A stretch of 64,000 bases of DNA from Chiloscyllium plagiosum. Taxonomy: Eukaryota. Numbering within the stretch: position 1 is the first letter of the stretch; each line of letters begins with the position of its first letter. The notes beneath the pieces are model-generated. The model did no database searches, was not told the DNA's origin, and worked only from the letters and a program-made list of their open reading frames with translations. Positions 1-64,000 of this stretch are shown piece by piece. Location: the NCBI RefSeq assembly GCF_004010195.1, contig NC_057749.1, positions 16,644,564 through 16,708,563 on the forward strand. The letters run 5' to 3'. The translations under genes and the position numbers were made by a program.

Positions 1-435
1 GATAGGTCAGGGAGTGTGCAATAGGTCATCTCCTTCCCCACTGACCTATTGTACTCTATGCTACTCTCTCCCCACCCCCACCCTCCTCTAGCTTATCTCT
101 CCACGCTTCAGGCTCTCTGCCTTTATTCCTGATGAAGGGCTTTTGCCCGAAACATCGATTTTGCCTGTCCTCGGATGCTGCCTGAATTGCTGTGCTCTTC
201 CAGCACCACTGATCCACATTCTCAGGGTAGTCCACAGATGCTCTTGCTGGACCGGAATCAGCCAGTGCCTGGGTTTAACAAGCATTCAGCACATCTTTGT
301 AAGAATATTTAACTGGTGAAGTCCAAGTTCATCCCCTGCGGTTGGAGGGTTCCCAGTCGGAAGATAAGACACTCCTCCTCCGACCGTCGGGTTGTTGTGG
401 TTTGGCGGTGGATGAGTCCAATGACCTGCACATCT
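1..435. mobile_element. PLE family A remnants (tail with hammerhead motif at 129-156, plus inverted fragments)
   Basis: Shares the tail sequence of 58428-58635 and, inverted, the GIY-YIG 3' region of 8751-9354. Confidence 0.75.
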
Positions 436-1148
436 TGTCCACAAACTATTAGCTCCTCTCAAAATAAAAACTATTCAGCTTATTCCTACTTTTCTGCTCA
501 TGTCAAGTATTTGTTCAAATTCTTTAAGGATCAGGCAGTTACAATGTTCTCCATGGACTGCAGCCATAGTAACAAATCCACTGAGTGCAGAGGTAGTGGA
601 TCCACTAGTTGGAATGTTCCAAGAATTGTTGGATTCTGGACAGAGGATTAGCATACTGCTAATGTGAAATCTTTTTTCAAAATGGAATGAGGCAAAAACT
701 AACTATAGGGCAAATAGCCTAATGTCTATTATTAGGAAAATATTGGAATTAATTAAGGATGCAATAGCATTGGCGAATCATTATCAAGTAGACTGAGCAT
801 GGTTTCATGAAAGGGAAATAGTGTCTGACTAATTTAAGAGTTTTAATCAACTCAGAGAAAGTGAGGACTGCAGTCGGGTTTCAAGCAAAAGCTCTTCAAC
901 AGGAATGACGGGGTGGCCCAAGGGGGCTGAGAGATAAATGGGAGGCGGTGTGGGAAGTGATGGCAATAGGTCAGAGAAGAGGGTAGAACGGGTAGGTAGG
1001 AAGGAAGATGGACAGGTAGGACAATTCAAGAGGGCAGTGTCGCGTTGGCAGATTGGATTTGGGATATGGTGGGGGATGGGGAGATGAGGAAACTGGTGAA
1101 ATCCACATTGATCCCATGTGGTTGGAGGGTCCCAAGGCAGAAGTTAAG

Positions 1149-1304
1149 GCCAGTAGCAGTGGTGGACTCTCCCTCTTTATGGGCATTTAAACGGGCATTG
1201 GATAGACATATGGAGGATAGTGGGCTAGTGTAGGTTAGGTGGGCTTGGATCGGCGCAACATCGAGGGCCAAAGGGCCTGTACTGCGCTGTATTCTTCTAT
1301 GTTC
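1149..1304 (+). mobile_element. CR1 3'-end fragment with ttctatg tail, inserted in the PLE inverted arm
   Basis: Near-identical (inverted) to 35813-35896. Confidence 0.75.
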
Positions 1305-2482
1305 TTCCTACAGGCATCGGGTGGTTTGGTTTTGGTTGTGGAGGATGCCCAGGACTTGCATATCCTTGACAGAGTGGGGGGGGGGTGGTGAGTTGAAGTA
1401 TTCATCCACGGGATAGAGGGGTTGTTTGATGTATGTCCCAAGATGGCGTCCTGTCTCCCCATTGTACAGGAGACCTCATTGAGAGCAACAGAATCAGTAG
1501 ATGATGTGTGGAAGTACAGGTAAATCTCTGTCAGATGTGGAAGGATCCTTTGGGGCCTTGGATGGTGGTGAGGGAGGTGGTGTGGGCGTAGGTTTTGCAC
1601 TTGTGGTGACAGGGGAAAGTGCAGGGAGTGCAGGATGAGTTGGTTGGAGATGTGGAACTAACCAGGGAGTCATGGAGGGAATGGTCTCAGCAGAACACAG
1701 ATAGAGGTGGTAGGGTCTGTTTATAGGTAGCAGAAATAGCAGAGGATGTTGCATTGTATCTTGAGGTTGGTGGGGTGGAAGGTGAGGACCAGGGGGTTCT
1801 GTCCTATTTGTGATTGGAAAGGCGGTGTTCAAGGGCGGAGATGCAGGAAATGGAGATGTGCTGAAGGGCATCATCAACCACGTGGGAGGGGAAATTGCGG
1901 CCCTTGTGAAGAACTCATCTCCACAAACCTTGACACTGTCCTGTCCCCCTTGGTACAGGAACTCCCCACATACGTTCAGGACACCACCCACGCCCTCCAT
2001 CTCCTCCAAGACCTGTGTTTCCATTGCCCCCAATCTTCACCACAAACATCAGGTCCCTGTACACAGGCATCTGCCATGATGAAGGCCTTCAGCTGCTCCA
2101 TTTCCTCCTCCTTCGCTGACACAACCAGTACCCTTCCACAGACAGATTCGATTGGCTGAACTGGTCCTCACCCTCAACAATTTCTGCTTCGACTCCTTCC
2201 ACTTCCTCCAAACCAAAGGGGAGCCATGGGCACCTGCCTGGGCCCCAGCTTTACATGAGGGACATGGAACAGTACATCGTTCGCAGCTACACTGGCACCA
2301 TTCCCCACCTTTTCCGCCACTACATTGATGACTGTATCGGTGCCACCTCACATTCCCATGAAGTGGTTGGACAGTTCAACTTCACAATCACCTTCCATCC
2401 TGATCTCAAGTTCACCAGGACCATCTCAGACACCTCTCTCCCTTTCCTAGAGGTCTCCATGCCCATTTCTGGCAACCGACTC

Positions 2483-2483
<1 letters not shown>

Positions 2484-2519
<36 letters not shown>
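2484..2519 (+). repeat. (AC)18 microsatellite inside PLE RT remnant
   Basis: Direct read. Confidence 0.95.
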
Positions 2520-2521
<2 letters not shown>

Positions 2522-4039
2522 CAAACCCACCCACTCCCACAACTGGACTGCACCACTGTCCACCCTGCCTCCTGTAAAAACACTATCCACTACTCCCAAT
2601 TCCTCCACCTCTGCTGCATCTGCTCCCAGGAGGACCAATTCCACCATAGAACAACCCAGATGGCCTTCTTCTTCAAGGTCTGCATTCTCCCATCCTACGT
2701 GGTAGACGATGCCTTCCAGCGCATCGCCTCCACTTTCTGCACCTACGCCCTTGAATGCTACCCTCCAAGTGCAAGATTGACAGAACCCCCTGGTCCGCAC
2801 CTTGCACCCCATCAACCTCTGGATACAATGCATTATCCTCTGCCACTTCCGCCACTAACAAACAGACCCCACCCATCAGGGATATATTTCCCTCTCCACC
2901 CCGGTGTTCTGCAGAGACCATTCCCTCCATGACTCCCTCATTAGGTCCATGCCCTCCACCAGTCCACCCCCCCACCCCAGCACCTACCCCTGGCATAGCA
3001 AAAAGTGCAAAACTTGTGCCCACACCTACCCAGTCACTTCCCAAAGGATCCTTCCACATCCAACAGAGATTTACCTGTACTTCTACGTCATCTACGGTGT
3101 TCACTGCTCTTGATGTGGTCTCCTCTACATTGGGGAGAGAGGACGCCAACATGCGGAATGTTTCAGAGAGCATCTTTGGGACGCATCCTCCACCACCAAA
3201 CTCTAGCCACCTGACATCTGGAAGAAGAATGCCTCATCTTCTGCCTTGGGACCCTCCAACCACATGGGATCAATGTGGATTTCACCAGTTTCGTCATTTC
3301 CCATTCCCCCCTCACCTTATCCCAGATCCAACCTTCCAACTCCGTGCTGCCCTCTTGAACTGTCCTACCTGTCCACCTTCCTTCCCATCTATCTGCTCCA
3401 CCCTCCTTTTCAACCTATCACCATCACCCCGACCTTCATCTACCTATCACATTCCCAGCAACTTTCCCCCCCCCCAACCCCCTCCCCTTTATCTCTCAGC
3501 CCCTCACTTCCTGATGAAGAGCTCAAGCTCGAAACATTGACTCTCCCGCTCCTCGATGCTGCCTGACTGGTTGTGCTTTTCCAGCACCACACTTTGATAT
3601 TAATTTAAGAGTTTTCTCAACTAGACATGAGAGGATCCAGTAGATGCTTTGTATTTGGACATTCATAAGGCATTCCACATAAGGTACCTCACAAGAGGTT
3701 AAAATAGAGTTCTTGGTGCTGGAAGTAATATATTGGCATGGAGTTGAGAATTGGCTCATCATCAAGCAGTGAATGGGAATAAGGTTTTTTTTCCCCAACT
3801 TAGGACCAGCAGGGTTTCACAGAGATCAGTATAGCACTACAACTGTTTGTAATATATTACTTGGATGAAGGAAGTGAATGTACTGTAACCATATGGCTGA
3901 CTACACTAAATTTGGTCAAAAGGTAGTTTTGTGAGGGATACAGTGTGCATGGAGTATAAGGTGACCAAAGTCTGTGAGAAGATTTGTAGCTCGGGTGCTC
4001 GTTGTTGTGGTTCTGTTCGCCGAGCTGGGAATTCATGTT

Positions 4040-4079
4040 GCAGACGTTTCGTCCCCTGTCTAGGTGACATCCTCAGTGC
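4040..4079 (-). ncRNA. Minimal type I hammerhead ribozyme motif (inverted copy, PLE family B)
   Basis: Reverse complement of 5590-5629. Confidence 0.8.
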
Positions 4080-5589
4080 TTGGGAGCCTCCTGTGAAGCG
4101 CTTCTGTGATCTTTCCTCTAGCTGGTCGTGTCGTTTCGTGGCTAGTTGGTGTTCATGGATGTGGATCGTTAGCTGTCTTCCTAAAATCACTAAGAAACGA
4201 TAAGAACATAATCATACTACCAGCAGACAAAGGTAGAATGACAGTCATCCTGGACAAAGCAGACTACATCCAAAAAGCACAACAACTAATTGCAGATACC
4301 AACATCTACCAAAAGAGGGAGTTTGACCCCACCCCACAGCTCACCAATAGGATAAACAACACACTGAGGAACCTAAAAAAAAACGGAGATATAACCAGGT
4401 TTGACCTGCAAAGAATGAAACCTGAAAGCAACACCACCCCCAGATTCTATGGACTACCTAAAGTGCACAAACCAGACATCCCACTCAGACCCATAGTATC
4501 ACTACCAGGGACACCATCACACAAACTGGCTAAAGAACTACAGCAGAAACTGAAACACCTGATCAGCGGATCCAGACACTCTACACAATCAACACAGGAA
4601 TTCTTGGACATCATCAGAAATATACACATAGACAAGGAAGAAACCATGGTCTCATTCGACAAAATCCTAGCCAGAGAAACAATAACCAACCTGCTGGACA
4701 TAAAGAACAGACAACAGGATGTTGAACCTATCAACAAAGACGGCATACTCAAACTACTGGACCTGTGCCTCACAACACACTTCACATTCAACAACCAAAT
4801 ATATGAACAAATCAACAGCACACCCATGGGCTCACCCATCTCTGGNNNNNNNNNNNNNNNNNNNNNNNNNNNNGGATCATCAATGCCACACTCACAGGAA
4901 TCCGATTCACTAGAAAGGAAGAAAAGGACAACCAACTCCCATTCGTAGACGTGAGGGTACAGAGAACACTGAATGGAGAATTCACCACAAAGGTATACAG
5001 GAAAGCCACACACACAGACCAAGTCCTGAACTACGAAAGCAACCATCCCAACACACACAAAAGAAGTTGCATCAAGACACTATTCAAAAGGGCCACAACA
5101 CACTGCAGTACACCAGAACTGCAAAAAGAGGAAGAAGAACACCTATACAATGTATTCGCCAAAAACGGAAATGCATGCAATTTCATCAACAGATGCCTAA
5201 GGGAAAGACAACGGAAATCCCATGCAAGGACTGCACTAAACACTACATAGGACAAACAGGAAGGCAGCTAACGATCCGTATCCATGAACACCAACTAGCC
5301 ACGAGATGACACGACCAGCTATCCTTCGTAGCCACATACGCAGATGACAAGCAACATGAATTCGACTGGGACAACACTACTATTATAGGACAAGCCAAAC
5401 AGAGAACAGCCAGGGAATTCCTAGAGGCATGGCACTCATCCACAGATTCAATCAATAAGCACATCGATCTGGACCCAATATACCGGCCACTGCAGCGGAC
5501 AGCTGGAACTGACAACCGGAAGCGACAGATTCATACCACTACAAATGCTGGAGGAAAGATCACAGAAGCGCTTCACAGGAGGCTCCCAA

Positions 5590-5629
5590 GCACTGAGGAT
5601 GTCACCTAGACAGGGGACGAAACGTCTGC
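5590..5629 (+). ncRNA. Minimal type I hammerhead ribozyme motif (PLE family B)
   Basis: GCA-CUGAGGA-U-GUCACCU(AGAC)AGGGGAC-GAAAC-GUC-UGC: stem I GCA/UGC, stem II hairpin, palindromic ACGU stem III. Confidence 0.8.
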
Positions 5630-5937
5630 AACACAAATTCCCAGCTCGGCGAACAGTATAATGTGAAGTTGTTCATTTTGGAAGCGAGGAGTATTATTTA
5701 AATGGTCAGAAACTGCAGAAAGCTGCAACAAAGGAGGGACTTGGGGGGTACTTGTGCATGAAACCCAGCACCACATGGGCAGTAGGTAATCTGAAAGGCT
5801 GATGAAATGCTCGTCCTTATTTCAAAGGCACTGGAGTATCAGAATAGGGATATCTTAGTGTAACAGTACAAGGTGATGAGACCACATCCGGATACTGGCA
5901 GCGCTTCTGGTCCCATTATTTAAGGGAATATAAACTT

Positions 5938-8130
5938 GGAAGTCACTGGAAAACATGCTCCTTGTAGACCCATCAGGAGATGATGCTCAGCAGAGATGGG
6001 ACTCTCTCAGGGTCACTATCCAAAGCACTGCACTCAAGGCCTTTGGGAAGAAACAGGGCAAGACACAGGACTTGTTTGAAGTGAGCTCAAGTAAGCTCAC
6101 CGCTGTCAGATGCAAAGCATGTTGCACTACTCGAGCACAAATGCCACCCTACCCAGGGAACATTGCAAACACCAAGAACAGCAAGAGGCAAGACCCAGAA
6201 AACAGCCAGACACTGCGTAAATGATTACTGGCGACAACTATGCGAAAGCATTCAGTCATCATTTGATACAGGCAACATCTGTGGGGTGTATGAGGGGATC
6301 AAGAAAACCATCTGTCCAACCCAGAGCAAGACTGCCCCACTGAAAACCAAAACAGGCAAGACCAAAAGACAAAGGCAAGCAGATGGAGATATGGGTGGAG
6401 CATTACTCCAAACTCTACTCCAGAGAAAGCAGCATCTCAGACAGCGTAGTAGACACTGTGGAATGCATGCCTGTCACGGAGGAACTGGATGCATTGCTTT
6501 ACTCAGCTCTTCGGCAGTCGACAATCAACAGCCTGCCCTGTGGAAATGCACTAGGATTGGATGGCATTCCACCAGAGGCCATCAAGTGCACAAAGGGCGT
6601 CCTGCTAAACCACCTGCACAAACGACTGCGCCAGTGCTGGAAAGAGGAAGCAGTGCCTCAAGACATGAGACTGCAACATTGTCACCCTACATAAAAAGGG
6701 CAAAGGCGCGACTGTAACAACTACCGGGGAGTCTCTTTGCCAAGCATCACTCACTCGAGTGGTTCTGACTAGACTGCAGAAAATTGCCAAAAATGTATAT
6801 CCTGAATCTCAGTGCGGTTTCAGGTCAGAATGCTCCACGATCGACATGATCTTCTCCTTTCGACCTTGTGAGTAGATGTCCTGTGCAAAATCCTCACCAG
6901 GATTGGCTGTCCCCTGAGGGTCCTCAGGGTAGCTCAGTCATTCCACACCGACATGGAGGGAGTTGTTCAATTTGATAGCTCTTCTTCAGAAGCCTTCAAC
7001 ATTTACAGTGGTGTGAAACAGGGCTGTGCGCTAGCCCCCACCCTGCTCAGTATCATCCTCGCCGTCACGCTGAAGCACACCTTTGTTGTCTACCTCTACA
7101 CCAGATCGAACGGGAGGCTGTTCAGTCTGTCCCAGCTAAGGGCAAAAACCAAGGTTCGTGAAGTACTCATAAGGGACATGTTATTTACAGATGACAAGGC
7201 ACTGGCAACACACTCAAGAGCAACTGCGACTCCTCATGGACAGCTTCTCATAACTCTGCCAGGACTTCCACTTCACCATCAGCCTAAAGAAGACCAATGT
7301 GTTGGGTCAAGGTGTTGACCACCCCCTGCCATTACCATCACCAAAGACGAGTTGGAGTTTGTCCACAAGTTTACACACCCTGGCTCCACCAACAGTCTCC
7401 CCCTAGACTCAGATCAATAGATGGATTGGACAAGCAGCCTCAACATTCATCAGGCTGACAAAGATGGTCTGGGAGAACAGAAAGCTAACGACGCACACCA
7501 AGGTTGCAATCTGGGGCCTGCATCCTCAGCACACTGCGTTTGGGCAGCAGACCTGCAGCCTCCACCCCAGACAAGAGCAACATTGAATGCCTTCCACCTT
7601 CGCATCCTGAGACGCATCCTGGACATGAAATAGGCTGTCAGAGTCACCAATGATGTCCTGCCCCCTGCCCAGTTACCCAGCCTCTTCACCCTGCACCAAC
7701 GCCATCTTCACTGGCTGGTCCAAGGGCACCGCAGGTCAGACGGGAGGATCCCAAAGGATCTGCTGGATGGGAAACTGGTCTCCAGCAAAAGAGCAGCCCC
7801 ATCTTCATTTCAAAGATGTCTGCAAGAGAGACATGAAGTCACTGCATATGAACATCGAAGGATGGGAGGACATTGCAAACGATCGCTCTTGGTGGAGTCT
7901 GGAATTACACAGAGGTCTTAAAAAAGAGTAGCGGAGGCTTACTGCTTAAGAAAAATGCATCAGCTGAAGAAACAGCACCAAAGAACAGTGTCTTCAAGTG
8001 CAGTCGCTGCAGCCAGGACTGCCACTCCCATGTGGGCCTCTACAGCCACACCAGACGCTGCTCTATCAAAGATTGAAGCAAGACTTCCTAGGCGCAGATC
8101 CATGGTCTTGCAAGACGACCGGGTGCCACC
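5938..8130 (+). mobile_element. RTE-clade LINE, 5'-truncated and frameshifted
   Basis: GVKQGCALAPTL, LFTDD, C-terminal FKCSRCSQDCHSHVGLYSHTRRC; TSD tataaactt at 5929-5937 and 8131-8139. Confidence 0.85.
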
Positions 8131-8273
8131 TATAAACTTCATTAGAGGCAGCTCAGGGAAGATTCACTCAGATGATCCCTGGAAATGGAGGAATTGTTTT
8201 TTGAGCAAAGATTAAACAGGTTGGATCTTCACTCACTGGAGTTAAGAAGAATGAGAGGTGATCTCAATGAAAC

Positions 8274-9997
8274 AAAGAAAATTTACAGCCTAGTAACAGG
8301 CCTTTCTGCACTCCAAGCCACTCCAAATCCACTGTCTAAACCTATCATCCAACTCCTAAGCATCTGTATCCCTCTGCTCCCCACCTATTCATGAATCTGT
8401 CCAGATACACCTTGAATGAATCTACCATGCCTGCTTCTACTGGCAACACATTCCAGGCACCTACCACCCTCTGTGCAAAGTACTTTACGCATATATCCCC
8501 CTTAAACTTTTCATTTCTCACCTTGAACATGTGACCTCTTGTTATTGAATCCCTCACACTGGGAAAAAGCTTATCTACCCGGTCTATATCCTTCATGATT
8601 TTGTAGATCTCAATCAGGCCCCCCCCGGCCACCATCCTTTTTTCTAATGAAAACAATTCTAACTTACTCAACCTCTCTGCATAGCTAGCATCTTCCATAC
8701 CAGGCAACATCCTCATAAACCTTCTCTGCACCCTCTCCAAAGCATCCACCACACACATCATCTATTGCATCCTCTGCACCCGATGTGGCCTCCTCTATAT
8801 TGGGGAGACAGGCCACCTACTTGCGGAGCGTTTCGGAGAACACCTCTGGGACACCCGGACCAACCAACCCAACCACCCTGTGGCTCAACACTTCAACTCC
8901 CCCTCCCACTCCACCAAGGATATGCAGGTCCTTGGACTCCTCCATCGCCAGACCACAACAAAACGACGGTTGGAGGAAGAGCGCCTCATCTTCCGCCTAG
9001 GAACCCTCCAACCACAAGGAATGAACTCGGATTTCACCAGTTTCCTCACTACCCCTCCCCGCACCTTGGCACAGTCTAATCCAGCGAATTCAGCACCGCC
9101 TTCCTAACCTGCAATCTTCTTCCTGACCTCTCCGCCCCCACCCCAGTCTGACCTATCACCCTCACCTTGACCTCTTTCCACCTATCGCATTTCCAACGCC
9201 CCTCCCCCAAGTCCCTCCTCCCTACCTCTTATCTTGGCCTGCTGGACACACTTTCCTCATTCCTGAAGAAGGGCTTATGCCTGAAACGTCGATTCTCTCA
9301 TTCCCTGGATGCTGCCTGACCTGCTGCACTGTTCCAGCAACACATTTTCAGCTCAGCATCCACCTCCTTTTATTAATGCGGTGACCAGAACTGTCACAGT
9401 ATTCTAAATGTGGCCGAACGAAGGTCTTGTACAATTTTAACATGACCTGCCAGCTCTTATACTCAATATCCCATCCAATGAAGGCAAGCATACCATATGC
9501 CTTCTTGACCACTCTATCCACCTGTGCAGCCACCTTCAGGGCGCAATAGACCTACACTCCCAGATCTCTCTACTCAACTTTTCCCCAAGGCTCTTCAGTT
9601 TACAGTATAATTCGCTCTAGAATTAGACTTCCCAAAATGCATCACCTCACATTTGCCTAGACTGAACTCCATTTGCCACTTCTCCACCCAATTTTCCAAT
9701 CTATCTGTATTCTCCTGTATTCTTTGACAGTCCTCTATGCATTCACTACTCCATCAATCTTGGTGTCGTTTGCAAATTTAGTGATCAGACCAACAATGCC
9801 CTCTTCCAGATCATTTATGTATATCACAAACAACAGTGGCCCCAGCACTGATCCACGTGGAACACTACTGGTCACCTTTCTCCATTTCGAGAAACTCCCT
9901 TCAACTACTACTGTCTTCTGTTGCTCAATCAGTTCTTTATCCACTTAGCTAGAACACCCTACACAGCGTGTGACTTCATTTTCTCCATTAGTTTACC
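8274..9997 (-). mobile_element. CR1-type LINE 3' part, split by a PLE
   Basis: [42 protein letters not shown] in minus-strand ORFs. Confidence 0.88.
8751..9354 (+). mobile_element. PLE family A 3' fragment (GIY-YIG end plus hammerhead tail at 9263-9290)
   Basis: [20 protein letters not shown]..., [17 protein letters not shown] agcatccacc at 8741-8750 and 9355-9364. Confidence 0.88.
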
Positions 9998-10749
9998 ATA
10001 CAGGATTCTTATGGGACTTGACAGGGTAAATTCTGAGAGAATACTTCCCTCATGAGAGAGTCTAGGTTCAGAGGGTGGAGTCTCAGAATAAAGGGACACC
10101 AATTCAAGACTGAGAATGAGGAGGAATTTCTTGTCTCAAAGGGTCGAGCGTCTTGGAACTGCTAACCACAGAGTATTGTGGGGCAGAGTCCTTGTGTATA
10201 TTTAAGGCTGTGATGGAGAGATTCTTGATCAATTGGGGAATCAAGAGTTATGGGGAAAGGGCAGGAAAGTGGATCTGATGAGTGTCTGATCTGCAATGAT
10301 CCTATTGAATGGTGCAACAGGCTCAGGGGCCAAAAGGCCTAATCTTTTTCTTATTTCTTACAGTCTTATCAACAGGGTACAGCATGAACTACGTACATTC
10401 AAGGAAATATTCATTTGGGAATGATCTACTCAGATGAGTCTTAATCTCTCAGCAATTCTAAGCATGCTTCCTTTTGAGAAGAAATACAGATATAATTACT
10501 CATCTTGCACACACTGCATCGAATATTTGGGTTACAGCAATTACTGAGATTACATACTATATAGGCCATGCATTTGCTTAAATAGTTAACCAATTTATGT
10601 AGATAATATAGAAAGGTTTAAGAACCAATTTAAAATGGTTAAATTAGTTCTAGAGATTAAAGGTAACAATGAATTTCCAAGATTCTTTGGTGTCACTCTA
10701 CTAAAATTATTTAACAAGTAGTTAATTATATCAAATAACATCTGGAATA

Positions 10750-11705
10750 ACAAGGATACCTACGTTAGGTTTCTATTTATTGACAACAACTCCACCTTCA
10801 AGACTATAATCCCAACCAAACTATTCCCCAAACTCCAAGACCTAGGTCTCTGCTCTGTCCTCTTAACTAGATTCTCAATCTCTTAACTCACAGACCGCAA
10901 TCAAAGATAGGCCACAGCACCTTCTTGACCATAGTCCTCAACATTGGGGCCCTGCAAGTTCACTGACTACACTACTGTTGTCAGCCAGATATCAGACAAC
11001 GAGGCAGAACACAGGAAAAAGGTAGTGTTTGGTGACATGGTGTAAAGGTCACAATCTTTCCCTCAATGTCAACAAAACTAAAGAGCTGATCATCAACTTC
11101 AGTAAGCAAGGAGGGCATGCCCTATCTACATCAAGGTGGAGATGGTGAACAGCATTAAGTCCCTAAGTGTGACAATCTGTCCTGGAAGTTGATATGACAG
11201 TGAAGAAAGCACAACGTCTCTTCATCTTCAGGAGACCATAAAATTTCAGCTTGTTCATAAGGACTCTCACCAACTTTTACAGATGCAACATTGAAAGAAT
11301 TGGTTTGGCAACCACTCTGCCCAAGACCATAAGAAACTACAGAGAGCTGTGAATACAGCCCAGTCCATCATGCAAGCCAAACTTCCGTCTATACTTCATG
11401 CCTCAAAGGCAGCCAAAGACCCCTCCCATCATGGTTATAATCACTTCTAACCTCCTCTGTTGGGCAGAAGATAAAAGACGTAAACACACGTAACCAACAG
11501 ATTAAATAGTCTCTTTCCTTCTGTTATTAGGCTTCTGAAAGGACTTGTCAAATGCAAAATCTAATGTTGATCTTGCTATTGGTGCACCTTCTTTGCAGCT
11601 GTAAATTTGTTTCTCACTCTGTTCAATCACCCTATGATCTTTGTAGGTTATGATCTTTCTGTACTGCATGCAAAACCTAGGTATATGTAGCAACAATAAA
11701 TAAAA
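10750..11705 (+). mobile_element. Rex1/Babar-like LINE remnant
   Basis: Decayed TYVRFLFID..STFKTIIPTKL..KLQDLG and LNVNKTKELII motifs; ends aacaataaataaa. Confidence 0.7.
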
Positions 11706-11957
11706 TTACAATTGTAGCCATTCAACCTGTTGAAAGGCTATTCTGTTGGTCGACTGGATCAGTTCAATTTATCTACTCTGCCTGTTTCTGGTTAATCTTA
11801 TTCAAAGACAAATCCTGCTGAGAATTGTTGATGTATTCAGAAAACTGTTTTTCTCCCCCGTTGTACTTTTCAAAATTTTCTTTGAACTTTGGTGAATCAC
11901 ACCAAATCCTGTGGAGACTCATCAGATAAAGGATCTCTGGGGCAACATGCCTTATTT

Positions 11958-12865
11958 CAGCAGGGACTCAGGTTCGATTCCAGCCTTGGGCAACTGTCTG
12001 CGTGGAGTTTGCACATTCTCGCTGTGCCCGTATGGGCTTCTGCTGGGTTCACTGTGAAGGCGGCGTTTGGTATGCTTTCCTTTATTGGTCAGAGTATTGA
12101 GTACAGGAGTTGGGAGGTCATGTTGCAGCTGTACAGGACATTGGTTAGGCCACTGTTGGAATACTGCGTACAATTCTGGTATCCTTCCTATCAGAAAGAT
12201 GTCGTGAAACTTGAAAGGGTTCAGAAAAGATTTACAAGGATGTTGCCAGGGTTGGGGGATTTGAGCTATAGGGAGAGGCTGAACAGGCTGGGGCTGTTCT
12301 CCCTGGAGCATCGGAGGCTGAGGGGTGACCTTATAGAGGTTTACAAAATTATGAGGGGCATGGATAGGGTAAATAGGCAAAGTCTTTTCCCCGGGGTTGG
12401 GGAGTCCAGATGTAGAGGGCATAGGCTTAGGGCGAGAGGGGAAAGATATAAAAGAGACCCACGGGACAACTTTTGCACGCAGAGGGTGGTACGTGTATGG
12501 AATGAGCTGCCAGAGAAAGTGGTGGAGGCTGGTACAATTGCAAGATTTAAGAGGCATTTGGATGGGTATATGAATGGGAAGGGTTTGAAGGGATATGGGT
12601 CGGTGCTGACAGGTGGGTTAGGATATCTGGTCGGCATGGACGGGTAGGACTGAAGGGTCTGTTTCCATGCTGTACATCTCTATGACTATATACAGGTGAG
12701 GTGGATTGACCATGCTAAATTGCCCTCAGTATTCATGGATGTATAAGTAGGTAGATTAGTCATGCTAACTGTGGGGATAGGGTGTGTCTGGATGGGACAC
12801 TCTTCAGTGGGTCAGTGCAGAGCCGATGGGCAGAACGGCCTCTTTTTGTTTCATAGGGAGTCAAT
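11958..12865 (+). mobile_element. HE1-type SINE interrupted by a CR1 fragment
   Basis: B-box GGTTCGATTCC and ggagtttgcacattctc before 12054; ccatgctaaattgccc resumes after 12690. Confidence 0.7.
12054..12690 (+). mobile_element. Young CR1 (HER-like) LINE 3' fragment
   Basis: Open ORF2 C-terminus [11 protein letters not shown]...[11 protein letters not shown]; 3' end gaagggtctgtttccatgctgtacatctctatgact. Confidence 0.9.
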
Positions 12866-13219
12866 GCTTAGTCTTCTCCTCTGAAAATCAGAATTCCAAA
12901 TTCAGAAGAGTTTACTTACAGTTGGCTATCTACTTCTCATCATAGTGCTCCTGGTTTTTATATCACATAATCAACACATTTGTATTCAAAGGAGTCACAA
13001 GTCCACCTTCCCACAACTGACCACCGATCCTCACCCCTCAACCATAGATCAGTGCAATGTGGCAACATAGAAACTCTTGTGACACCAGGTTTCTTAATCA
13101 AGCTGTAATGAAGTTAAAAATAAAAACAAATTGCAAAGCAGAGATAAAAAAACAGCATCTGCAAAGACTTAAATATCTTAAAAAGATTGGACTTTTGTCA
13201 TTGTTAGAAATAAATACAA

Positions 13220-16200
13220 CAAATTTGCTTTGAAACAGTCTTTAATTTCTTTAAGTAAATCTATGACAATATTTCCACATCCATTAAATAAGAGTAATTT
13301 GTTTTTAAGCAATTTTTATATTACAAGAAAATTACTGTGCACTATATATTGTACAAAAATATGTCTGTTTACATATCTTGGTAAATCACCCACAATATCA
13401 GCATTATAGCAATTGGACATCACAGCAAGCAGCCTGAATCTCTCGTGTTTTAGTGCACTGCACTGTGGAATAAAAACTGCTATTGAGATTACGTAGCCCT
13501 TTCATTTTAATGTTTGTGAATGTTTTTGGGTGTTGCACATTTCTCTCATATGCTCCACTTCGTAATTTACTCCCCATCTCTCCCAAAGGCTCAACTCAGA
13601 CTAAGATATTGTTTCACAGGTGCAAGCTGCCTTCCACTCTTCAATAGTGTCTTCAGATGCAAGCTTTGGCAATGTGAATTGATGGGCTAATTTACCACAG
13701 CAAGTACTAAATAGATTAATAAAAATTCTAATTTCACTATCTTGATTCTCAGGTGCAGAGCTCAACTGTAGTGCCATCTTGCCTGAAATTTATGACTCTG
13801 CACACCTTGAGAATCAGCCCAAGAACATTCTGTTCCATATGGCTCAGTGCTATCCTGCAGAATATCTTCATCTGCCAAGCCCTTGGGAGAGCTTCTTAAG
13901 TAGCACTTTCAATTAAAGACTTGACCTTGTGAATGATTAATGCATAAGATTTGGAATGATAAAATATATTAGTGCAACATAGCTACACAAAATGACAGGA
14001 AGGGAAAAAGAACCCATTTAAGTGTTATTTATTAACTACAAGTACACTCAATCTCCAAAATGTGCAACTTTTCTGCCACTTGGTTTTTACCTGGTTAGGA
14101 TATAGGTTATTGGTGATTAGTCATTGTAAATGCATAAAACTAATGCTGACCAGCACATTGTCAACAAGCCAATTAGAGACCCAGATACTCTAGGTAACTA
14201 TAACAATTTATACATTTTGCATGATAAAACTATTAAGAACTGTGCAAAGGGGTCAAAACAACCACATTAATCTGTTCATGCTCAATATTTTTTGTAAGCT
14301 AGTCTGTCAATGATTTCTTCAAAAATTAACACTCCAGAATGCTATTAACCTATTTCACTAGCTATTTTCCCAACCCTTCCAAAACTAAAAGATTTTGGTT
14401 TGTGTTTCAACATGGTGGGTGCAGAAACAAAGAGCTGGAATAAAAGACAATTGCGATTTGCAGGGGGTTCATCAAAAATAGTCACTCAGTCTAAAGTGCA
14501 TTGACGAACAAAGGAACTTGGAGCGGTTCATCAGTGAAGAGAGGTTTTAGGAATGGATGGAAAAGTTTATGGAGTCTAAATCAAATCAATTGGAACAGGC
14601 AAGATTATCCCCTTCTTTCCCAGTCAGAAACACATCTGGAAAACAGGTGTGCTTTACTGGAAAGAGAAATGTAGCACCAAACCAAGTGCCTGGGTGCAAA
14701 AAAAAAGGCAGGGATGGAACTGGGGTGTACAAATCTGTACAAAGATTCATAAACCTCCTGTACAAGAGGAGACTGCTAGAACGCAACAGCATTTTAATTA
14801 TAGCTCTGTGTCCCTTTTCTTCCACCCCACCCTCAAGTATCCCACAATGCACTGCAAGAACAAAGTAGCAGAACAAGCAAAGTCATTTCCTCTCATCATC
14901 CAAAGCACCAGAACAATCAAACTCCTCTCACGATTTCCCCGAGGAACACATACATACTGCTCAACGCCTTTACACATTTAAGAGGTTGCATATTATGAAA
15001 TTGTGGTTTATAATATATATTTTACAATTATTTACAATAATTTTTCATGAATTCTTGATTGATAATCACATATTTCCCAACCTCAGCCCAAGGCCCACAA
15101 TCATATTGCTTTATTAAAAGTCAAATGGTGCCATCACTTCACTCAGTTCAAAAAAGCCAGACAAAATAAGCACTGCTATTGTGGCACTAATGAGGGAAAG
15201 AATATTGTGCATACAGTGCAAAGTCAGGTGTAAAGAGAAATCGGGAATTGTGTTACTAAGGCTGCTAAACCACACAGGACAGTCTGGGATGGCAGCGTGT
15301 AGGACTAGACTGTAACTTCCATACCAGGAACCCACCTAATTTTAATGACAAATTATGATCATTCCATTTTACCCGAAAATGTCAAATATTAAAATCCCAC
15401 TTGTTGAACGTGGCTTGCACAAAGCATCAGTAATAAACTATTTTTGTTCCCATGATATTTTTCTTGCCTCAATTCCTGAAAGTGACAGTTCTAACTGGGC
15501 TTAGTTCATCCTGCTACACATTACTTAGATGGCCATACACCATATATTAGCTCAATGGAAGGTAGTGGTCTATTTAACTGAAATCAGGTCAGAATCAAAC
15601 TAAGCCCCACCTTTACCTGACATTCCTACAGATGCACTTTCCACTCGGGATGACCAGTGTCCAGTTAGGAATAGGAGTGACTTTCCGCTGCTCCTGATCG
15701 TAGGGATATTGAGGTCAAATGTACTACCCCAATTATTATTCTGGTTTCAGCCTAGCACAAAATATGACCAACGTTAGGGCTTCTACCCGATAGCTACTGG
15801 TATTGGTCAATTTCAAATGAGGTCCAAAAGAATCTTTTTCACTCCATTTTGTTTGGCTTGTAAGAACCATGTGCAAGGTTGCGATACAAGCACAATGCTT
15901 CACTGAAGACATCATTCCCATTTAGCAAGTTATCCTGTAGAATAAAATTAAATCTCCCCAACATTAAATTCTCTCCAACCGAGACATACTCTGACATCCT
16001 GGTTAAGGGGAGAAATTAGGGCATTTTCAATGCAACTCAGCCACAGGTAAAACAGACTACTTTCAATTTTAGCTCAAGGTAACAATCCAACCCATCCTAA
16101 ATTCTTAAAATCTTATTTCAAACTTGTCAAATGTAGTCTCCTGCCCTATTATTTCACGTGAAACCAATAACTCCGCATTTATACTATTATAATTCAACAC

Positions 16201-19200
16201 AAGTTGTGTGAATGCATCATTTTCCCAATTGGATTGTGATGAAATGCAAAAGGGGTGTGAATTTTTGGTATAGGTTCACTTGAACCAGGATTTCCTGTGC
16301 GTTAAACAAGAGATTTTATCCTTCTAGATTTCGGTGTTGTAGGGAAATTACTGTCATAACAGCAGGATGAATTACTAAAAGGGAACAAGTTAGTAATTGG
16401 CTAGGATAATTGTGGGAACAATTTGAAGTGATGAATTATGAGCATATGGAACAGCACTGAGGTGCTGGCTTTATTGATTTCTTTCTGTAGTGTATTAGTG
16501 CTGCTATGCTATATATGCTTTGTGATAAACTGGCTGGGAATAAAAGATTTAGTATTACACTTCCCAATACAGAACAAATGGATCATTTGACTAGGCAGGA
16601 GCTATGAAAATACATATATATAGCAAATACAACCAAATTCTGTGATAAGATTCCCTGACCAGCCCTGAAGTTTTTCTTTTGAATGTTGAATGGTAACATT
16701 TTACCCATAATTTTTATACATTAAAAAAAAAATCAAGAATAATGCAGTATTTAAAAGCTAATCTTCTGAGGCAGTTCTCTTACTTCATTGAAGAAAATCT
16801 TGATGTCATCAGTGAATCACCCTGAGAGGGTTTCAATGGTCTGAACATTTTGCTGTTCCTAATTCCCATTTCAGTTTAGCACCCCCCCTGCCCCTGCACC
16901 ACCCCCCCCCCCCCCCGAACCTTGAAGAGAAAGACTTCCCACCCACCTCAATGTTTTGTGCTCATTGTTTTTTTTTTGTTTATACAGTCAAAAAGCAGAG
17001 AAGGTAAACATTTTTCACAGCTAATATCCAGAATTTTCAGCACAACATACCATCTCAGGTCAGGAGGCACCAATGGTAAAAAAGGAAAAACTGAAATTTA
17101 AGTGTCCAAAGTTTAACTAAGGAGGTAGCAACACTGATCAGAGGGTACAGACTATAAAACCAATGAGAGCAGACTCTGTCCAAGGCTTTGCTTTATGACT
17201 GTTGGAGGACCAGACATCAGTAGCATTTTCCACACCTACCACCCTTGAAAGACATTGCAGAATTATCACCAAATTAAGGGCACTTTGTGCGATGGGTCCA
17301 CACCTCTTGGAATTAAAATGGAGAATTCCCAGACATTTCAAATAAGGACATCACAAGTACAGACAGAACTCCCACTGGACTGGTTTGGCTGGATTATAGC
17401 TCAGGTGCCAGAGATAACTTATTGGCACCCATTTATCTTTTCATTTTAATGAAAATGCAACTGGTATCTAAATAATACTCCTTTAAATTTTAACAAACAG
17501 TTCAACAAAATAACACATTTGTATTTTCAAATCCAACATGCCAAACTTAGAATTCTTACTACAGATGACACCCCTGCTTTAAGAAAATGAATCTTTACAT
17601 TAAAATCACATTTAATGCCCAGTTTCAACCTGCTCTATTTGCTGTTTTATAGGAACTGTGACAGCTTCCTCAGATCAGACTTCTCCAAGCAACACATACA
17701 GTATGTTCATAGTAAAATACTTTAATTAAAATAACTGGAAGACAATTTGAAAATAATGCTGTGTTAAATAGGAGCAAGAGTTCTGGCAACAATACAAAGT
17801 GCTACCGAGGTGATTCAAATCAACACTTCAGTAAGTAATGTGATGTGCAATAAATATTTATACTACTTAGGGGCTTTTGTCCCCAAGTGGTGTTATTGCT
17901 CGTAAATTAAATATTTTACGAAATCAGTAACTTGTTGCAATATCTTTCTTCCTTGGCCAAATACTGTACTTTAGCACTAACCTCAAAAGCACCTCCCACT
18001 ACACTAGAATAATATTTTTCCATTTTCCCAACAAGTCATTCAGGTGAGATGCCCATTTAGTTACACGCATGTTCCTTAGGCCTTTGATATTCAGAACTAG
18101 TCACTAGAATCAATCCTGACAACAGGCAAAGACTCTAGCTTCAATTTGAGTCCAAGGTTATACATGTTAGTACATGCACCATCAGTTCTCCAGGTACAAA
18201 TGAATTGTTTAGATTATGCAAACAAAACTTACGTGGTTTGTCTTCAACTTATTTTCTTTACCCCAGAATGGCTAGTGCCTAATTTCCTTTAAAGGTAACT
18301 TTCCTGCTGATAAACAAGTTTTACATTTTTTTAAACTTCCCTTCTTAAAGCTGCTGATTGTGGTTGGGTGACAGTAACTGTCACTTTCTGGAACTGTTAG
18401 GCTGTTGACACCTTGCTTAAGTGCCAAGCTTCATATCTCAGCTCTGACAGGAAGGATTATCAAGTTGATCAGCTTTTGAGCTCATCAAGCCTGTACCTCA
18501 GTCAGACATCCACATGTATGTTCTTAGCATTGGAAAACACTATTACTTTCCTTCCCTCCTTCCACCCACAGCCCCCAAGGGTACACAACCATAAATAGAG
18601 TACCCTAATTGAGCTCAGATTGGAGTTCGATCAGAGACCTCACAGGTCAGAATACCTCAAACAACCACCAGAGGTAGTGAGTGACCTAATAAGCCAGAGG
18701 GATTTCATTGAGATTTTAAAAAAATACAAACTTCAGTTACAGTTCAATGAGCATTTTAAGGGATGAAATTAAATTTAAAAAAAATTAAAGTGCAAAAAAA
18801 AAATCCTTGAAACGAACTCAGTTTCTACAACTCAAAAGTCACCTCTGGCCCCTTTGATCATGTTGTGAAATACTTTGCTGAAAGTCTAAATAGTAATTTC
18901 AAATTCCTCAAAATTAATTGACTTCAAATTATCCAGGTACAGTGCTGTGGTCAATTTTGGAAGTCTTAAAATTTGTATAATTATCTATCACGCAATACTG
19001 AATTAAAAATAATCCATTCCATTCTACCATTCTATGGCCCTGACCATGTTTTGCTGGGAACTAAAGACACCAACCTACCTCAGTTAAGAGCTGTGAAAAA
19101 TGTCCAATTTCCAGTATTAACAGTTTAGCTTTGAGAGTTTATGTCCAACATTATTTCAAGCACCCACATTCCATATAAAAACAGATGTGGATTTCTTGTA

Positions 19201-19287
19201 ACCTTAAGACACTTTTCACTGAAGTCCGTGAAAATGAGACATATAACCCTTCATCAGTAACGGGAGGGATCAACTGAAAGAGGAATA
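13220..19287 (-). other. Probable ~6 kb furin 3' UTR
   Basis: AT-rich stretch with no recognisable young TE between the stop and a poly(A) signal followed by a GU/U-rich element; exact end inferred. Confidence 0.65.
13241..13246 (-). terminator. ATTAAA polyadenylation signal
   Basis: ATTAAA on the minus strand, followed about 15-30 nt later by TTTGTTGTATTTATTT; context resembles the human FURIN 3' end as I recall it. Confidence 0.6.
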
Positions 19288-19856
19288 CTAGAGGACACTT
19301 TGTATTTTCTTTATAAATGCTGTTCTTTCACTTTGGCCCTCAACATCAAATTCTTCACAATCCGATTCAGATAAATCACCATCTTTCCACATGTCAGAAA
19401 TTCCTTTGTAAGATATAATCCCTTTCCCGTTTTGTAGAGTGTAGACTTTCACTTTGCTGAACTGGAATCCTGACCTGACCTGAAGAACTATGAATATTAT
19501 AAAAAATACCATTATAATGAAGGCACAGATGGTAAAAGCAAACCATATAGGTACTTGAGATTCAGTGAGTGGTTCAACTACTTCCTCATTTTCCAAGGGA
19601 GATTCCCTGCTGACTTGCATTTGGGGTGAACAGCTCAACTCAACTTCATTGTAGTGTGAATGAGGGAGGCAAGAAAGGCAGTGATTGGCTGCAAACCCAT
19701 TGCATGTGCGGCAAGAAGCATGACAAGGAAGGCAGGCCAAAACTTGTGAAGATTCAACATTGTTGTCCAAGAGACTGTCAACCAATCCTTTATAAAAGCC
19801 AGGTGGACACTTTTCCACGCAGCTTTGCTGATGCAGAAAATATACACCTTCACATT
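19288..19856 (-). CDS. furin: furin terminal coding exon: Cys-rich domain, TM helix, cytoplasmic tail
   Basis: CTCCTCAG acceptor; [22 protein letters not shown]...[11 protein letters not shown]...; hydrophobic [51 protein letters not shown]. Confidence 0.96.
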
Positions 19857-22800
19857 CTGAGGAGACAAAATAAGAGAGAAACAAATACTTCATAAACAAT
19901 TTCAGTTGCAGTAATTTTAGAGCTGCTGAGGTTCCAAGCATGAAAGGCAAAGAAATTCAGACAAAATAAAGCATCTTCCCCACCACTTAAGATAAGATTT
20001 GACTTAATAATAAAACAAGGTTAAAGAACACAAACACAGTCAGTGTACTTGAATATGGTTTGACAGACTAAAGGCTGGAAAAGTCTGTACAAGATCTAAC
20101 AAATTTGTCAAACCTACAATTTGTTGGGTTTTAGTTTAGCACTGAAGCAAACAATTAGGACAATTTGATCTTTCAAAGTTAATTTGCATTAGCAAATAAT
20201 GTTCTAAAGTGATCAAAATTTAAGAAGTAGTTATGGTTACAGAGGAGATCTGGTGCGGACTATAGATCCTGTTGGCTTGGGGAATGTGTTGTTATCTAGT
20301 TGGGGCAGGGTGAGAAAGAGCGTGTACACATTTTGAGAATATTTATAGGGTAAGATTTATAAATTACATTATTGTATATGTTAACTAATTATTGCACTTT
20401 ATGGACTTTGTTTTGATAAGTTGATAATTGTACTTAATGAATTTTGTTAACAGATAATTTTGATTAAAACTTACACAAATGGATAAATGTATTTAACTAG
20501 TCATCCTAGTAACCAGAAAGTAGTACTTGTGTGTTACAAACTATGTAGTGGTTCTAGAGTGACTGGGTACGCCTTCAGTGTCACTCTTATCAGCATCAAA
20601 TAAAATAATGGCTACTCTCAAATAAATTAAGTAGACAAATTACCAATGTAAATTTAAAGCTGTAAACATACTTCCTAAAATAAAAACAAATTAGAAATAA
20701 CTACAGTATCCACCATAATAGGGAGATAGTAAAGGACAATATAGATTTTGGGTGGAGATCATCATTAGAACTCCTTAAACGCCAAGATTAAAAATGAGAG
20801 AATAATCTCAATTTTAGAGAAACTCAAACCTCTCTAGAAAACACCTATTAAAAATGCTCCCAGTTTAAATGAGGGAAAAAACGGTGATCAAAACACCAGA
20901 TTCCTGTTTCAATAAAAAAGGCAGACATGGCTCATCAGAAAACAGAAGTTTGTCAGTTTTATAATTCAGTTTATAACACAGCTGAGGCACCGTACCCAAA
21001 ATGTTTAACAGATTATAATGAAAGATAAATTCACTAAACACAACCCACAGTATCTATGGCCTGCTGGTTAGAGAAACCTTTTAAAATACACAGCAGGCTG
21101 CATAAATTAATGTCAAACTTTGATGTTTTTCAAAGCATTTTCCCAATTATTTTGTTATAAAATCCAGGTGCATACCTCAATTGCTAAAATTTAGCTAAAC
21201 AATTACTTCTGGTGTGCAAAGAGCACTTAAGACAACATTCACAGATTATTCAACCACTAAGGGAATGTGAGCTCAGAGCAACTGTATTTTCACACAATAC
21301 CACCACAGCAGGAATCATGCCTAATCTTCCCTCCCTCAGAGACAGGTGATATGGACTTCAATTGAAGAATGCCTTTTTTCCCCAGCTAAGAACTAAATGA
21401 ATAGACACTATAGATGGAACCTTGATTTCCTGAATTGTGTATTCACCCACAAAGAAGAAATTTTCAGAAGCTCTAAAAGTTTTAAATCACCAACATTTGT
21501 CATTTATATAAATGATCTGGATGTGAACATAGGAGATATAGTTAGTAAGTTTGCAGATAACACTGAAATTGGAGGTGTAGCGAACAGTGAATGGGATCTT
21601 GATCAGATGGGCCGATGGGTTGAGGAGTAGCAGATGGAGTTTAATTTAGATAAATGTGAGGTGCTGCTTTTTGGGGAAAGCAAATCAGAGCAGGACTTGC
21701 ACACTTAATGGTAAGGTCCTGGGGAGTGTTGCTGAACAAAGAGACTTTGGAGTGCAGGTTCATAGTTCCTTGAAAGGACAGTCACAGGTAAATAGGATCG
21801 TGAAGGCGGTGTTTGGTATGCTTTCCTTTATTGGTCAGAGTATTGAGTACAGGAGTTGGGAGGTCATGTTGCGGCCATATAGGACGTTGGTTAGGCAATA
21901 TTCTGAAATATTGCGTGCAATTCTGGTCTCCTTCGTATTGGAAGGATGTTGTAAAACTTGAAAGGTTTCAGAAAAGATTCACATGGATGTTGCCAGGGTT
22001 GGAGGATTTGAACTATAGGGAGAGGCTGAATAAGCTGGGGCTGTTTTCCCTGGAACGCGGAGGCTGAGGAGTGACCCTAAAGAGGTTTATAAACTCATGA
22101 GGGGCATGGATGGGCTAAATAGACAAGGTCTTTTCACTGGAGTGGGGGAAGTTCAGAACTAGGGGGCATAGGTTTAGGGTGAGAGGGGAAAGATATAAAA
22201 GGGACCTAAGGGGCAACTTTTTCATGCAGAGAGTGGTGCATGTATGGGATGAACCGACAGAGGAAGTAGTGGAGGCTGGTAGAATGGGACAGATTAGGTT
22301 AGGATAACTGGTCCGCATGGATAAGTTGGACTGAAGGGTCTTTTTCTGTGCTGTACACCTCTATGACAATGTCAACTGATAAAGAAATGCAGTAAGATGT
22401 GCACTAATAAATGCACTGTCCTCTTGCTTTTGTTGCACTTTAATCAGCACAAGTTGCTGCTATTTGATCATAATATTGCTCAAAAGTGTCCTAATCTGGA
22501 GATCTCTCATCAGATTTTTTCTGCAGCTAAGTATATTGTGCCAATTTATCCCTGATAGGCCCGTGACAGAATATGAAGAAATGAAGTCACTTGATTGCAA
22601 AGTCTACAGTCAATGCTCATTTTGTGAATATAAATAACTGCTTTTCTGACTGATTGAATTTCAAAGCTAAAAACATGCTTAGCCCCTACAAAAGGGCCCC
22701 AGACAGCTAGTATTATTAAAAATGTCATGAAATAAAAGCCATATTTGAAAGTAGTCTCAAAATGAGTTGGGCTCCAATCCACCCAGGGACATTCCTGCAA

Positions 22801-25800
22801 ATAAATGACCTGCTTACTGCACTGTTAAATGCATTTCTGTCAAATTTACTTGACTTTACTATTCTTGAGTCTGGAATTTGCTGTTGGTTGCAGTGGACTT
22901 TATATCAGAAATTTAATTGAGTCCAGTATGATATCTAAAGTGAATATTATTTCTAACAATTTTTAAAATGCTGCAAAATCCTGTAGGGCTCAGTACTGAA
23001 ATTCACACAAGTGCATTTAGATTGTTGTTCTATCAGGCCACAATTTGCATAGTGTGGAGAGCTGCAAATGCATCTTTTAATTGTTAAATCACAAGGATGC
23101 AGAGCCTCAATGTGAAACTGCCAATTCCAATGAATCATTAACCTTAAATCCAAGCCCTCAAAACAGTTAGTGATTCACAAAATTCAGGATGAAGTCAGAG
23201 AGCCATTTTCATATAAATGACACCCAATATCTCAAGTTTGTCTGCTCTGTTCTGTCCAATGATAGCTGCTCTTTAAATGAAGAGTTCAAATTCAATAATT
23301 CCGTCCTCGTAATACCTCTCGATATCACATCCACTAATCATTCCTCATGTTCAATGGCAACTTTTCTTGTCGCCATGTCTCTCATCAGCATGATTAGGGT
23401 AATTATCCCAAGCCTTTCTGAATAAATCTAAACTACAAATAGTGCATCCGACAATGCTTTTCACTTATTCAGTTGTTCAATCCTGGGAAAGGATGTTAAC
23501 ATTCACTTATTCCCTCTCACTCTTTTCAATGGGCGGCACGGTGGCACAGTGGTTAGCACTGCTGCCTCACAGTGCCAGAGACCTGGGTTCAATTCCCGCC
23601 TCAGGTGACTCTCTGTGTGGAGTTTGCACATTCTCCCAGTGTCTGTGTGGGAGGTTAGGTTAGGTGTGCAGGTTAGGTGAACTGGCCATGCTAAATTGCC
23701 CGTAGTGTTCGGTGAAGGGGTAAATGTAGGGGAATGGGTCTGGGTGGATTGCGTTTCGGCCGGTCAGTGTGGACTTGTTGGGCCGAAGGGCCTGTTTCCA
23801 CACTGCAAGTAATCTAATCTAAACCTAGAATTATCTAATTACAAATTCCCAAATGACTTTCCTTTTCTCCTTTTCTGAAGTATTAGCCAAATCTCTGTAT
23901 TCAACATTACGGCTCTATCATTTTACTTAGGTCTAGTTAAAAGAAAAATTCCATAAGGTAAAAGACTAAAGAAAACTGATGAATTACTGTAACATTTTAT
24001 TTCACCTTTGTAGCTTACACTCTAACCATGGCAATGCCTGCAAGCTAAACATTACAATAAGGTGACGGCCTGATTTCTAATCTGTTGTCATACCTAACTT
24101 AAATGGATCAATGACCCGAATAAGTAGCAACTTAGCCTAGTTAGCACAGATGTTGAATTTGGCATTTTTAAGATAAAACACTCAAGATCATTTTTTAAAA
24201 ATGGAAGAATAAGACATTTGGCCCCTTAACATGCTCTGCCATTCAACAAGATCATGGCTGCTCTGACAGTGATCTCAACTCCACTTTCTTACTTGCTTTT
24301 CCAATAACCCTAAACTCCCTTGTGGATCAAATGTTTGTCTAATGCTGCCCTGAATATATTCATCGATGCAACATATTATTCTACGTGGAAGAGAGTTCCA
24401 AAAGATTAACTGATACCCAGAAGATATTCTTCCATCTCCAACCTATTTTAGATCTGTGCCCCATATTGTCACAGACTCCTCCGGGCGGGGAAACATCCTT
24501 TCAGCATCTAGACTATCAAGCCCCTCAGAAGCTTACGTTTCAGTAAGATCACCAGATTCCCACTTCATGCAGAATTCTGCAGTTGGTCTCAACCTAATTA
24601 TTCTGCATCTTTACTTTTGCTGCCAAAGTGGACAACCTCATTTTCCTCACACTGTACGCCATTTGTGAAGCCTTTGCTCGGTCATCTGTCATTTGCATCC
24701 TTTTCATTGTCTAACCTTGTATCAGCAAATTTGGATACATTCTGTACCTCCATCCAAATCATTAACATAAATTACAAATAATTGAAGTGCCAGCGCTGAT
24801 CCCTGTCCATTCCACTCATTACATTTGTAAACTTGAAAATGACTCATTTATCCTGTTTCCTGTTAGCTAATCCTCTACCCAAACTAAATAATTAACACGA
24901 TGAGTTCATAAACTTTACATAAATCTTTCAGAGCAACACAGAGCACATTTTCAAATCAAGAGTTCACAATAAAGCTTTTCTGTAATCCTTTCGCCAAGCC
25001 CCATCATACTACAAAAGTCTACCTTTTACAATCGAGGATTAAAAAAGGTCCTTTTCAATGGAACAATTAGCACCAAATAGCCATCAGCTTCACACAGGCA
25101 ATAACACTGCAAGAGAACCTCAACTACTGAGCCCAAAACACCTGCGCACAAAACAATGGTTTGAGTAGAAAAACTTTCAAATGCAGTTAAGTGACACTAC
25201 AAACACTGTTGAACCACTGAAGGGTACCACTAGCCATTCAAATTGATAAATTTAACAGGTTAACAGCTTTCTGTAAATGTATGTCAATTTCATGGAGCTA
25301 ACTTTGAAAGAATTTCCATTTTTTAGTTTTTTTAATTTTTGACATTTTGAAAATCAAACTTAATAGAGGACTGTTTTCCCTTATAGTCAGAATTAACTTG
25401 TTAAACATTACAGAATACAAACTATTGACAAATGACACTATATAAAGGGGTGGAGGTTAAGGATTGCACAAAATATGTTAATTATTTTCTATTTCTGCTT
25501 GTAGAGGGCGCTCTGAGACAAAACTCTATTTCTTTTCTACATTCAACTCTATGCCTTCTCTTGCTTACTTACCTGCACACACTTGCTGAGAGTTCAGTGT
25601 TTTGCAGTTGGCAGGTAGTGTAATGTTGGTCGATTTCTGCTGGCTGTTGTTAGTTGGTGCTGTCCCATAAAGAACCAGTGTAAATTGTCTCAGGGTACCT
25701 GAACAGAGAAGCTCTATTACAAACTTTCTGCTATAAGCAAGCATATTTAAAAAGCAATAATCAGGACAGTAGAAAAAGGACAAAGACACAATTTTTCTAA

Positions 25801-28800
25801 ATACAAAATAGTACCTGAAAGCCAGCAAATAGGGCAAGTAGGAACCTGTTAGGAAATGGCCCTTCAACATATTTTCCATGAAGATACTGTGTTGATGCTG
25901 CTCCTTTAACAAAGTTAATCTGTCCTTGTTCTTTTTTCCCCCAGAGGAATAAAAGGTAGGGGTTCCAATATATCTGGAAATATCTACTTGAAAAACCTTT
26001 GTTTCTTTAAAAACATGTATAATAAAAGGAGTGGCCAATTCTCCCAGTTCAGGGTTTGTTTTTAGCAAGCTTTGTAGCTGCTGATTAAGTTTTAGTTGGA
26101 AACCCAGAGAAGCTGCAGTGGACCCAAAGAAGCAGTTCCAGGCTGACCCCTGCACCCCCACCCCCAATCCTCTGACATCTCTCCTGTAAGAACCAGTGTT
26201 TGATTTTACCTTTTTTTGCCAAGGGGGTGTTTATGGGGATGCTGCAAGTATTTGCAACAGCATCAAGAAGTTAGGATAGAGTCGAGTGGGTTTTCAGACA
26301 GGTTAGGTTATTCTAATTTTGGTTCTCTTTTGTTAGTGTTTCATTCAGTAGTCTGTAAATAAATTCTGATTTGTTTAAAACTGAGTGCTTGGACCAGCTG
26401 CATCACTCCTGGAATATCCACTGTACACATGCTTAAAACAACTGGAAAAGTTAGGGTCTGGGCTCCCTTCTTGGACTGTTTTGAAGGGATCTGGCCTGGT
26501 CCATAGCAATACACACTAACTGTTAAGCTACCTTTTCTCATCTAGATTCAGATCACACTTGTGTTGAAAATGATTAGCTTATTTAAGAGAGTGTAAGAAT
26601 CAACAAGTTTGTAAATATGAAGTTGTTGTAAATCAGACCTCAAAACAAAAAATGCTGTAACTACTCAGCAAGTCTGGCAGTGTCTGAAACTCTGCTGCTC
26701 TCTCCACAGATGCTACTTCCAGTAGTAGCAGTATTTAACTTGTGAAATGTTGGAAAATATTGTTCCTGTTAGAAAGCATGTTAGTGGGCTAGAGATAGGA
26801 GACCTATACCAGGCAAGAATTGGAGGTAATTGAAGAAATATAGTAAATCATTAGGTCATGAAATATACAAGATGCAGAAACAACATTTAAAACCAATCTG
26901 TATTTTGGAAGATATTATAGAATTGGGGAAAGAACATAGAAAAAAGGCATGAGAGCAGATAGGCCAGTATACTGCTGGAACTCTTTCTGGTAATACAAGT
27001 TTCTATGATTCACAGCAACCATTAGGGAAAAGGGTTTTAGTCTAAATACTTAAAGACAATTATGGAAACAAACCATAATTATTTGCACCAGAAGTATTTT
27101 CTAATTCCAGAACCCATTCTCCTGAGGGGTTTTCATCCCAGGAATGCGTGGTCATGAATGCCCAGTCAGTAAATCCCTCAGATGAGTAGTCATGCTCTCT
27201 GCAGTAGATAAAAACACAATTGTGAGTGACTACAAAGCCTTATGGCTCTTCCACACCAAAACACCAAGAAAAATTGATACCATTGTTTTCTTTCATTTCT
27301 ACCCTAACAGAATTAAAAGGATTGAAATGTACACTCATTTAATCAATTATGAAAATGTACAATGCAATGCTTAATATCCCTTCTCAACTTTATTACAGAT
27401 CATTCAATATCAGCACTTTACATAAAAACGGCAAGTCTATGGATTTATTTGGTCAGTGTTGGACAGGAATTTAAATTGTGATCTACTGAAACCCCACTCC
27501 AAAGTCACCACATTTAGGATAGTGCCCTGACCATTTCCTATCCATTGAAATAGACAGGATAGAAACAGAACACTGATTCTGATCCTGAATATAATGATAG
27601 TTAAAGCACAACATTCACAGAAATGAGTAAATTCACATTTATGCAAATTATTGCTCGTGAAGACGACTCAGGCTGCTCATATTGTGCAAGTTCAATTGTC
27701 GAGTCAGTTATTACACCCTCCAGTTTTGAACTCCCCCTATCATGTGCTCTATATACACTGACAAAACAGACCTAGACAAAAACTCTTAAATCACAAGGAT
27801 ACTATATATTTGATGATTTACCTTTGTTAAATGCTTTCACTAAAGATCAATCTCCAATAAACAGGATGACTCAGCTTGTTTTCAAAAGCACCTAGTATTT
27901 GCATTGCCTAATTGAATTAAATAATCAGTGCAATGATTGTTCACTTAGCTCTTTCTACAGAAAGAATTCCAATAAGTTACATTGGCAGGACTCCTTCAGA
28001 ATACTGTAGCGGCACAAACAACAATGATAACTGCTCATTTTCAAAATACCATTGTGCTTTGTTTACAAGCAAGTGACTTGCTGCATACAGAATTTAGCAA
28101 AATGGTTAGTGACAGCTTTAGAGAGTATCTCTAAATATTGTTTTAGGGAGTGCCAGACAGTGCATTGCTGTATCTAGTCAGTGTTGGTTGTCATTAAAGC
28201 CCTGATTGTGATCCTTGTCAGAAGGGATGAGCGAATGCTCCCTGGTGACTAGCTAAAAACTTTTGCTTTAATTGTTCATGCAATGTGGGTATCACTGGTG
28301 AAGTTAACCAAGATTGCCAAGAAAGCAGTTGAGAGTCAACCACATTATGGAGGATCTGGACTTACATAGACCAGGTAAGGATGGCGGACGTCCTTCCCTT
28401 AAGGACAACGGTGACAGTTTGGCTTTTAATCTGTCATTACATTAAGCTAACTTTTTATTCCAGAATTTTACTGAACAAGTTTCACCATCTGTCATCGTGA
28501 GACTTAACATAATATTACCCAGGATTCTGTATTACCAATCCAGTGATTTTACCACTAGGCCACCACCCTCAACTACAGATCTGCTGGTCATAAGTAGTCA
28601 ACCACTGATTGTGGATTAAGTTTCGAGTAATCTTTCTCAGCAATAAAATCACTCTTTCACTCCAATCTTCCATTGAGCTGTAGTTAATTACGTTTGCAGG
28701 TCAATTAGGTAATCGAGCCAGTCCTCAGTGAGTCACGATGGACTGAACTTTAAAATCCTCTTTGTCAGGTACTAATCAACAAAATGTTGACAAAAAAAAG

Positions 28801-31800
28801 ACACTTACACCAACAAAATTTACCCATTAAAGAATTACAAGCTAATTTCTATCACCCGCGGGTTATTTAATATTAGTAATTTTCGTGCATTCATTCTCTT
28901 GAGCTGCAGCAACATCATACCTTGGTGCCAACAGAGTTGACCTCGTCCCCATAGGACTGGTGAGAAATATAGCCAAGTCTCCACGCCGGTTATATGATAG
29001 TGTAATCCTTGCCTGCACATGCTCTAAGGAGTGGATAAAATTTGAACTTCCAAGGCATGCATCAACCCTTTTCCGAATCTCCAATCGGTTACCAATATCC
29101 CTGAAGAGATAAGTTGAACACCAGAACTGTAGAAATCCCTGAACTCTGAATTACATTAAGACAGTATCAGAATACCAATTCAAATAATCTATCAGCATGC
29201 AGAATTAAATTATAATGTGGGGTCACAGTTTTAGGATACAGGATAGCAGATTTAAAACAGATGACGATATAGTACTTCTCTTAAAAGGAGGTGAATCTGT
29301 GAAATGCACGAACCCAGATTGAGTAAAATTAAGGAAATAGATAGATTTTTAGTTAGTAATAGATTAAATGATTATGGAGTGCAGGCAGAAAGTGGAATTA
29401 AGGCCAAAAATGATATCAGTCATAACCGTATCAAATGGGAGAGCAAGTTTAAGGGGCTGAATAGACTACTCCTGCTCCTCATTCTTATGTGTTTGTTAAG
29501 TCAATTGGAAACAAGGGTCTCCTGGGATGAGAGATTTATTGCAGTGCAAGTTCCAAATTGAATCTTGTACTTTTCAGCTTAGCCTGGCAGGTAGAACTCC
29601 TGCCTTCAAACCAAGTTGTTTAGGTTGCAAGGTCCGCCCAAGGACTTGAGCAAAGAACCTCGGCTATCAATACAACAATCGCACATTTATCGGAGATGTC
29701 AGCCTTCAGATGAGCTGATAGATATTCCACCTGCCTATTCTTGTGGTTCAGTTAAACATTAAGGTCTCCAAATACACTTTGAAGAACAATACATGACCTA
29801 ATTCCCATCAACTTTTCTCAAGTACTGTAAGAAACAGATTAGTTTGACATACATGCATAGCCATGTGCAGCCAGGCTTAAGAAACTCACATACATGAATG
29901 TTTTGCAACATTTGAGAAATGTGCTGGGGGAATTCAAAAAAGGCTTTTCAGTTATTGCATTGAGTGCTCATCAGGATACAATATTTTTATTTTCGGCTCT
30001 GCAAGTAGGTATCAGTCATCAGTCTGCATGGTGAAATTATAGTTCACAGGATAGACGTGGAAGAGAAAATGCAAAGTACAAACACAAGTGGAAAGCACAT
30101 CAGAAAGTATACCGGCCAATAAGAATGTGCCCAAGCACTAAGTTTTGAGATTAAGAATTTTGCACAGCAAGGTTGTTGCAAACAAACAAAGACAAATAGC
30201 TGGAGAAACTCAGCAGGGATGGCAGCATCTGTGGAGAGAAACAGTTAACATTTTGGGCGCTCCTCCACTCCAAATAACTCAAAAATGTTAATTGTTTTTT
30301 CTCCATGGATGCTGCCAGACCTGAGTTTCTCCAGCAATTTCTGTTTGTTTCAGATCTCCAGCATCCGCAATTGTGTTTCATTTTAGGATGGTTTTATTTC
30401 ATTCACTCATGAGATGTGGACTTCGCTGGCCAGGCCAGTATTTATTGACTCTCCCGGGTTGCAGTGAACTGCTTTCCTGAACTGTTTCAGTGTGTTCAGT
30501 GGGTAGACCCACCTGGCAGGTAGACAGGGAATTTCAAGATTTTTACCCAGAGCTTAAAAATGTGTTGCTGGACGAGCGCAGGAGGTCAGGCAGTATCAAA
30601 GGAGAAGGAGAATCGACGTTTTGGGCATAAGCCCTTCTTCAGGACTTCTTCCTGACTTCTTCCTTCTTCCTGAAGAAGGGCTTATGCCCGAAACATCGAT
30701 TCTCCTTCTCCTTTGATACTGCCTGGCTAGGAGAAAGTGAGGACTGCAGATGCTGGAGATCAGAACTTAAAAATGTGTTGCTGGAAAAGCGCAGCAGGTC
30801 AGGCAGCATGAAAGGAGAAGGAGAATCAACGCTTCAGGCATAAGCCCTTCTTCAGGACCTCTTCCTGACTTCTTCCTTCTCCTTTCATGCTGCCTGACCT
30901 GCTGCGCTTTTCCAGCAACACATTTTTAAGTTCTGATCTCCAGCATCTGCAGTCCTCTCTTTCTCCTCGTTGACTTTAACCTACTGCGAATTCTCTTGCA
31001 AAGATTTTTACCCAGTGACAGTGAAAGAATGGCAATATATTTCCAAGTCAGGATTGTGAGTAGCTTGGAGAGGAACTTGCAGGTGATGGTGTTGCCATAT
31101 ATGTTTTGTCCTTGTCCTTTTAGATGGAAGTGGTTATGGATTTGAAAGGTGATGTTCTAGGATCTTTGGTGAATTTCTGCAATGTATCTTGTCAATAGTA
31201 CACACTGTTGCCACTGAGCTTCAGTAATGTAGGGAGTGGATGCGTGCGACTGTGGTGCCAATGTAATAGAGTCTTCAGCTCAAGGATAAATAGCATATAC
31301 AGATTATAGGTTTTTGATTAAGTCAGAATATTAGCATGTGTAAATTCTAAGAAAGTAATTGATAAAATATACAAGCACAAACATTTCCATGCAACATGAA
31401 GTTTCATAAATTCCCCAAATTTTTCTGAAACTCCCTGGCATGTGATTACTTTTGTTCAAACCACAACTAGACTGCAGAAGCTAACAGGCTCGAGGCAACC
31501 CTGATATCTGACAGTCAGCTCTTAAGAGAGTTTAAAGTTGAAGAATTTGCAGCAATATCAGATAAAGCTGAAGATTATCATCTCCATTATAATATAATGC
31601 AATTAACTTCACTCTCAAGTTACGCTGCATTGCTCGAGTTGTTTATTTTTTTTCTGTAGAACGTGGGCACTGCTGGCAAGACCCAGCAATTGTTGCCCAG
31701 TCCTAGTTGTTTGTGAACTGATTGCCCTTGAAATGGCTTACAAAGAGTCTACAAAGAGTCAACCACATTGCCGTGGATCTGAAATCGCATGTAAGTCAGG

Positions 31801-34800
31801 TCAGTAAGGACAACAGATTTCTTGCCCTAAAGGACAGATGGGTTTTTCCAAACTTGCTTGTGGTTACTTTGTCAACTTACGCTAGCTTTTATTTCCAATT
31901 TTTCAAACAATTTAAATTCAAATTTTATCACCTACCATACTAGACTTGAACCCATTCCAGAGGCTATGGAATACTGGTACGGTTACATTAGTGCTATGAC
32001 ACCATCTCTCCAGTCAGTACAAAATCAAAATGCATGTACCATATTCAGGCAAGTTGTTTCAAACACACACATCCTATTTCTAAATCCGCACAATAAACTC
32101 ATCATCACATTCCCATGACACTAAAATTGTCAAGGGATATACCTACATTATTGATTTCTTGTTTAATAGACATTATGCTGCAAATAATAGAACTTACTGT
32201 TTCACCTATCAAGATTTGAACAGGAGCTTACCATGATACAATGAAAATTGGATTAATACATTTTTAGTGAAAATGATACTGATTAGATTATGTTATCATA
32301 GACTGGATAACACGTCAGGCAGAACTCTACAGGGACAAAAATCCATCAAGGAGTTACTGTATATAACATTTCCATCTAGAAGTAGCACTGAGATTTTACC
32401 TCATAAATAACTTGACTTATGAAGTTATTTTGCTAATTTAAATATTAATACACTACTATTTTAAGACTGAACAATTTTAAATATGGCTGCATTTATGATA
32501 TCACACAAGAATCAGGTTGAGATAAGCTTAAGCCAGGGAACTATAGACCAGTGAGCCTGACCTCAGTGGTGGGCATGTTGTTGGAGGGAATCTTAAGGGA
32601 CAGGCTGTACATGTATTTGGAAAGGCAAGGACTGATTCGGGATAGTCAACATGGCTTTGTGCGTGGGAAATCATGTCTCACAAACTTGATTGAGTTTTTT
32701 GAAGAAGTAACAAAGAAGATTGATGAGGGCAGAGCNNNNNNNNNNNNNNNNNNNNNNNNNNNNNNNNNNNNNNNNNNNNNNNNNNNNNNNNNNNNNNNNN
32801 NNNNNNNNNNNNNNNNNNNNNNNNNNNNNNNNNNNNNNNNNNNNNNNNNNNNNNNNNNNNNNNNNNNNNNNNNNNNNNNNNNNNNNNNNNNNNNNNNNNN
32901 NNNNNNNNNNNNNNNNNNNNNNNNNNNNNNNNNNNNNNNNNNNNNNNNNNNNNNNNNNNNNNNNNNNNNNNNNNNNNNNNNNNNNNNNNNNNNNNNNNCT
33001 TAATGGTAAGGTCCTAGGGAGTGTTGCTGAACAAAGAGACCTTGGAGTGCAGGTTCATAGCTCCTTGAAAGTGGAGCAGCAGGTAAGATAGGATAGTGAA
33101 GGCGGCGTTTGGTATGCTTTCCTTTATTGGTCAGAGTATTGAGTACAGGAGTTGGGAGGTCAAGTTGCAGCTGTACAGGACATTGGTTAGGCCACTGTTG
33201 GAATATTGCGTGCAATTCTGGTCTCCTTCCTTTTGGAAGGATGTTGTGAAACTTGAAAGGGTTCAGAAAAGATTTACAAGGATGTTGCCAGGGTTGGAGG
33301 ATCTGAGCTACAGGGAGAGGGTGAGCAGGCTGGGGCTGTTTTCCCTGGAGCATCGGCGGCTGAGGGGTGACCTTATAGAGGTTTACAAAATTATGAGGGG
33401 CATGGATAGGATAAATAGGCAAAGTCCCCTGGGGTCGGGGAGCCCAGAACTAGAGGGCACAGATTTAAGGGCGAGAGGGGAAAGATATAAAAGGGACCTA
33501 AGGGGCAACTTTTCCACGCAGAGGATGGTATGTGTATGGAATGAGCTGCCAGAGGATGTGGTGGAGGCTGGTACAATTGCAACATTTAAGAGTCATTTGT
33601 ACGGGTATATGAATAGGAAGGGTTGGGAGGGATATGGGCGGGGTGCTGGCAGGTGGGACTAGATTGGGTTGGGATATCTTGCCGGCATGGACGGGTTGGA
33701 CCGAAGGGTCTGTTTCCATGCTGTACATCTCGATGACTCTAAGTGGAATAAAATGTAGGCTTTTAGGTGAAGTGGGCTGAGAGTCTGATAAATAATTGGA
33801 CTGGAGTGCACATGAATCATTCTATCACTATTTATACATTGTTTCCATTATAAACAGTCTGTTTAAACCGGTTACCTATAAATGAACTTAAAACAATCAA
33901 AGCTAGAAAACAAAAATTAGCAGGAATACTAGCCAATTACCCTTTCCAAATTGGAGACCTCAGATTAGATTAGATTCCCTACAGCATTGAGACATGCCCT
34001 TTGGCCCAACAAGTCCATATTGATCCTCTGAACAGTAACCCACTCAGACTCATTTCCCTCTGACTAATGCACCTAACACCACGGGCAATTTAGCATGGTC
34101 AATTCACCTGACCTGCACATCTTTGGACTGTGGGAGGAAATTGGAGCACCCGGTGGAAACCCATGTAGACACGGGGAGAATGTGCAAACTCCACACAAAC
34201 AGTTGCCAGAGACTGGAATTGAACCTGGGTCCCCGGGCGCTGAGGCAGTAGTGCTAACCACTGAGTCATTGTGCTGCCGTAATGTTTTGTTTCACCCCTG
34301 CTGCTGCCTGTCTAATATCAGACCACTTATCACACCTGAGTTTCGTGGTTTGCTTACTGTGGCTGAGTGCTTTAGAAGCAATGCCACTAAGCCTTTACAT
34401 TAATGCAACAAAGTGCAAGGATTATATTGAAATACTTTAGACAATAATATAAAATAAGCAATGTGAGGTAGTAAAACAGTAAAAATATTTTTGGGAAGTG
34501 TGTCTCAATAGACAATAACAAACTGGATATTAAAATAATTGCTTTGGTTTTCCTTTTCTTTAATCTTTCTGAATAAAGGTAATTTGGCAATAACACACAA
34601 TAATTGTATCAGATCAATTGCAAGGGTCTTCCATTTCATATAGGCAGTAGACAATTGTCCCTTCATCAGAAGCAGATTATTAGCCAAGTCTCTCTCTCTC
34701 TCTCACACAGCTCTCAAACATCAATCTTTAACTCTGCTATTAAGCTACTACCGACACTGCTGTGTAACTGACCTGTCAGATCCCCTATCACAAAAAAACT

Positions 34801-37800
34801 ATTCATTCCTTGACCTGATTAAGCACAAGTAGCAGTTAGTGAGATGCATGAAACTTAAATGAGATACCCAGTACTAAGATGTCGGGTAACAGTCAATTTC
34901 TTTTCATTTTTTTTCCGTGAAAAATCTTATCAGACAGCTTTTTATACTTTCAAATTTTGAAAATTCAAATACAACTTGATAAATGTTAATTTACACCAGG
35001 AAGCTTCAAAGCTATTTTAATGGTGGTGTTAAAACGGCAGCACAAGTTGAGTTAGCTTGTAACCAGACTTCACAGGGCATTGGTAACAGGACATGACCAG
35101 CTCACACAGCACAGGGCATGATTTCTATAAAGTACTACACTGGAGCTGTGAGCACTTCCAGGACTTATTTTAAGTGTGCCAACACTTCAACTTGCACTCT
35201 TATCAGCTGCAAGCTGCACTGCGTGCACACGGAGAGGTCTGAGAGATCAGGTTCAGTCAGACAATAAAAAGTAAAGTGCAGCCAACAATTAATCAGCAAC
35301 TTTTAACCTGGGGTCTGTTTTAAGACAGACAAAAATAAAAGCAAAATACTGCAGATGCTGGAAATCTAAAATAAAAACAAAGTGCTGGAAAATACTCTGC
35401 TATAAAGAGAAATAAAAGTTAATGTTTGAGTTCAGTTACGACTCCCCTTGGGAAGAACCATTATATTGATGTTAGTTAAGACAGAAGCTTCAATTTAAAA
35501 CGTTGATGGCTTGATTCAGTAGTTACATAGGCGTTAAATGGAATTGACCTCCCACATGGAAAGAGGGAAGATAATTGTGAATTGTGAGCTAACTGATCAA
35601 ATAGCCTTGTTACATAGCATGGATAAGAACTGGTGACCTCCTTGACCATGTTCAGGGAAGGGAGCACTATGGAATGACATGTTGTCTCTCGGTAATCAAT
35701 GGAACTGGAATCGTAAATTTTCTATTTTTTCTTTTCTGCAGACACCAGTGGCTGTTACCAAGTGAACCAGAATCATTTCCAACATTGGGAGAAGCTTCCT
35801 GTGGATTGTTTGAACATAGAACATAGAACATAGAAGAATACAGCGCAGTACAGGCCCTTTGGCCCTCGATGTTGCGCCGATCCAAGCCCACCTAACCATT
35901 TCCAACATTGGGAGAAGCTTCCTGTGGATTGTTTGGTTAAGATAAGCTGCAGATTTCTGCATGTCAAGCTGATCCATGATCCAACATGATGTAACAATTC
36001 AACTGGACCTGTCACTGGGACAGAAGAATTGATCTTCACATCACAGGTTCTGGGAGAGTAAGGTTTGGTTGCTATCTTGTGTTGCTATTGAATATCAGGT
36101 ATGAACAATGTACATGGCTGGGATGTCTTCCAAGATCCTGTAACTACTATTAAAGTTTCACAGATTGATGACAACTAACCAGAAGTACTGGAAAACACCA
36201 CCCTATACAAGACAAACCATACCCTGACCAGGAATCCATACCTTTAGGATGGGATTGGTGTGGAAAATAAAATTGATGCAAAGAGAAGGCAAAGAACCGT
36301 TCATGTAATTGCAGCCAGAATTTATTCACGAGCATCTTCCTTCACATACATTACAATCCACACTAACAGAAATTATAAAATAAATAGTAAATAACTAAGT
36401 AAAAGCTACAACAATTCTATGATTGCATGAATGACAAGTTATGATAAAACACCGCTTATTTTCAAGGAAATCAAGGTTAATGACCTCCAACACTTACTTT
36501 GGCTCAGACGTGATAACAATGACACATTTCCGTTGATCTCCAAGGCTTGTCCAGTTCTTAGCTAATGCAACCATTGCTCCAGCATCCAATAGCCCATATC
36601 CATAGGAGTGACTGACTGTATGAGAACAGGAAGTGTCACTAATACAGCTTGTAACAATATTCCTGTCCTTTTTTAAAGAAAATTGCTACATTTACAATAA
36701 AATTGCTTAATGCGTTTTTAAAATACTGCAAATGTACAATTCAGAATTTGCTTGTCCAGTCATCTGAAGTAGTGAAAATTCTCAACTGATCTCACCAAAA
36801 TTCTGAAATTGCATTGCCACCATCTCATAGATGGAAAGATGCCAGTCATTGAATGTACAGTACACATTGATGCGTGCAGAGAGGGGGAAGACAAAAGGGA
36901 CAAGGGATTCTATTGCAGGTGTGATACTGAATACAGAAGGCTGCTCAAGGACAGGATACGCATGATACTTTTATCCTACCTTTGAATTCCTAACTTACAT
37001 AGTCCAAAGAACAAATCTTTTCTCATCAACATTTTATTCAGATGCTGCTTCTTTTGCATTCTCTTGCTCAACAAAATTTGATAAGCCACATTTACAGATG
37101 ATCGAGCCTCGAAGAAAGGCTACACAAAACTAAATTCTACAGAAAACTTCATCAAAAAATATAGATCTGCCAGCTGAATAACAGAAGTGTTGGGAACTGT
37201 AAAAGTTGGAGTAGTTGTTATAGGGAAGTTAGGAAACCACAAGGATAATTTCAAATGGCTGTTTTTTTGGCTCATTCTTTAATTTCAAGATGAATCTCAC
37301 TGCGAGATTTAAGCATTAAATGAAACAGCTTACCCTTGCGGCCAACGCCATTGGTAATCCAATCATTTGTTGACAGATGGGAAGGTTTGGATGTCCGTAC
37401 CACAAGGTGCTGCATATCCCGCCATGTCAGATTTTTACTAGGTGGGGAAAATATAAGTGAACAAATGGATTTTCAGCATTATTTGAAAGGCATATAATTT
37501 TCAACAGAATGTTACTTTACCATACTTATGCATCCGATTAAAAAGTGATTTAAATTGCAAAGGATGGCAAAACCAAAGAAAATTAGTTTTTATTTAATTG
37601 AGTGCAACAAAATAGATTTTTAAGTTAAAATGCATTTTTGCCAATTATTCTTGTACAGTAATCATATTGGAAGAAATTTTAATTTAATTAAATAAGATTC
37701 TATAATTCACTTGGCAAATTTACTGAGCAATTCAAATCAAAACATACTGCTACATCGTGTCATACAGAATGGAACAGATTCTCTGTCCACACCAGACATC

Positions 37801-40800
37801 CCAATATGACCTAGTCCCATTTTCTAGCATTTTGCCCATATCCTTCTAAACCCCTCCTATTCATATACCCCATCCAGATGTCTTTTAAATATTGCAATTG
37901 TACCCACCTCCACCACTTCCTCAGACAGCTCATTCCATAAATGCACCACACTCTGCTTGAAATAAGTCCTTTTTAAATCTTGCTCCTCTCACCTTAACCC
38001 CACGCCCTCTAGTTTTGGACTCGCCCACTCTTGGAAAAAGACCTTGGTTATTCATCCTATTGATGCCACTCATGATTTGGCAAATATCTAACAGAGATGG
38101 AAATGTGTTGCTGGAAAAGCGCAGCAGGTCAGGCAGCATCCAGGGAACAGGAGAATCGACGTTTCGGGCATTAGCCCTTCTTCAGGAATATCTAACAGCC
38201 TCCAATACTTCAGGGAGAAAAGCCCCAATCTATTCAATCTCTCCCTATAACTCAAACCCTCCAGTCAGAGCAAAATCCTTGTAAATCTTTTCTGCACCCT
38301 CTATTCTTTAACAACATCCTTCCTACAGAAGGGCGGCCAGAACTATACACAGTATTCTGAAAGCGGCCAAATCAATGTCTTGTACAGCTGCAACATGACA
38401 TCCCAACTTCTATATGCAAATATCCTGATAATAAAGGATATTAAATCATGGAAAGAGTTTTCTACCTCTGGTTTGATTTCTAAGAATTTTAGGGTGGGGG
38501 GCAGTATCAAGAGGGTTCAGAGAAAATGTCAGGAATCGGATTCATGGCATGATGGGCATCCCAACATTTTTCGGAAGTCGGATACAAACAAGAATTGGCC
38601 TGAACTGATGCTTTCTTGGTCATAAAGCTTGTCAACACACTTAGGTTAGGCTGAAGTGCAGAATGATTAATTGAATGATATCAATAGAAGTACACCCCAG
38701 CAGAATTCAAGCATCTCTTGGGGAGATGGAAGAGAATTAAGGGAGAGGGTAATGGAATGAGACTAAAATCTGACCAACACAGCTCATATTTTAACAATCA
38801 AATCCTATGATGCAATTTTGACAAACAAATAGCTACAACTTTGTTGCTTTTTTTTTTCAAAAGTAGTTCAACTACCAGTTGGCACACAAATGTTACACGA
38901 GTAGCTACATGGTTGATCACATGATAATGCATACTTTGCTTCCAGTGCAAGGGCAATGATTCCAGCAGCAAGAGGAGCAGATGCAGAAGTTCCAGTATGT
39001 GATTCTGTACATTTCTGTCTGAGATCAGTGGTAACCTAAAGAGAAATAAAAGGAACAGATGTAATGAGGTTGCAGCCATTTCAACAAGGCAGTAAAACTG
39101 GCACCAAGAGCTGGAACATCAGAAAACACAGTCAATACAAAACAGGTTTATCCACATTAGCTCCAATAAAGGGTCACAATCTGAACCATTCAACAGTCTC
39201 TACTTGAGACCAGATGTTTTCTGATCTGATCACAAATGAGTGACGCAGCATTAACACCTGGTTTATAGTGTTTTAAATGTGCCAACATTCAAGTCTATCC
39301 AGATAATTCTAACAAAGGTAGTTTGTACTGAAGTCTGTCAGAAATTAGCTGGTATTAACGAACAATGCACAACAGGCCTACGCAGGATGGGGCATAGAGA
39401 GATCAAAGTTTTAAAAGCTGTGGAATTTGAATAGGAAAGCACCACTGTGATTTTGTCTCATTTAGAAGAAACTAGCGTTATAATGTGTACATGAGAATTA
39501 TGGAATAGATTACTAGTAAAGGTGGTGATAGAGAATCATGGCAGAGTTTTTTTAAAAAATCTGTTGGCCTGTTAAAAAGGTTCATTCGTGTCAGCTGCAG
39601 AATAATTAAAAAAAAACAAAATTAGAATGGATAGATCACAAACCTGAAAGACCTTTGCATAAAACATGACTGTGTGCAAACTTGTCCATAATTTACCCTT
39701 TCAAATGTAGCTGTTTCCATATTTGTATTTGCTTCTTTTTCTCATGTCCAACTGAGACAAACTAATGTAGGAGGAATTACCCAAACCTTCAGGCAAAAAC
39801 TCAAACCAAAACAGCTGGGCTTAAACATCAGTGCAAGCTTGTCTTCAGCTGTGCTTTCTAATCTTGCTTTCCCAGATTGTTATACATGCCCTTTAATATT
39901 TCTAAGAGAGAAGTAACCTCTTAAAAATCGTGACTGAATCAGATTAATAGTCACTAGGATAAAGTAAAACCTGAATGAGAATAATAATTCAGGCACTACT
40001 GTTGCTAGATATTTACCCAATTAAAGAGCTTTCAGTGCCACATTTTGAAATTGGGTGCAGATTATTCCAATATTGTTCTGTCAATAACAAAGCAGGCATA
40101 CAAAGATTAGGACTCTGGACAACAAAACTTTTATCATAACAGCTACTTACGATCTGTTTTTCAAATTGACCTCCACTACTATATGTAGTGGCAAGTGTTG
40201 AAGAGCATGCCTCGCTGTACCAAGGTACATTCCCATTCTGAGTTGTACTGCTGATTGAAAGGGTGTAGATACTATTTGTATATCCATCACAGTTACAGCT
40301 GTCATGTTCCCGGCCACCATTCCCAGAAGCCCACACAAATATTGAGCCAAGACGACCACGTCCCTGCAAATATGTTTTTCAAAACAAGTTAGCATGCTCA
40401 CCTTGTGAAGCCACTGAACAAACCATTATTGCATAATTGTATTACAAAATGGTCTCTGCTCACAATTATAAATCTGCATTTTACCCAAGCCCCTTGCATA
40501 ATAAGAGACAGAGACACAGGTATTTTGGCCGAATAAGCTTATGAAGAAATGAATATTCAATTCTGCACTTATCTTGAACATACAGGCATTATTTACTTTA
40601 CCTGCGAAATGCCTTTAAAAAACGCTGCCTGTGCTAATTTAGCAGGACCATCCACTGTCTTTCCATCATCCTCTGGACCCCAACTAGCACTGTAGATGTC
40701 AATATGTTGAGGGTACATACTAAGGGACTGAGCTTCCACAGCATCAGTCACCTCTCCATCTAGCATCCGCACACCTATAGAAACCAAGAAAATGTACAAC

Positions 40801-43800
40801 TCTTAACAGTGGCACTGGCCAGTTTTGGAATGAACTATGAGAAGTCTCCAGGTTCAAAACATAGCTGAAACTACCAGAAGGAAGGGACAAAGTCAGAACA
40901 CAACATTTTTAAGGAAAAAGTATTGAAAAGAAATTGCCAATATTCAAAAATAAATTGCAAGAAACATTGGCTAGTAAATTAAAAACAGGGACAAAAGAAC
41001 ACATTCCACAGAAACACAATGTAAGAGGAGAAGGCATTCAGCCCCTCAAGCCTGCTCCACCTCTCAGTATGATCATGGCTGATCACCCTGTCCCCGCTTT
41101 CTCCCCCTTTCCTTTGGCCACTTTCGCCTCAAGAACTACACCAACATAGTTACGTCAAAGTCTTCAATGTTTTGGACTTAATTTCCTATGTCTGAGAATC
41201 CCCACGGTTCATTATTGTCTGGGTGAAGAAATTGCTCCTCATATCTGTCTGAAAAAGTCTACCCTTTTTTCTTACACTATGACCCTGGTTCTGGACAAAA
41301 AAACATGAATACTACTAGTAGGGCGTGGGTGCAAAGGGAGAGGAAAAAAGAATTTAAAAAATTGACCACATTTTCTGCTCCCAGGTGATACCCACTTCCT
41401 GTTGGCAAGACCATGTAAAAGATTAAATTTAAACTGTATTGGCCTTCGTGGATACTCACTGACAAGTCTTACACCTAAACAGTCTTTTGGGCAATATGCC
41501 AGAGACAGACTGGCGCCTAATGTAGCGATCTTAGCAAAGAGGGAGGGAGGACAGGGAAAACCCAAATTGAAAGTAATGTGCTTTAAAAATATTCATTTGT
41601 GCATACTGGTGTTTTCTATTAAGCTAATTGCAGTTGGCTAATATAAAACAGATTCATGTCAGTAAAAGATCACAGCATTTTATTCCACGAATGCCTCAAA
41701 TTTGCCACAATTGCCATTGGCAGCTAGTATGAAGGGTTTATATCATCTGACAGGTTTTTGAGCAACTGAAAGATAATCTTTCAGTAGCTGACAAGCTGTT
41801 GTATGAGCACCACTTCAGCTTTGAAGATTCACCAATTATTAATTGTCTAAAATTTTTAATGGGATAATTTGAAGAAGCAAATGATGCTAAAATTTGTGAG
41901 AAAGTAAGCTGCAATAAAGAAATAAGCAATTTACAAATGGATATGAATAGGTTTGGTGACAGGGCCAAAATTTGGCAGATGGAGTTGGATATGGATGAGT
42001 GAGAGGTAATCCATTTTCATCAAAAGAATAGAAAGGCAACCTATTATTTAAATGGAGAGAAACTTCAGTGTGCTTCCGTGCTGAGGGATCTGGGTGTCCT
42101 TGTACATAAATTGCAGAAAACTAGCATGCAGGTACAGCATGTAATAAAGGAAGACCAGTGGCATTTTGATATTTATTGCGAAAAGAAGAACGTTTAAAAA
42201 TAGGGAAAAGCTGCTGCAATTGCACAAGGCATTATTGAGACTGCCTTCAGTATCACAGATAGTTTTGGCCCTCTTTACTTGAGGGGGGACGTGGTTACAT
42301 TGAAGGCGATTTAGACTGATTCCATAAATGAGAAATTTGTCGTATAAAGTGAGATGAGCAGTTTAGGCCTGTACTCTAAGAGTTTAGAAGAATGAGGTGA
42401 GATTTAATTGAGGCATACAAGATGCTAAGCAGATTGACAGTAGATATGGAGAGGACATTTCCTTATATGAGACAATACAGAACAAAAAGTTTTCCCATAA
42501 AGGGTAAAACAGAGATAAGGAGAAATTTATTCTCTCTGAGGGTTCTGAATTGTGGAATTCAATACTCCAGAGTGTGATGAATGCCAGGACAGTGAGGAAA
42601 TCTGAGGAGATAGATAGATTTTTGATTAGCAACGGATTGAAGGTTACGGGAGTGGGCAGGAAAGTGGAGTTGAGGCAGAGATGAGATCAGCCATAACTGC
42701 ACTGAATGGTGGAGTAGGCTTGAGGATTGAATTGCCAACTTCTGCTCAGAGTTCTTGTGTTCTTCATCCACCCAATATTTACTCCCCATTATTCATGGAA
42801 TTGAGCACCCACCCCTGCTCACATAAGACTTTTGAAAGCCATTGCTTTGGCTCAACATCTGCAGTCAGCATAGCTTGGGTGTGAAATTTATGCAGTCAGC
42901 ATAGCTAGGGCTCAAAACATTCTTGTTCTAGAAAAATGGTTTGTTGCTATGGGATTTACAGATAATCACCACGAACCTTTTGAGATGAATCGCAAGCAAA
43001 GCAGTCTATAAATAAACATTCACATAAAACTTGAGGAATAAGATGCCAGACAAACACCTTCACTAGAGGGAGTGGTGGTGGAATGTGGGACGAGAGAGAG
43101 AGAATAATTACAAACACCAATTAAACCAATGCAATTCTTGCAAAAAGGAAGGAAGGTTAATGCTCTACCCACCAGCTTCTCTTTTCGACAAGGTAATTAC
43201 TTCAACAAACAAAAGGTCACTGGCTTCTGGCTGGTATGGAGTTGGCAATTTTTGTAAAATACAATTCACCAAATGTTCTTGGATCTGACCACTGGGATGG
43301 TAAGCAGGATCAGCTCGAACAACGATGCCCCAAATAGTGGGCCAATATTTATGATAGGCACAGTTGGGTTTGCACCGTTATCAGAACCATTAGAACAGCA
43401 CGAGTTGGTGTATTCAGCAGCGACAGATGGGGTGGAATTAAGGAAGTAACAGTTGATACATACCCCCGATTCTGGCATTATATGCCACACCCACACCACA
43501 AATCCCATTGTTGGCTACAGCTGCCACCTCACCAGCACACCGTGTTCCATGTCTGTCGAGAAACAGCAACCATCAGAATTCCACAAACCATTTTGTTTAA
43601 ATAGTCGTACAAGCACACTTTTCTCATAGGGACACAGTTTCACATCATCTTCTATCCCCTTCATTCTCAACTCCATAAAACCTACTTAGGTGCTACTGAC
43701 TGAAACGTTAAACAGTTCAATTGTTTCCCCCACAGTCAGAATCAATAAAACATTATTACATTGACCTGACAGTGATGCCTAATCAATCAGTTTTCTCCAT

Positions 43801-46800
43801 AACTAGGTATGAATTCCTCTGTTACTTAGGAAATTGTACCAAGAAATCAGTACACAATCGAATCTTCAACTACCAGTGACAAAAACTTGCAACCAACCAT
43901 TGGTAATTCAACATTATTAAAATAATCCTTCCAAGCAAACTTTGGTTGGGTGTTTTTCATCATGGCAGAAATGGAAGTACAAGAATTTTAGTTACAATAG
44001 TAATTCATTAATGCCAAATCGTAACATTCTTCTGAATATGTACCAACAAGATTCAAGACAAATCATGAGCCTGCTTCCAGAAGTTTGTTTTTCTGCATCA
44101 GAAATGCCCTCTTGTCCTCAGTATTTTTAAGCTGTTATTAAGCACCAGATGATTAGGTCTTCAGCACAGACTCAAAGATAAATTACTTTTTTTCTCCATA
44201 CAGTCACCATTAGGGTTCTTAAGTCCAGGGATACGGATTGTGAGGAGTAAGGTACGGTGAACAGGAAGACACATTATCCATTAGTTGATGAGTCAATAAC
44301 CAGTGGCATAGATTTAAGATAAGAAAGCCAACAGGAGATTTGAGGATAATTTTTTTCACCCAGAGGATGGTGGTAATCTGGATCTCATGCCTGAAAGGAT
44401 GATTAAATCAGAAACATTCATAACATTTAAGCAGTATTTAGATATTCACGTGTTTACCACAGGAAAACAGGATTTGTGTGGATAGATCTTTGTTGTCTTA
44501 GACTGGGTGAGCTGAACGGCTATCTTCTGTACTGTAAACATCTGAGCTATGAGGTAGATGAACATTTTTTTATATAGCATAAAAACAGCCATTTAGTCCA
44601 AATTTACATAATTTGTCAAAAATTACAAGTTAGTCCTACTTCCCTGCTTTCCTCATCATTGCAATTTTATCTCCCTTGAATATTTAATCTTACTTTTAAG
44701 TTATCAAATCTGCATCCACCTGTCAATAGATGATGGTGTGGAGAACCCAGCTCATGCAGGGAGACAAGTCCTACTCCAAGGCTTGGTGGCCAAGTACGTA
44801 CATTTATATCATGGCGAAATAGGTTGAGGAAGATCTTGCAAATGGTTCCAACACACAACAATGGCAAGCAATATGATGAGAGATTCCAGGCTCCAAATAA
44901 GCAAATAAAAACCTCTACCATTGCAGAGGTACCATTGTATGTAAAGCTCAGTTGGCTAGAAAGCAAGTCTTGAAAATGTATTGCTGGAAAAGCGCAGGTC
45001 AGGCAGCATCCAGGGAACAGGAGAATCGACGTTTCGGGCATAAGCCCTTCTTCAGGAATTTTCTTTCCTGAAGAAGGACTTATGCCCGAAACGTCGATTC
45101 TCCTGTTCCCGGGATGCTGTATGACCTGCTGCGCTTTTCCAGCAACACATTTTCAGCTCTGATCTCCAGCATCTGCAGACCTCACTTTTTCCTCCTAGAA
45201 AGCAAGTCTTATAAATCAGATTGACACCAACAACACAGGGATTGATCCCAGAGGAAGATTTGGGAGCTGCTTCCTTGCCATACGTATGGTAGACGTATCA
45301 GCAGGTAGATCGGTATTTCAGGCAGATGACTCATGCTGGTAACCCAGCCAGACGGTAGGATGTTTTTGCTAATGTCACCTCTGGTTCTTTTGCCAATCAA
45401 CTTAAACTTGTATGCTTTGGTTATTGACTGTTCAGCCACTAGAAAAAGCTTCCCTTTATTGGTCCAACTAAACTATTCATGATTTTCTATCATATTTCCA
45501 AAATTGCTTTGAAATTTTGTCTGGAGTTTAACAGAGTACGTCAATAAAGTCCTCACAGGAAAGCATTTGGAAATCAATTACACATTGAGACATGGTCACC
45601 GGAGGTTAAAATCTTCAAAAACCCTTTAATTCACCATGGTCTTTCTCTGAAGTGACCTACCGATTATCATTCAGCTGTGTGTAACGGGGCTGAGGATCAG
45701 GATCATTACCATTTACGTCGTAACTGGCACCTGGATCCTGGAATAGGAAGAAAAACACTGATTAAGTTCCCTTTTTCCTATGCATCACTAAGAATAAAAA
45801 ACAAACACTTCAATCTTGGTTGATTCCTGCTACGGCACTGACAAGATTCCTGAGAACCCAATGACGTTAGCTGAGTTGAGAACAGTGAAAGGTATTCAAG
45901 TCAGGCATTGTATTTAAACCAATTTATTTTTTGTATCTTCATCCACCAGCTCCATAAGTCAAGAACACATCATTCAAGCTTTTCATGTTAACAGGGAGGG
46001 GAAAATCAAAAGGTAGAGAAGAGGGAGAGTATTTTTATTGAACATCAGCTAATTTGTTTCAACTTGAAACTGAACATTAATTCTAAAATTGACATACGTG
46101 ATTCCAGATAGACTGGGTCTTATCCAGTTTGCTGAGTTGCATGGACGTCAGCAAAGAATGCCACCCTGGGTGTTAGTCTGTTAAATGTCAAGAGGATTCG
46201 GATGTTAGACTTTTGGACAGCTAGGTTTGGGCTTGTGTGTTGATGAGTCACCTAATAGTTTAATGTGAACCAGTTAAAATCAGCTTTCATCACGTGGGAC
46301 TCAAACTTTTTCCACCTGGTCATTGTGGCAGAAAGGACACAATTCCAGTTTATCCTGAAGACCATTTCACTTGGGAATTAAGATTTTTTTCTTTAATCAT
46401 AGGTACAAGGTTGAGCAATTGTTAGATGGGTCCCCAGCAGCAACCCAAGAATGAAGCAAACAGATCTACTTACATAATTAGCTGATAGGTCTGGATGGTT
46501 CTTCTCAATTCCGTCATCCAGAATAGAAACTACAACACCCTTTCCTGTATAACCCTGCTTCCAGGCTTCTTTTACATTCAAGTCACGATGATCCGTGTTA
46601 TGCTAGACAACAAACAACCACAGCAGTGAGCTGCCCTGATTTACTTTAAACAAATTGAAATACTATTAACTCTGACTGCACGTCAACATGGTAAAGTATC
46701 AAGTCTTTTTTGCTTTCACCTTGCCACTTTGCTACTTTTGTTCCCATTTATTCCTAAGAGTGCACAGATACCTTTAGACAGGTCATTAGGACATATCACA

Positions 46801-49800
46801 GATTAAGGTGCTGTATAGGTGCAATGGATTTATTTAGAAGATAAACACTTGTACAGTGTGCCGCTTTATTATCTAACTGAAGTGGTACAGCAGGTTAATA
46901 CCTCAACACATTAAATATGTGCAAACATGCAATTAAGTGCACAACATTTACTATCTTGACAGATCAGTGAATATATTGTTAACCACAGTGCATAAATCTG
47001 GCTCACATGTGCAGAGACATTTTATAGGCACAATGACTTGCAAACATCACTTGTTATTAATTATTCACCTCATGCAATTCATGAACTTCAATAAATTATA
47101 TTCTTTAATTGAAGAACGTTAAAAAGTTAGAGTCCTAGAGCTGTGCAGCATGGAAACAGACGCTTCAGCCCAACATTTCCATGCCAACTAGATATCCCAA
47201 ATTAATCTAGTCTCATTTGCCAGTATTTGGCCCAAATCCCTCTAAATCCCTCCAATTCATAAACTCATTCAGATGCCTGTTAAATATTGTTATTATACCA
47301 GTCTCCACCATTTCCTCTGGCAGTTCATTCCATACATTCACCACCCTCTGCATGAAAATGTTTCCCTTTAGGTCCCTTTTAAATCTTTCCCTATTCCCTC
47401 TAGTTTTGGATGACCTCACCCCAGGGAAAAGACCTTGTCTATTTACCGCATCCATGCTCCTCATGATTTTTTAAGTCATGAAAATAAATTTCTGTCAAAG
47501 CAACTCAGGAGTTAAAAAAGAAAAAGACCCTTCTTTGGTGCCCAGGATGCTTGTGTTGGGTTTGCCTAAAAAAGTACCGTTGTACAAAGATGTACTATGC
47601 ACAGTACAGGCTGACAAGTTTAAAAGCACAGTCCTAACCAAGTGTTTTCACACTAGGTCTGTATGAACAGGAATACTATTCACCGGTTCAATATTTGTAG
47701 AAATCTTTTTATAATACACATTAAATATGGGAAGGGGACAAACTAGCCCATATATGCACCCAAAATTTACCTATGAACAGTAATAACTTAAGAAGAGAAA
47801 GGGGCAGATGCTGGTTTTATAGGATTCCAAAAACTCTCAAAATTAATCAATTAGTGGGCGGCATGGTGGCACAATGGTTAGCACTGCTGCCTCCCAGCGT
47901 CAGAGACCCAGGTTCAATTCCCACCTCAGGCAACTGTGTGTGGAGTTTGCAGTGTCTCCCAGTGTCTGCGTGGGTTTCCTCCGGGTGTTCCGGTTTCCTC
48001 CCACAGTTCAAAAATGTGCAGGTTAGGTGAATTGGCCATGCTAAATTGCCCGTAGTGCTAGGTGCATTAGTCAGAGGGAAATGGGTCTGGGTGGGTTGTT
48101 CTTCGAAGGGTCGGTTGTTCTTCGAAGGATCGGTGTGGACTTGTTGGGCCGAACGGACTGTTTCCACACTGTAAGTAATCTAATCTAATGTAATTCAGGA
48201 TAAAACACGATGCTTTAAAATGCTGTGCTACTTCTGTGTTCTGCTCTTGAAACAAACAGGAGAAGCCAATGCAGCATCTGGAGGGTCTGCCACATTCAAA
48301 TAAATCAAGGCTGCTCTATATCAACCTGCATGCTTTAGAGTTAAAACCCTCAACATACTTATCTAAAAAAAAATTAATCTCAGCTTTAAAATTTCCAAGT
48401 GACAATATGTACCTATGTTCTGGAGTTCTGGGAGGGAAAAACCATTTCAGATATGCATAAAATATTGTGCAGGGGGGTGAGCCTGACATCATTCCTGAAT
48501 GACCCAGTCCTAATTTTAGCAATAAAACAGTTAATGGAAAGTTTAATAGATAAAGGATATTTTTCCCAAACAAAATATGTCCCACAAAATCTCTTCACAG
48601 GGCTTATTCTCTTGATTTGAGGCTTATATTAAATTCACATACCAAGATTTTCCTTCACTTAAATGAAATGAAAATAAAATTTTCTCAAACATTTCAAAAC
48701 ATCCTTCTCTAACATCTTGGTCCACAGTTCCTCATGCCTTGTAGACCTTTTTTTCCTTTACAAGTCTCATGCCATTCCCTTACTGCACCACATCATTCCC
48801 AATATAGGAAATCTTCATTATAGAGACTGAAAAACCTCTGGGGAGATTGATGGAGCAGAATCTGTACCTTTCTGTACTTGCAAAACACAAAGAATTGCTT
48901 ACCAGGTACCACTGGATTGGGAATTTGGGGTCATTTGGTTCAGTGTAAGTGTCTCTCTTTTTCCTTTTCTTAATTACTTGCTGTTCCAGCCATGTGACCT
49001 GTTTGCAAGAATAAAGTCTTTGAGGAAAAGAAACTTTTTACCTAGAAGGGCATTACAAAGCAATTTTGTTTAACCAGATTAATTGATACAATTAGTGTAA
49101 AAGTTCAAGTAGAAGGAAATAGTGGCAGACTTTACAATCTGTTCGAGGTACTTGACCCAGATTTGACTAATTTCCAAATGAATTTTTGTTTAAGTAAATG
49201 GCATAACAAAGGATCAAGAGTTGCTTACACAATGGAAATGTAGAATTTCTAATGCCCTCCCTCCAAAAATTACTAAAGGCTACGTTATGTTTAGCTAGAA
49301 ACACAACTTTAGCTAAGTCAATTATATCACAATCACAACTACCAGCTGTGCATGAAGGCTATGACTGAGCAGTTTACCTGAGGTCAAATCACAAAAGGGA
49401 CTTCATATTACTGCAGTATAAATCCTGCTGATTAATACCAGTGACCTTTCCTCATTCTATATTGCACGATCAATGGATTGAGGAAGGTAACAAATTTTCT
49501 GGTTGCGTTTTGTTCAGGGCTTTGCGCTTGACAAGTCACCATAGCCCTACCAGAGCATAGAGCTGTTCTCTCAGACAGTGAAGACTGGTGATGGAGTTGA
49601 ACCCGAGGGGTGAGGTTGAGAAAGAGGTACCATCATGTTAACCTCAGCCAGTGCAGGACTTGAACATGTGCTATCAATGTCACTCTGCATCACAAATCAG
49701 CTGTCTAGTCAACTGATCTAACCTTATCCCCCCACCCTCCCCACCTCCGGCTCTTGACAGGTAGCAGGAAGATTGAATGTGTACAAGCTTTAACATCCTT

Positions 49801-52800
49801 GCCAAAAGAACAATTGTGTCAAAAGTTATTGCTCGCTTACTGGAAGTGCTTGTCCTTACTAGAAAAATGTTGATTAGCAGCATACAATCATTTATAAAAG
49901 GTAATAGAAATTGTAGTTTAGAGTACTGAACTTGAGCATTGCTGGTCACAAGCTTGTCATTTCTGTGTAAGAGTCTAACCTGCAATGTGTCAACTATCCT
50001 CTCTTACAGACAAGATGTTTGTTTTAGTTCAGAACTTTTTTTTCTCTCCTCTATCTGCACCAAGTCACGCATAGTATTTCCAATCTTGGTAAACCATTAC
50101 ACTTTTTAATTCAGGCATCACCAAGGAGAGAAATACAAAACTATTTTGGCTCCAAATGTTCCTGCAAATGGAATATCAGTGGATGGTTATGTCTACAAGT
50201 GAGTCCTTTACCAACATGAATAGATAACAAAGGGCAGATCAGCTGAGAACATTGCAATGTAATATACGACTTTAGTCAATGAAAACCATTCACAGTATTT
50301 CAAAACCAAAATAAAAAAATTTGCAAAGATGATCTGAAGTCTCCTTCAGAAGTACTTCACAATTTGGCTGGAATGTAAACTTGCAAAGAAATCAGATTAT
50401 TTCATTAGTTTGCCATCATACGGACCAAAAAAATTCAAAAGGAGTTGAGGATTGACTGACTGACTGCTTCAGCTTGCATTATGAAAATAACACAGTGTCC
50501 GCTCACAAAGTGTCTACAATCCTGTTCACCACTTGGGATGTCTCTTTCACACAAAGTTTTGAGGATTGGCAATATTCTTAGATATAAAAGATCTTCAGGT
50601 GTTTGATCAATAAGGGATTGACTGCCCCACAATACCTGCAACTGATTACTGTGGAGGTCATGTAGGAGGAAAGGACAGGCTCCAACAACATTTGGGAGTA
50701 GATGAGGCATTGATGGATTCTAAGCTCTGTGGATTCTCATCCTTTCATGTTCACATCAATGGAGCTGTGAAACGTAACTGGAGATTTTCTGAGACATGAG
50801 CACCAACACTACTTATTCCTGAAGTTCTTTGAGAATTTCACTCCGACAGAGTAAATGTTGTTCTGTGTCATGCAATAGAAGTCACAGGTGCGCGCGCACG
50901 CTCAGTGACAGATATTTGGCTTGGTGGTCCTTCGTCTGGGCAGGGAAGGAGGCCAGCAGAACAGTAATAGCTACTGCAGAAGAGAACTTGAGGACAAAAC
51001 GATGTCTTTCCAATCTATGAGTATAGGACATACACCTCCCTTTAAATCCCTCATTAAAAGGTTTACAAAATTATGAGGGGCATGGATAGGATATATAGAC
51101 AAAGTCTTTTCCCTGGGTGGGGGAGTCCAGAACTTGAGGGCATAGGGTGAGAGGGGAAAGGGACCTAATGGGCAATGTTTTCACGCAGAGGGCGGTACGT
51201 ATATGGAAAGAGCTGCCAGAGGAAGTGGCGGAGGCTGGTACAATTGCAACATTTAAAAGGCTTCTGGATGGGTATATGAATAGGAAGGGTTTGGAGGGAT
51301 ATGGGTCAGGGGCTGGCAGATGGGACTAGATTGGGTTGGGATATCTGGTCAGCATGGATGGGTTGGAACAAATGGTCTGTTTCCATGCTGTACATCTCTA
51401 TGACTCTATAATTGGTGGCATGTCCTCCCTCCATCCTGCAACTTGATGCCACATGTCAGCCAGCACACCACACACCTACAAAAAGGGGTAATGATGAACT
51501 TCATGGCCTGTATCTACCTTCAAGAACAGGAGACCCTGAGATACAGGAAATGCATCAATGTCCTAAATTACCTTGATAAGAAGTTGCACATCTCATACTC
51601 ATGGGCAGCACTGCTTTTGGAGCAACCAAAACAGAGGGGTCTGAACAAGATTTGCTGACGAAATGCAGAAGTGAAAGAGAGGGATCAGGAGTACAAAACA
51701 ACCAGTCTATCCAACCCTTGAAGCACCAACTGCCCCAAATGTTAGAGTCTAGTCATCACACACTGTAGTTATCAGTCAACTCAAACGATTGAACGAGTAC
51801 ACAATAATATTATCAAGGATAATAACGGATTGCCTTAGGTGAAGTTGACTCCACCTATTTTTCTATTCAAGTGGCAAATCTGCACATCTGGTTTAATACC
51901 TGCAAGCAGTCTCAAATTATGGTAAGACAGCAGTTAGTACCATAATTGTGCATTAAATTCACAGTTTTACACAGGCACCTCATGAGCACATTTAGCATGT
52001 TTTTATTCTTGGGTTAAAATTCCTTGGAGATTGAATTGCCCCAGCTTCACTCAGGTTTTATCCAATAGACCAGGCACTTAAAATCTAACATACAAGCATC
52101 AGTCCTCCAAGATCATCTTGGTGTCTCCTTGAACTGGAAGATTCTTGTGGTAACTTGCGGTGGAAAAAAAAAGAGCACCATTGGAAAAAAGTTGCATTGA
52201 CTTTCTTTTCTATGTTAATATTTTTATAACTAATATTACTGCAGATAGTTTTAAAAAGGGTTATTTGTTCATCATTTATATATAATAATTTGAATGTGAG
52301 CATAACAGGAATAGTTAGTAAGTTTGCTGATGACACCAAAATTGGAGATGTAGCAAACAGCAAAGGAGGTTACTTCAGAATACAACGGGATCTTGATCAG
52401 ATGGGTCAATGGGCTGAGGAGTGGTAAATGGAGTTTAATTTAGATAAATGAGAGGTGCTGCATTTTAGGAAAGCAAATCTTAGCAGCACTTATACACTTA
52501 ATGGTCAGGTCCTAAGGAGTGTTGGTGAACAAAGAGACCTTGGAGTGCAAGTTCATAGCTCCATGAAAGTAGAGTCGCAGATTGGTAGGATAGTGAAGAC
52601 GGCGTTTGGTATGCTTTCCAGTATTGGTTCAAGTATCGAGTAAGGGAGTTGGGAGGTCATGTTGCGGTTGTACAGGACATTGATTAGGCCACTTTTGGAG
52701 TATTGCGTGCAATTCTGGTCTCCTTCCTAGCGGAAGGATGTTGTGAAACTTGAAAGGGTTCAGAAAAGATTTACAAGTGTGTCGCCAGGATTGGAGGACT

Positions 52801-55800
52801 TGAGCTATAGGGAGAGGCTGAATAGACTGGGGCTGTTTTCCCTGGAGTGTAAGAGGCTGAGGGGTCACCTTATGGAGATTTATAAAATCACGAGGGGCAT
52901 GGATAGGATAAATAGACAATATCTTTTCACTGGGGTGGAGTCGTCCAGAAATAGAGGGCATAGGTTTAGGGTGAGAGGGGAAGGATATAAGAGAGACCCA
53001 AGGGGCAACTTTTTCATGCAGAGGGTGATGAGTGTAAGGAATGAGCTGCCAGAGGAAGTGGTGGAGGCTAGTACAATTGCAACATTTAAAAGGCATCTGG
53101 ATAGGTATAAGAAGAGGAAGGGTTTGAAGAGATATGGGCCTAGTGCTGGCAAATGAGACTAGATTGGATTGGGACATCTAGTCGGCATGGGCGAGTTGCA
53201 CCGAAAGGTCTGTTTCCGTGCTGTACATCTCTGTGGCTCTGACTGGCTGAGATTATTGGAAAGGAGGTGTATTATTGAAACTTCTAAGAATACAAAGGAT
53301 TGGCAACATCCACATTGGAGAAATTGGAGTGAAACAATTCCTCAGCCTGAACTCTCATGGAAGTTATGTGCGTGTGTAAGCAGCTGTTTGCATTACCCCA
53401 ATGATCATAATTAAGCAACCTTTACACCACACATACTACTAAAATAGACAGCATTTCATCAGCTGGAAAAGCAGTTGCAATTACACCTTTCCTCAATACA
53501 GAACTGAAAGAAAGAGGGAGAGGTCAGCACCTGTGTCAAACCACAGCTGCAGGTTGCACCAATTGAGTAAGAAAATTAGCTCATCTGCCCCTGATTTGCT
53601 TAATTAAAAGGAATTAAGATCATTTGCTTAATTAAAAAAATACACAATGCTGCAAAGACTGAAGGTTATAGAATATTCAGTAAACACAAACTACTTTTAT
53701 ATTTAACAAACTGTGGAGCAAAAACAATGCAACTGGCATGACTTGCCTCTTTGCGTGGGAATATTTCACAAATCCCAGGTTGAGTGTTTTCAAATGTTTT
53801 CTATGTATTGTTTGTCTTTGCCAGCTGCATCCTGTTGGTTTACTCCAAAGGAAATAAACCCATTGCCTTTGTTATTTAATCAAAGTTCAACCCAAGTCCG
53901 TGCTGTGCTTCCTCTATTAATTTATTAAACGCCCTGCTTAATTGAATTATAATACTCGGAAATTTTTTTGAAAATGCAAAACAAAGCTAAGAAGTCACAG
54001 AAGCTTCTCAAAGTACCATCGCTTTTTAGGATACCACTTCAAAATATTCCCTTCCAGTACCTCTTGCAAGTGGAGATTTTTAAGTGTTGACAGACTATCC
54101 CTTTAAGGGACAAGTCACATTCAGTGAGATGGTGTGTAGTGGGGTGCCTCACTATTTCCTACTCACCTCTAATTGAGTAAATGTACCAATGACGTTATCA
54201 GCTGACAATGGTTAACCCACCAGAGACCAAGAACTGTACCTGGCAACTTCCAAATCCTCTAGGCTGTTTTAGACAAGTTTTTTTTAATATAAATTATTTT
54301 ACACTGAACGTGGATTCACTAGCTATGTCAGCATTTCATTTACAACTGGAAATGGTGCTTTAGCATCACCTTTCTGAATCACCAGTCCATTTGGTAGAGG
54401 AATGCCCATATTTTGGTTAGAAAGTGAGTTCTAGAATTTTGACCCAGGAATACTAAAGGAACACTAATATGTTTCCAAGTCAGGACGGTGCTTTCCTTGA
54501 AGAGGAACTTGCAAGTAGTTGCATAGCCAATATCTGCTGGCTTTATCCTTCTTGGTGCAGCAGATTGCAGGTTTGGAAGGTGGTATCAAAAGAATCTTGG
54601 TGAGTTGCTACTGTGCATCTTGTAAATGGTAGACACTATTGCCATTGTGCATCAGTGGTAGAGGGAGAAAATGTTGATGGTGGAGGACAAAGTGCCAATC
54701 AAGTGCATCAGTAGAAAATGAGGACGGCAGGTGCTTCAGAATCAGAGTCGAAAGAGTGGCACTGGAAAAGCAAAGCATGTCAGGCAGCATTCAAAGAGCA
54801 GCACTGCTGACGTTTCAGGCATAAGCCCATCATCAAGAATGTGGAGGGGTAAGGAGGATGAGAAATAAATATGGAGATGGGGTGGGCGTGTGTGGAAGGC
54901 AATAGGTGGATGCAGGAGGGAGGTAATTGTGATAGGTTAGTGGGGAGGGTGCAGCGGATAGGTGGGAGGAAGATGGACAGGTAGGACAGGTGAAGAGAGT
55001 GGTTGGGGGGGGGGGGGCAAGATTTGGAAACTGGTGAGATTGATGCTGCTGTCGTGTTGTTGAAGGGTCCCAAGGCGGAAGATGAATAATTTTTCCTCCA
55101 GTTGGTGAGTGGCTTTGATTTGTTGTTGGAGGCAGCTCAGGACGTGCATGCCCTTGGGTAGTGGGATGGGGGAGTTGAAGTGGTCAGCCACAGGGTGGTG
55201 GGGTTGTGTGGTGCATGTCCCCCAGAGATGTTCCCTGAAACACTCCATGAGTTGTCGTCCTGTCTCACCAATGTAGAGGAGGCCACATATCAAGAGCAAC
55301 AGATGCAGTAGATGAGGTGGGTTGGTGTGCAGGAAAATCTCTGCCGAAGTGAAAAGATCCTTTGGGGCTCTGGACGGAAGTGAGGGGGAAAACCAAGTGG
55401 ATTGCTTTGTGCTGGATGGTGGAGAGTTTCTTGAGTGTTGTTGGAGCTGCACCCATACAAACAAATGGACAGTATTCCATCACACTTTTGACTTATGCCT
55501 TGTAGATGAAGATTTTGAGAAGTCAGGAGGAGAACTCAGACGACTGACTGTGTGGAGTTTGCACGTTCTCCCCGTGTCTGCGTGGGTTTCCTCCGGGGGC
55601 TCCGGTTTCCTCCCACAGTCCAAAGATGTGCAAGTCAGGTGAATTGGCCATGCTAAATTGCCCGTAGTGTTAGGTAAAGGGGTAAATGTAGGGGTATGGG
55701 TGGGTTACGCTTCGGCGGGTCGGTGTGGACTTGTTGGGCCGAAGGGCCTGTTTCCACACTAAGTAATCTAATCTAATCTAATTCCCAGCTTCTGACCTGT

Positions 55801-58800
55801 TATTGTAAACACATCTATATGGCTGTGCCAGTTCAGTTTCTGATTAGAATGCTGATACTTGGGATTAATTGACTTTTTAATGGCACTACCATTAAAAGGC
55901 TAATGGTTAGATTCTCTTGATGGAGGTGATGATTGCCTGGCACCTGTCAGCAAAAATCTGCCTAAGCCTGAACCTTGTCCAGGTTTTACTGCATTTTAAC
56001 ACAGACCGCTTTAGTGTTTGTGAAGGTACAACTGATGAAGGGCATTATGCAACCACCTACAAACATCCCCAACTTCTGATTTTATGATGTAAGGAAGGTA
56101 ATTGCTGAATTAGCTGAAGACAGTTAAGCTGAGAACGTTACCTTTGAGGAATTCATGTAGCAACATGCTGGGATTGAGATTATTGGCCTCAGAAATGACA
56201 CATTTTCCTTTGAGATGGATAGGATTTCAACCAGTAGGCAGTTTCTCCCAGCAATTCCAGATTTATTAAGACTCCTCAATGCCAAACTCATTCAAGTGCC
56301 GCTTTTAGGCAAGGGCAGTCACTCTCACCTTAGTCCTTTGGTCCATGTTTTAGTAAGGCTGGATTAAGATCAGGTGCTTGGTGGGCCTGGCAGAACCCAA
56401 CTTAGTGTCAATGCAATTATTCCCTTGCCACTGTTTGATTCGCTCAATGGCATGGTCGAAAGTCCCTTCCCATTGCTTGACTGACCATTAAACAGTACAC
56501 TGATGGGGAGATAATTGGTTTGATTGGATTTGTCCTGTTTACATACATAGGACATAGTTGGGCAATTTTCCACATAGCCAGGGAGATGCTGGTGTTAATG
56601 CTGTACTGAAACAACTTGGCTAGGGGCATGCCTGAAGAAGGGCTCATGCCCGAAATGTCGATTCTCCTGCTCCTTGGATGCTGCCTGACCTGCTGCGCTT
56701 TTCCAGAAACACATTTTTCAGCTCTGATCTCCAGCATCTGCAGTCCTCACTTTCTCCTAGGGGCATGACCAATTCTGAGATGCAGGTCTTCAGTCTTATT
56801 GCCCAAATAAGGCAGGGCTCAAAATCTTATTCACATACTAAATTGTTGCGAACCTTCAAAAGAAGATTCTCCATAAATCCTCAATACAGCACATCTAAGA
56901 AAAAGGTACTATACATGGCTAAACTTGCAAAGTGGTTATTTCTCTCAAAAGGGATAAAATGTTTACCTACATTCAATCTGAACATCCCAGAATAATCTTT
57001 CGAAGACGGTTATGCGGTTGAACACTATATGTTCAACACTCCCAAGATACAACTGGTTAAATGGCTGCTTTCAATGCGAGGAGAAAGTGAGGACTGCAGA
57101 TGCTGGAGATCAGAGCTGAAAATGTGTTGCTGGAAAAGTGCAGCAGGTCAGGCAGCATCCAAGGAACAGGAGAGTCGACGTTTCGGGCATAAGCCCTTCT
57201 TCAGGAATGAGGAAAGTGTGTCCAGCAGGCTAAGATAAAAGGTAGGGAGGAGGGACTTGGGGGAGGGGCGTTGGAAATGCGATAGGTGGAAGGAGGTCAA
57301 GGTGAGGGTGATAGGCCGGAGTGGGCTGGGAGTGGAGAGGCCAGGAAGAAGACTGCAGGTTAGGAAGGTGGTGCTGAGTCCGAGGGATTTGACTGAGACA
57401 AGATGGGGGGAGAGGAAATGACGAAACTGGAGAAATCTGAGTTCATCCCTTGTGGTTGGAGGGTTCCTAGGCGGAAGATGAGGCGCTCTTCCTCCAGCCG
57501 TNNNNNNNNNNNNNNNNNNNNNNNNNNNNNNNNNNNNNNNNNNNNNNNNNNNNNNNNNNNNNNNNNNNNNNNNNNNNNNNNNNNNNNNNNNNNNNNNNNN
57601 NNNNNNNNNNNNNNNNNNNNNNNNNNNNNNNNNNNNNNNNNNNNNNNNNNNNNNNNNNNNNNNNNNNNNNNNNNNNNNNNNNNNNNNNNNNNNNNNNNNN
57701 NNNNNNNNNNNNNNNNNNNNNNNNCTCCGGCCTATCACCCTCACCTTGATCTCCTTCCACCTATCGCATTTCCAACGGCCCTCCCCCAAGTCCCTCCTCC
57801 CTACCTTTTATCTTAGCCTGCTGGACACACTTTCTTCATTCCTGAAGAAGGGCTTATGCCCGAAACGTCGATTCTCCTGTTCCTTGGATGCTGCCTGACC
57901 TGCTGCGCTTTTCCAGCAACACATTTTCAGCTCTGCTTTGAATGCGAGCCAAGCAGAGAGTACTAGAATTTACAACTCTGCTCAAGCAGTTCTATACCCA
58001 AGATTTGAACTGCCAGCCTGCATTTCAAATTAAATTGTACATGAAATGGACTGATGTCAGAAAAAGCGTGTTAAGCCTGCAGATATTGCATACAAGTCCA
58101 CAAGCTTTGATCAGAAACTTAAATGCACAAGCAGAATTCAGATTCAGTGTTCACAATTAGTCCAGTACTGTTAAAAAAAACAGAAGTTGGAAGAAATGCA
58201 CTTTGAAGACTACATTATCACCTTGAAAGCTCAGTGTATAACAACTGGTGCTACTAAAATAGAAGTTCCAAGATTCTCTTCTGCTTCTCAATGGAATCTG
58301 AGGAATTAGCAAGGAGTGGAATCAGCACAGGAGTGGAATCTGAGCTTCTTGTTTGTCTGCACTCCTGCACATACAATCTTGGTCCCACCCAAAAGAAACA
58401 AACAAGCTCAGTCGGTTCAGCTCATATTAGGTAAAAACAATGACTGCAGATGCTGGAAACCAGATTCTGGATCAGTGGTGCTGGAAGAACACAGCAGTTC
58501 AGGCATCTTCCGAGGAGCAGTAAAATCGACGTTTTGGGCAAAAGCCCTTCATCAGGAGGGCTTTTGCCCGAAACGTCGATTTTACTGCTCCTCGAATGCT
58601 GCCTGAACTGCTGTGTTCTTCCAGCACCACTAATCCAGCTCATATATTCCCAAGCTGAATTTTGTTTTTCTCTATAACTGACTTCAGGTTCTGAATGACT
58701 GTTAGCAGGTCTCAGACACCAAAACCAGTCTGGCAATTAGAGCTAGTAAATCCAGTTCAAGGCACTAAAAAATTAGGCTTCTGAAACAAACAATCGGACC

Positions 58801-59388
58801 GACTAATTCAGGGATTTTAAGTACATATGCTGAGCTTATTAACTAGTCAATTTAGGGGAAGATTATTGAAGGTCTTTTGATACTTCAGATAAATTGCATA
58901 TACTGCATTATCATTGTCGACCCACTGTCATTAATTGAAAATAAAGGCCGGTAAACCAAGATATTCTCTTTTGTCATACTGACTACTTATGTTATAGCAG
59001 AACAAATGAAAAAATAACAGTTGTGTTCCTCTGCAACCTCGTGTTATGGAAAACCACTACAGAAAATCGGACCCTAGAAGATCACTAATAGAAAAATCAC
59101 TACCTGTTCAGTCGAAAGTTCACATTATCCAAACAACGTTCACAATTCATCAATCGTGCTAGTCAATTTGCGCTGACAAAAGGCGCATTATAGCAGTACG
59201 ACCTACAGCCAAAAATGGCCATTTCTACTGATTGCTGAGGTCTATTTCACTGTAGGAGAATTGCAATTCAAGCCCGATCCTGAACATACCTGAGGATCCT
59301 GTCGCAGTTTATTCTGATGATGCACATGTTGACTCAATGATCGTTTCATCACGCCCATATGCCGAAAATGATAATAATCATCAAAAAT
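19288..59388 (-). CDS. furin: Furin-type proprotein convertase (PCSK3), 14 coding exons, 5'-partial (732 aa in window)
   Basis: Exons 59388-59290, 48998-48903, 46602-46474, 45737-45661, 43552-43464, 40774-40602, 40363-40151, 39035-38935, 37437-37334, 36615-36498, 29100-28921, 27198-27074, 25698-25573 and 19856-19288 are all AG/GT bounded and sum to 2199 nt in frame. Motifs: RKKR|D, SILDDG, HGTRC, ASGNGG, GTSAS, RRGDL, TM helix, YKGI, acidic cluster, ERTAFIK..QSVL. The tail is furin-like rather than PCSK4/5/6-like. Confidence 0.93.
21495..22368 (+). mobile_element. CR1 (HER-like) LINE 3' fragment
   Basis: [16 protein letters not shown], same 3' end as 12054-12690. Confidence 0.88.
23531..23822 (+). 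mobile_element. HE1-type tRNA-derived SINE with internal deletion
   Basis: A-box TGGCACAGTGG, B-box GGTTCAATTCC, CR1-like 3' end, (aatct)n tail. Confidence 0.88.
24210..24900 (-). mobile_element. Old CR1-type remnant
   Basis: Inverted 3' end ctctgccattcaacaagatcatggctg and decayed RT motifs. Confidence 0.55.
25573..25698 (-). CDS. furin: furin exon, end of P domain and linker ([42 protein letters not shown])
   Basis: 126 nt, TTCAG acceptor, CAG|GTAAGT donor. Confidence 0.94.
25847..26508 (+). mobile_element. Possible solo LTR
   Basis: TGTTA...TAGCA termini, internal AATAAA at 26358-26363, LTR-like 3' end; no clean TSD. Confidence 0.4.
27074..27198 (-). CDS. furin: furin exon, P domain ([41 protein letters not shown])
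   Basis: 125 nt, CTGCAG acceptor, G|GTTTGT donor. Confidence 0.95.
28921..29100 (-). CDS. furin: furin exon, P domain with RRGDL ([15 protein letters not shown]...[10 protein letters not shown])
   Basis: 180 nt, TTCAG acceptor, AG|GTATGA donor. Confidence 0.96.
30180..30380. mobile_element. Old palindromic PLE-tail remnant
   Basis: gctggagaaactcag...ggcagcatc arm and inverse gatgctgcc...ctgagtttctccagc arm; related arms at ~26640-26740, ~35330-35450, ~62990-63040. Confidence 0.6.
30400..31262 (-). mobile_element. Old LINE 3' fragment (CR1/L2 group), host of the 30551-31000 insertion
   Basis: Collinear with the start of 54305-56790 (atttccaagtcagga...ggaacttgca). Confidence 0.6.
30551..31000. 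mobile_element. Mini-PLE: two tandem palindromic tail units, three hammerhead motifs
   Basis: TSD aagatttttacccag at 30536-30550 and 31001-31015; motifs 30615-30642(-), 30670-30697(+), 30828-30855(-). Confidence 0.85.
32532..33741 (+). mobile_element. Young CR1 (HER-like) LINE fragment spanning an N gap
   Basis: [40 protein letters not shown], typical 3' end. Confidence 0.9.
33963..34279 (-). mobile_element. HE1-type SINE
   Basis: Reverse complement of the 23531/47856 type with (agatt)n tail. Confidence 0.88.
35813..35896 (-). mobile_element. CR1 extreme 3' end (84 bp) between 39-bp direct repeats
   Basis: (catagaa)3 tail; identical repeats at 35774-35812 and 35897-35935. Confidence 0.88.
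36498..36615 (-). CDS. furin: furin exon ([40 protein letters not shown])
   Basis: 118 nt, TACAG acceptor, AA|GTAAGT donor. Confidence 0.96.
37334..37437 (-). CDS. furin: furin exon ([34 protein letters not shown])
   Basis: 104 nt, CCTAG acceptor, G|GTAAGC donor. Confidence 0.96.
37760..38432 (-). mobile_element. CR1 (HER-like) 3' fragment, interrupted by a mini-PLE
   Basis: Inverse of the 12054-12690 family. Confidence 0.85.
38095..38186 (-). mobile_element. 92-bp mini-PLE with intact hammerhead core (38158-38185)
   Basis: TSD aatatctaacag at 38083-38094 and 38187-38198; CUGAAGA-A-GGGC(UAAU)GCCC-GAAAC-GUC. Confidence 0.85.
38935..39035 (-). CDS. furin: furin exon with catalytic Ser ([34 protein letters not shown])
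   Basis: 101 nt, TTTAG acceptor, AA|GTATGC donor. Confidence 0.96.
40151..40363 (-). CDS. furin: furin exon with oxyanion-hole Asn ([33 protein letters not shown]...EKQI)
   Basis: 213 nt, TTGCAG acceptor, ATC|GTAAGT donor. Confidence 0.96.
40602..40774 (-). CDS. furin: furin exon ([58 protein letters not shown])
   Basis: 173 nt, TATAG acceptor, CAG|GTAAAG donor. Confidence 0.96.
41860..42760 (+). mobile_element. Old CR1-type LINE 3' fragment
   Basis: Decayed WQME, RDLGVLV and RRMR.DLIE segments; 3' end gatcagccat...gaatggtggagtaggcttgagg. Confidence 0.7.
43464..43552 (-). CDS. furin: furin exon with catalytic His ([29 protein letters not shown])
   Basis: 89 nt, GACAG acceptor, G|GTATGT donor. 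Confidence 0.96.
44972..45194. mobile_element. 223-bp palindromic mini-PLE with divergent hammerhead motifs
   Basis: TSD ctagaaagcaagtctt at 44956-44971 and 45195-45210; motifs 45028-45055(-) and 45068-45095(+). Confidence 0.88.
45661..45737 (-). CDS. furin: furin exon ([26 protein letters not shown])
   Basis: 77 nt, TTCCAG acceptor, CG|GTAGGT donor. Confidence 0.96.
46474..46602 (-). CDS. furin: furin exon with catalytic Asp ([43 protein letters not shown])
   Basis: 129 nt, TCTAG acceptor, TAT|GTAAGT donor. Confidence 0.96.
47128..47470 (-). mobile_element. CR1 (HER-like) 3' fragment
   Basis: [15 protein letters not shown]; inverted 3' end. Confidence 0.85.
47856..48188 (+). mobile_element. 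HE1-type SINE, near full length
   Basis: A/B boxes, (aatct)n tail, internal ~19-bp tandem duplication near 48094-48133. Confidence 0.9.
48903..48998 (-). CDS. furin: furin exon with primary autocleavage site ([32 protein letters not shown])
   Basis: 96 nt, AAACAG acceptor, CTG|GTAAGC donor; read manually, absent from ORF track. Confidence 0.96.
49525..49724 (-). mobile_element. Second tRNA-derived SINE family, old copy
   Basis: Minus strand begins ggttagatcagttgactaga (A-box-like) and has tgttcaagtcc (B-box-like). Confidence 0.5.
51058..51410 (+). mobile_element. CR1 (HER-like) 3' fragment
   Basis: Same 3' end as 12054-12690. Confidence 0.88.
52262..53241 (+). mobile_element. CR1 (HER-like) 3' fragment
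   Basis: [27 protein letters not shown]. Confidence 0.9.
54738..55385 (-). mobile_element. PLE family A-related 3' fragment
   Basis: [13 protein letters not shown]...[14 protein letters not shown]; mutated hammerhead at 54809-54836. Confidence 0.8.
55540..55782 (+). mobile_element. 5'-truncated HE1-type SINE
   Basis: Body and (aatct)n tail match 47856-48188. Confidence 0.88.
56631..56756 (+). mobile_element. 126-bp mini-PLE starting at the hammerhead core
   Basis: TSD ctaggggcatg at 56620-56630 and 56757-56767. Confidence 0.85.
57081..57932. mobile_element. Palindromic PLE family A insertion with central N gap
   Basis: TSD ctgcttt(c/g)aatgcgag at 57065-57080 and 57933-57948; intact cores at 57177-57204(-) and 57842-57869(+). 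Confidence 0.88.
58428..58635. mobile_element. 208-bp palindromic mini-PLE (CUGAUGA subfamily)
   Basis: TSD cagctcatat at 58418-58427 and 58636-58645; symmetry centre near 58556. Confidence 0.85.
59290..59388 (-). CDS. furin: furin exon, prodomain ([33 protein letters not shown])
   Basis: 99 nt, TTTGCAG acceptor, CAG|GTATGT donor. Confidence 0.95.
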
Positions 59389-60589
59389 CTGCAAAACAGA
59401 AACACAAGGCTTATTAGTACATACAATAACTATTAAAAATATCACGTCTATTAAGTCAAACGAAAGGAATGTTCCTGAAAAAGAAAAAGCATGTTTTATG
59501 TAATACATAAGGCACAAGACTCCTTCAGAGTCACAACAAAGATCTCAGCCTTCCTCTAACTGTAGCCTTTTGAGCAACCCCAATCCTAATTACTTCATCA
59601 ATGGCAGCTGTAGCATCAGCTGCCAAGGGTCTAATCTCTGGAATGCCCTTCCTAAACCTCAGATTCTCCCTCCTATTTTAAGTTGCTTCTTAAAACTAAC
59701 TACTAAATTTTTGGCCATCTGCCCCAGTATCTCTGAATTTGGCTCAGTATATTTTTGCCTTATAATTCTTCTGTGAAGAAACCGGAGACATTTTATTACA
59801 TTAACACTGTACATAAATGAAACTGTGCTGATAACAATTTGATTTCAGCTGAGTTAGTTGATCTTATTCAGAACAATATGGTTCTACACATGGTTGCAGT
59901 ACCATAAAGTTGAGTCTTCAAAGCAAACTTGCAATCTCACAGAATAAGAATTTAAATTTTATAATGACACATACAAACACAAGAATAAGGAACAGACCAG
60001 TTCGCCCCTCAAGCCTACTGCACTATTCAATAAGACCATTACTGATCCAATTGCAGCCGAAGTCCAAATTCCTGGATACCTCTGATATTCTAAGGCTCCC
60101 TTGTTAATCATTTGTCCTTACCTTAAAATTATTCAATGACCCATGTTCCACTTCTTTCTGGGGTAGAACATTCCACAGACTGTCAATGTCTGTTTTTAAA
60201 AAAACTCTTCTCATCTCAGTCTTACATAAGACTGCTTATTTACACTGTGTAGTTTCCAAATGCCCAATAGTAAAATTTACCAAATCACAATACACTTAAC
60301 ATGCAGGATTTTTTTCAGAATACAGTCAGTCATCTTAAACTTTATGACAGACATACAGCAAACCTTTCCCTCACTTGGTGAAGTCCACAACTATTGCGAT
60401 GGGTACATTACTCGAGCAGCCAATTTGTTGCTGCAGTAAGGGTGGCAGGTTATTTGACTATCAAGAGATTCACAGCAACCCTCATCCAATCCTTACTTTA
60501 TTCAAACCCAACTAGTACTGTTTCTCTCCACAGGTTAAAATTATAAGGATAATTATAACTACAATCCTAAATCTGCAACCCCACCAGTT

Positions 60590-61610
60590 AAGTGAGCAAA
60601 CAATTTGACAAATGGTGCTTAATGTCAGGAAGTGCTAAGTCATGCGCTTTGGTATACAGAATCAAAAGGAAGACTTAGTTAAATGGAAAGACTTCCCAAA
60701 AATATGCAAGGATCAGAATATTTTTGTGCACAAACACAAAACGTTAGCATGGAAGTAAAAGACAAATGGAATTTATTGATAAAAGGTTTGGAGTTTAAAA
60801 ATAGGGAAAAGTCTTTTTAAAACTCTACACGGTGTCAATCAGGCAGAACTTGGAGTAAAGTGTACCCATAGAGTTGTATCGTCTTCAGCCTATTGTAGTC
60901 AAAAATAACCACTTATGCATGTTTAAATATTTCTTAAATGTTGAGGATTTCTGCATCTATAACTTCATTGAGTTCCAGATTCCCAACACCCCGAAAGTTG
61001 AAAACCTTTTCCTCTCAGGTCCTCTATCTCTTCTGCCCCTTAACTTAATTTTAATCTCGGTCCTTGGTCATCAATCCTTCCGTTAAGGGGATATGTTTCT
61101 TCCCGTCTACCCTGTCTAGTGAAGAATGGATGCGCTGACATAGAGGTAGTTCAAAATAGATTCGCTAGGCTGATTCCTGGGATGCCAGGGTTGATTTATC
61201 AAATACAGTTAAACAGATTACTTGCTTTTATTTGCTAGAGTGTTGAGAAGAATGACAGGTGATCTTAATGAAGCATACATGATTCTGAAGGGGTTTGACA
61301 GGGTTCGTATTGAGATGTTTCCACGAATGGGGTTTCTCAAACTCGGAGGGAGCATAGTTACAGAACAAGGGAACGTGCATTTAAAACCAAGATGCATAGA
61401 AATTTCTTCTCTTAGCGGGTAGCAAATGTTTGGAATTCTCTATCCCAGACAGTTGTAGAAGGTGGAGCAGAGAGTATATTTAAAGAGGAGATCGCTAAGA
61501 TTTGTGAAATATCAGGGAGTCAGTAGCTATGATGAACTAACAAAAAAGGTGAGGTTTGGGGCAAAATCAGCCATGACCTTACTGAATAATGGGGTAAATT
61601 TGAGGGGCTA
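60590..61610 (+). mobile_element. Old CR1-type LINE remnants
   Basis: Decayed WC/QM-FNV.KC and RRMTGDLNEAY segments; includes an opposite-strand piece near 60870-61120. Confidence 0.6.
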
Positions 61611-64000
61611 AAGATCAGCCAAAATGATAGATTTGAAATTGAACTGGGTAAGATATATATGGATTTCAGCCAAATTAATTAGGTCCATTAAGGAGCTGAT
61701 AGATTATTTTTTCAAAATGGTGCCTTTTCCCCTCCAAGCAGAGATAAAACTAATGAGCTTGTGTAAAAACAGCTGGACATAACTGGACGGCATAAAACAG
61801 GTATGAATCAGCTTGGATCCAACAGAGCTCCTGGATAATCAAATATGTTTCTACTTGATCAGTTTATAAATGGCATAGTAAACCAGACAAGCAACAAATG
61901 CTGCTTTAAAAAATATACCCACATGCGCACAGACGTTCATTTTTTTATACACACCAAACCATTTCAACAGGTTTCCTTCGATGGTATAGTTAGTACATAT
62001 GCTGTAACAGAACCATATTAGATGGAAAGGTTTCAGGTTAAATTAAAAGTGCTTGAGTTTAAAGATACCTACTGGGGTAATATCAGCAATTGGCCCTATA
62101 TCTTTCAAGAATGGGGGAACAAAAGTGAATTTGAATTCAACCTTATGCTAATCACAACTCCCCATGCCTCACCCCCAAACAAAAAACATATTCTGCACTC
62201 AGAGCAGGATTCACATTTGTATGTTACCTATTTCTTAGTACAGTCATCTTGGTGTCTTGTCTCGTTGTCCACATTCCTGCATATTACAAGCGCTCCCAAA
62301 TACGCTGGTCACCAAATACTTTTGAGCTCTTTGCCATGTGTACAGCCAGTAAAATCTCTCTTGAAAAACTGCACTTTGTTGAATATGCAGTGTTAACAAA
62401 ACAGAATGCAACAATAAATAAATTAAGTGCCTAAATATTTAGCAGCAGGAAAGACATTCACCAACTTGCCTGATAGTCCAGCTGAAGCATTTCCCAGTGA
62501 AGAATTGCGACTGGGGTGCAAACCCAGAAGACAACCAACGTGCATTATGCTAGATCCTATCCAGTATGACCAACAGCCTCATGGAAGGCAGGCAGCATCA
62601 GGGGAAGTGTGTGAAAACCCAAAGACGATACTTGAGTAAGATTTACAATATGAATTGAATGAAATGATTCAATTAGTTTGTCAGGGGTTACCATTTACTA
62701 TATACATGGATAGTGAGCTAAAGATTCTGGTTTTATGTGGGTGTAAGTGATTCACAATGATATCAGAAACAAGGTTGTGATGGTCTGCAGCTGACTCTAA
62801 TACTTAAAATATGAAGTGACTGGACAATTACTCAGCCCTTCACTGATTCAAACTATTTTTACAGCCTGACAGCACTTTACAGTTCAGTACTTGCACTGAA
62901 GTATCTAATAAACCTCAAATTGAAAAAGTTGAATAAATAAAATTATAATATCACTTTTTCTGGGAAGGTGGCCCTGGAATAGAGTTGAGAGTGTTGTTCT
63001 GAAAAAACACAGCTGGTCAGGCAGCATCCGAGGCACTGGAATAGACCCTGACCACACTGGGAAGTGTCTGAGCCATACAGGGGGCTTTAATTTTTTATAA
63101 AGGTAAACTCTGCTGAAGGGCCAGTGTGGCACAATGATAGTGTCCCTACCCCTGGATTTGGAGACCCAGGTTCAAGTCTCAGCTGTTGCAAAAAGGTGTG
63201 AAATAACATTCCTAAACAGGCTGATTAAATTTTTAAAAACCCTTACTACACAATATTCTTAGAATTTATGAAATTTGCAACAATTAGCTTCACAGAACTT
63301 ACAAAATGACCTTGCAGTAATTCTATCTCTAGTAGCATATTTAGGGCAAAAAAGAGTTATATTCAGTTGCAAGCAAAGTATTTAATTAGCATGTGTAATT
63401 AAGGGTTTAAACTTTTTAATAGATAACATGCATGTAATGGAAATTGTGGAGTGATGAGCAAGGATTCAATCTGAGCAATAATATAGAGCTGTCAATGTCA
63501 GTGTTAGATCAAATATATAGAGTTGTACCTGCTTTATTCTCCTTTAAAGACAGAAATCACGTCACAATTTGCACAATTGCAGGTGAAAATGTTCCCCCCA
63601 CCCTTACTATATCCAGAGTAATTCTCAATCTCCCGATTCTAGGATCTGAATATTTGTAAAACATTGTAGGTTTCTTGACTCCTACTCTCTCCCTGAAAGC
63701 CCCTTCCATAAACATGGCTGTCTGACAGCAGACTGAAAAAAAGTTTCATTATTCTGAATATCCAATCCCTAATCTACTAAGTTTCTTTAAAATATCCAGA
63801 CATATGCTCAAATATCTATATCATCCTTTTAAAGATGAAATCCTCAAATTACTTCTGTATTTTCTCATATCTCAGACCAAACATTCAGAAGGAAAGCAGC
63901 CTCAAGGCTCTTCCCGGTCTTCAACACTTGTACATCTTCTGTTCCTCAACCAAAGTTACACAGCACTTGTGGTATAGTCAGCAGAACACAACACATTTTA

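Follow-up and report, generated by a model that had tools for sequence, protein, structure and literature searches.

Short hammerhead-bearing insertions in the Chiloscyllium plagiosum genome as probable 5'-truncated products of Penelope-like elements

A stretch of 64,000 nucleotides of the Chiloscyllium plagiosum genome (NC_057749.1, positions 16,644,564 to 16,708,563; hereafter the window) carries six short insertions, each with its own target-site duplication (TSD) and a predicted hammerhead ribozyme core. A preliminary description of this DNA had left two origins open, a non-autonomous retrozyme-like family or stereotyped abortive insertions of Penelope-like elements (PLEs), and we asked which of them the copies in this shark genome favor. 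The second was supported, and the earlier interpretation as a whole partly so. We consider the insertions, with a probability of about 0.85, to be dead-on-arrival products of autonomous hammerhead-bearing PLEs that encode a reverse transcriptase (RT) and, C-terminal to it, a GIY-YIG endonuclease.

Structure of the six insertions and their parent element

The six insertions were read directly from the sequence. All six were real, with ends 1-3 nt from the coordinates given before and TSDs of 10-16 bp, as expected of the independent insertions first proposed. Arm coordinates take the C of CUGAAGA as 0, which places the predicted ribozyme cut after C27.

30551-31000, both strands: composite four-arm insertion; a single 15-bp TSD, aagatttttacccag (30536-30550 and 31001-31015), encloses all arms
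about 30551-30644, minus: its arm 1, short 3' end, reaches -2
30645-30666: its stuttered filler
about 30667-30726, plus: its arm 2
about 30730-30857, minus: its arm 3, tailed end, reaches -2
about 30874-31000, plus: its arm 4, starting at about +33 and ending 34 nt past the usual tail end
38095-38187, minus: single arm, whole hammerhead core, short 3' end; TSD atatctaacag, 11 bp
44972-45194, both strands: head-to-head dimer; TSD ctagaaagcaagtct(t), 15-16 bp
44972-45059, minus: its left arm, short end, reaches -4, followed by a 5-nt filler
45065-45194, plus: its right arm, -3 to the tailed end
56631-56757, plus: single arm, -1 to the tailed end (+124); TSD taggggcatg, 10 bp
57081-57935, both strands: long head-to-head dimer; TSD ctttcaatgcgag / ctttgaatgcgag, 13 bp with 1 mismatch
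57081-57502 (422 nt), minus: its left arm, tailed end, containing the 3' UTR and the final ~47 ORF codons
57503-57725: run of N between its arms
57726-57935 (210 nt), plus: its right arm, short end
58428-58632, both strands: head-to-head dimer of subfamily B; TSD cagctcatat, 10 bp
58428-58557, minus: its left arm, tailed end, reaches -2
58558-58632, plus: its right arm, +8 to the short end

Four of the six were head-to-head inverted repeats of the tail, one of them with four arms. The insertions had been described as tails only, which holds for the single arms at 38095-38187 and 56631-56757 but overlooked the four inverted repeats. The arms at 30729-30822 and 30874-30967 were 99% complementary (repeat alignment I19) and those of 57081-57935 98% (I1, I5), and the single arm at 38095-38187 started at -2, or up to -4 counting TSD overlap. 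Two assignments were revised. The insertion at 58428-58632, formerly placed in family A, belongs to subfamily B (CTGATGA, loop TTTT, a tail unlike that of family A) and resembles window 122-222, and the one at 57081-57935, thought to include the GIY-YIG end, does not cover the GIY-YIG stretch. None of the ORFs in the six insertions gave a protein-family match, and long stop-free frames such as 44667-45152 (minus) were fortuitous.

The hammerhead core was confirmed by a search for CTGANGA-N-GGGC-NNNN-GCCC-GAAA allowing at most two mismatches, which returned 14 sites in the window and 0 in 100 shuffles. Rfam hammerhead models, suggested earlier as a check, gave no match to this motif. When 62 arms were compared, the common variants within the motif lay at N7 and in loop 2, and helix II in lineage C has changed from GGGC/GCCC to GAGC/GCTC, a compensatory change. 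On reading the sequence, runs of four T were noted at about +68 and +82 of the mini copies.

Four further copies in the window provided longer or older relatives.

8685-9353, plus: longer, older 5'-truncated family A-type copy with ORF end, GIY-YIG match and ~270-nt 3' UTR; hammerhead 9263-9296, short 3' end
122-222, plus: subfamily B tail; hammerhead 129-152, 3' UTR extending upstream to the window edge
3477-3600, plus: old tail, third lineage; helix II GAGC/GCTC, cleavage-site CpGs decayed
54710-54838, minus: old tail, fourth lineage; core TTGATGA, helix II GGGC/GCCT

The tails of the mini copies aligned to the 3' end of the copy at 8685-9353 with 91% (I1) and 92% (D12) identity, and this copy served as reference for the sequence upstream of them. 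Its ORF matched GIY-YIG at ~8754-8852 (E 3e-4; 21.5 bits, just below the Pfam cut-off of 22.6), and its Atlas neighbours carry GIY-YIG. In the homologues scanned (five of nine longer ones) GIY-YIG was C-terminal in 5/5, with RVT_1 upstream of it in two (P0002, P0003). The mini insertions are thus very probably extreme 5'-truncated products of hammerhead-bearing, GIY-YIG-encoding PLEs. No full-length master was seen: all three long young copies fetched entered runs of N just upstream of the ORF end, as did five sampled loci. An RT-like fragment at window 6872-7318 resembled LINE-1 RT weakly and was not assignable to the PLE.

Inverted dimers with paired 3' ends

Insertions elsewhere in the genome were sampled in order of position (the first 100 listed places, from which 90 loci were fetched, giving 96 arms in 88 events). 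Compact inverted dimers made up 49 of the 88 events, and all were head-to-head. In 48 of the 49, one tailed end (+124) was paired with one short end (~+90), the short partner ending at +86 to +93 in 31/38, and no dimer reached past -10 (0/49). Single arms showed both end types as well (16 tailed, 5 short). Neither the inverted-dimer architecture nor the pairing of long and short 3' ends had appeared in the preliminary description.

TSD-flanked inverted repeats, found in four of the six window copies and in 49/88 sampled events, could also suggest a foldback or MITE-type DNA transposon with terminal inverted repeats. The arms are unequal, however, with outer ends that fall at two set positions in a single oriented sequence, and they represent the 3' end of an RT/endonuclease element. 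Since single-arm copies with TSDs were common (~20/88) and TSD length varied from 10 to 16 bp, this reading is refuted and we regard it as hardly credible.

In the PLE mechanism that we propose, target-primed reverse transcription of the element RNA would begin at either of two adjacent internal start sites and copy its 3' module, yielding one arm, and the choice of start site would give the short end at ~+90 or a 33-nt "tail" ending at +124. Copying would mostly stop at -4 to -1, just after the minimal hammerhead is copied. In dimers, about half of events, cDNA would be primed from both nicked target strands, which we infer to be why they are head-to-head, and template jump or microhomology would then link the two same-sense cDNAs at their 3' ends, within the hammerhead region or beside it. 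LINE-1 twin priming, in which the second nicked strand also primes cDNA, likewise leaves an inverted 5' segment. Twin priming copies distinct, neighbouring stretches of the RNA into its two segments, whereas both shark arms are the same 3' module with element-specific start sites.

The two-strand priming model is drawn by analogy from the Poseidon PLE of Anolis carolinensis (PAc), whose enzyme cleaves and extends both target strands in vitro (PMC11167929, Mob DNA 2024). In that system reverse transcription begins at two neighbouring internal sites, separated by 30-40 nt, that account for the optional tail, and ribozyme cleavage is dispensable, uncleaved RNA being the main template (PMC11167929). 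As in PAc, the shark hammerhead lies just upstream of an RNA module that the PAc enzyme requires (PMC11167929). The inverted dimers and their paired long and short ends therefore tie the shark insertions to a published PLE insertion mechanism. The two differ in that PAc was studied in vitro and the shark copies are known from genomic footprints alone. Also, the tailed-plus-short pairing is unreported for PAc, where start sites are equal between strands, and the PAc ORF starts in helix II, whereas the ATG in loop 2 of the shark sequence opens only a 26-codon frame, as read from the sequence, with a stop at +92 (PMC11167929).

Genome-wide, the 47-mer of the tail occurred 26,515 times (control 0), and the exact hammerhead 21-mers 46,486 times for family A and 37,843 for family B. 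Complex junctions were copy-specific, being found once or twice in the genome; one of them was shared by L018 and L020 at two sites 114 kb apart. One simple junction was present 894 times, which could reflect recurrent formation or a propagating dimer lineage. The three sampled copies with this junction came from two or more subfamily backgrounds (L064 differed from L003 and L028 at +42, and tail variants differed), and repeated formation is therefore favored.

These data also bear on the retrozyme-like origin, in which tandem transcripts of the units would cleave themselves at GUC and form circles that the PLE enzyme retrotransposes. The units are indeed short and very numerous with a type I minimal hammerhead, animal non-LTR retrozymes reportedly arise from PLE terminal regions (bioRxiv 10.64898/2026.07.22.740005, available part), and the arms of L080, L088 and L044 begin exactly at the predicted cleavage product, +28. 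However, such starts were seen in only 3/96 arms, and direct tandems were almost absent: same-strand pairs within 200 nt occurred at 0 of the 100 listed places (8 pairs were -/+), and only 32 head-to-tail junctions (tail end, then hammerhead start within 12 nt) were found genome-wide against 46,486 hammerhead 21-mers. The sole unit-plus structure (L086) had a junction unique in the genome, and complex junctions recurred at most twice. Most copies retain the whole ribozyme upstream of the predicted cut, indicating uncleaved templates. The predicted hammerhead belongs to the module that is copied and moves with it, with no sign here that insertions need cleavage. The retrozyme-like reading is largely refuted here, and we judge it very improbable.

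The sharp 5' edge

The 5'-most end lay at -10 to +5 of the hammerhead start in 59/88 events, with a mode at -4 to -1; 40/96 arm ends fell at -6 to -1, and a secondary cluster lay at +8, the foot of helix II. Such stereotyped ends, on arms derived from the 3' end of a GIY-YIG element, agree with the abortive insertions proposed at first. The length distribution, singled out earlier as informative, was not smooth. Exact family A matches numbered 46,486 reaching -1, 29,770 reaching -4 and 15,859 reaching -7; those reaching -14 numbered 4,573, a figure confounded by subfamily variants such as L048 with differing upstream sequence. Family B fell from 37,843 (-1) to 13,299 (-7), so that 34% and 35% of the -1-reaching arms of families A and B extended to -7. 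Random 5' truncation alone does not yield such a cliff, leaving one mechanistic step unexplained.

RNA reads showed 73 loose ends just before -4, with depth rising 6- to 9-fold there. No pile-up of RNA 5' ends at -4 was seen in the sole raw-read library, a single-cell poly(A) library that cannot show starts. Reads derived from both strands and continued into unrelated flanks, which looks like passive transcription. At the edge, family A reads TCA(+1)TTCC and family B TTA(+1)TTCC.

At close to an even chance, the edge exists because the template RNA begins there, as a short RNA whose transcription starts within the 3' region at TCA(+1)TTCC. Alternatively, reverse transcription may meet a leaky boundary linked to the ribozyme or to protein bound to it, a possibility that we hold tentatively, and other causes are unlikely. 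The boundary explanation, a matter of mechanism alone, would have the enzyme, which is related to telomerase, halt or change template once the ribozyme is copied. The trigger would be bound protein, folding of the ribozyme or an alternative hairpin (-12 to +9) centred on the edge. The equal drop in two families of differing upstream sequence is consistent with this, as are the cluster of arm ends at +8, a predicted family A hairpin pairing -12 to -4 with +1 to +9, and the protein-assisted ribozyme of the Anolis element in vitro (PMC11167929). Against it, that hairpin reads as weak in family B, a block would be expected at the 3' foot of a structure rather than at its 5' edge, and PAc product length in vitro followed the RNA 5' end, even for templates beginning upstream of the ribozyme (PMC11167929).

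SINEs, too, are typically marked by a defined 5' end, uniform size and very high copy number, and the copies might be self-propagating mini-PLEs or foldback derivatives with their own promoter, using PLE protein only in trans. The edge sequences fit what we take to be an initiator-like motif, and the 894-fold simple junction and the junction common to L018 and L020 point in the same direction. Yet complex junctions otherwise stayed private to their copies, the 894-fold junction sits on more than one subfamily background, and the mini copies lack any promoter that lies upstream of -4. Pol III transcription would terminate at the runs of four T, short of the reverse-transcription start sites, and the RNA reads come from both strands and extend into flanks. 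We consider this reading improbable, and the mini copies probably do not propagate themselves.

Relation to described elements

As an ordinary by-product of PLE insertion, the mini copies have a structure already described. In the available part of Craig et al. 2021 (PMC8557442), PLE insertions generally show high 5' truncation, a neighbouring inverted 5'-truncated copy and a tail of 30-40 bp that is often confined to one end, and they pose assembly problems; the units there are full ones with pseudo-LTRs, whereas nearly all shark copies hold the last 90-130 nt only. The accessible text of Cervera and de la Pena 2014 (PMC4209133) places minimal hammerheads of metazoan PLEs mostly singly, in truncated PLEs, or in pairs on opposite strands. 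Its motifs share with ours CUGANGA, an extra base before helix II, a G-C closing pair, GAAA, a palindromic ACGU replacing helix III and a short helix I, but its opposite-strand pairs lie 100-700 bp apart, and most in the shark abut at the ribozyme. With animal non-LTR retrozymes, as far as covered by the portions used of Cervera and de la Pena 2020 (PMC7229834) and the Li et al. 2026 preprint, the copies share a short, non-coding unit, a type I hammerhead and kinship to PLE terminal regions; those retrozymes are tandem direct repeats yielding circular RNAs, whereas shark copies are single or inverted, with tandems at ~0.07% (32 vs 46,486).

What is unusual in this genome is the tens of thousands of copies and their strikingly sharp start point, neither of which is described for PAc (PMC11167929). 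About 4,000 motifs in coelacanth and 9,000 in Xenopus were called remarkable in the available part of PMC4209133, and in the shark two exact 21-mers alone gave 84,329 matches.

Structure of the six insertions and their parent element

All six insertions placed in this gene by the preliminary description were present, no more than 1-3 nt away from the coordinates reported there, and each was flanked by its own 10-16 bp direct target-site duplication (TSD), as claimed. The host gene was a minus-strand proprotein convertase with P-domain exons at window positions 27051-27200 and 28902-29027. We use the term arm for one copy of the 3' module of the Penelope-like element (PLE), and dimer for two arms. 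The insertions had been portrayed as simple tails; this picture held for 56631-56757 and 38095-38187, which were single arms, but not for the other four, which were head-to-head inverted repeats. The insertion at 58428-58632 had been assigned to tail family A, whereas its sequence (CTGATGA, loop TTTT) is that of the second subfamily, family B.

Insertions in the window
56631-56757, plus strand: single arm
38095-38187, minus strand: single arm
44972-45194, both strands: head-to-head inverted repeat of two arms
58428-58632, both strands: head-to-head inverted repeat of two arms, of the second subfamily, as at window 122-222
57081-57935, both strands: head-to-head inverted repeat of two arms, with visible arms of 422 and 210 nt around an N run
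30551-31000, both strands: four-arm insertion with one single TSD, the arms separated by stuttered filler

Window 8685-9353 contained a longer copy, whose 3' end matched the arms with 91-92% identity. This copy was itself 5'-truncated, with no reverse transcriptase (RT) seen in it, and the hammerhead motif lay ~270 nt past the end of its ORF and ~90 nt ahead of its 3' end. The ORF (8685-9107) aligned with GIY-YIG at E 3e-4 and 21.5 bits, the cut-off being 22.6, and its feature neighbours in a protein atlas bore GIY-YIG. Nine longer homologues were obtained in all, those with names coming from sharks and skates. GIY-YIG was located near the C-terminus in all five that were scanned, with a match above the cut-off in P0003 (23.2 bits), and RVT_1 was found upstream of it in two of the five (P0002 and P0003). 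This arrangement, with the RT first and GIY-YIG at the C-terminus, is that of canonical endonuclease-bearing PLEs. PDB sequence searches with the endonuclease ORF and the neighbouring frames returned no useful match. The region at 6085-7318, which includes an RT-like frame (6872-7318), was considered as the RT of the element and rejected, as its relatives were just 73-81% identical; the frame weakly resembled the LINE-1 ORF2 RT (E 0.02), and the region is best read as an old LINE-type fragment lying directly upstream of the PLE copy and separate from it.

Full-length PLE units are expected to have a pseudo-LTR (partial tandem) organisation; all three long copies fetched from the genome entered N runs. 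N runs of 117 to 2,213 nt were present between the arms of the large window copy (57503-57725) and in loci fetched around listed tail matches (L010, L059, L075, L082, L087, and L091-L093). They were positioned either midway in long inverted dimers or immediately 5' of the ORF end in young long copies, and may be gaps that young palindromic repeats left in the assembly, or else withheld sequence.

Sequence past the usual tail end was itself repeated, as seen in one fetched locus (L086, oriented positions 1338-1582) and at window 30968-31000, and a 17-mer continuing past the tail had 669 exact copies in the genome. An ATG in good context within this post-tail sequence is possibly the start of the main ORF. 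In another locus (L022, oriented), a tail cut at +45 was fused to coding sequence resembling the part of another PLE that bears the GIY-YIG motif, a fusion that looks like a template-switch chimera. Tail 31-mers were near-identical in sequencing runs labelled as four different organisms, and the tail family is therefore common to related species and nearly unchanged among them.

The hammerhead motif and the tail

The window was searched for CTGANGA-N-GGGC-NNNN-GCCC-GAAA with at most 2 mismatches. The 14 matches, against 0 in 100 shuffles, bore out the core motif that had been claimed; besides the six insertions, it marked tails at window 129, 3511, 9263, and 54813. Families A and B read CUGA(A/U)GA-A-GGGC-4 nt-GCCC-GAAAC-GUC, and by sequence reading they agree with every point of the minimal PLE hammerhead descriptor of PMC4209133, which comprises CUGANGA, one base between 9 and 10.1, G10.1-C11.1, a helix II of at least 4 bp, GAAA, palindromic 15.2-16.2, and H17. 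Helix III is replaced by ACGU, followed by C and the predicted cut. With the C of CUGAAGA taken as 0, the ribozyme is predicted to cleave itself, as a monomer or a dimer, after C27, which is 3' of GUC; the trans double-hammerhead would be a non-nested structure. Helix I was as weak as previously described (C-G, U-A, a U-U mismatch, and A-U). Two older tails in the window differed in helix II, with a compensatory change to GAGC/GCTC in lineage C (3477-3600) and a G-U pair in lineage D (54710-54838). Common variants within the motif fell at N7 and loop 2 (62 arms), and the remaining ones represented CpG decay. Conservation did not single out the core: the tail blocks GGATGCTGCCTGA and TTCCAGCA were equally conserved across lineages. 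Rfam gave no hammerhead match at gathering thresholds over the whole window, and none in 56600-58700 or 57825-57885 with E-values as high as 10 allowed; this failure was expected because the motif is without the helix III hairpin.

In family A tails, including 57855-57935, the loop 2 ATG opened a 26-codon frame whose TGA stop, at +92, coincided with the shorter of the two 3' ends described below. The main ORF of the Anolis element begins in helix II, whereas in family A the loop 2 ATG opens this short frame only. Folding of L087, a fetched locus with a long family A copy, predicted long-range pairing of CUGCUGGA (3' UTR, -24..-17) with UCCAGCAU (tail extension, +97..+104), and a small conserved hairpin, UGCUG-8 nt-CAGCA, was predicted within the tail, close to the AC-rich stretch at which copies terminate.

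Paired 3' ends and a 5' edge at the hammerhead

Counted as exact pattern matches, a tail 47-mer had 26,515 copies in the genome (control 0), and 1,894 candidates were found genome-wide for sequence located 95-297 nt 5' of the ribozyme. The first 100 listed tail matches, ordered along contig 1 and unselected for 5' extent, served as our sample; the 90 loci fetched covered these 100 places and yielded 96 distinct arms in 88 events. None of the 88 events was a full-length copy, and 49 were compact inverted dimers, every one of them head-to-head. Close pairs among the 100 listed places numbered 8, all of them -/+, with no +/- and no same-strand pair. A MITE or foldback DNA transposon was rejected as the source of these structures in view of the 10-16 bp TSDs, the unequal arms, and the single-arm copies with TSDs.

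Two 3' ends, 33 nt apart, were distinguished, a short one at ~+90 and a tailed one at +124; 70 of the 96 sampled arms were tailed and 22 were short. One tailed arm was combined with one short arm in 48 of the 49 sampled dimers, the short partner ending at +86..+93 in 31 of 38 cases, while two tailed ends occurred once and two short ends never (0/49). The same pairing held in 4/4 window dimers. Since single mini arms in the sample showed both ends (16 tailed, 5 short), independent end choice would have yielded many like pairs. At the 3' junctions (window 56758, 45195, and others), TAG or TAGA often came next, or the element end read CTCC-TC, which suggests a target preference or a 1-2 nt wobble of the start site.

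At the other side of the arm, 40 of the 96 sampled arms had their 5' end at -6..-1. The longer-reaching arm of a dimer ended within -10..+2 in 41/49 dimers and past -10 in none of the 49. Among non-dimer events, 18/39 ended at -6..+5 (17 by script, plus L030, whose start at -4 is a re-reading by eye). Seventeen sampled events reached further 5' (13 by 135-426 nt, 3 into N, and 1 belonging to a subfamily with different upstream sequence), and 12 were complex or cut back more deeply. Four of the 13 longer copies (L026, L033, L078, and L023) began near -145 within ~15 nt of one another, a hint that a further 5' end may be favoured there. In single arms with clear TSDs (L004, L021, L085, and L046), the A of -4 was often common to the TSD end. 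The same edge was apparent in exact genome counts. Family A hammerhead 21-mers, reaching -1, had 46,486 copies, falling to 29,770 at -4 and 15,859 at -7; family B, whose upstream sequence is unlike that of family A, had 37,843 hammerhead 21-mers reaching -1 and 13,299 matches reaching -7. The share of -1-reaching arms that continued to -7 was thus 34% (A) and 35% (B). At -14, where subfamily variants depressed the count further (4,573), the figure was excluded, and the sample was used for distances past -7.

Raw RNA reads were compared with a long copy. In 73 reads, the sequence fitted from -4 on and was unrelated before it, and read depth climbed 6- to 9-fold at -4; matching right-hand read boundaries fell close to the short 3' end and at the tailed one. 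Because the reads derived from both strands and ran into flanks, we attributed them to passive transcription of embedded copies and not to a start site. Molecule starts did not pile up in this library, which is of a type that cannot reveal them, and a second RNA run contributed 0 reads.

One candidate for the -4 edge is the 5' end of the RNA template. The sequence at the edge, TCA(+1)TTCC in family A and TTA(+1)TTCC in family B, presumably resembles an initiator motif. Moreover, the length of the in vitro product of the Anolis element tracks the RNA 5' end (Frangieh et al. 2024, PMC11167929). The other candidate is a leaky boundary associated with the ribozyme or with the protein bound to it, in keeping with the equal drop in two families and with a hairpin predicted in family A whose centre is the edge, but read-through is seen in vitro (PMC11167929). 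In the literature covered, which for PMC11167929 was the main text, no 5' boundary at the ribozyme was described, nor were these elements in sharks.

Truncated PLE insertions and their possible origin

The notion of a retrozyme-like family was not supported, as there were no head-to-tail tandems to speak of and cut-site starts were rare. A tail end followed by a hammerhead start within 12 nt occurred 32 times genome-wide versus the 46,486 hammerhead 21-mers, and same-strand pairs were absent from the 100 listed places. Only 3 of the 96 sampled arms started at +28, where a cleaved RNA would be expected to begin, and permuted units were not found in the sampled loci. The sole copy with more than a unit, L086, was TSD-flanked and consisted of the tail extension, ~80 nt of downstream element sequence, the hammerhead, and the tail; its junction to the hammerhead had a single occurrence in the genome. 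A SINE-like element that propagates itself would hand copy-specific features on to many daughters; here, a complex junction shared by two sampled loci (L018 and L020) was found at these two places only, 114 kb apart. A simple microhomology junction, explained by two-base pairing of the cDNA end at the helix II foot, had 894 genome copies, with 3 sampled cases on at least two subfamily backgrounds. From the backgrounds of these three cases we read the 894 copies as repeated formation; alternatively, they may represent a propagating dimer lineage.

The insertions are ordinary truncated PLE insertion products of already described kinds, and not a new ribozyme-based mobile element. Craig et al. 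(2021, PMC8557442) describe PLEs as strongly truncated at the 5' side, accompanied by an inverted truncated copy beside the insertion, frequently tailed (30-40 bp) at just one end, and troublesome to assemble, and the optional tail, inverted truncated neighbour, and heavy 5' truncation of that architecture were matched here. Cervera and de la Pena (2014, PMC4209133) place minimal hammerheads mostly singly in truncated PLEs, or in opposite-strand pairs. For the Anolis element, cutting and extension of both strands have been reported, two adjacent internal reverse transcription start sites account for the tail, and ribozyme mutants insert normally (PMC11167929). The structures in the shark genome are what this mechanism predicts if copying mostly stops right after the ribozyme. 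Both nicks would prime on the 3' module of the element, each side using one start site, and the first cDNA at the template end would jump to the other cDNA at its 3' end, or anneal there, and copy it back; one arm would then be complete and the second variable in length. In the sample, the complete arm of a dimer was the tailed or the short one.

A fuller reading, to which we give a probability of roughly one in three, is that the ~128-nt unit from -4 to +124 is the natural minimal template, with its 5' limit set by the ribozyme and its dimers produced in one concerted reaction. The 5' limit would lie exactly at helix I, the ribozyme marking the place where a short transcript starts or else a template boundary of the telomerase type. 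A dimeric enzyme would prime from both nicked strands, with a single use of each start site; whichever cDNA came first to the end of the RNA would jump onto the other, and the compact head-to-head dimers, in their tens of thousands, would be in vivo footprints of this reaction. If true, the genome would provide a ready-made data set for the unsolved mechanism of PLE integration. The sharp 5' fall-off in two families and the near-invariable pairing of a tailed with a short end bear on the two-strand, two-start-site model put forward in 2024 on in vitro grounds, and as quantitative footprints the 5' edge and the end pairing may be useful to PLE specialists.

For annotation, the genome holds at least 84,000 exact hammerhead motifs, many as perfect intronic hairpins, which give rise to false calls of ribozymes and of microRNA-like loci and, it seems, disrupt assemblies built from short reads. 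The foldback of the subfamily B dimer at window 58508-58597 matched mir-761 and mir-722 (E 4e-5 to 9e-5). This identity was rejected, as the matches were far under gathering scores and no other Rfam matches occurred there; they are a shape artefact of a perfect foldback.

The introns that carry the PLE insertions are also occupied by an abundant repeat with a unit of 0.3-0.7 kb, whose copies were 76-95% identical. A further repeat in the window ends in (TAATC)-like units, and such terminal units are typical of a LINE or SINE 3' end.

Other repeats in the window
12054-12733, 21670-22370, 32999-33746, 51034-51413, and 52463-53246, one orientation: abundant repeat, 0.3-0.7 kb unit
47125-47429 and 38196-38438, inverted: the same 0.3-0.7 kb repeat
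23662-23822, 48012-48188, and 55549-55778, with 34022-34211 inverted: repeat ending in (TAATC)-like units

Follow-up and report, generated by a model that had tools for sequence, protein, structure and literature searches.

Short copies of a Penelope-like element leader in Chiloscyllium plagiosum share a 5' boundary at the edge of a minimal hammerhead motif

The short repeat units found in the 64,000-nt stretch of Chiloscyllium plagiosum DNA analysed here (the window) arose by short retrocopying of a Penelope-like element (PLE), of which they represent the leader ('R'), and their 5' ends cluster, far beyond what chance would give, at the 5' edge of a minimal hammerhead motif. Numbering the unit from the first C of CCTGAAGA (u1), the cluster centres on u-2, for which the likeliest cause is an RNA of the element whose 5' end lies there; this transcription start is inferred, and we give it an even chance of being correct. 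With slightly less confidence than that, we suggest that the transcript starts with the hammerhead itself, +1 being the first base of helix I, and that the commonest retrotransposition product is a dead-end, 'strong-stop-like' copy of the leader, because reverse transcriptase (RT) starts internally ~95-130 nt downstream. The finding refines known Penelope behaviour and involves no new kind of element.

The repeat units and their parent element

The 126-nt units correspond to the 'R' piece at the 3' end of a PLE that encodes an RT with a C-terminal GIY-YIG nuclease, and they carry a minimal hammerhead motif. Two window ORFs have Pfam matches under the cut-off, ORF 8685-9107 to GIY-YIG (E 3e-4) and ORF 6872-7318 to RVT_1 (E 1.8e-3). 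Shark homologues of the window ORFs (51-79% identity) carry RVT_1 followed by GIY-YIG, the latter scoring 23.2 bits in homologue P0003 with a cut-off of 22.6. No intact full-length PLE ORF was seen in the sequence examined, nor was a complete pseudo-LTR-ORF-pseudo-LTR copy recovered among the loci examined. In the copy at 8685-9354 the ORF is followed by ~155 nt of 3' UTR (pseudo-LTR) and then by a short-form R at 9262-9354. Head-to-tail (tandem) junctions of the type extension/ATTCCTG occur in genome loci L023 and L053, and R-extension-pseudo-LTR-R units of ~300-490 nt lacking the ORF in L013 and L049. The subfamily type of copy 70-209 is also present in L039, L041 and L049, where it forms an internal-deletion (non-autonomous) unit. 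The PLE parent had gone unrecognised in the preliminary description of the window; PLE inverted partners and an alternative 3' 'tail' have already been described.

A scan for minimal type I hammerheads found 65 in the 357 kb and none once the sequence had been shuffled, and the letters of the core (CUGANGA ... GAAA ... UH) are invariant in 24 diverse copies. Helix II, which is closed by a loop, is 92% paired and has the variants GAGC/GCUC and GAGUC/GACUC; in the copy at 3218-3595 it reads GAGC/GCTC, a compensatory change relative to GGGC/GCCC. Helix I is no longer than 4 bp; in the main family it includes a U.U mismatch and 69% of cells are paired, and in two other lineages it consists of four perfect pairs with altered letters. 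For the hammerhead structure as a whole, the observed value was reached by 10 of 500 shuffles. Rfam hammerhead models gave no gathering-score match over the window and none at E <=10 over 56900-58700, a miss that may be caused by the near-absence of helix III. Related PLE hammerhead motifs cleave themselves poorly alone, cleavage being seen as dimers or with protein (PMC4209133, PMC11167929). The cut site follows u29 and so lies 28 nt 3' of the C in CUGA, where it had been placed earlier (about 28 nt beyond the breakpoints).

The 3' ends of the units had been described simply as variable. They do vary, but fall at two discrete sites ~30 nt apart, ~u87-96 and ~u125-130, with rarer ones further downstream, and the two sites correspond to the known PLE 'tail'. 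The RNA continues past u126: with an 85-nt query made up of u103-126 plus 59 nt, all 40 matches scored (from 1590 candidates) cover positions 1-83 or more. The ORF start seems to lie near u167 and is reached through this downstream extension. Among 25 extension-bearing copies, 10 start in u-4..u+6; only that in L066 keeps the parental upstream sequence intact, and that in L074 keeps it with a deletion.

Units of ~100-130 nt, together with their hairpin forms, account for much of the genome's repeat content. To covariance models they look like miRNA precursors, so that annotation as PLE leader copies is called for.

Clustering of 5' ends and inversion points

The copies in the window are collected in Table 1. 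The coordinates previously reported for five of them (56631-56756, 38095-38186, 44972-45194, 58428-58635 and 30551-31000) all hold. The start of copy 38095-38186 may be read as u-2 or u1, because ATT can be assigned either to the element or to the duplication. The arms of palindrome 58428-58635 join at cctgat/agggc, one extending to u1 and the other beginning near u9, and copies 57081-57501 and 57725-57935 together form a large head-to-head pair whose centre is the N run 57502-57724.

Table 1. PLE-derived copies in the window and their target-site duplications
Feature	Position	Strand	Extent and structure	Target-site duplication
Simple long-form R copy	56631-56756	+	u1-u126; begins at CCTGAAGA right after the duplication	CTAGGGGCATG, 56620-56630 and 56757-56767
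Minimal hammerhead motif in copy 56631-56756	56632-56660	+		
Simple short-form R copy	38095-38186	-	u1 to ~u93; terminates at the element position where 56631 starts	AATATCTAACAG, 38083-38094 and 38187-38198
Head-to-head palindrome	44972-45194		Short-form arm 44972-45056 (-), filler aattttcttt 45057-45066, long-form arm 45067-45194 (+)	16 nt, 44956-44971 and 45195-45210
Palindrome, older subfamily (CCTGATGA)	58428-58635		~79% identity to reference copy; junction atcagg/agggc	CAGCTCATAT, 58418-58427 and 58636-58645
Nested inverted complex	30551-30998		Arms 30551-30643 (-), 30669-30725 (+, cut at u57), 30731-30856 (-), 30874-30965 (+, from u35); 33-nt extension past u126, 30966-30998	Single, 30535-30550 and 30999-31015
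Long copy, reference	57081-57501	-	u-295..u125	
Long short-form copy, partner of 57081-57501	57725-57935	+	u-115 or beyond to u95	
Long copy	8685-9354	+	ORF 8685-9107, GIY-YIG part of PLE protein	
Long copy, diverged subfamily	3218-3595	+	70% identity	
Long copy, another diverged subfamily	54713-55101	-	66% identity	
Copy, subfamily with homology to autonomous element ending near u-62	70-209	+		

The genuine 421-nt copy at 57081-57501, which serves as coordinate reference, was compared by blastn with the window and 50 genome loci, 357 kb in total. The 5' ends of 57 of 100 copies fall within u-9..u+8, a bin of 18 of the 421 nt (4% of the reference), and the clustering of breakpoints at the 5' edge of the core, first noticed on a few copies, is thus borne out; the 10 copies that could not be placed adjoin N runs or locus edges. 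The proportion was 18/29 among copies chosen by similarity to u1-126, 13/22 among the other copies in the same loci, 17/31 in twenty 10-kb regions at round-number coordinates and 9/18 among window copies. Long copies passing through u-2 account for 30-40% of the total.

Starts are spread over u-9 to u+8 rather than confined to one base, the modal start being the ATT that precedes CCTGAAGA (u-2). Beside clean duplications, copies start at ATTCCTG (L022 and an old-subfamily copy in L002), at CCTG (window 56631), at TTCCTG or TCCTG with 1-3 extra bases (L024, L002, L014) and at CATT (L008, L020). Extra G residues, a possible cap signature, were found at 2-3 junctions only. The same boundary is seen in bulk DNA: contig depth falls ~fourfold at u-2 (one DNA run's contigs on window 57040-57501), and summed word depth is 13-20 million over the unit versus 3.2-4.8 million over the 100 nt upstream. 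Among those listed, loose ends on the 5' side lie at 57208 (u-2; 93 reads, run X21) and 57207 (u-1; 20 contigs, run X15), and both continue randomly; none of those listed on this side comes from the DNA run X1. The block conserved across subfamilies (66-76% identity) starts at CATTCCTG, and upstream of it the sole feature kept is a TTATCT motif ~30 nt away. No statement on the clustering of PLE 5' ends was found in the literature searched.

Head-to-head palindromes flanked by target-site duplications also invert at the u-2 point. Palindromes inside single duplications are present in the window and in L003, L009, L010, L011, L028, L031, L042, L043, L044 and L048; 15 of 18 combine one short-form and one long-form arm, and among the first 100 exact genome matches to u1-31 listed, 12 sit in 6 head-to-head pairs. 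Many junctions do contain filler, which had been called pyrimidine-rich; it consists largely of short inverted re-copies of u5-11 (CTTCCTTCTT being the reverse complement of AAGAAGGAAG), as in the window at 30644-30668, in L041 and in L009. Where the selected arm of a palindrome has a rare A at u77, the partner arm has C (7/7 cases), with the arms agreeing at u15 and u40.

A proposed transcript start and its rivals

In the mechanism that we favour, the RNA would begin with the A of CTCATTCCTGAAGA (about u-2), which precedes the CUGA box by 3 nt and is exactly the base with which the 4-bp helix I opens. PLE RT would start internally (~u87-96 or u125-130, occasionally downstream in the extension) and not at the RNA 3' end. 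Starting in the 5'-proximal R, it would run off the RNA end after ~95 or 130 nt, leaving a short copy with a target-site duplication; from the 3' R, where the RNA is full-length or tandem, it would proceed into the 3' UTR and ORF, and truncation at scattered points would give the 'long' copies. Since both target strands are nicked and extended by the PLE protein, one site can give rise to two cDNAs, and where these met head-to-head at their RNA 5' ends a palindrome would result, the joining being blunt, via AGG/CCT microhomology or after small snap-back re-copying, which would leave short fillers. The u77 discordance between arms is not predicted by a simple run-off model.

Several observations bear on the start itself. 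CTCATTCC at u-2, and TCAGTY in two other lineages, fit what we take to be the initiator consensus, and the A of the start motif is in each case the outermost base of helix I (AUUC/GAUU, AGUC/GACU, AGUU/AACU). In poly(A) single-cell RNA reads there is a depth step at u0 (714 vs 161), which mirrors the DNA step; 92% of these reads continue into unlike sequence and no pile-up of molecule starts was reported among them. The proposed start falls together with both the hammerhead edge and the conservation edge, and the arguments drawn from the three cannot be counted as independent. Of the two options raised in the preliminary description, an RNA starting just upstream of the core is the favoured reading, although its 5' end would be that of the ordinary element transcript, and a separate short RNA need not exist.

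Were the template instead to reach further upstream, RT might stop, be released or change templates on reaching the hammerhead's 5' edge, owing to the fold or to a bound protein. The breakpoint is indeed the outermost base of helix I, the 30-40% of copies that traverse it are compatible with a leaky stop, template switching is plainly frequent here (fillers, tandem junctions, multi-part inversions) and the u77 discordance hints at switching between templates. However, an RT moving 3'->5' has the whole motif unwound by u-2, and a fold would be expected to block it at the 3' side of the structure; upstream continuation, moreover, is seen in 1-2/25 extension-bearing copies versus 30-40% of R-only copies. 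With an Anolis PLE in vitro, products became shorter in step with the RNA when its 5' end was cut back from -126 to +200, and mutating the hammerhead had no effect (PMC11167929). A stop at the hammerhead edge is thus unlikely in our view, and its variant in which the folded ribozyme itself triggers RT release, the other option raised earlier, is disfavoured because the motif has already been copied by then and because the Anolis products extend through and beyond the hammerhead, lengthening with the RNA 5' end (PMC11167929).

Somewhat less likely again is a SINE-like lineage of short units that propagates itself, being transcribed from u-2 by an internal promoter and mobilised by the PLE protein, with the shared start simply inherited. 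The genome contains 36,156 exact matches to u1-31, a very high copy number, the Drosophila Penelope promoter lies downstream of its start site (PMC2377424), and the same rare-variant palindrome with the same junction occurs on two different chromosomes (L009 2968-3125 and L044 1709-1918). A second hammerhead family, too, consists of short copies only, with upstream sequence shared beyond ~9 nt in 0/8. Against this, u15/u40/u77 haplotypes are common to long and short copies, the start is common to several subfamilies of differing age, and the 126-nt copies lack the downstream extension, whereas the Anolis protein requires RNA past the RT start sites (PMC11167929). Descent from a single truncated master copy is likewise unsupported given the haplotypes and the start shared by diverged subfamilies, and two other hammerhead-bearing families in the genome also show inverted junctions at the same place. 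As to self-cleavage of the RNA by the hammerhead, one copy (L067) starts at u30, at the cut site, and two inverted arms have inner ends at u25 and u27, but starts in u25-31 number only 2/100 copies plus 1/25 extension-bearing copies, the cluster lies ~30 nt upstream of the cut and in Anolis no reads start or end at the cleavage site (PMC11167929); we consider this origin of the 5' ends highly improbable.

The role of the hammerhead in PLEs and the origin of dispersed minimal hammerheads in animals have been called unresolved in a review (PMC7761336). A discrete 5' boundary at the ribozyme edge, common to several families of this genome, links the published internal RT start sites, both-strand priming and a pseudo-LTR promoter into one testable picture of the main PLE retrotransposition products. 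If true, the proposal of a transcript that starts with the hammerhead and mostly yields dead-end leader copies would explain both the thousands of solitary minimal hammerheads in animal genomes and the meeting of PLE inverted repeats at one point, and initiator and ribozyme constraints would overlap on the same few bases.

Comparison with known systems

LINE-1 twin priming likewise yields inverted insertions within one duplication, but its inversion point is variable and its arms come from different parts of one RNA. Retroviral minus-strand strong-stop DNA is comparable in being a short leader cDNA made by run-off, but is an intermediate and not an integrated product.

The closest parallel among PLEs of the canonical EN+ type is with Anolis carolinensis Poseidon (PAc; Frangieh et al. 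2024, PMC11167929), which shares the RT with C-terminal GIY-YIG, the target-site duplications, a hammerhead at the junction of pseudo-LTR and 5' region and the use of both target strands. There RT starts at two adjacent internal sites ~30 nt apart, ~100-130 nt downstream of the hammerhead, defining a 30-40 nt 'tail' as here, and it reaches the RNA 5' end irrespective of hammerhead activity. The shark element differs in that its ORF seems to begin ~165 nt past the hammerhead, not inside stem II, and in its majority class of ~95-130-nt copies with a discrete 5' end, of which the main text of PMC11167929 makes no mention.

For Drosophila virilis Penelope (Schostak et al. 2008, PMC2377424; Cervera and de la Pena 2014, PMC4209133), the descriptions give a start site and internal Inr/DPE promoter within the pseudo-LTR, a 3' pseudo-LTR able to drive transcription alone and a very short hammerhead helix I; for the shark element, too, an initiator-type start is proposed and helix I is short. 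In Drosophila, 46 nt and a 75-nt intron separate that start from the hammerhead downstream of it, whereas the start inferred here falls on the first base of helix I, with no sign of an intron. General PLE anatomy, as set out by Craig et al. 2021 (PMC8557442), includes frequent 5' truncation, an inverted 5'-truncated copy at the 5' end and a 30-40-bp tail, often at one end only, all as here; the anatomy as set out there has no preferred point of truncation or inversion, whereas more than half of the ends here lie within ~18 nt. Like the dispersed minimal hammerheads of other genomes (Cervera 2014; de la Pena 2020, PMC7761336; Li et al. 2026 preprint), the units are solitary, of type I, number in the thousands and lie in non-coding DNA. 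Finally, the non-LTR retrozymes of animals (PMC7761336) are also non-autonomous units derived from PLE pseudo-LTRs, to which the R-extension-pseudo-LTR-R units here may correspond, but retrozymes are tandem and the leader copies are solitary or inverted.

Repeat unit, parent element and hammerhead motif

The 126-nt unit at 56631-56756, which gives 19 blastn matches within the 64-kb window, is the final part of Penelope-like element (PLE) insertions; we call this 3'-terminal piece R. The copies at 9262-9354 (+), 57081-57205 (-) and 57841-57935 (+) have 300 nt or more of upstream sequence in common, and upstream of the first of these lie an ORF with a GIY-YIG match (8685-9107) and, farther upstream, an ORF with an RVT_1 match. 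In longer shark homologues RVT_1 precedes a C-terminal GIY-YIG domain, which identifies the parent as a PLE of the canonical endonuclease-bearing type. Element positions are given as u-numbers, u1 being the first C of CCTGAAGA, on a single real copy of 421 nt (the reverse complement of window 57081-57501, u-295 to u125); handles beginning with L denote genome loci fetched for comparison. The exact 31-letter pattern of u1-31 occurs 36,156 times in the 3.56-Gb genome, its reversed control 0 times.

In its letters, R conforms to a minimal type I hammerhead: CUGAAGA followed by a bulged A, a helix II of GGGC-UUAU-GCCC, GAAA and a cut triplet GUC ending at u29. Helix III is 1 bp (self-complementary ACGU). 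Helix I has just 4 bp: AUUC/GAUU, which includes a U.U mismatch, or, in two further lineages, AGUC/GACU and AGUU/AACU. Rfam returned no hammerhead at gathering score or at E up to 10; a scan for the architecture gave 65 sites over the 357 kb sampled, against 0 in shuffled sequence. The core letters are unvarying in 24 diverse copies, and helix II there is 92% paired, with compensatory variants present. According to PMC4209133, helix III of PLE hammerheads is short or missing, a base bulges out at helix II, and helix I can be as little as 2 bp, as in Drosophila virilis. Judged on sequence alone, the letters of our unit fit that published form, and the unit matches a minimal type I hammerhead motif of PLE type, a putative ribozyme.

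Clustering of 5' ends

The preliminary description held that the breakpoints of short copies and palindromes cluster at the 5' edge of the hammerhead core, and this proved correct and rather precise. We sampled the window, 30 similarity-found loci and twenty 10-kb regions at round-number coordinates (357 kb, with another 4 kb besides), placing 5' ends by blastn of the 421-nt reference against the 357 kb. In total, 57 of 100 copies start at u-9 to +8, a bin that makes up 4% of the reference; 10 copies that adjoin N runs or locus edges were unplaceable. A minor group of ends at u-61 to -77 is a true conservation boundary between autonomous and ORF-less units. For the diverged copies, an artefact of this type is ruled out in most cases, as palindrome junctions and duplications fix the ends without upstream homology.

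Independent support comes from the contigs of a DNA run (X1), whose summed word depth on window:57040-57501 steps from 13-20 million in the unit through 7 million in the bin spanning u0 to 3.2-4.8 million in the next 100 nt. In two other runs, the 5'-side loose ends among the matches listed fall at 57208 (u-2, 93 reads) and 57207 (u-1, 20 contigs), with random sequence beyond; the matches listed include none on the 5' side for X1. Exact starts were read where target-site duplications are clean (see table). These, together with head-to-tail junctions in L023 and L053 in which the extension (element sequence past u126) is followed directly by ATTCCTG, indicate that the ends include 1-3 bases of parental upstream sequence. 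The modal start is an A that doubles as the outermost base of helix I.

Poly(A) single-cell RNA reads (X21) have a depth step of 714 vs 161 that mirrors the DNA copy-number step, 92% of them continue into unlike sequence, and no pile-up of starts is reported among them; they are consistent with read-through and carry little weight either way. Run X22 contributed no reads. In a further run, X15, assumed to be RNA, the drop at u0 is about 19-fold vs 4.6-fold in DNA, contig depth being a poor measure.

The same behaviour is seen in two more hammerhead-bearing families of the fetched DNA. The second, which is short and begins with its hammerhead (CTGATGA-A-GGAGC...GCTCC-GAAA, helix II GGAGC/GCUCC), has upstream sequence in common beyond about 9 nt in 0 of 8 copies, an inverted arm at the hammerhead edge in 4 of 8, and two alternative 3' ends about 37 nt apart. 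In the third, helix II is 6-7 bp (GTTACC/GGTAAC) and a covarying helix I 3-4 bp (UCCA/UGGA, UCA/UGA); one of six copies (L050) is a palindrome inverting at the hammerhead.

Positions of 5' starts, extensions, palindrome junctions and copies of the other families
Feature	Location	Detail
5' end in u-9..+8	Copies chosen by similarity to u1-126	18/29; unbiased for upstream extension
5' end in u-9..+8	Other copies within similarity-found loci	13/22
5' end in u-9..+8	Copies in random regions	17/31
5' end in u-9..+8	Copies in window	9/18
Exact start	L022; old-subfamily copy in L002	ATTCCTG (u-2)
Exact start	Window 56631	CCTG
Exact start	L024, L002, L014	TTCCTG or TCCTG after 1-3 extra bases
Exact start	L008, L020	CATT
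Exact start	L035	u-9
Exact start	Second L035 copy	u7
Extension past u126	L052:376-501; L053; L013:1061-1144; L049:1124-1226; window 30966-30998	
Palindrome centre	L003, L028	CAGG-ATT-CCTG
Palindrome centre	L010	CAGGAAT-C-ATTCCTG
Palindrome junction	L009, L044, window 58428	One arm complete to u1, other from u5-u10 via AGG/CCT microhomology
Inverted arm stop	L005, L015	~u62-66
Inverted arm stop	L027	u27
Inverted arm stop	L042	u25
Second family	L041:1863, L014:294, L031:1522, L031 (-), L032:3236, L037:4594, L047:3606, L050 (-)	
Third family	L013 (-) near 1980, L038:521, L025:2958, L050:4672	

Origin of the 5' boundary

Comparison of the copies suggests that the sharp boundary is most likely the 5' end of the PLE transcript. 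Conservation across subfamilies (66-76% identity) starts at CATTCCTG, the upstream pseudo-LTR being variable except for a TTATCT about 30 nt away, and this favours an RNA 5' end, as does CTCATTCC (TCAGTY in two other lineages), which resembles an initiator. The boundaries of start site, helix I and conservation fall at one place, so these three lines are not independent. The TTATCT block, at about u-34 to -27 in long copies, those that reach upstream of R (e.g. window 9226-9236), is the sole further block that diverged subfamilies have retained; it might serve as a promoter element, and it is the reverse complement of a GATA site. In Drosophila Penelope, the pseudo-LTR houses both the transcription start and an internal promoter of initiator type, and the 3' pseudo-LTR is enough for transcription (PMC2377424).

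Alongside an RNA start upstream of the core, which is now favoured, the preliminary description had proposed that the ribozyme triggers release of the reverse transcriptase (RT). A block imposed by the RNA fold at the hammerhead edge would be in the wrong place, since the whole hammerhead has already been copied by the time RT arrives at u-2. In Anolis, hammerhead mutants were without effect, which also speaks against such a block, and product length tracked the RNA 5' end through and past the hammerhead, as favours a transcript end (PMC11167929). Copies that bear the extension would derive from the R at the RNA's 5' end, with nothing upstream, in which case they should rarely continue past the boundary. 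Only two of 25 such copies do so, one with intact parental upstream sequence (L066) and one with upstream sequence and an internal deletion (L074), whereas the figure for R-only copies is 30-40%; of the remaining 23, 10 start at u-4 to u+6 and 13 start inside R or are unplaceable. Hammerhead cleavage was rejected as the source of the ends: the cut lies about 30 nt downstream of the cluster, and starts near u30 are confined to 2 of the 100 sampled copies and 1 of the 25 that bear the extension. That last copy, L067 (G000:C1:104753257-104753357), starts at u30, the expected post-cleavage 5' end. A splice acceptor was likewise rejected: AG is absent before u-2, and the start directly adjoins random flanking sequence that carries the duplications. 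In Drosophila Penelope an intron ends at helix I.

Haplotypes are common to short and long copies, and the start is common to old and young subfamilies. Both observations favour a transcript end and oppose the earlier alternative that all short copies descend from a single truncated master. SINE-like spread may apply to part of the copies: palindromes on different chromosomes (L009:2968-3125 and L044:1709-1918) share a rare helix II loop variant (GGGCCTGTGCCC) and an identical junction, with differing flanks, reflecting either a re-mobilised palindrome or a junction that recurred via AGG/CCT microhomology.

Palindromes, 3' ends and known Penelope-like elements

Palindromes lie inside single 10-17-nt duplications at window 44972-45194 and 58428-58635 and in L003, L009, L010, L011, L025, L028 and L044. 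One short-form and one long-form arm (ending at about u87-96 and u125-130, respectively) are present in 15 of 18, and in some cases an internally truncated inverted arm is fused to an intact arm starting at u-2 or u-1. Among the first 100 exact genome matches, 12 form six head-to-head pairs with gaps of 3, 3, 11, 15, 25 and 151 nt. The Anolis PLE protein cuts and extends both strands (Frangieh et al., PMC11167929), which would give two opposed cDNAs and hence a palindrome. In a small set selected through a rare A at u77 (CCAGAAACAC), all seven palindromes (L003, L007, L009, L010, L011, L027 and L028, near locus position 1500) have that A in the search-picked arm and the common C in its partner, whilst the arms agree at polymorphic u15 (4/5) and u40 (6/6), which suggests that the arms are chimeric or that two related templates were used.

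PLE coding sequence (GIY-YIG region), sense or inverted, abuts R at u-3 or u33-39 in L008:1630-1645, L072 and L073, junctions that look like template switches between far-apart parts of the element. The N run at 57502-57724 is the centre of head-to-head long copies (57081-57501 and 57725-57935) and N runs also border several further long copies from the loci fetched; long inverted PLE structures may be under-assembled or withheld. With the mir-761 and mir-722 precursor models, the palindrome at window 58508-58597 reaches 31-36 bits, far under gathering; its miRNA-precursor matches in Rfam are all sub-threshold (35 bits vs gathering scores of 81-82). Hairpin PLE copies could pass for miRNA precursors.

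The outer (3') ends, earlier described as variable, are not free: they fall at the short-form or long-form position, with a minority of copies running on. An 85-nt query (u103-126 and 59 further bases) gave 1590 candidates, and all 40 matches scored span positions 1-83 or more; a 61-nt query drawn from the 3' half of the unit gave none, as words this frequent are passed over in the search. An ATG near u167 in the extension opens a reading frame (MPSLKKLSSSLYKDF...). L013 and L049 have the final 77-209 nt of the 3' UTR attached straight to the extension, which makes units of roughly 300-490 nt that lack an ORF and look like non-LTR retrozymes. These features of the extension indicate that the RNA runs beyond the usual copy ends.

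The element class is a known one: palindromes, two 3' ends and a hammerhead all belong to the documented anatomy of PLEs. What is added is the sharp 5' boundary, a useful refinement of which we found no statement in the PLE literature searched and read. The inverted copy and one-ended tail of our palindromes exactly match the PLE insertions described by Craig et al. 2021, in which the 5' end bears an inverted 5'-truncated copy and the tail is often confined to one end. In the Anolis PLE, RT initiates inside the RNA, at two neighbouring sites downstream of the hammerhead, and the segment that separates them makes up the 30-40-nt 'tail' of genomic copies (Frangieh et al., PMC11167929); there, as here, two 3' sites are used and the RNA runs past them.
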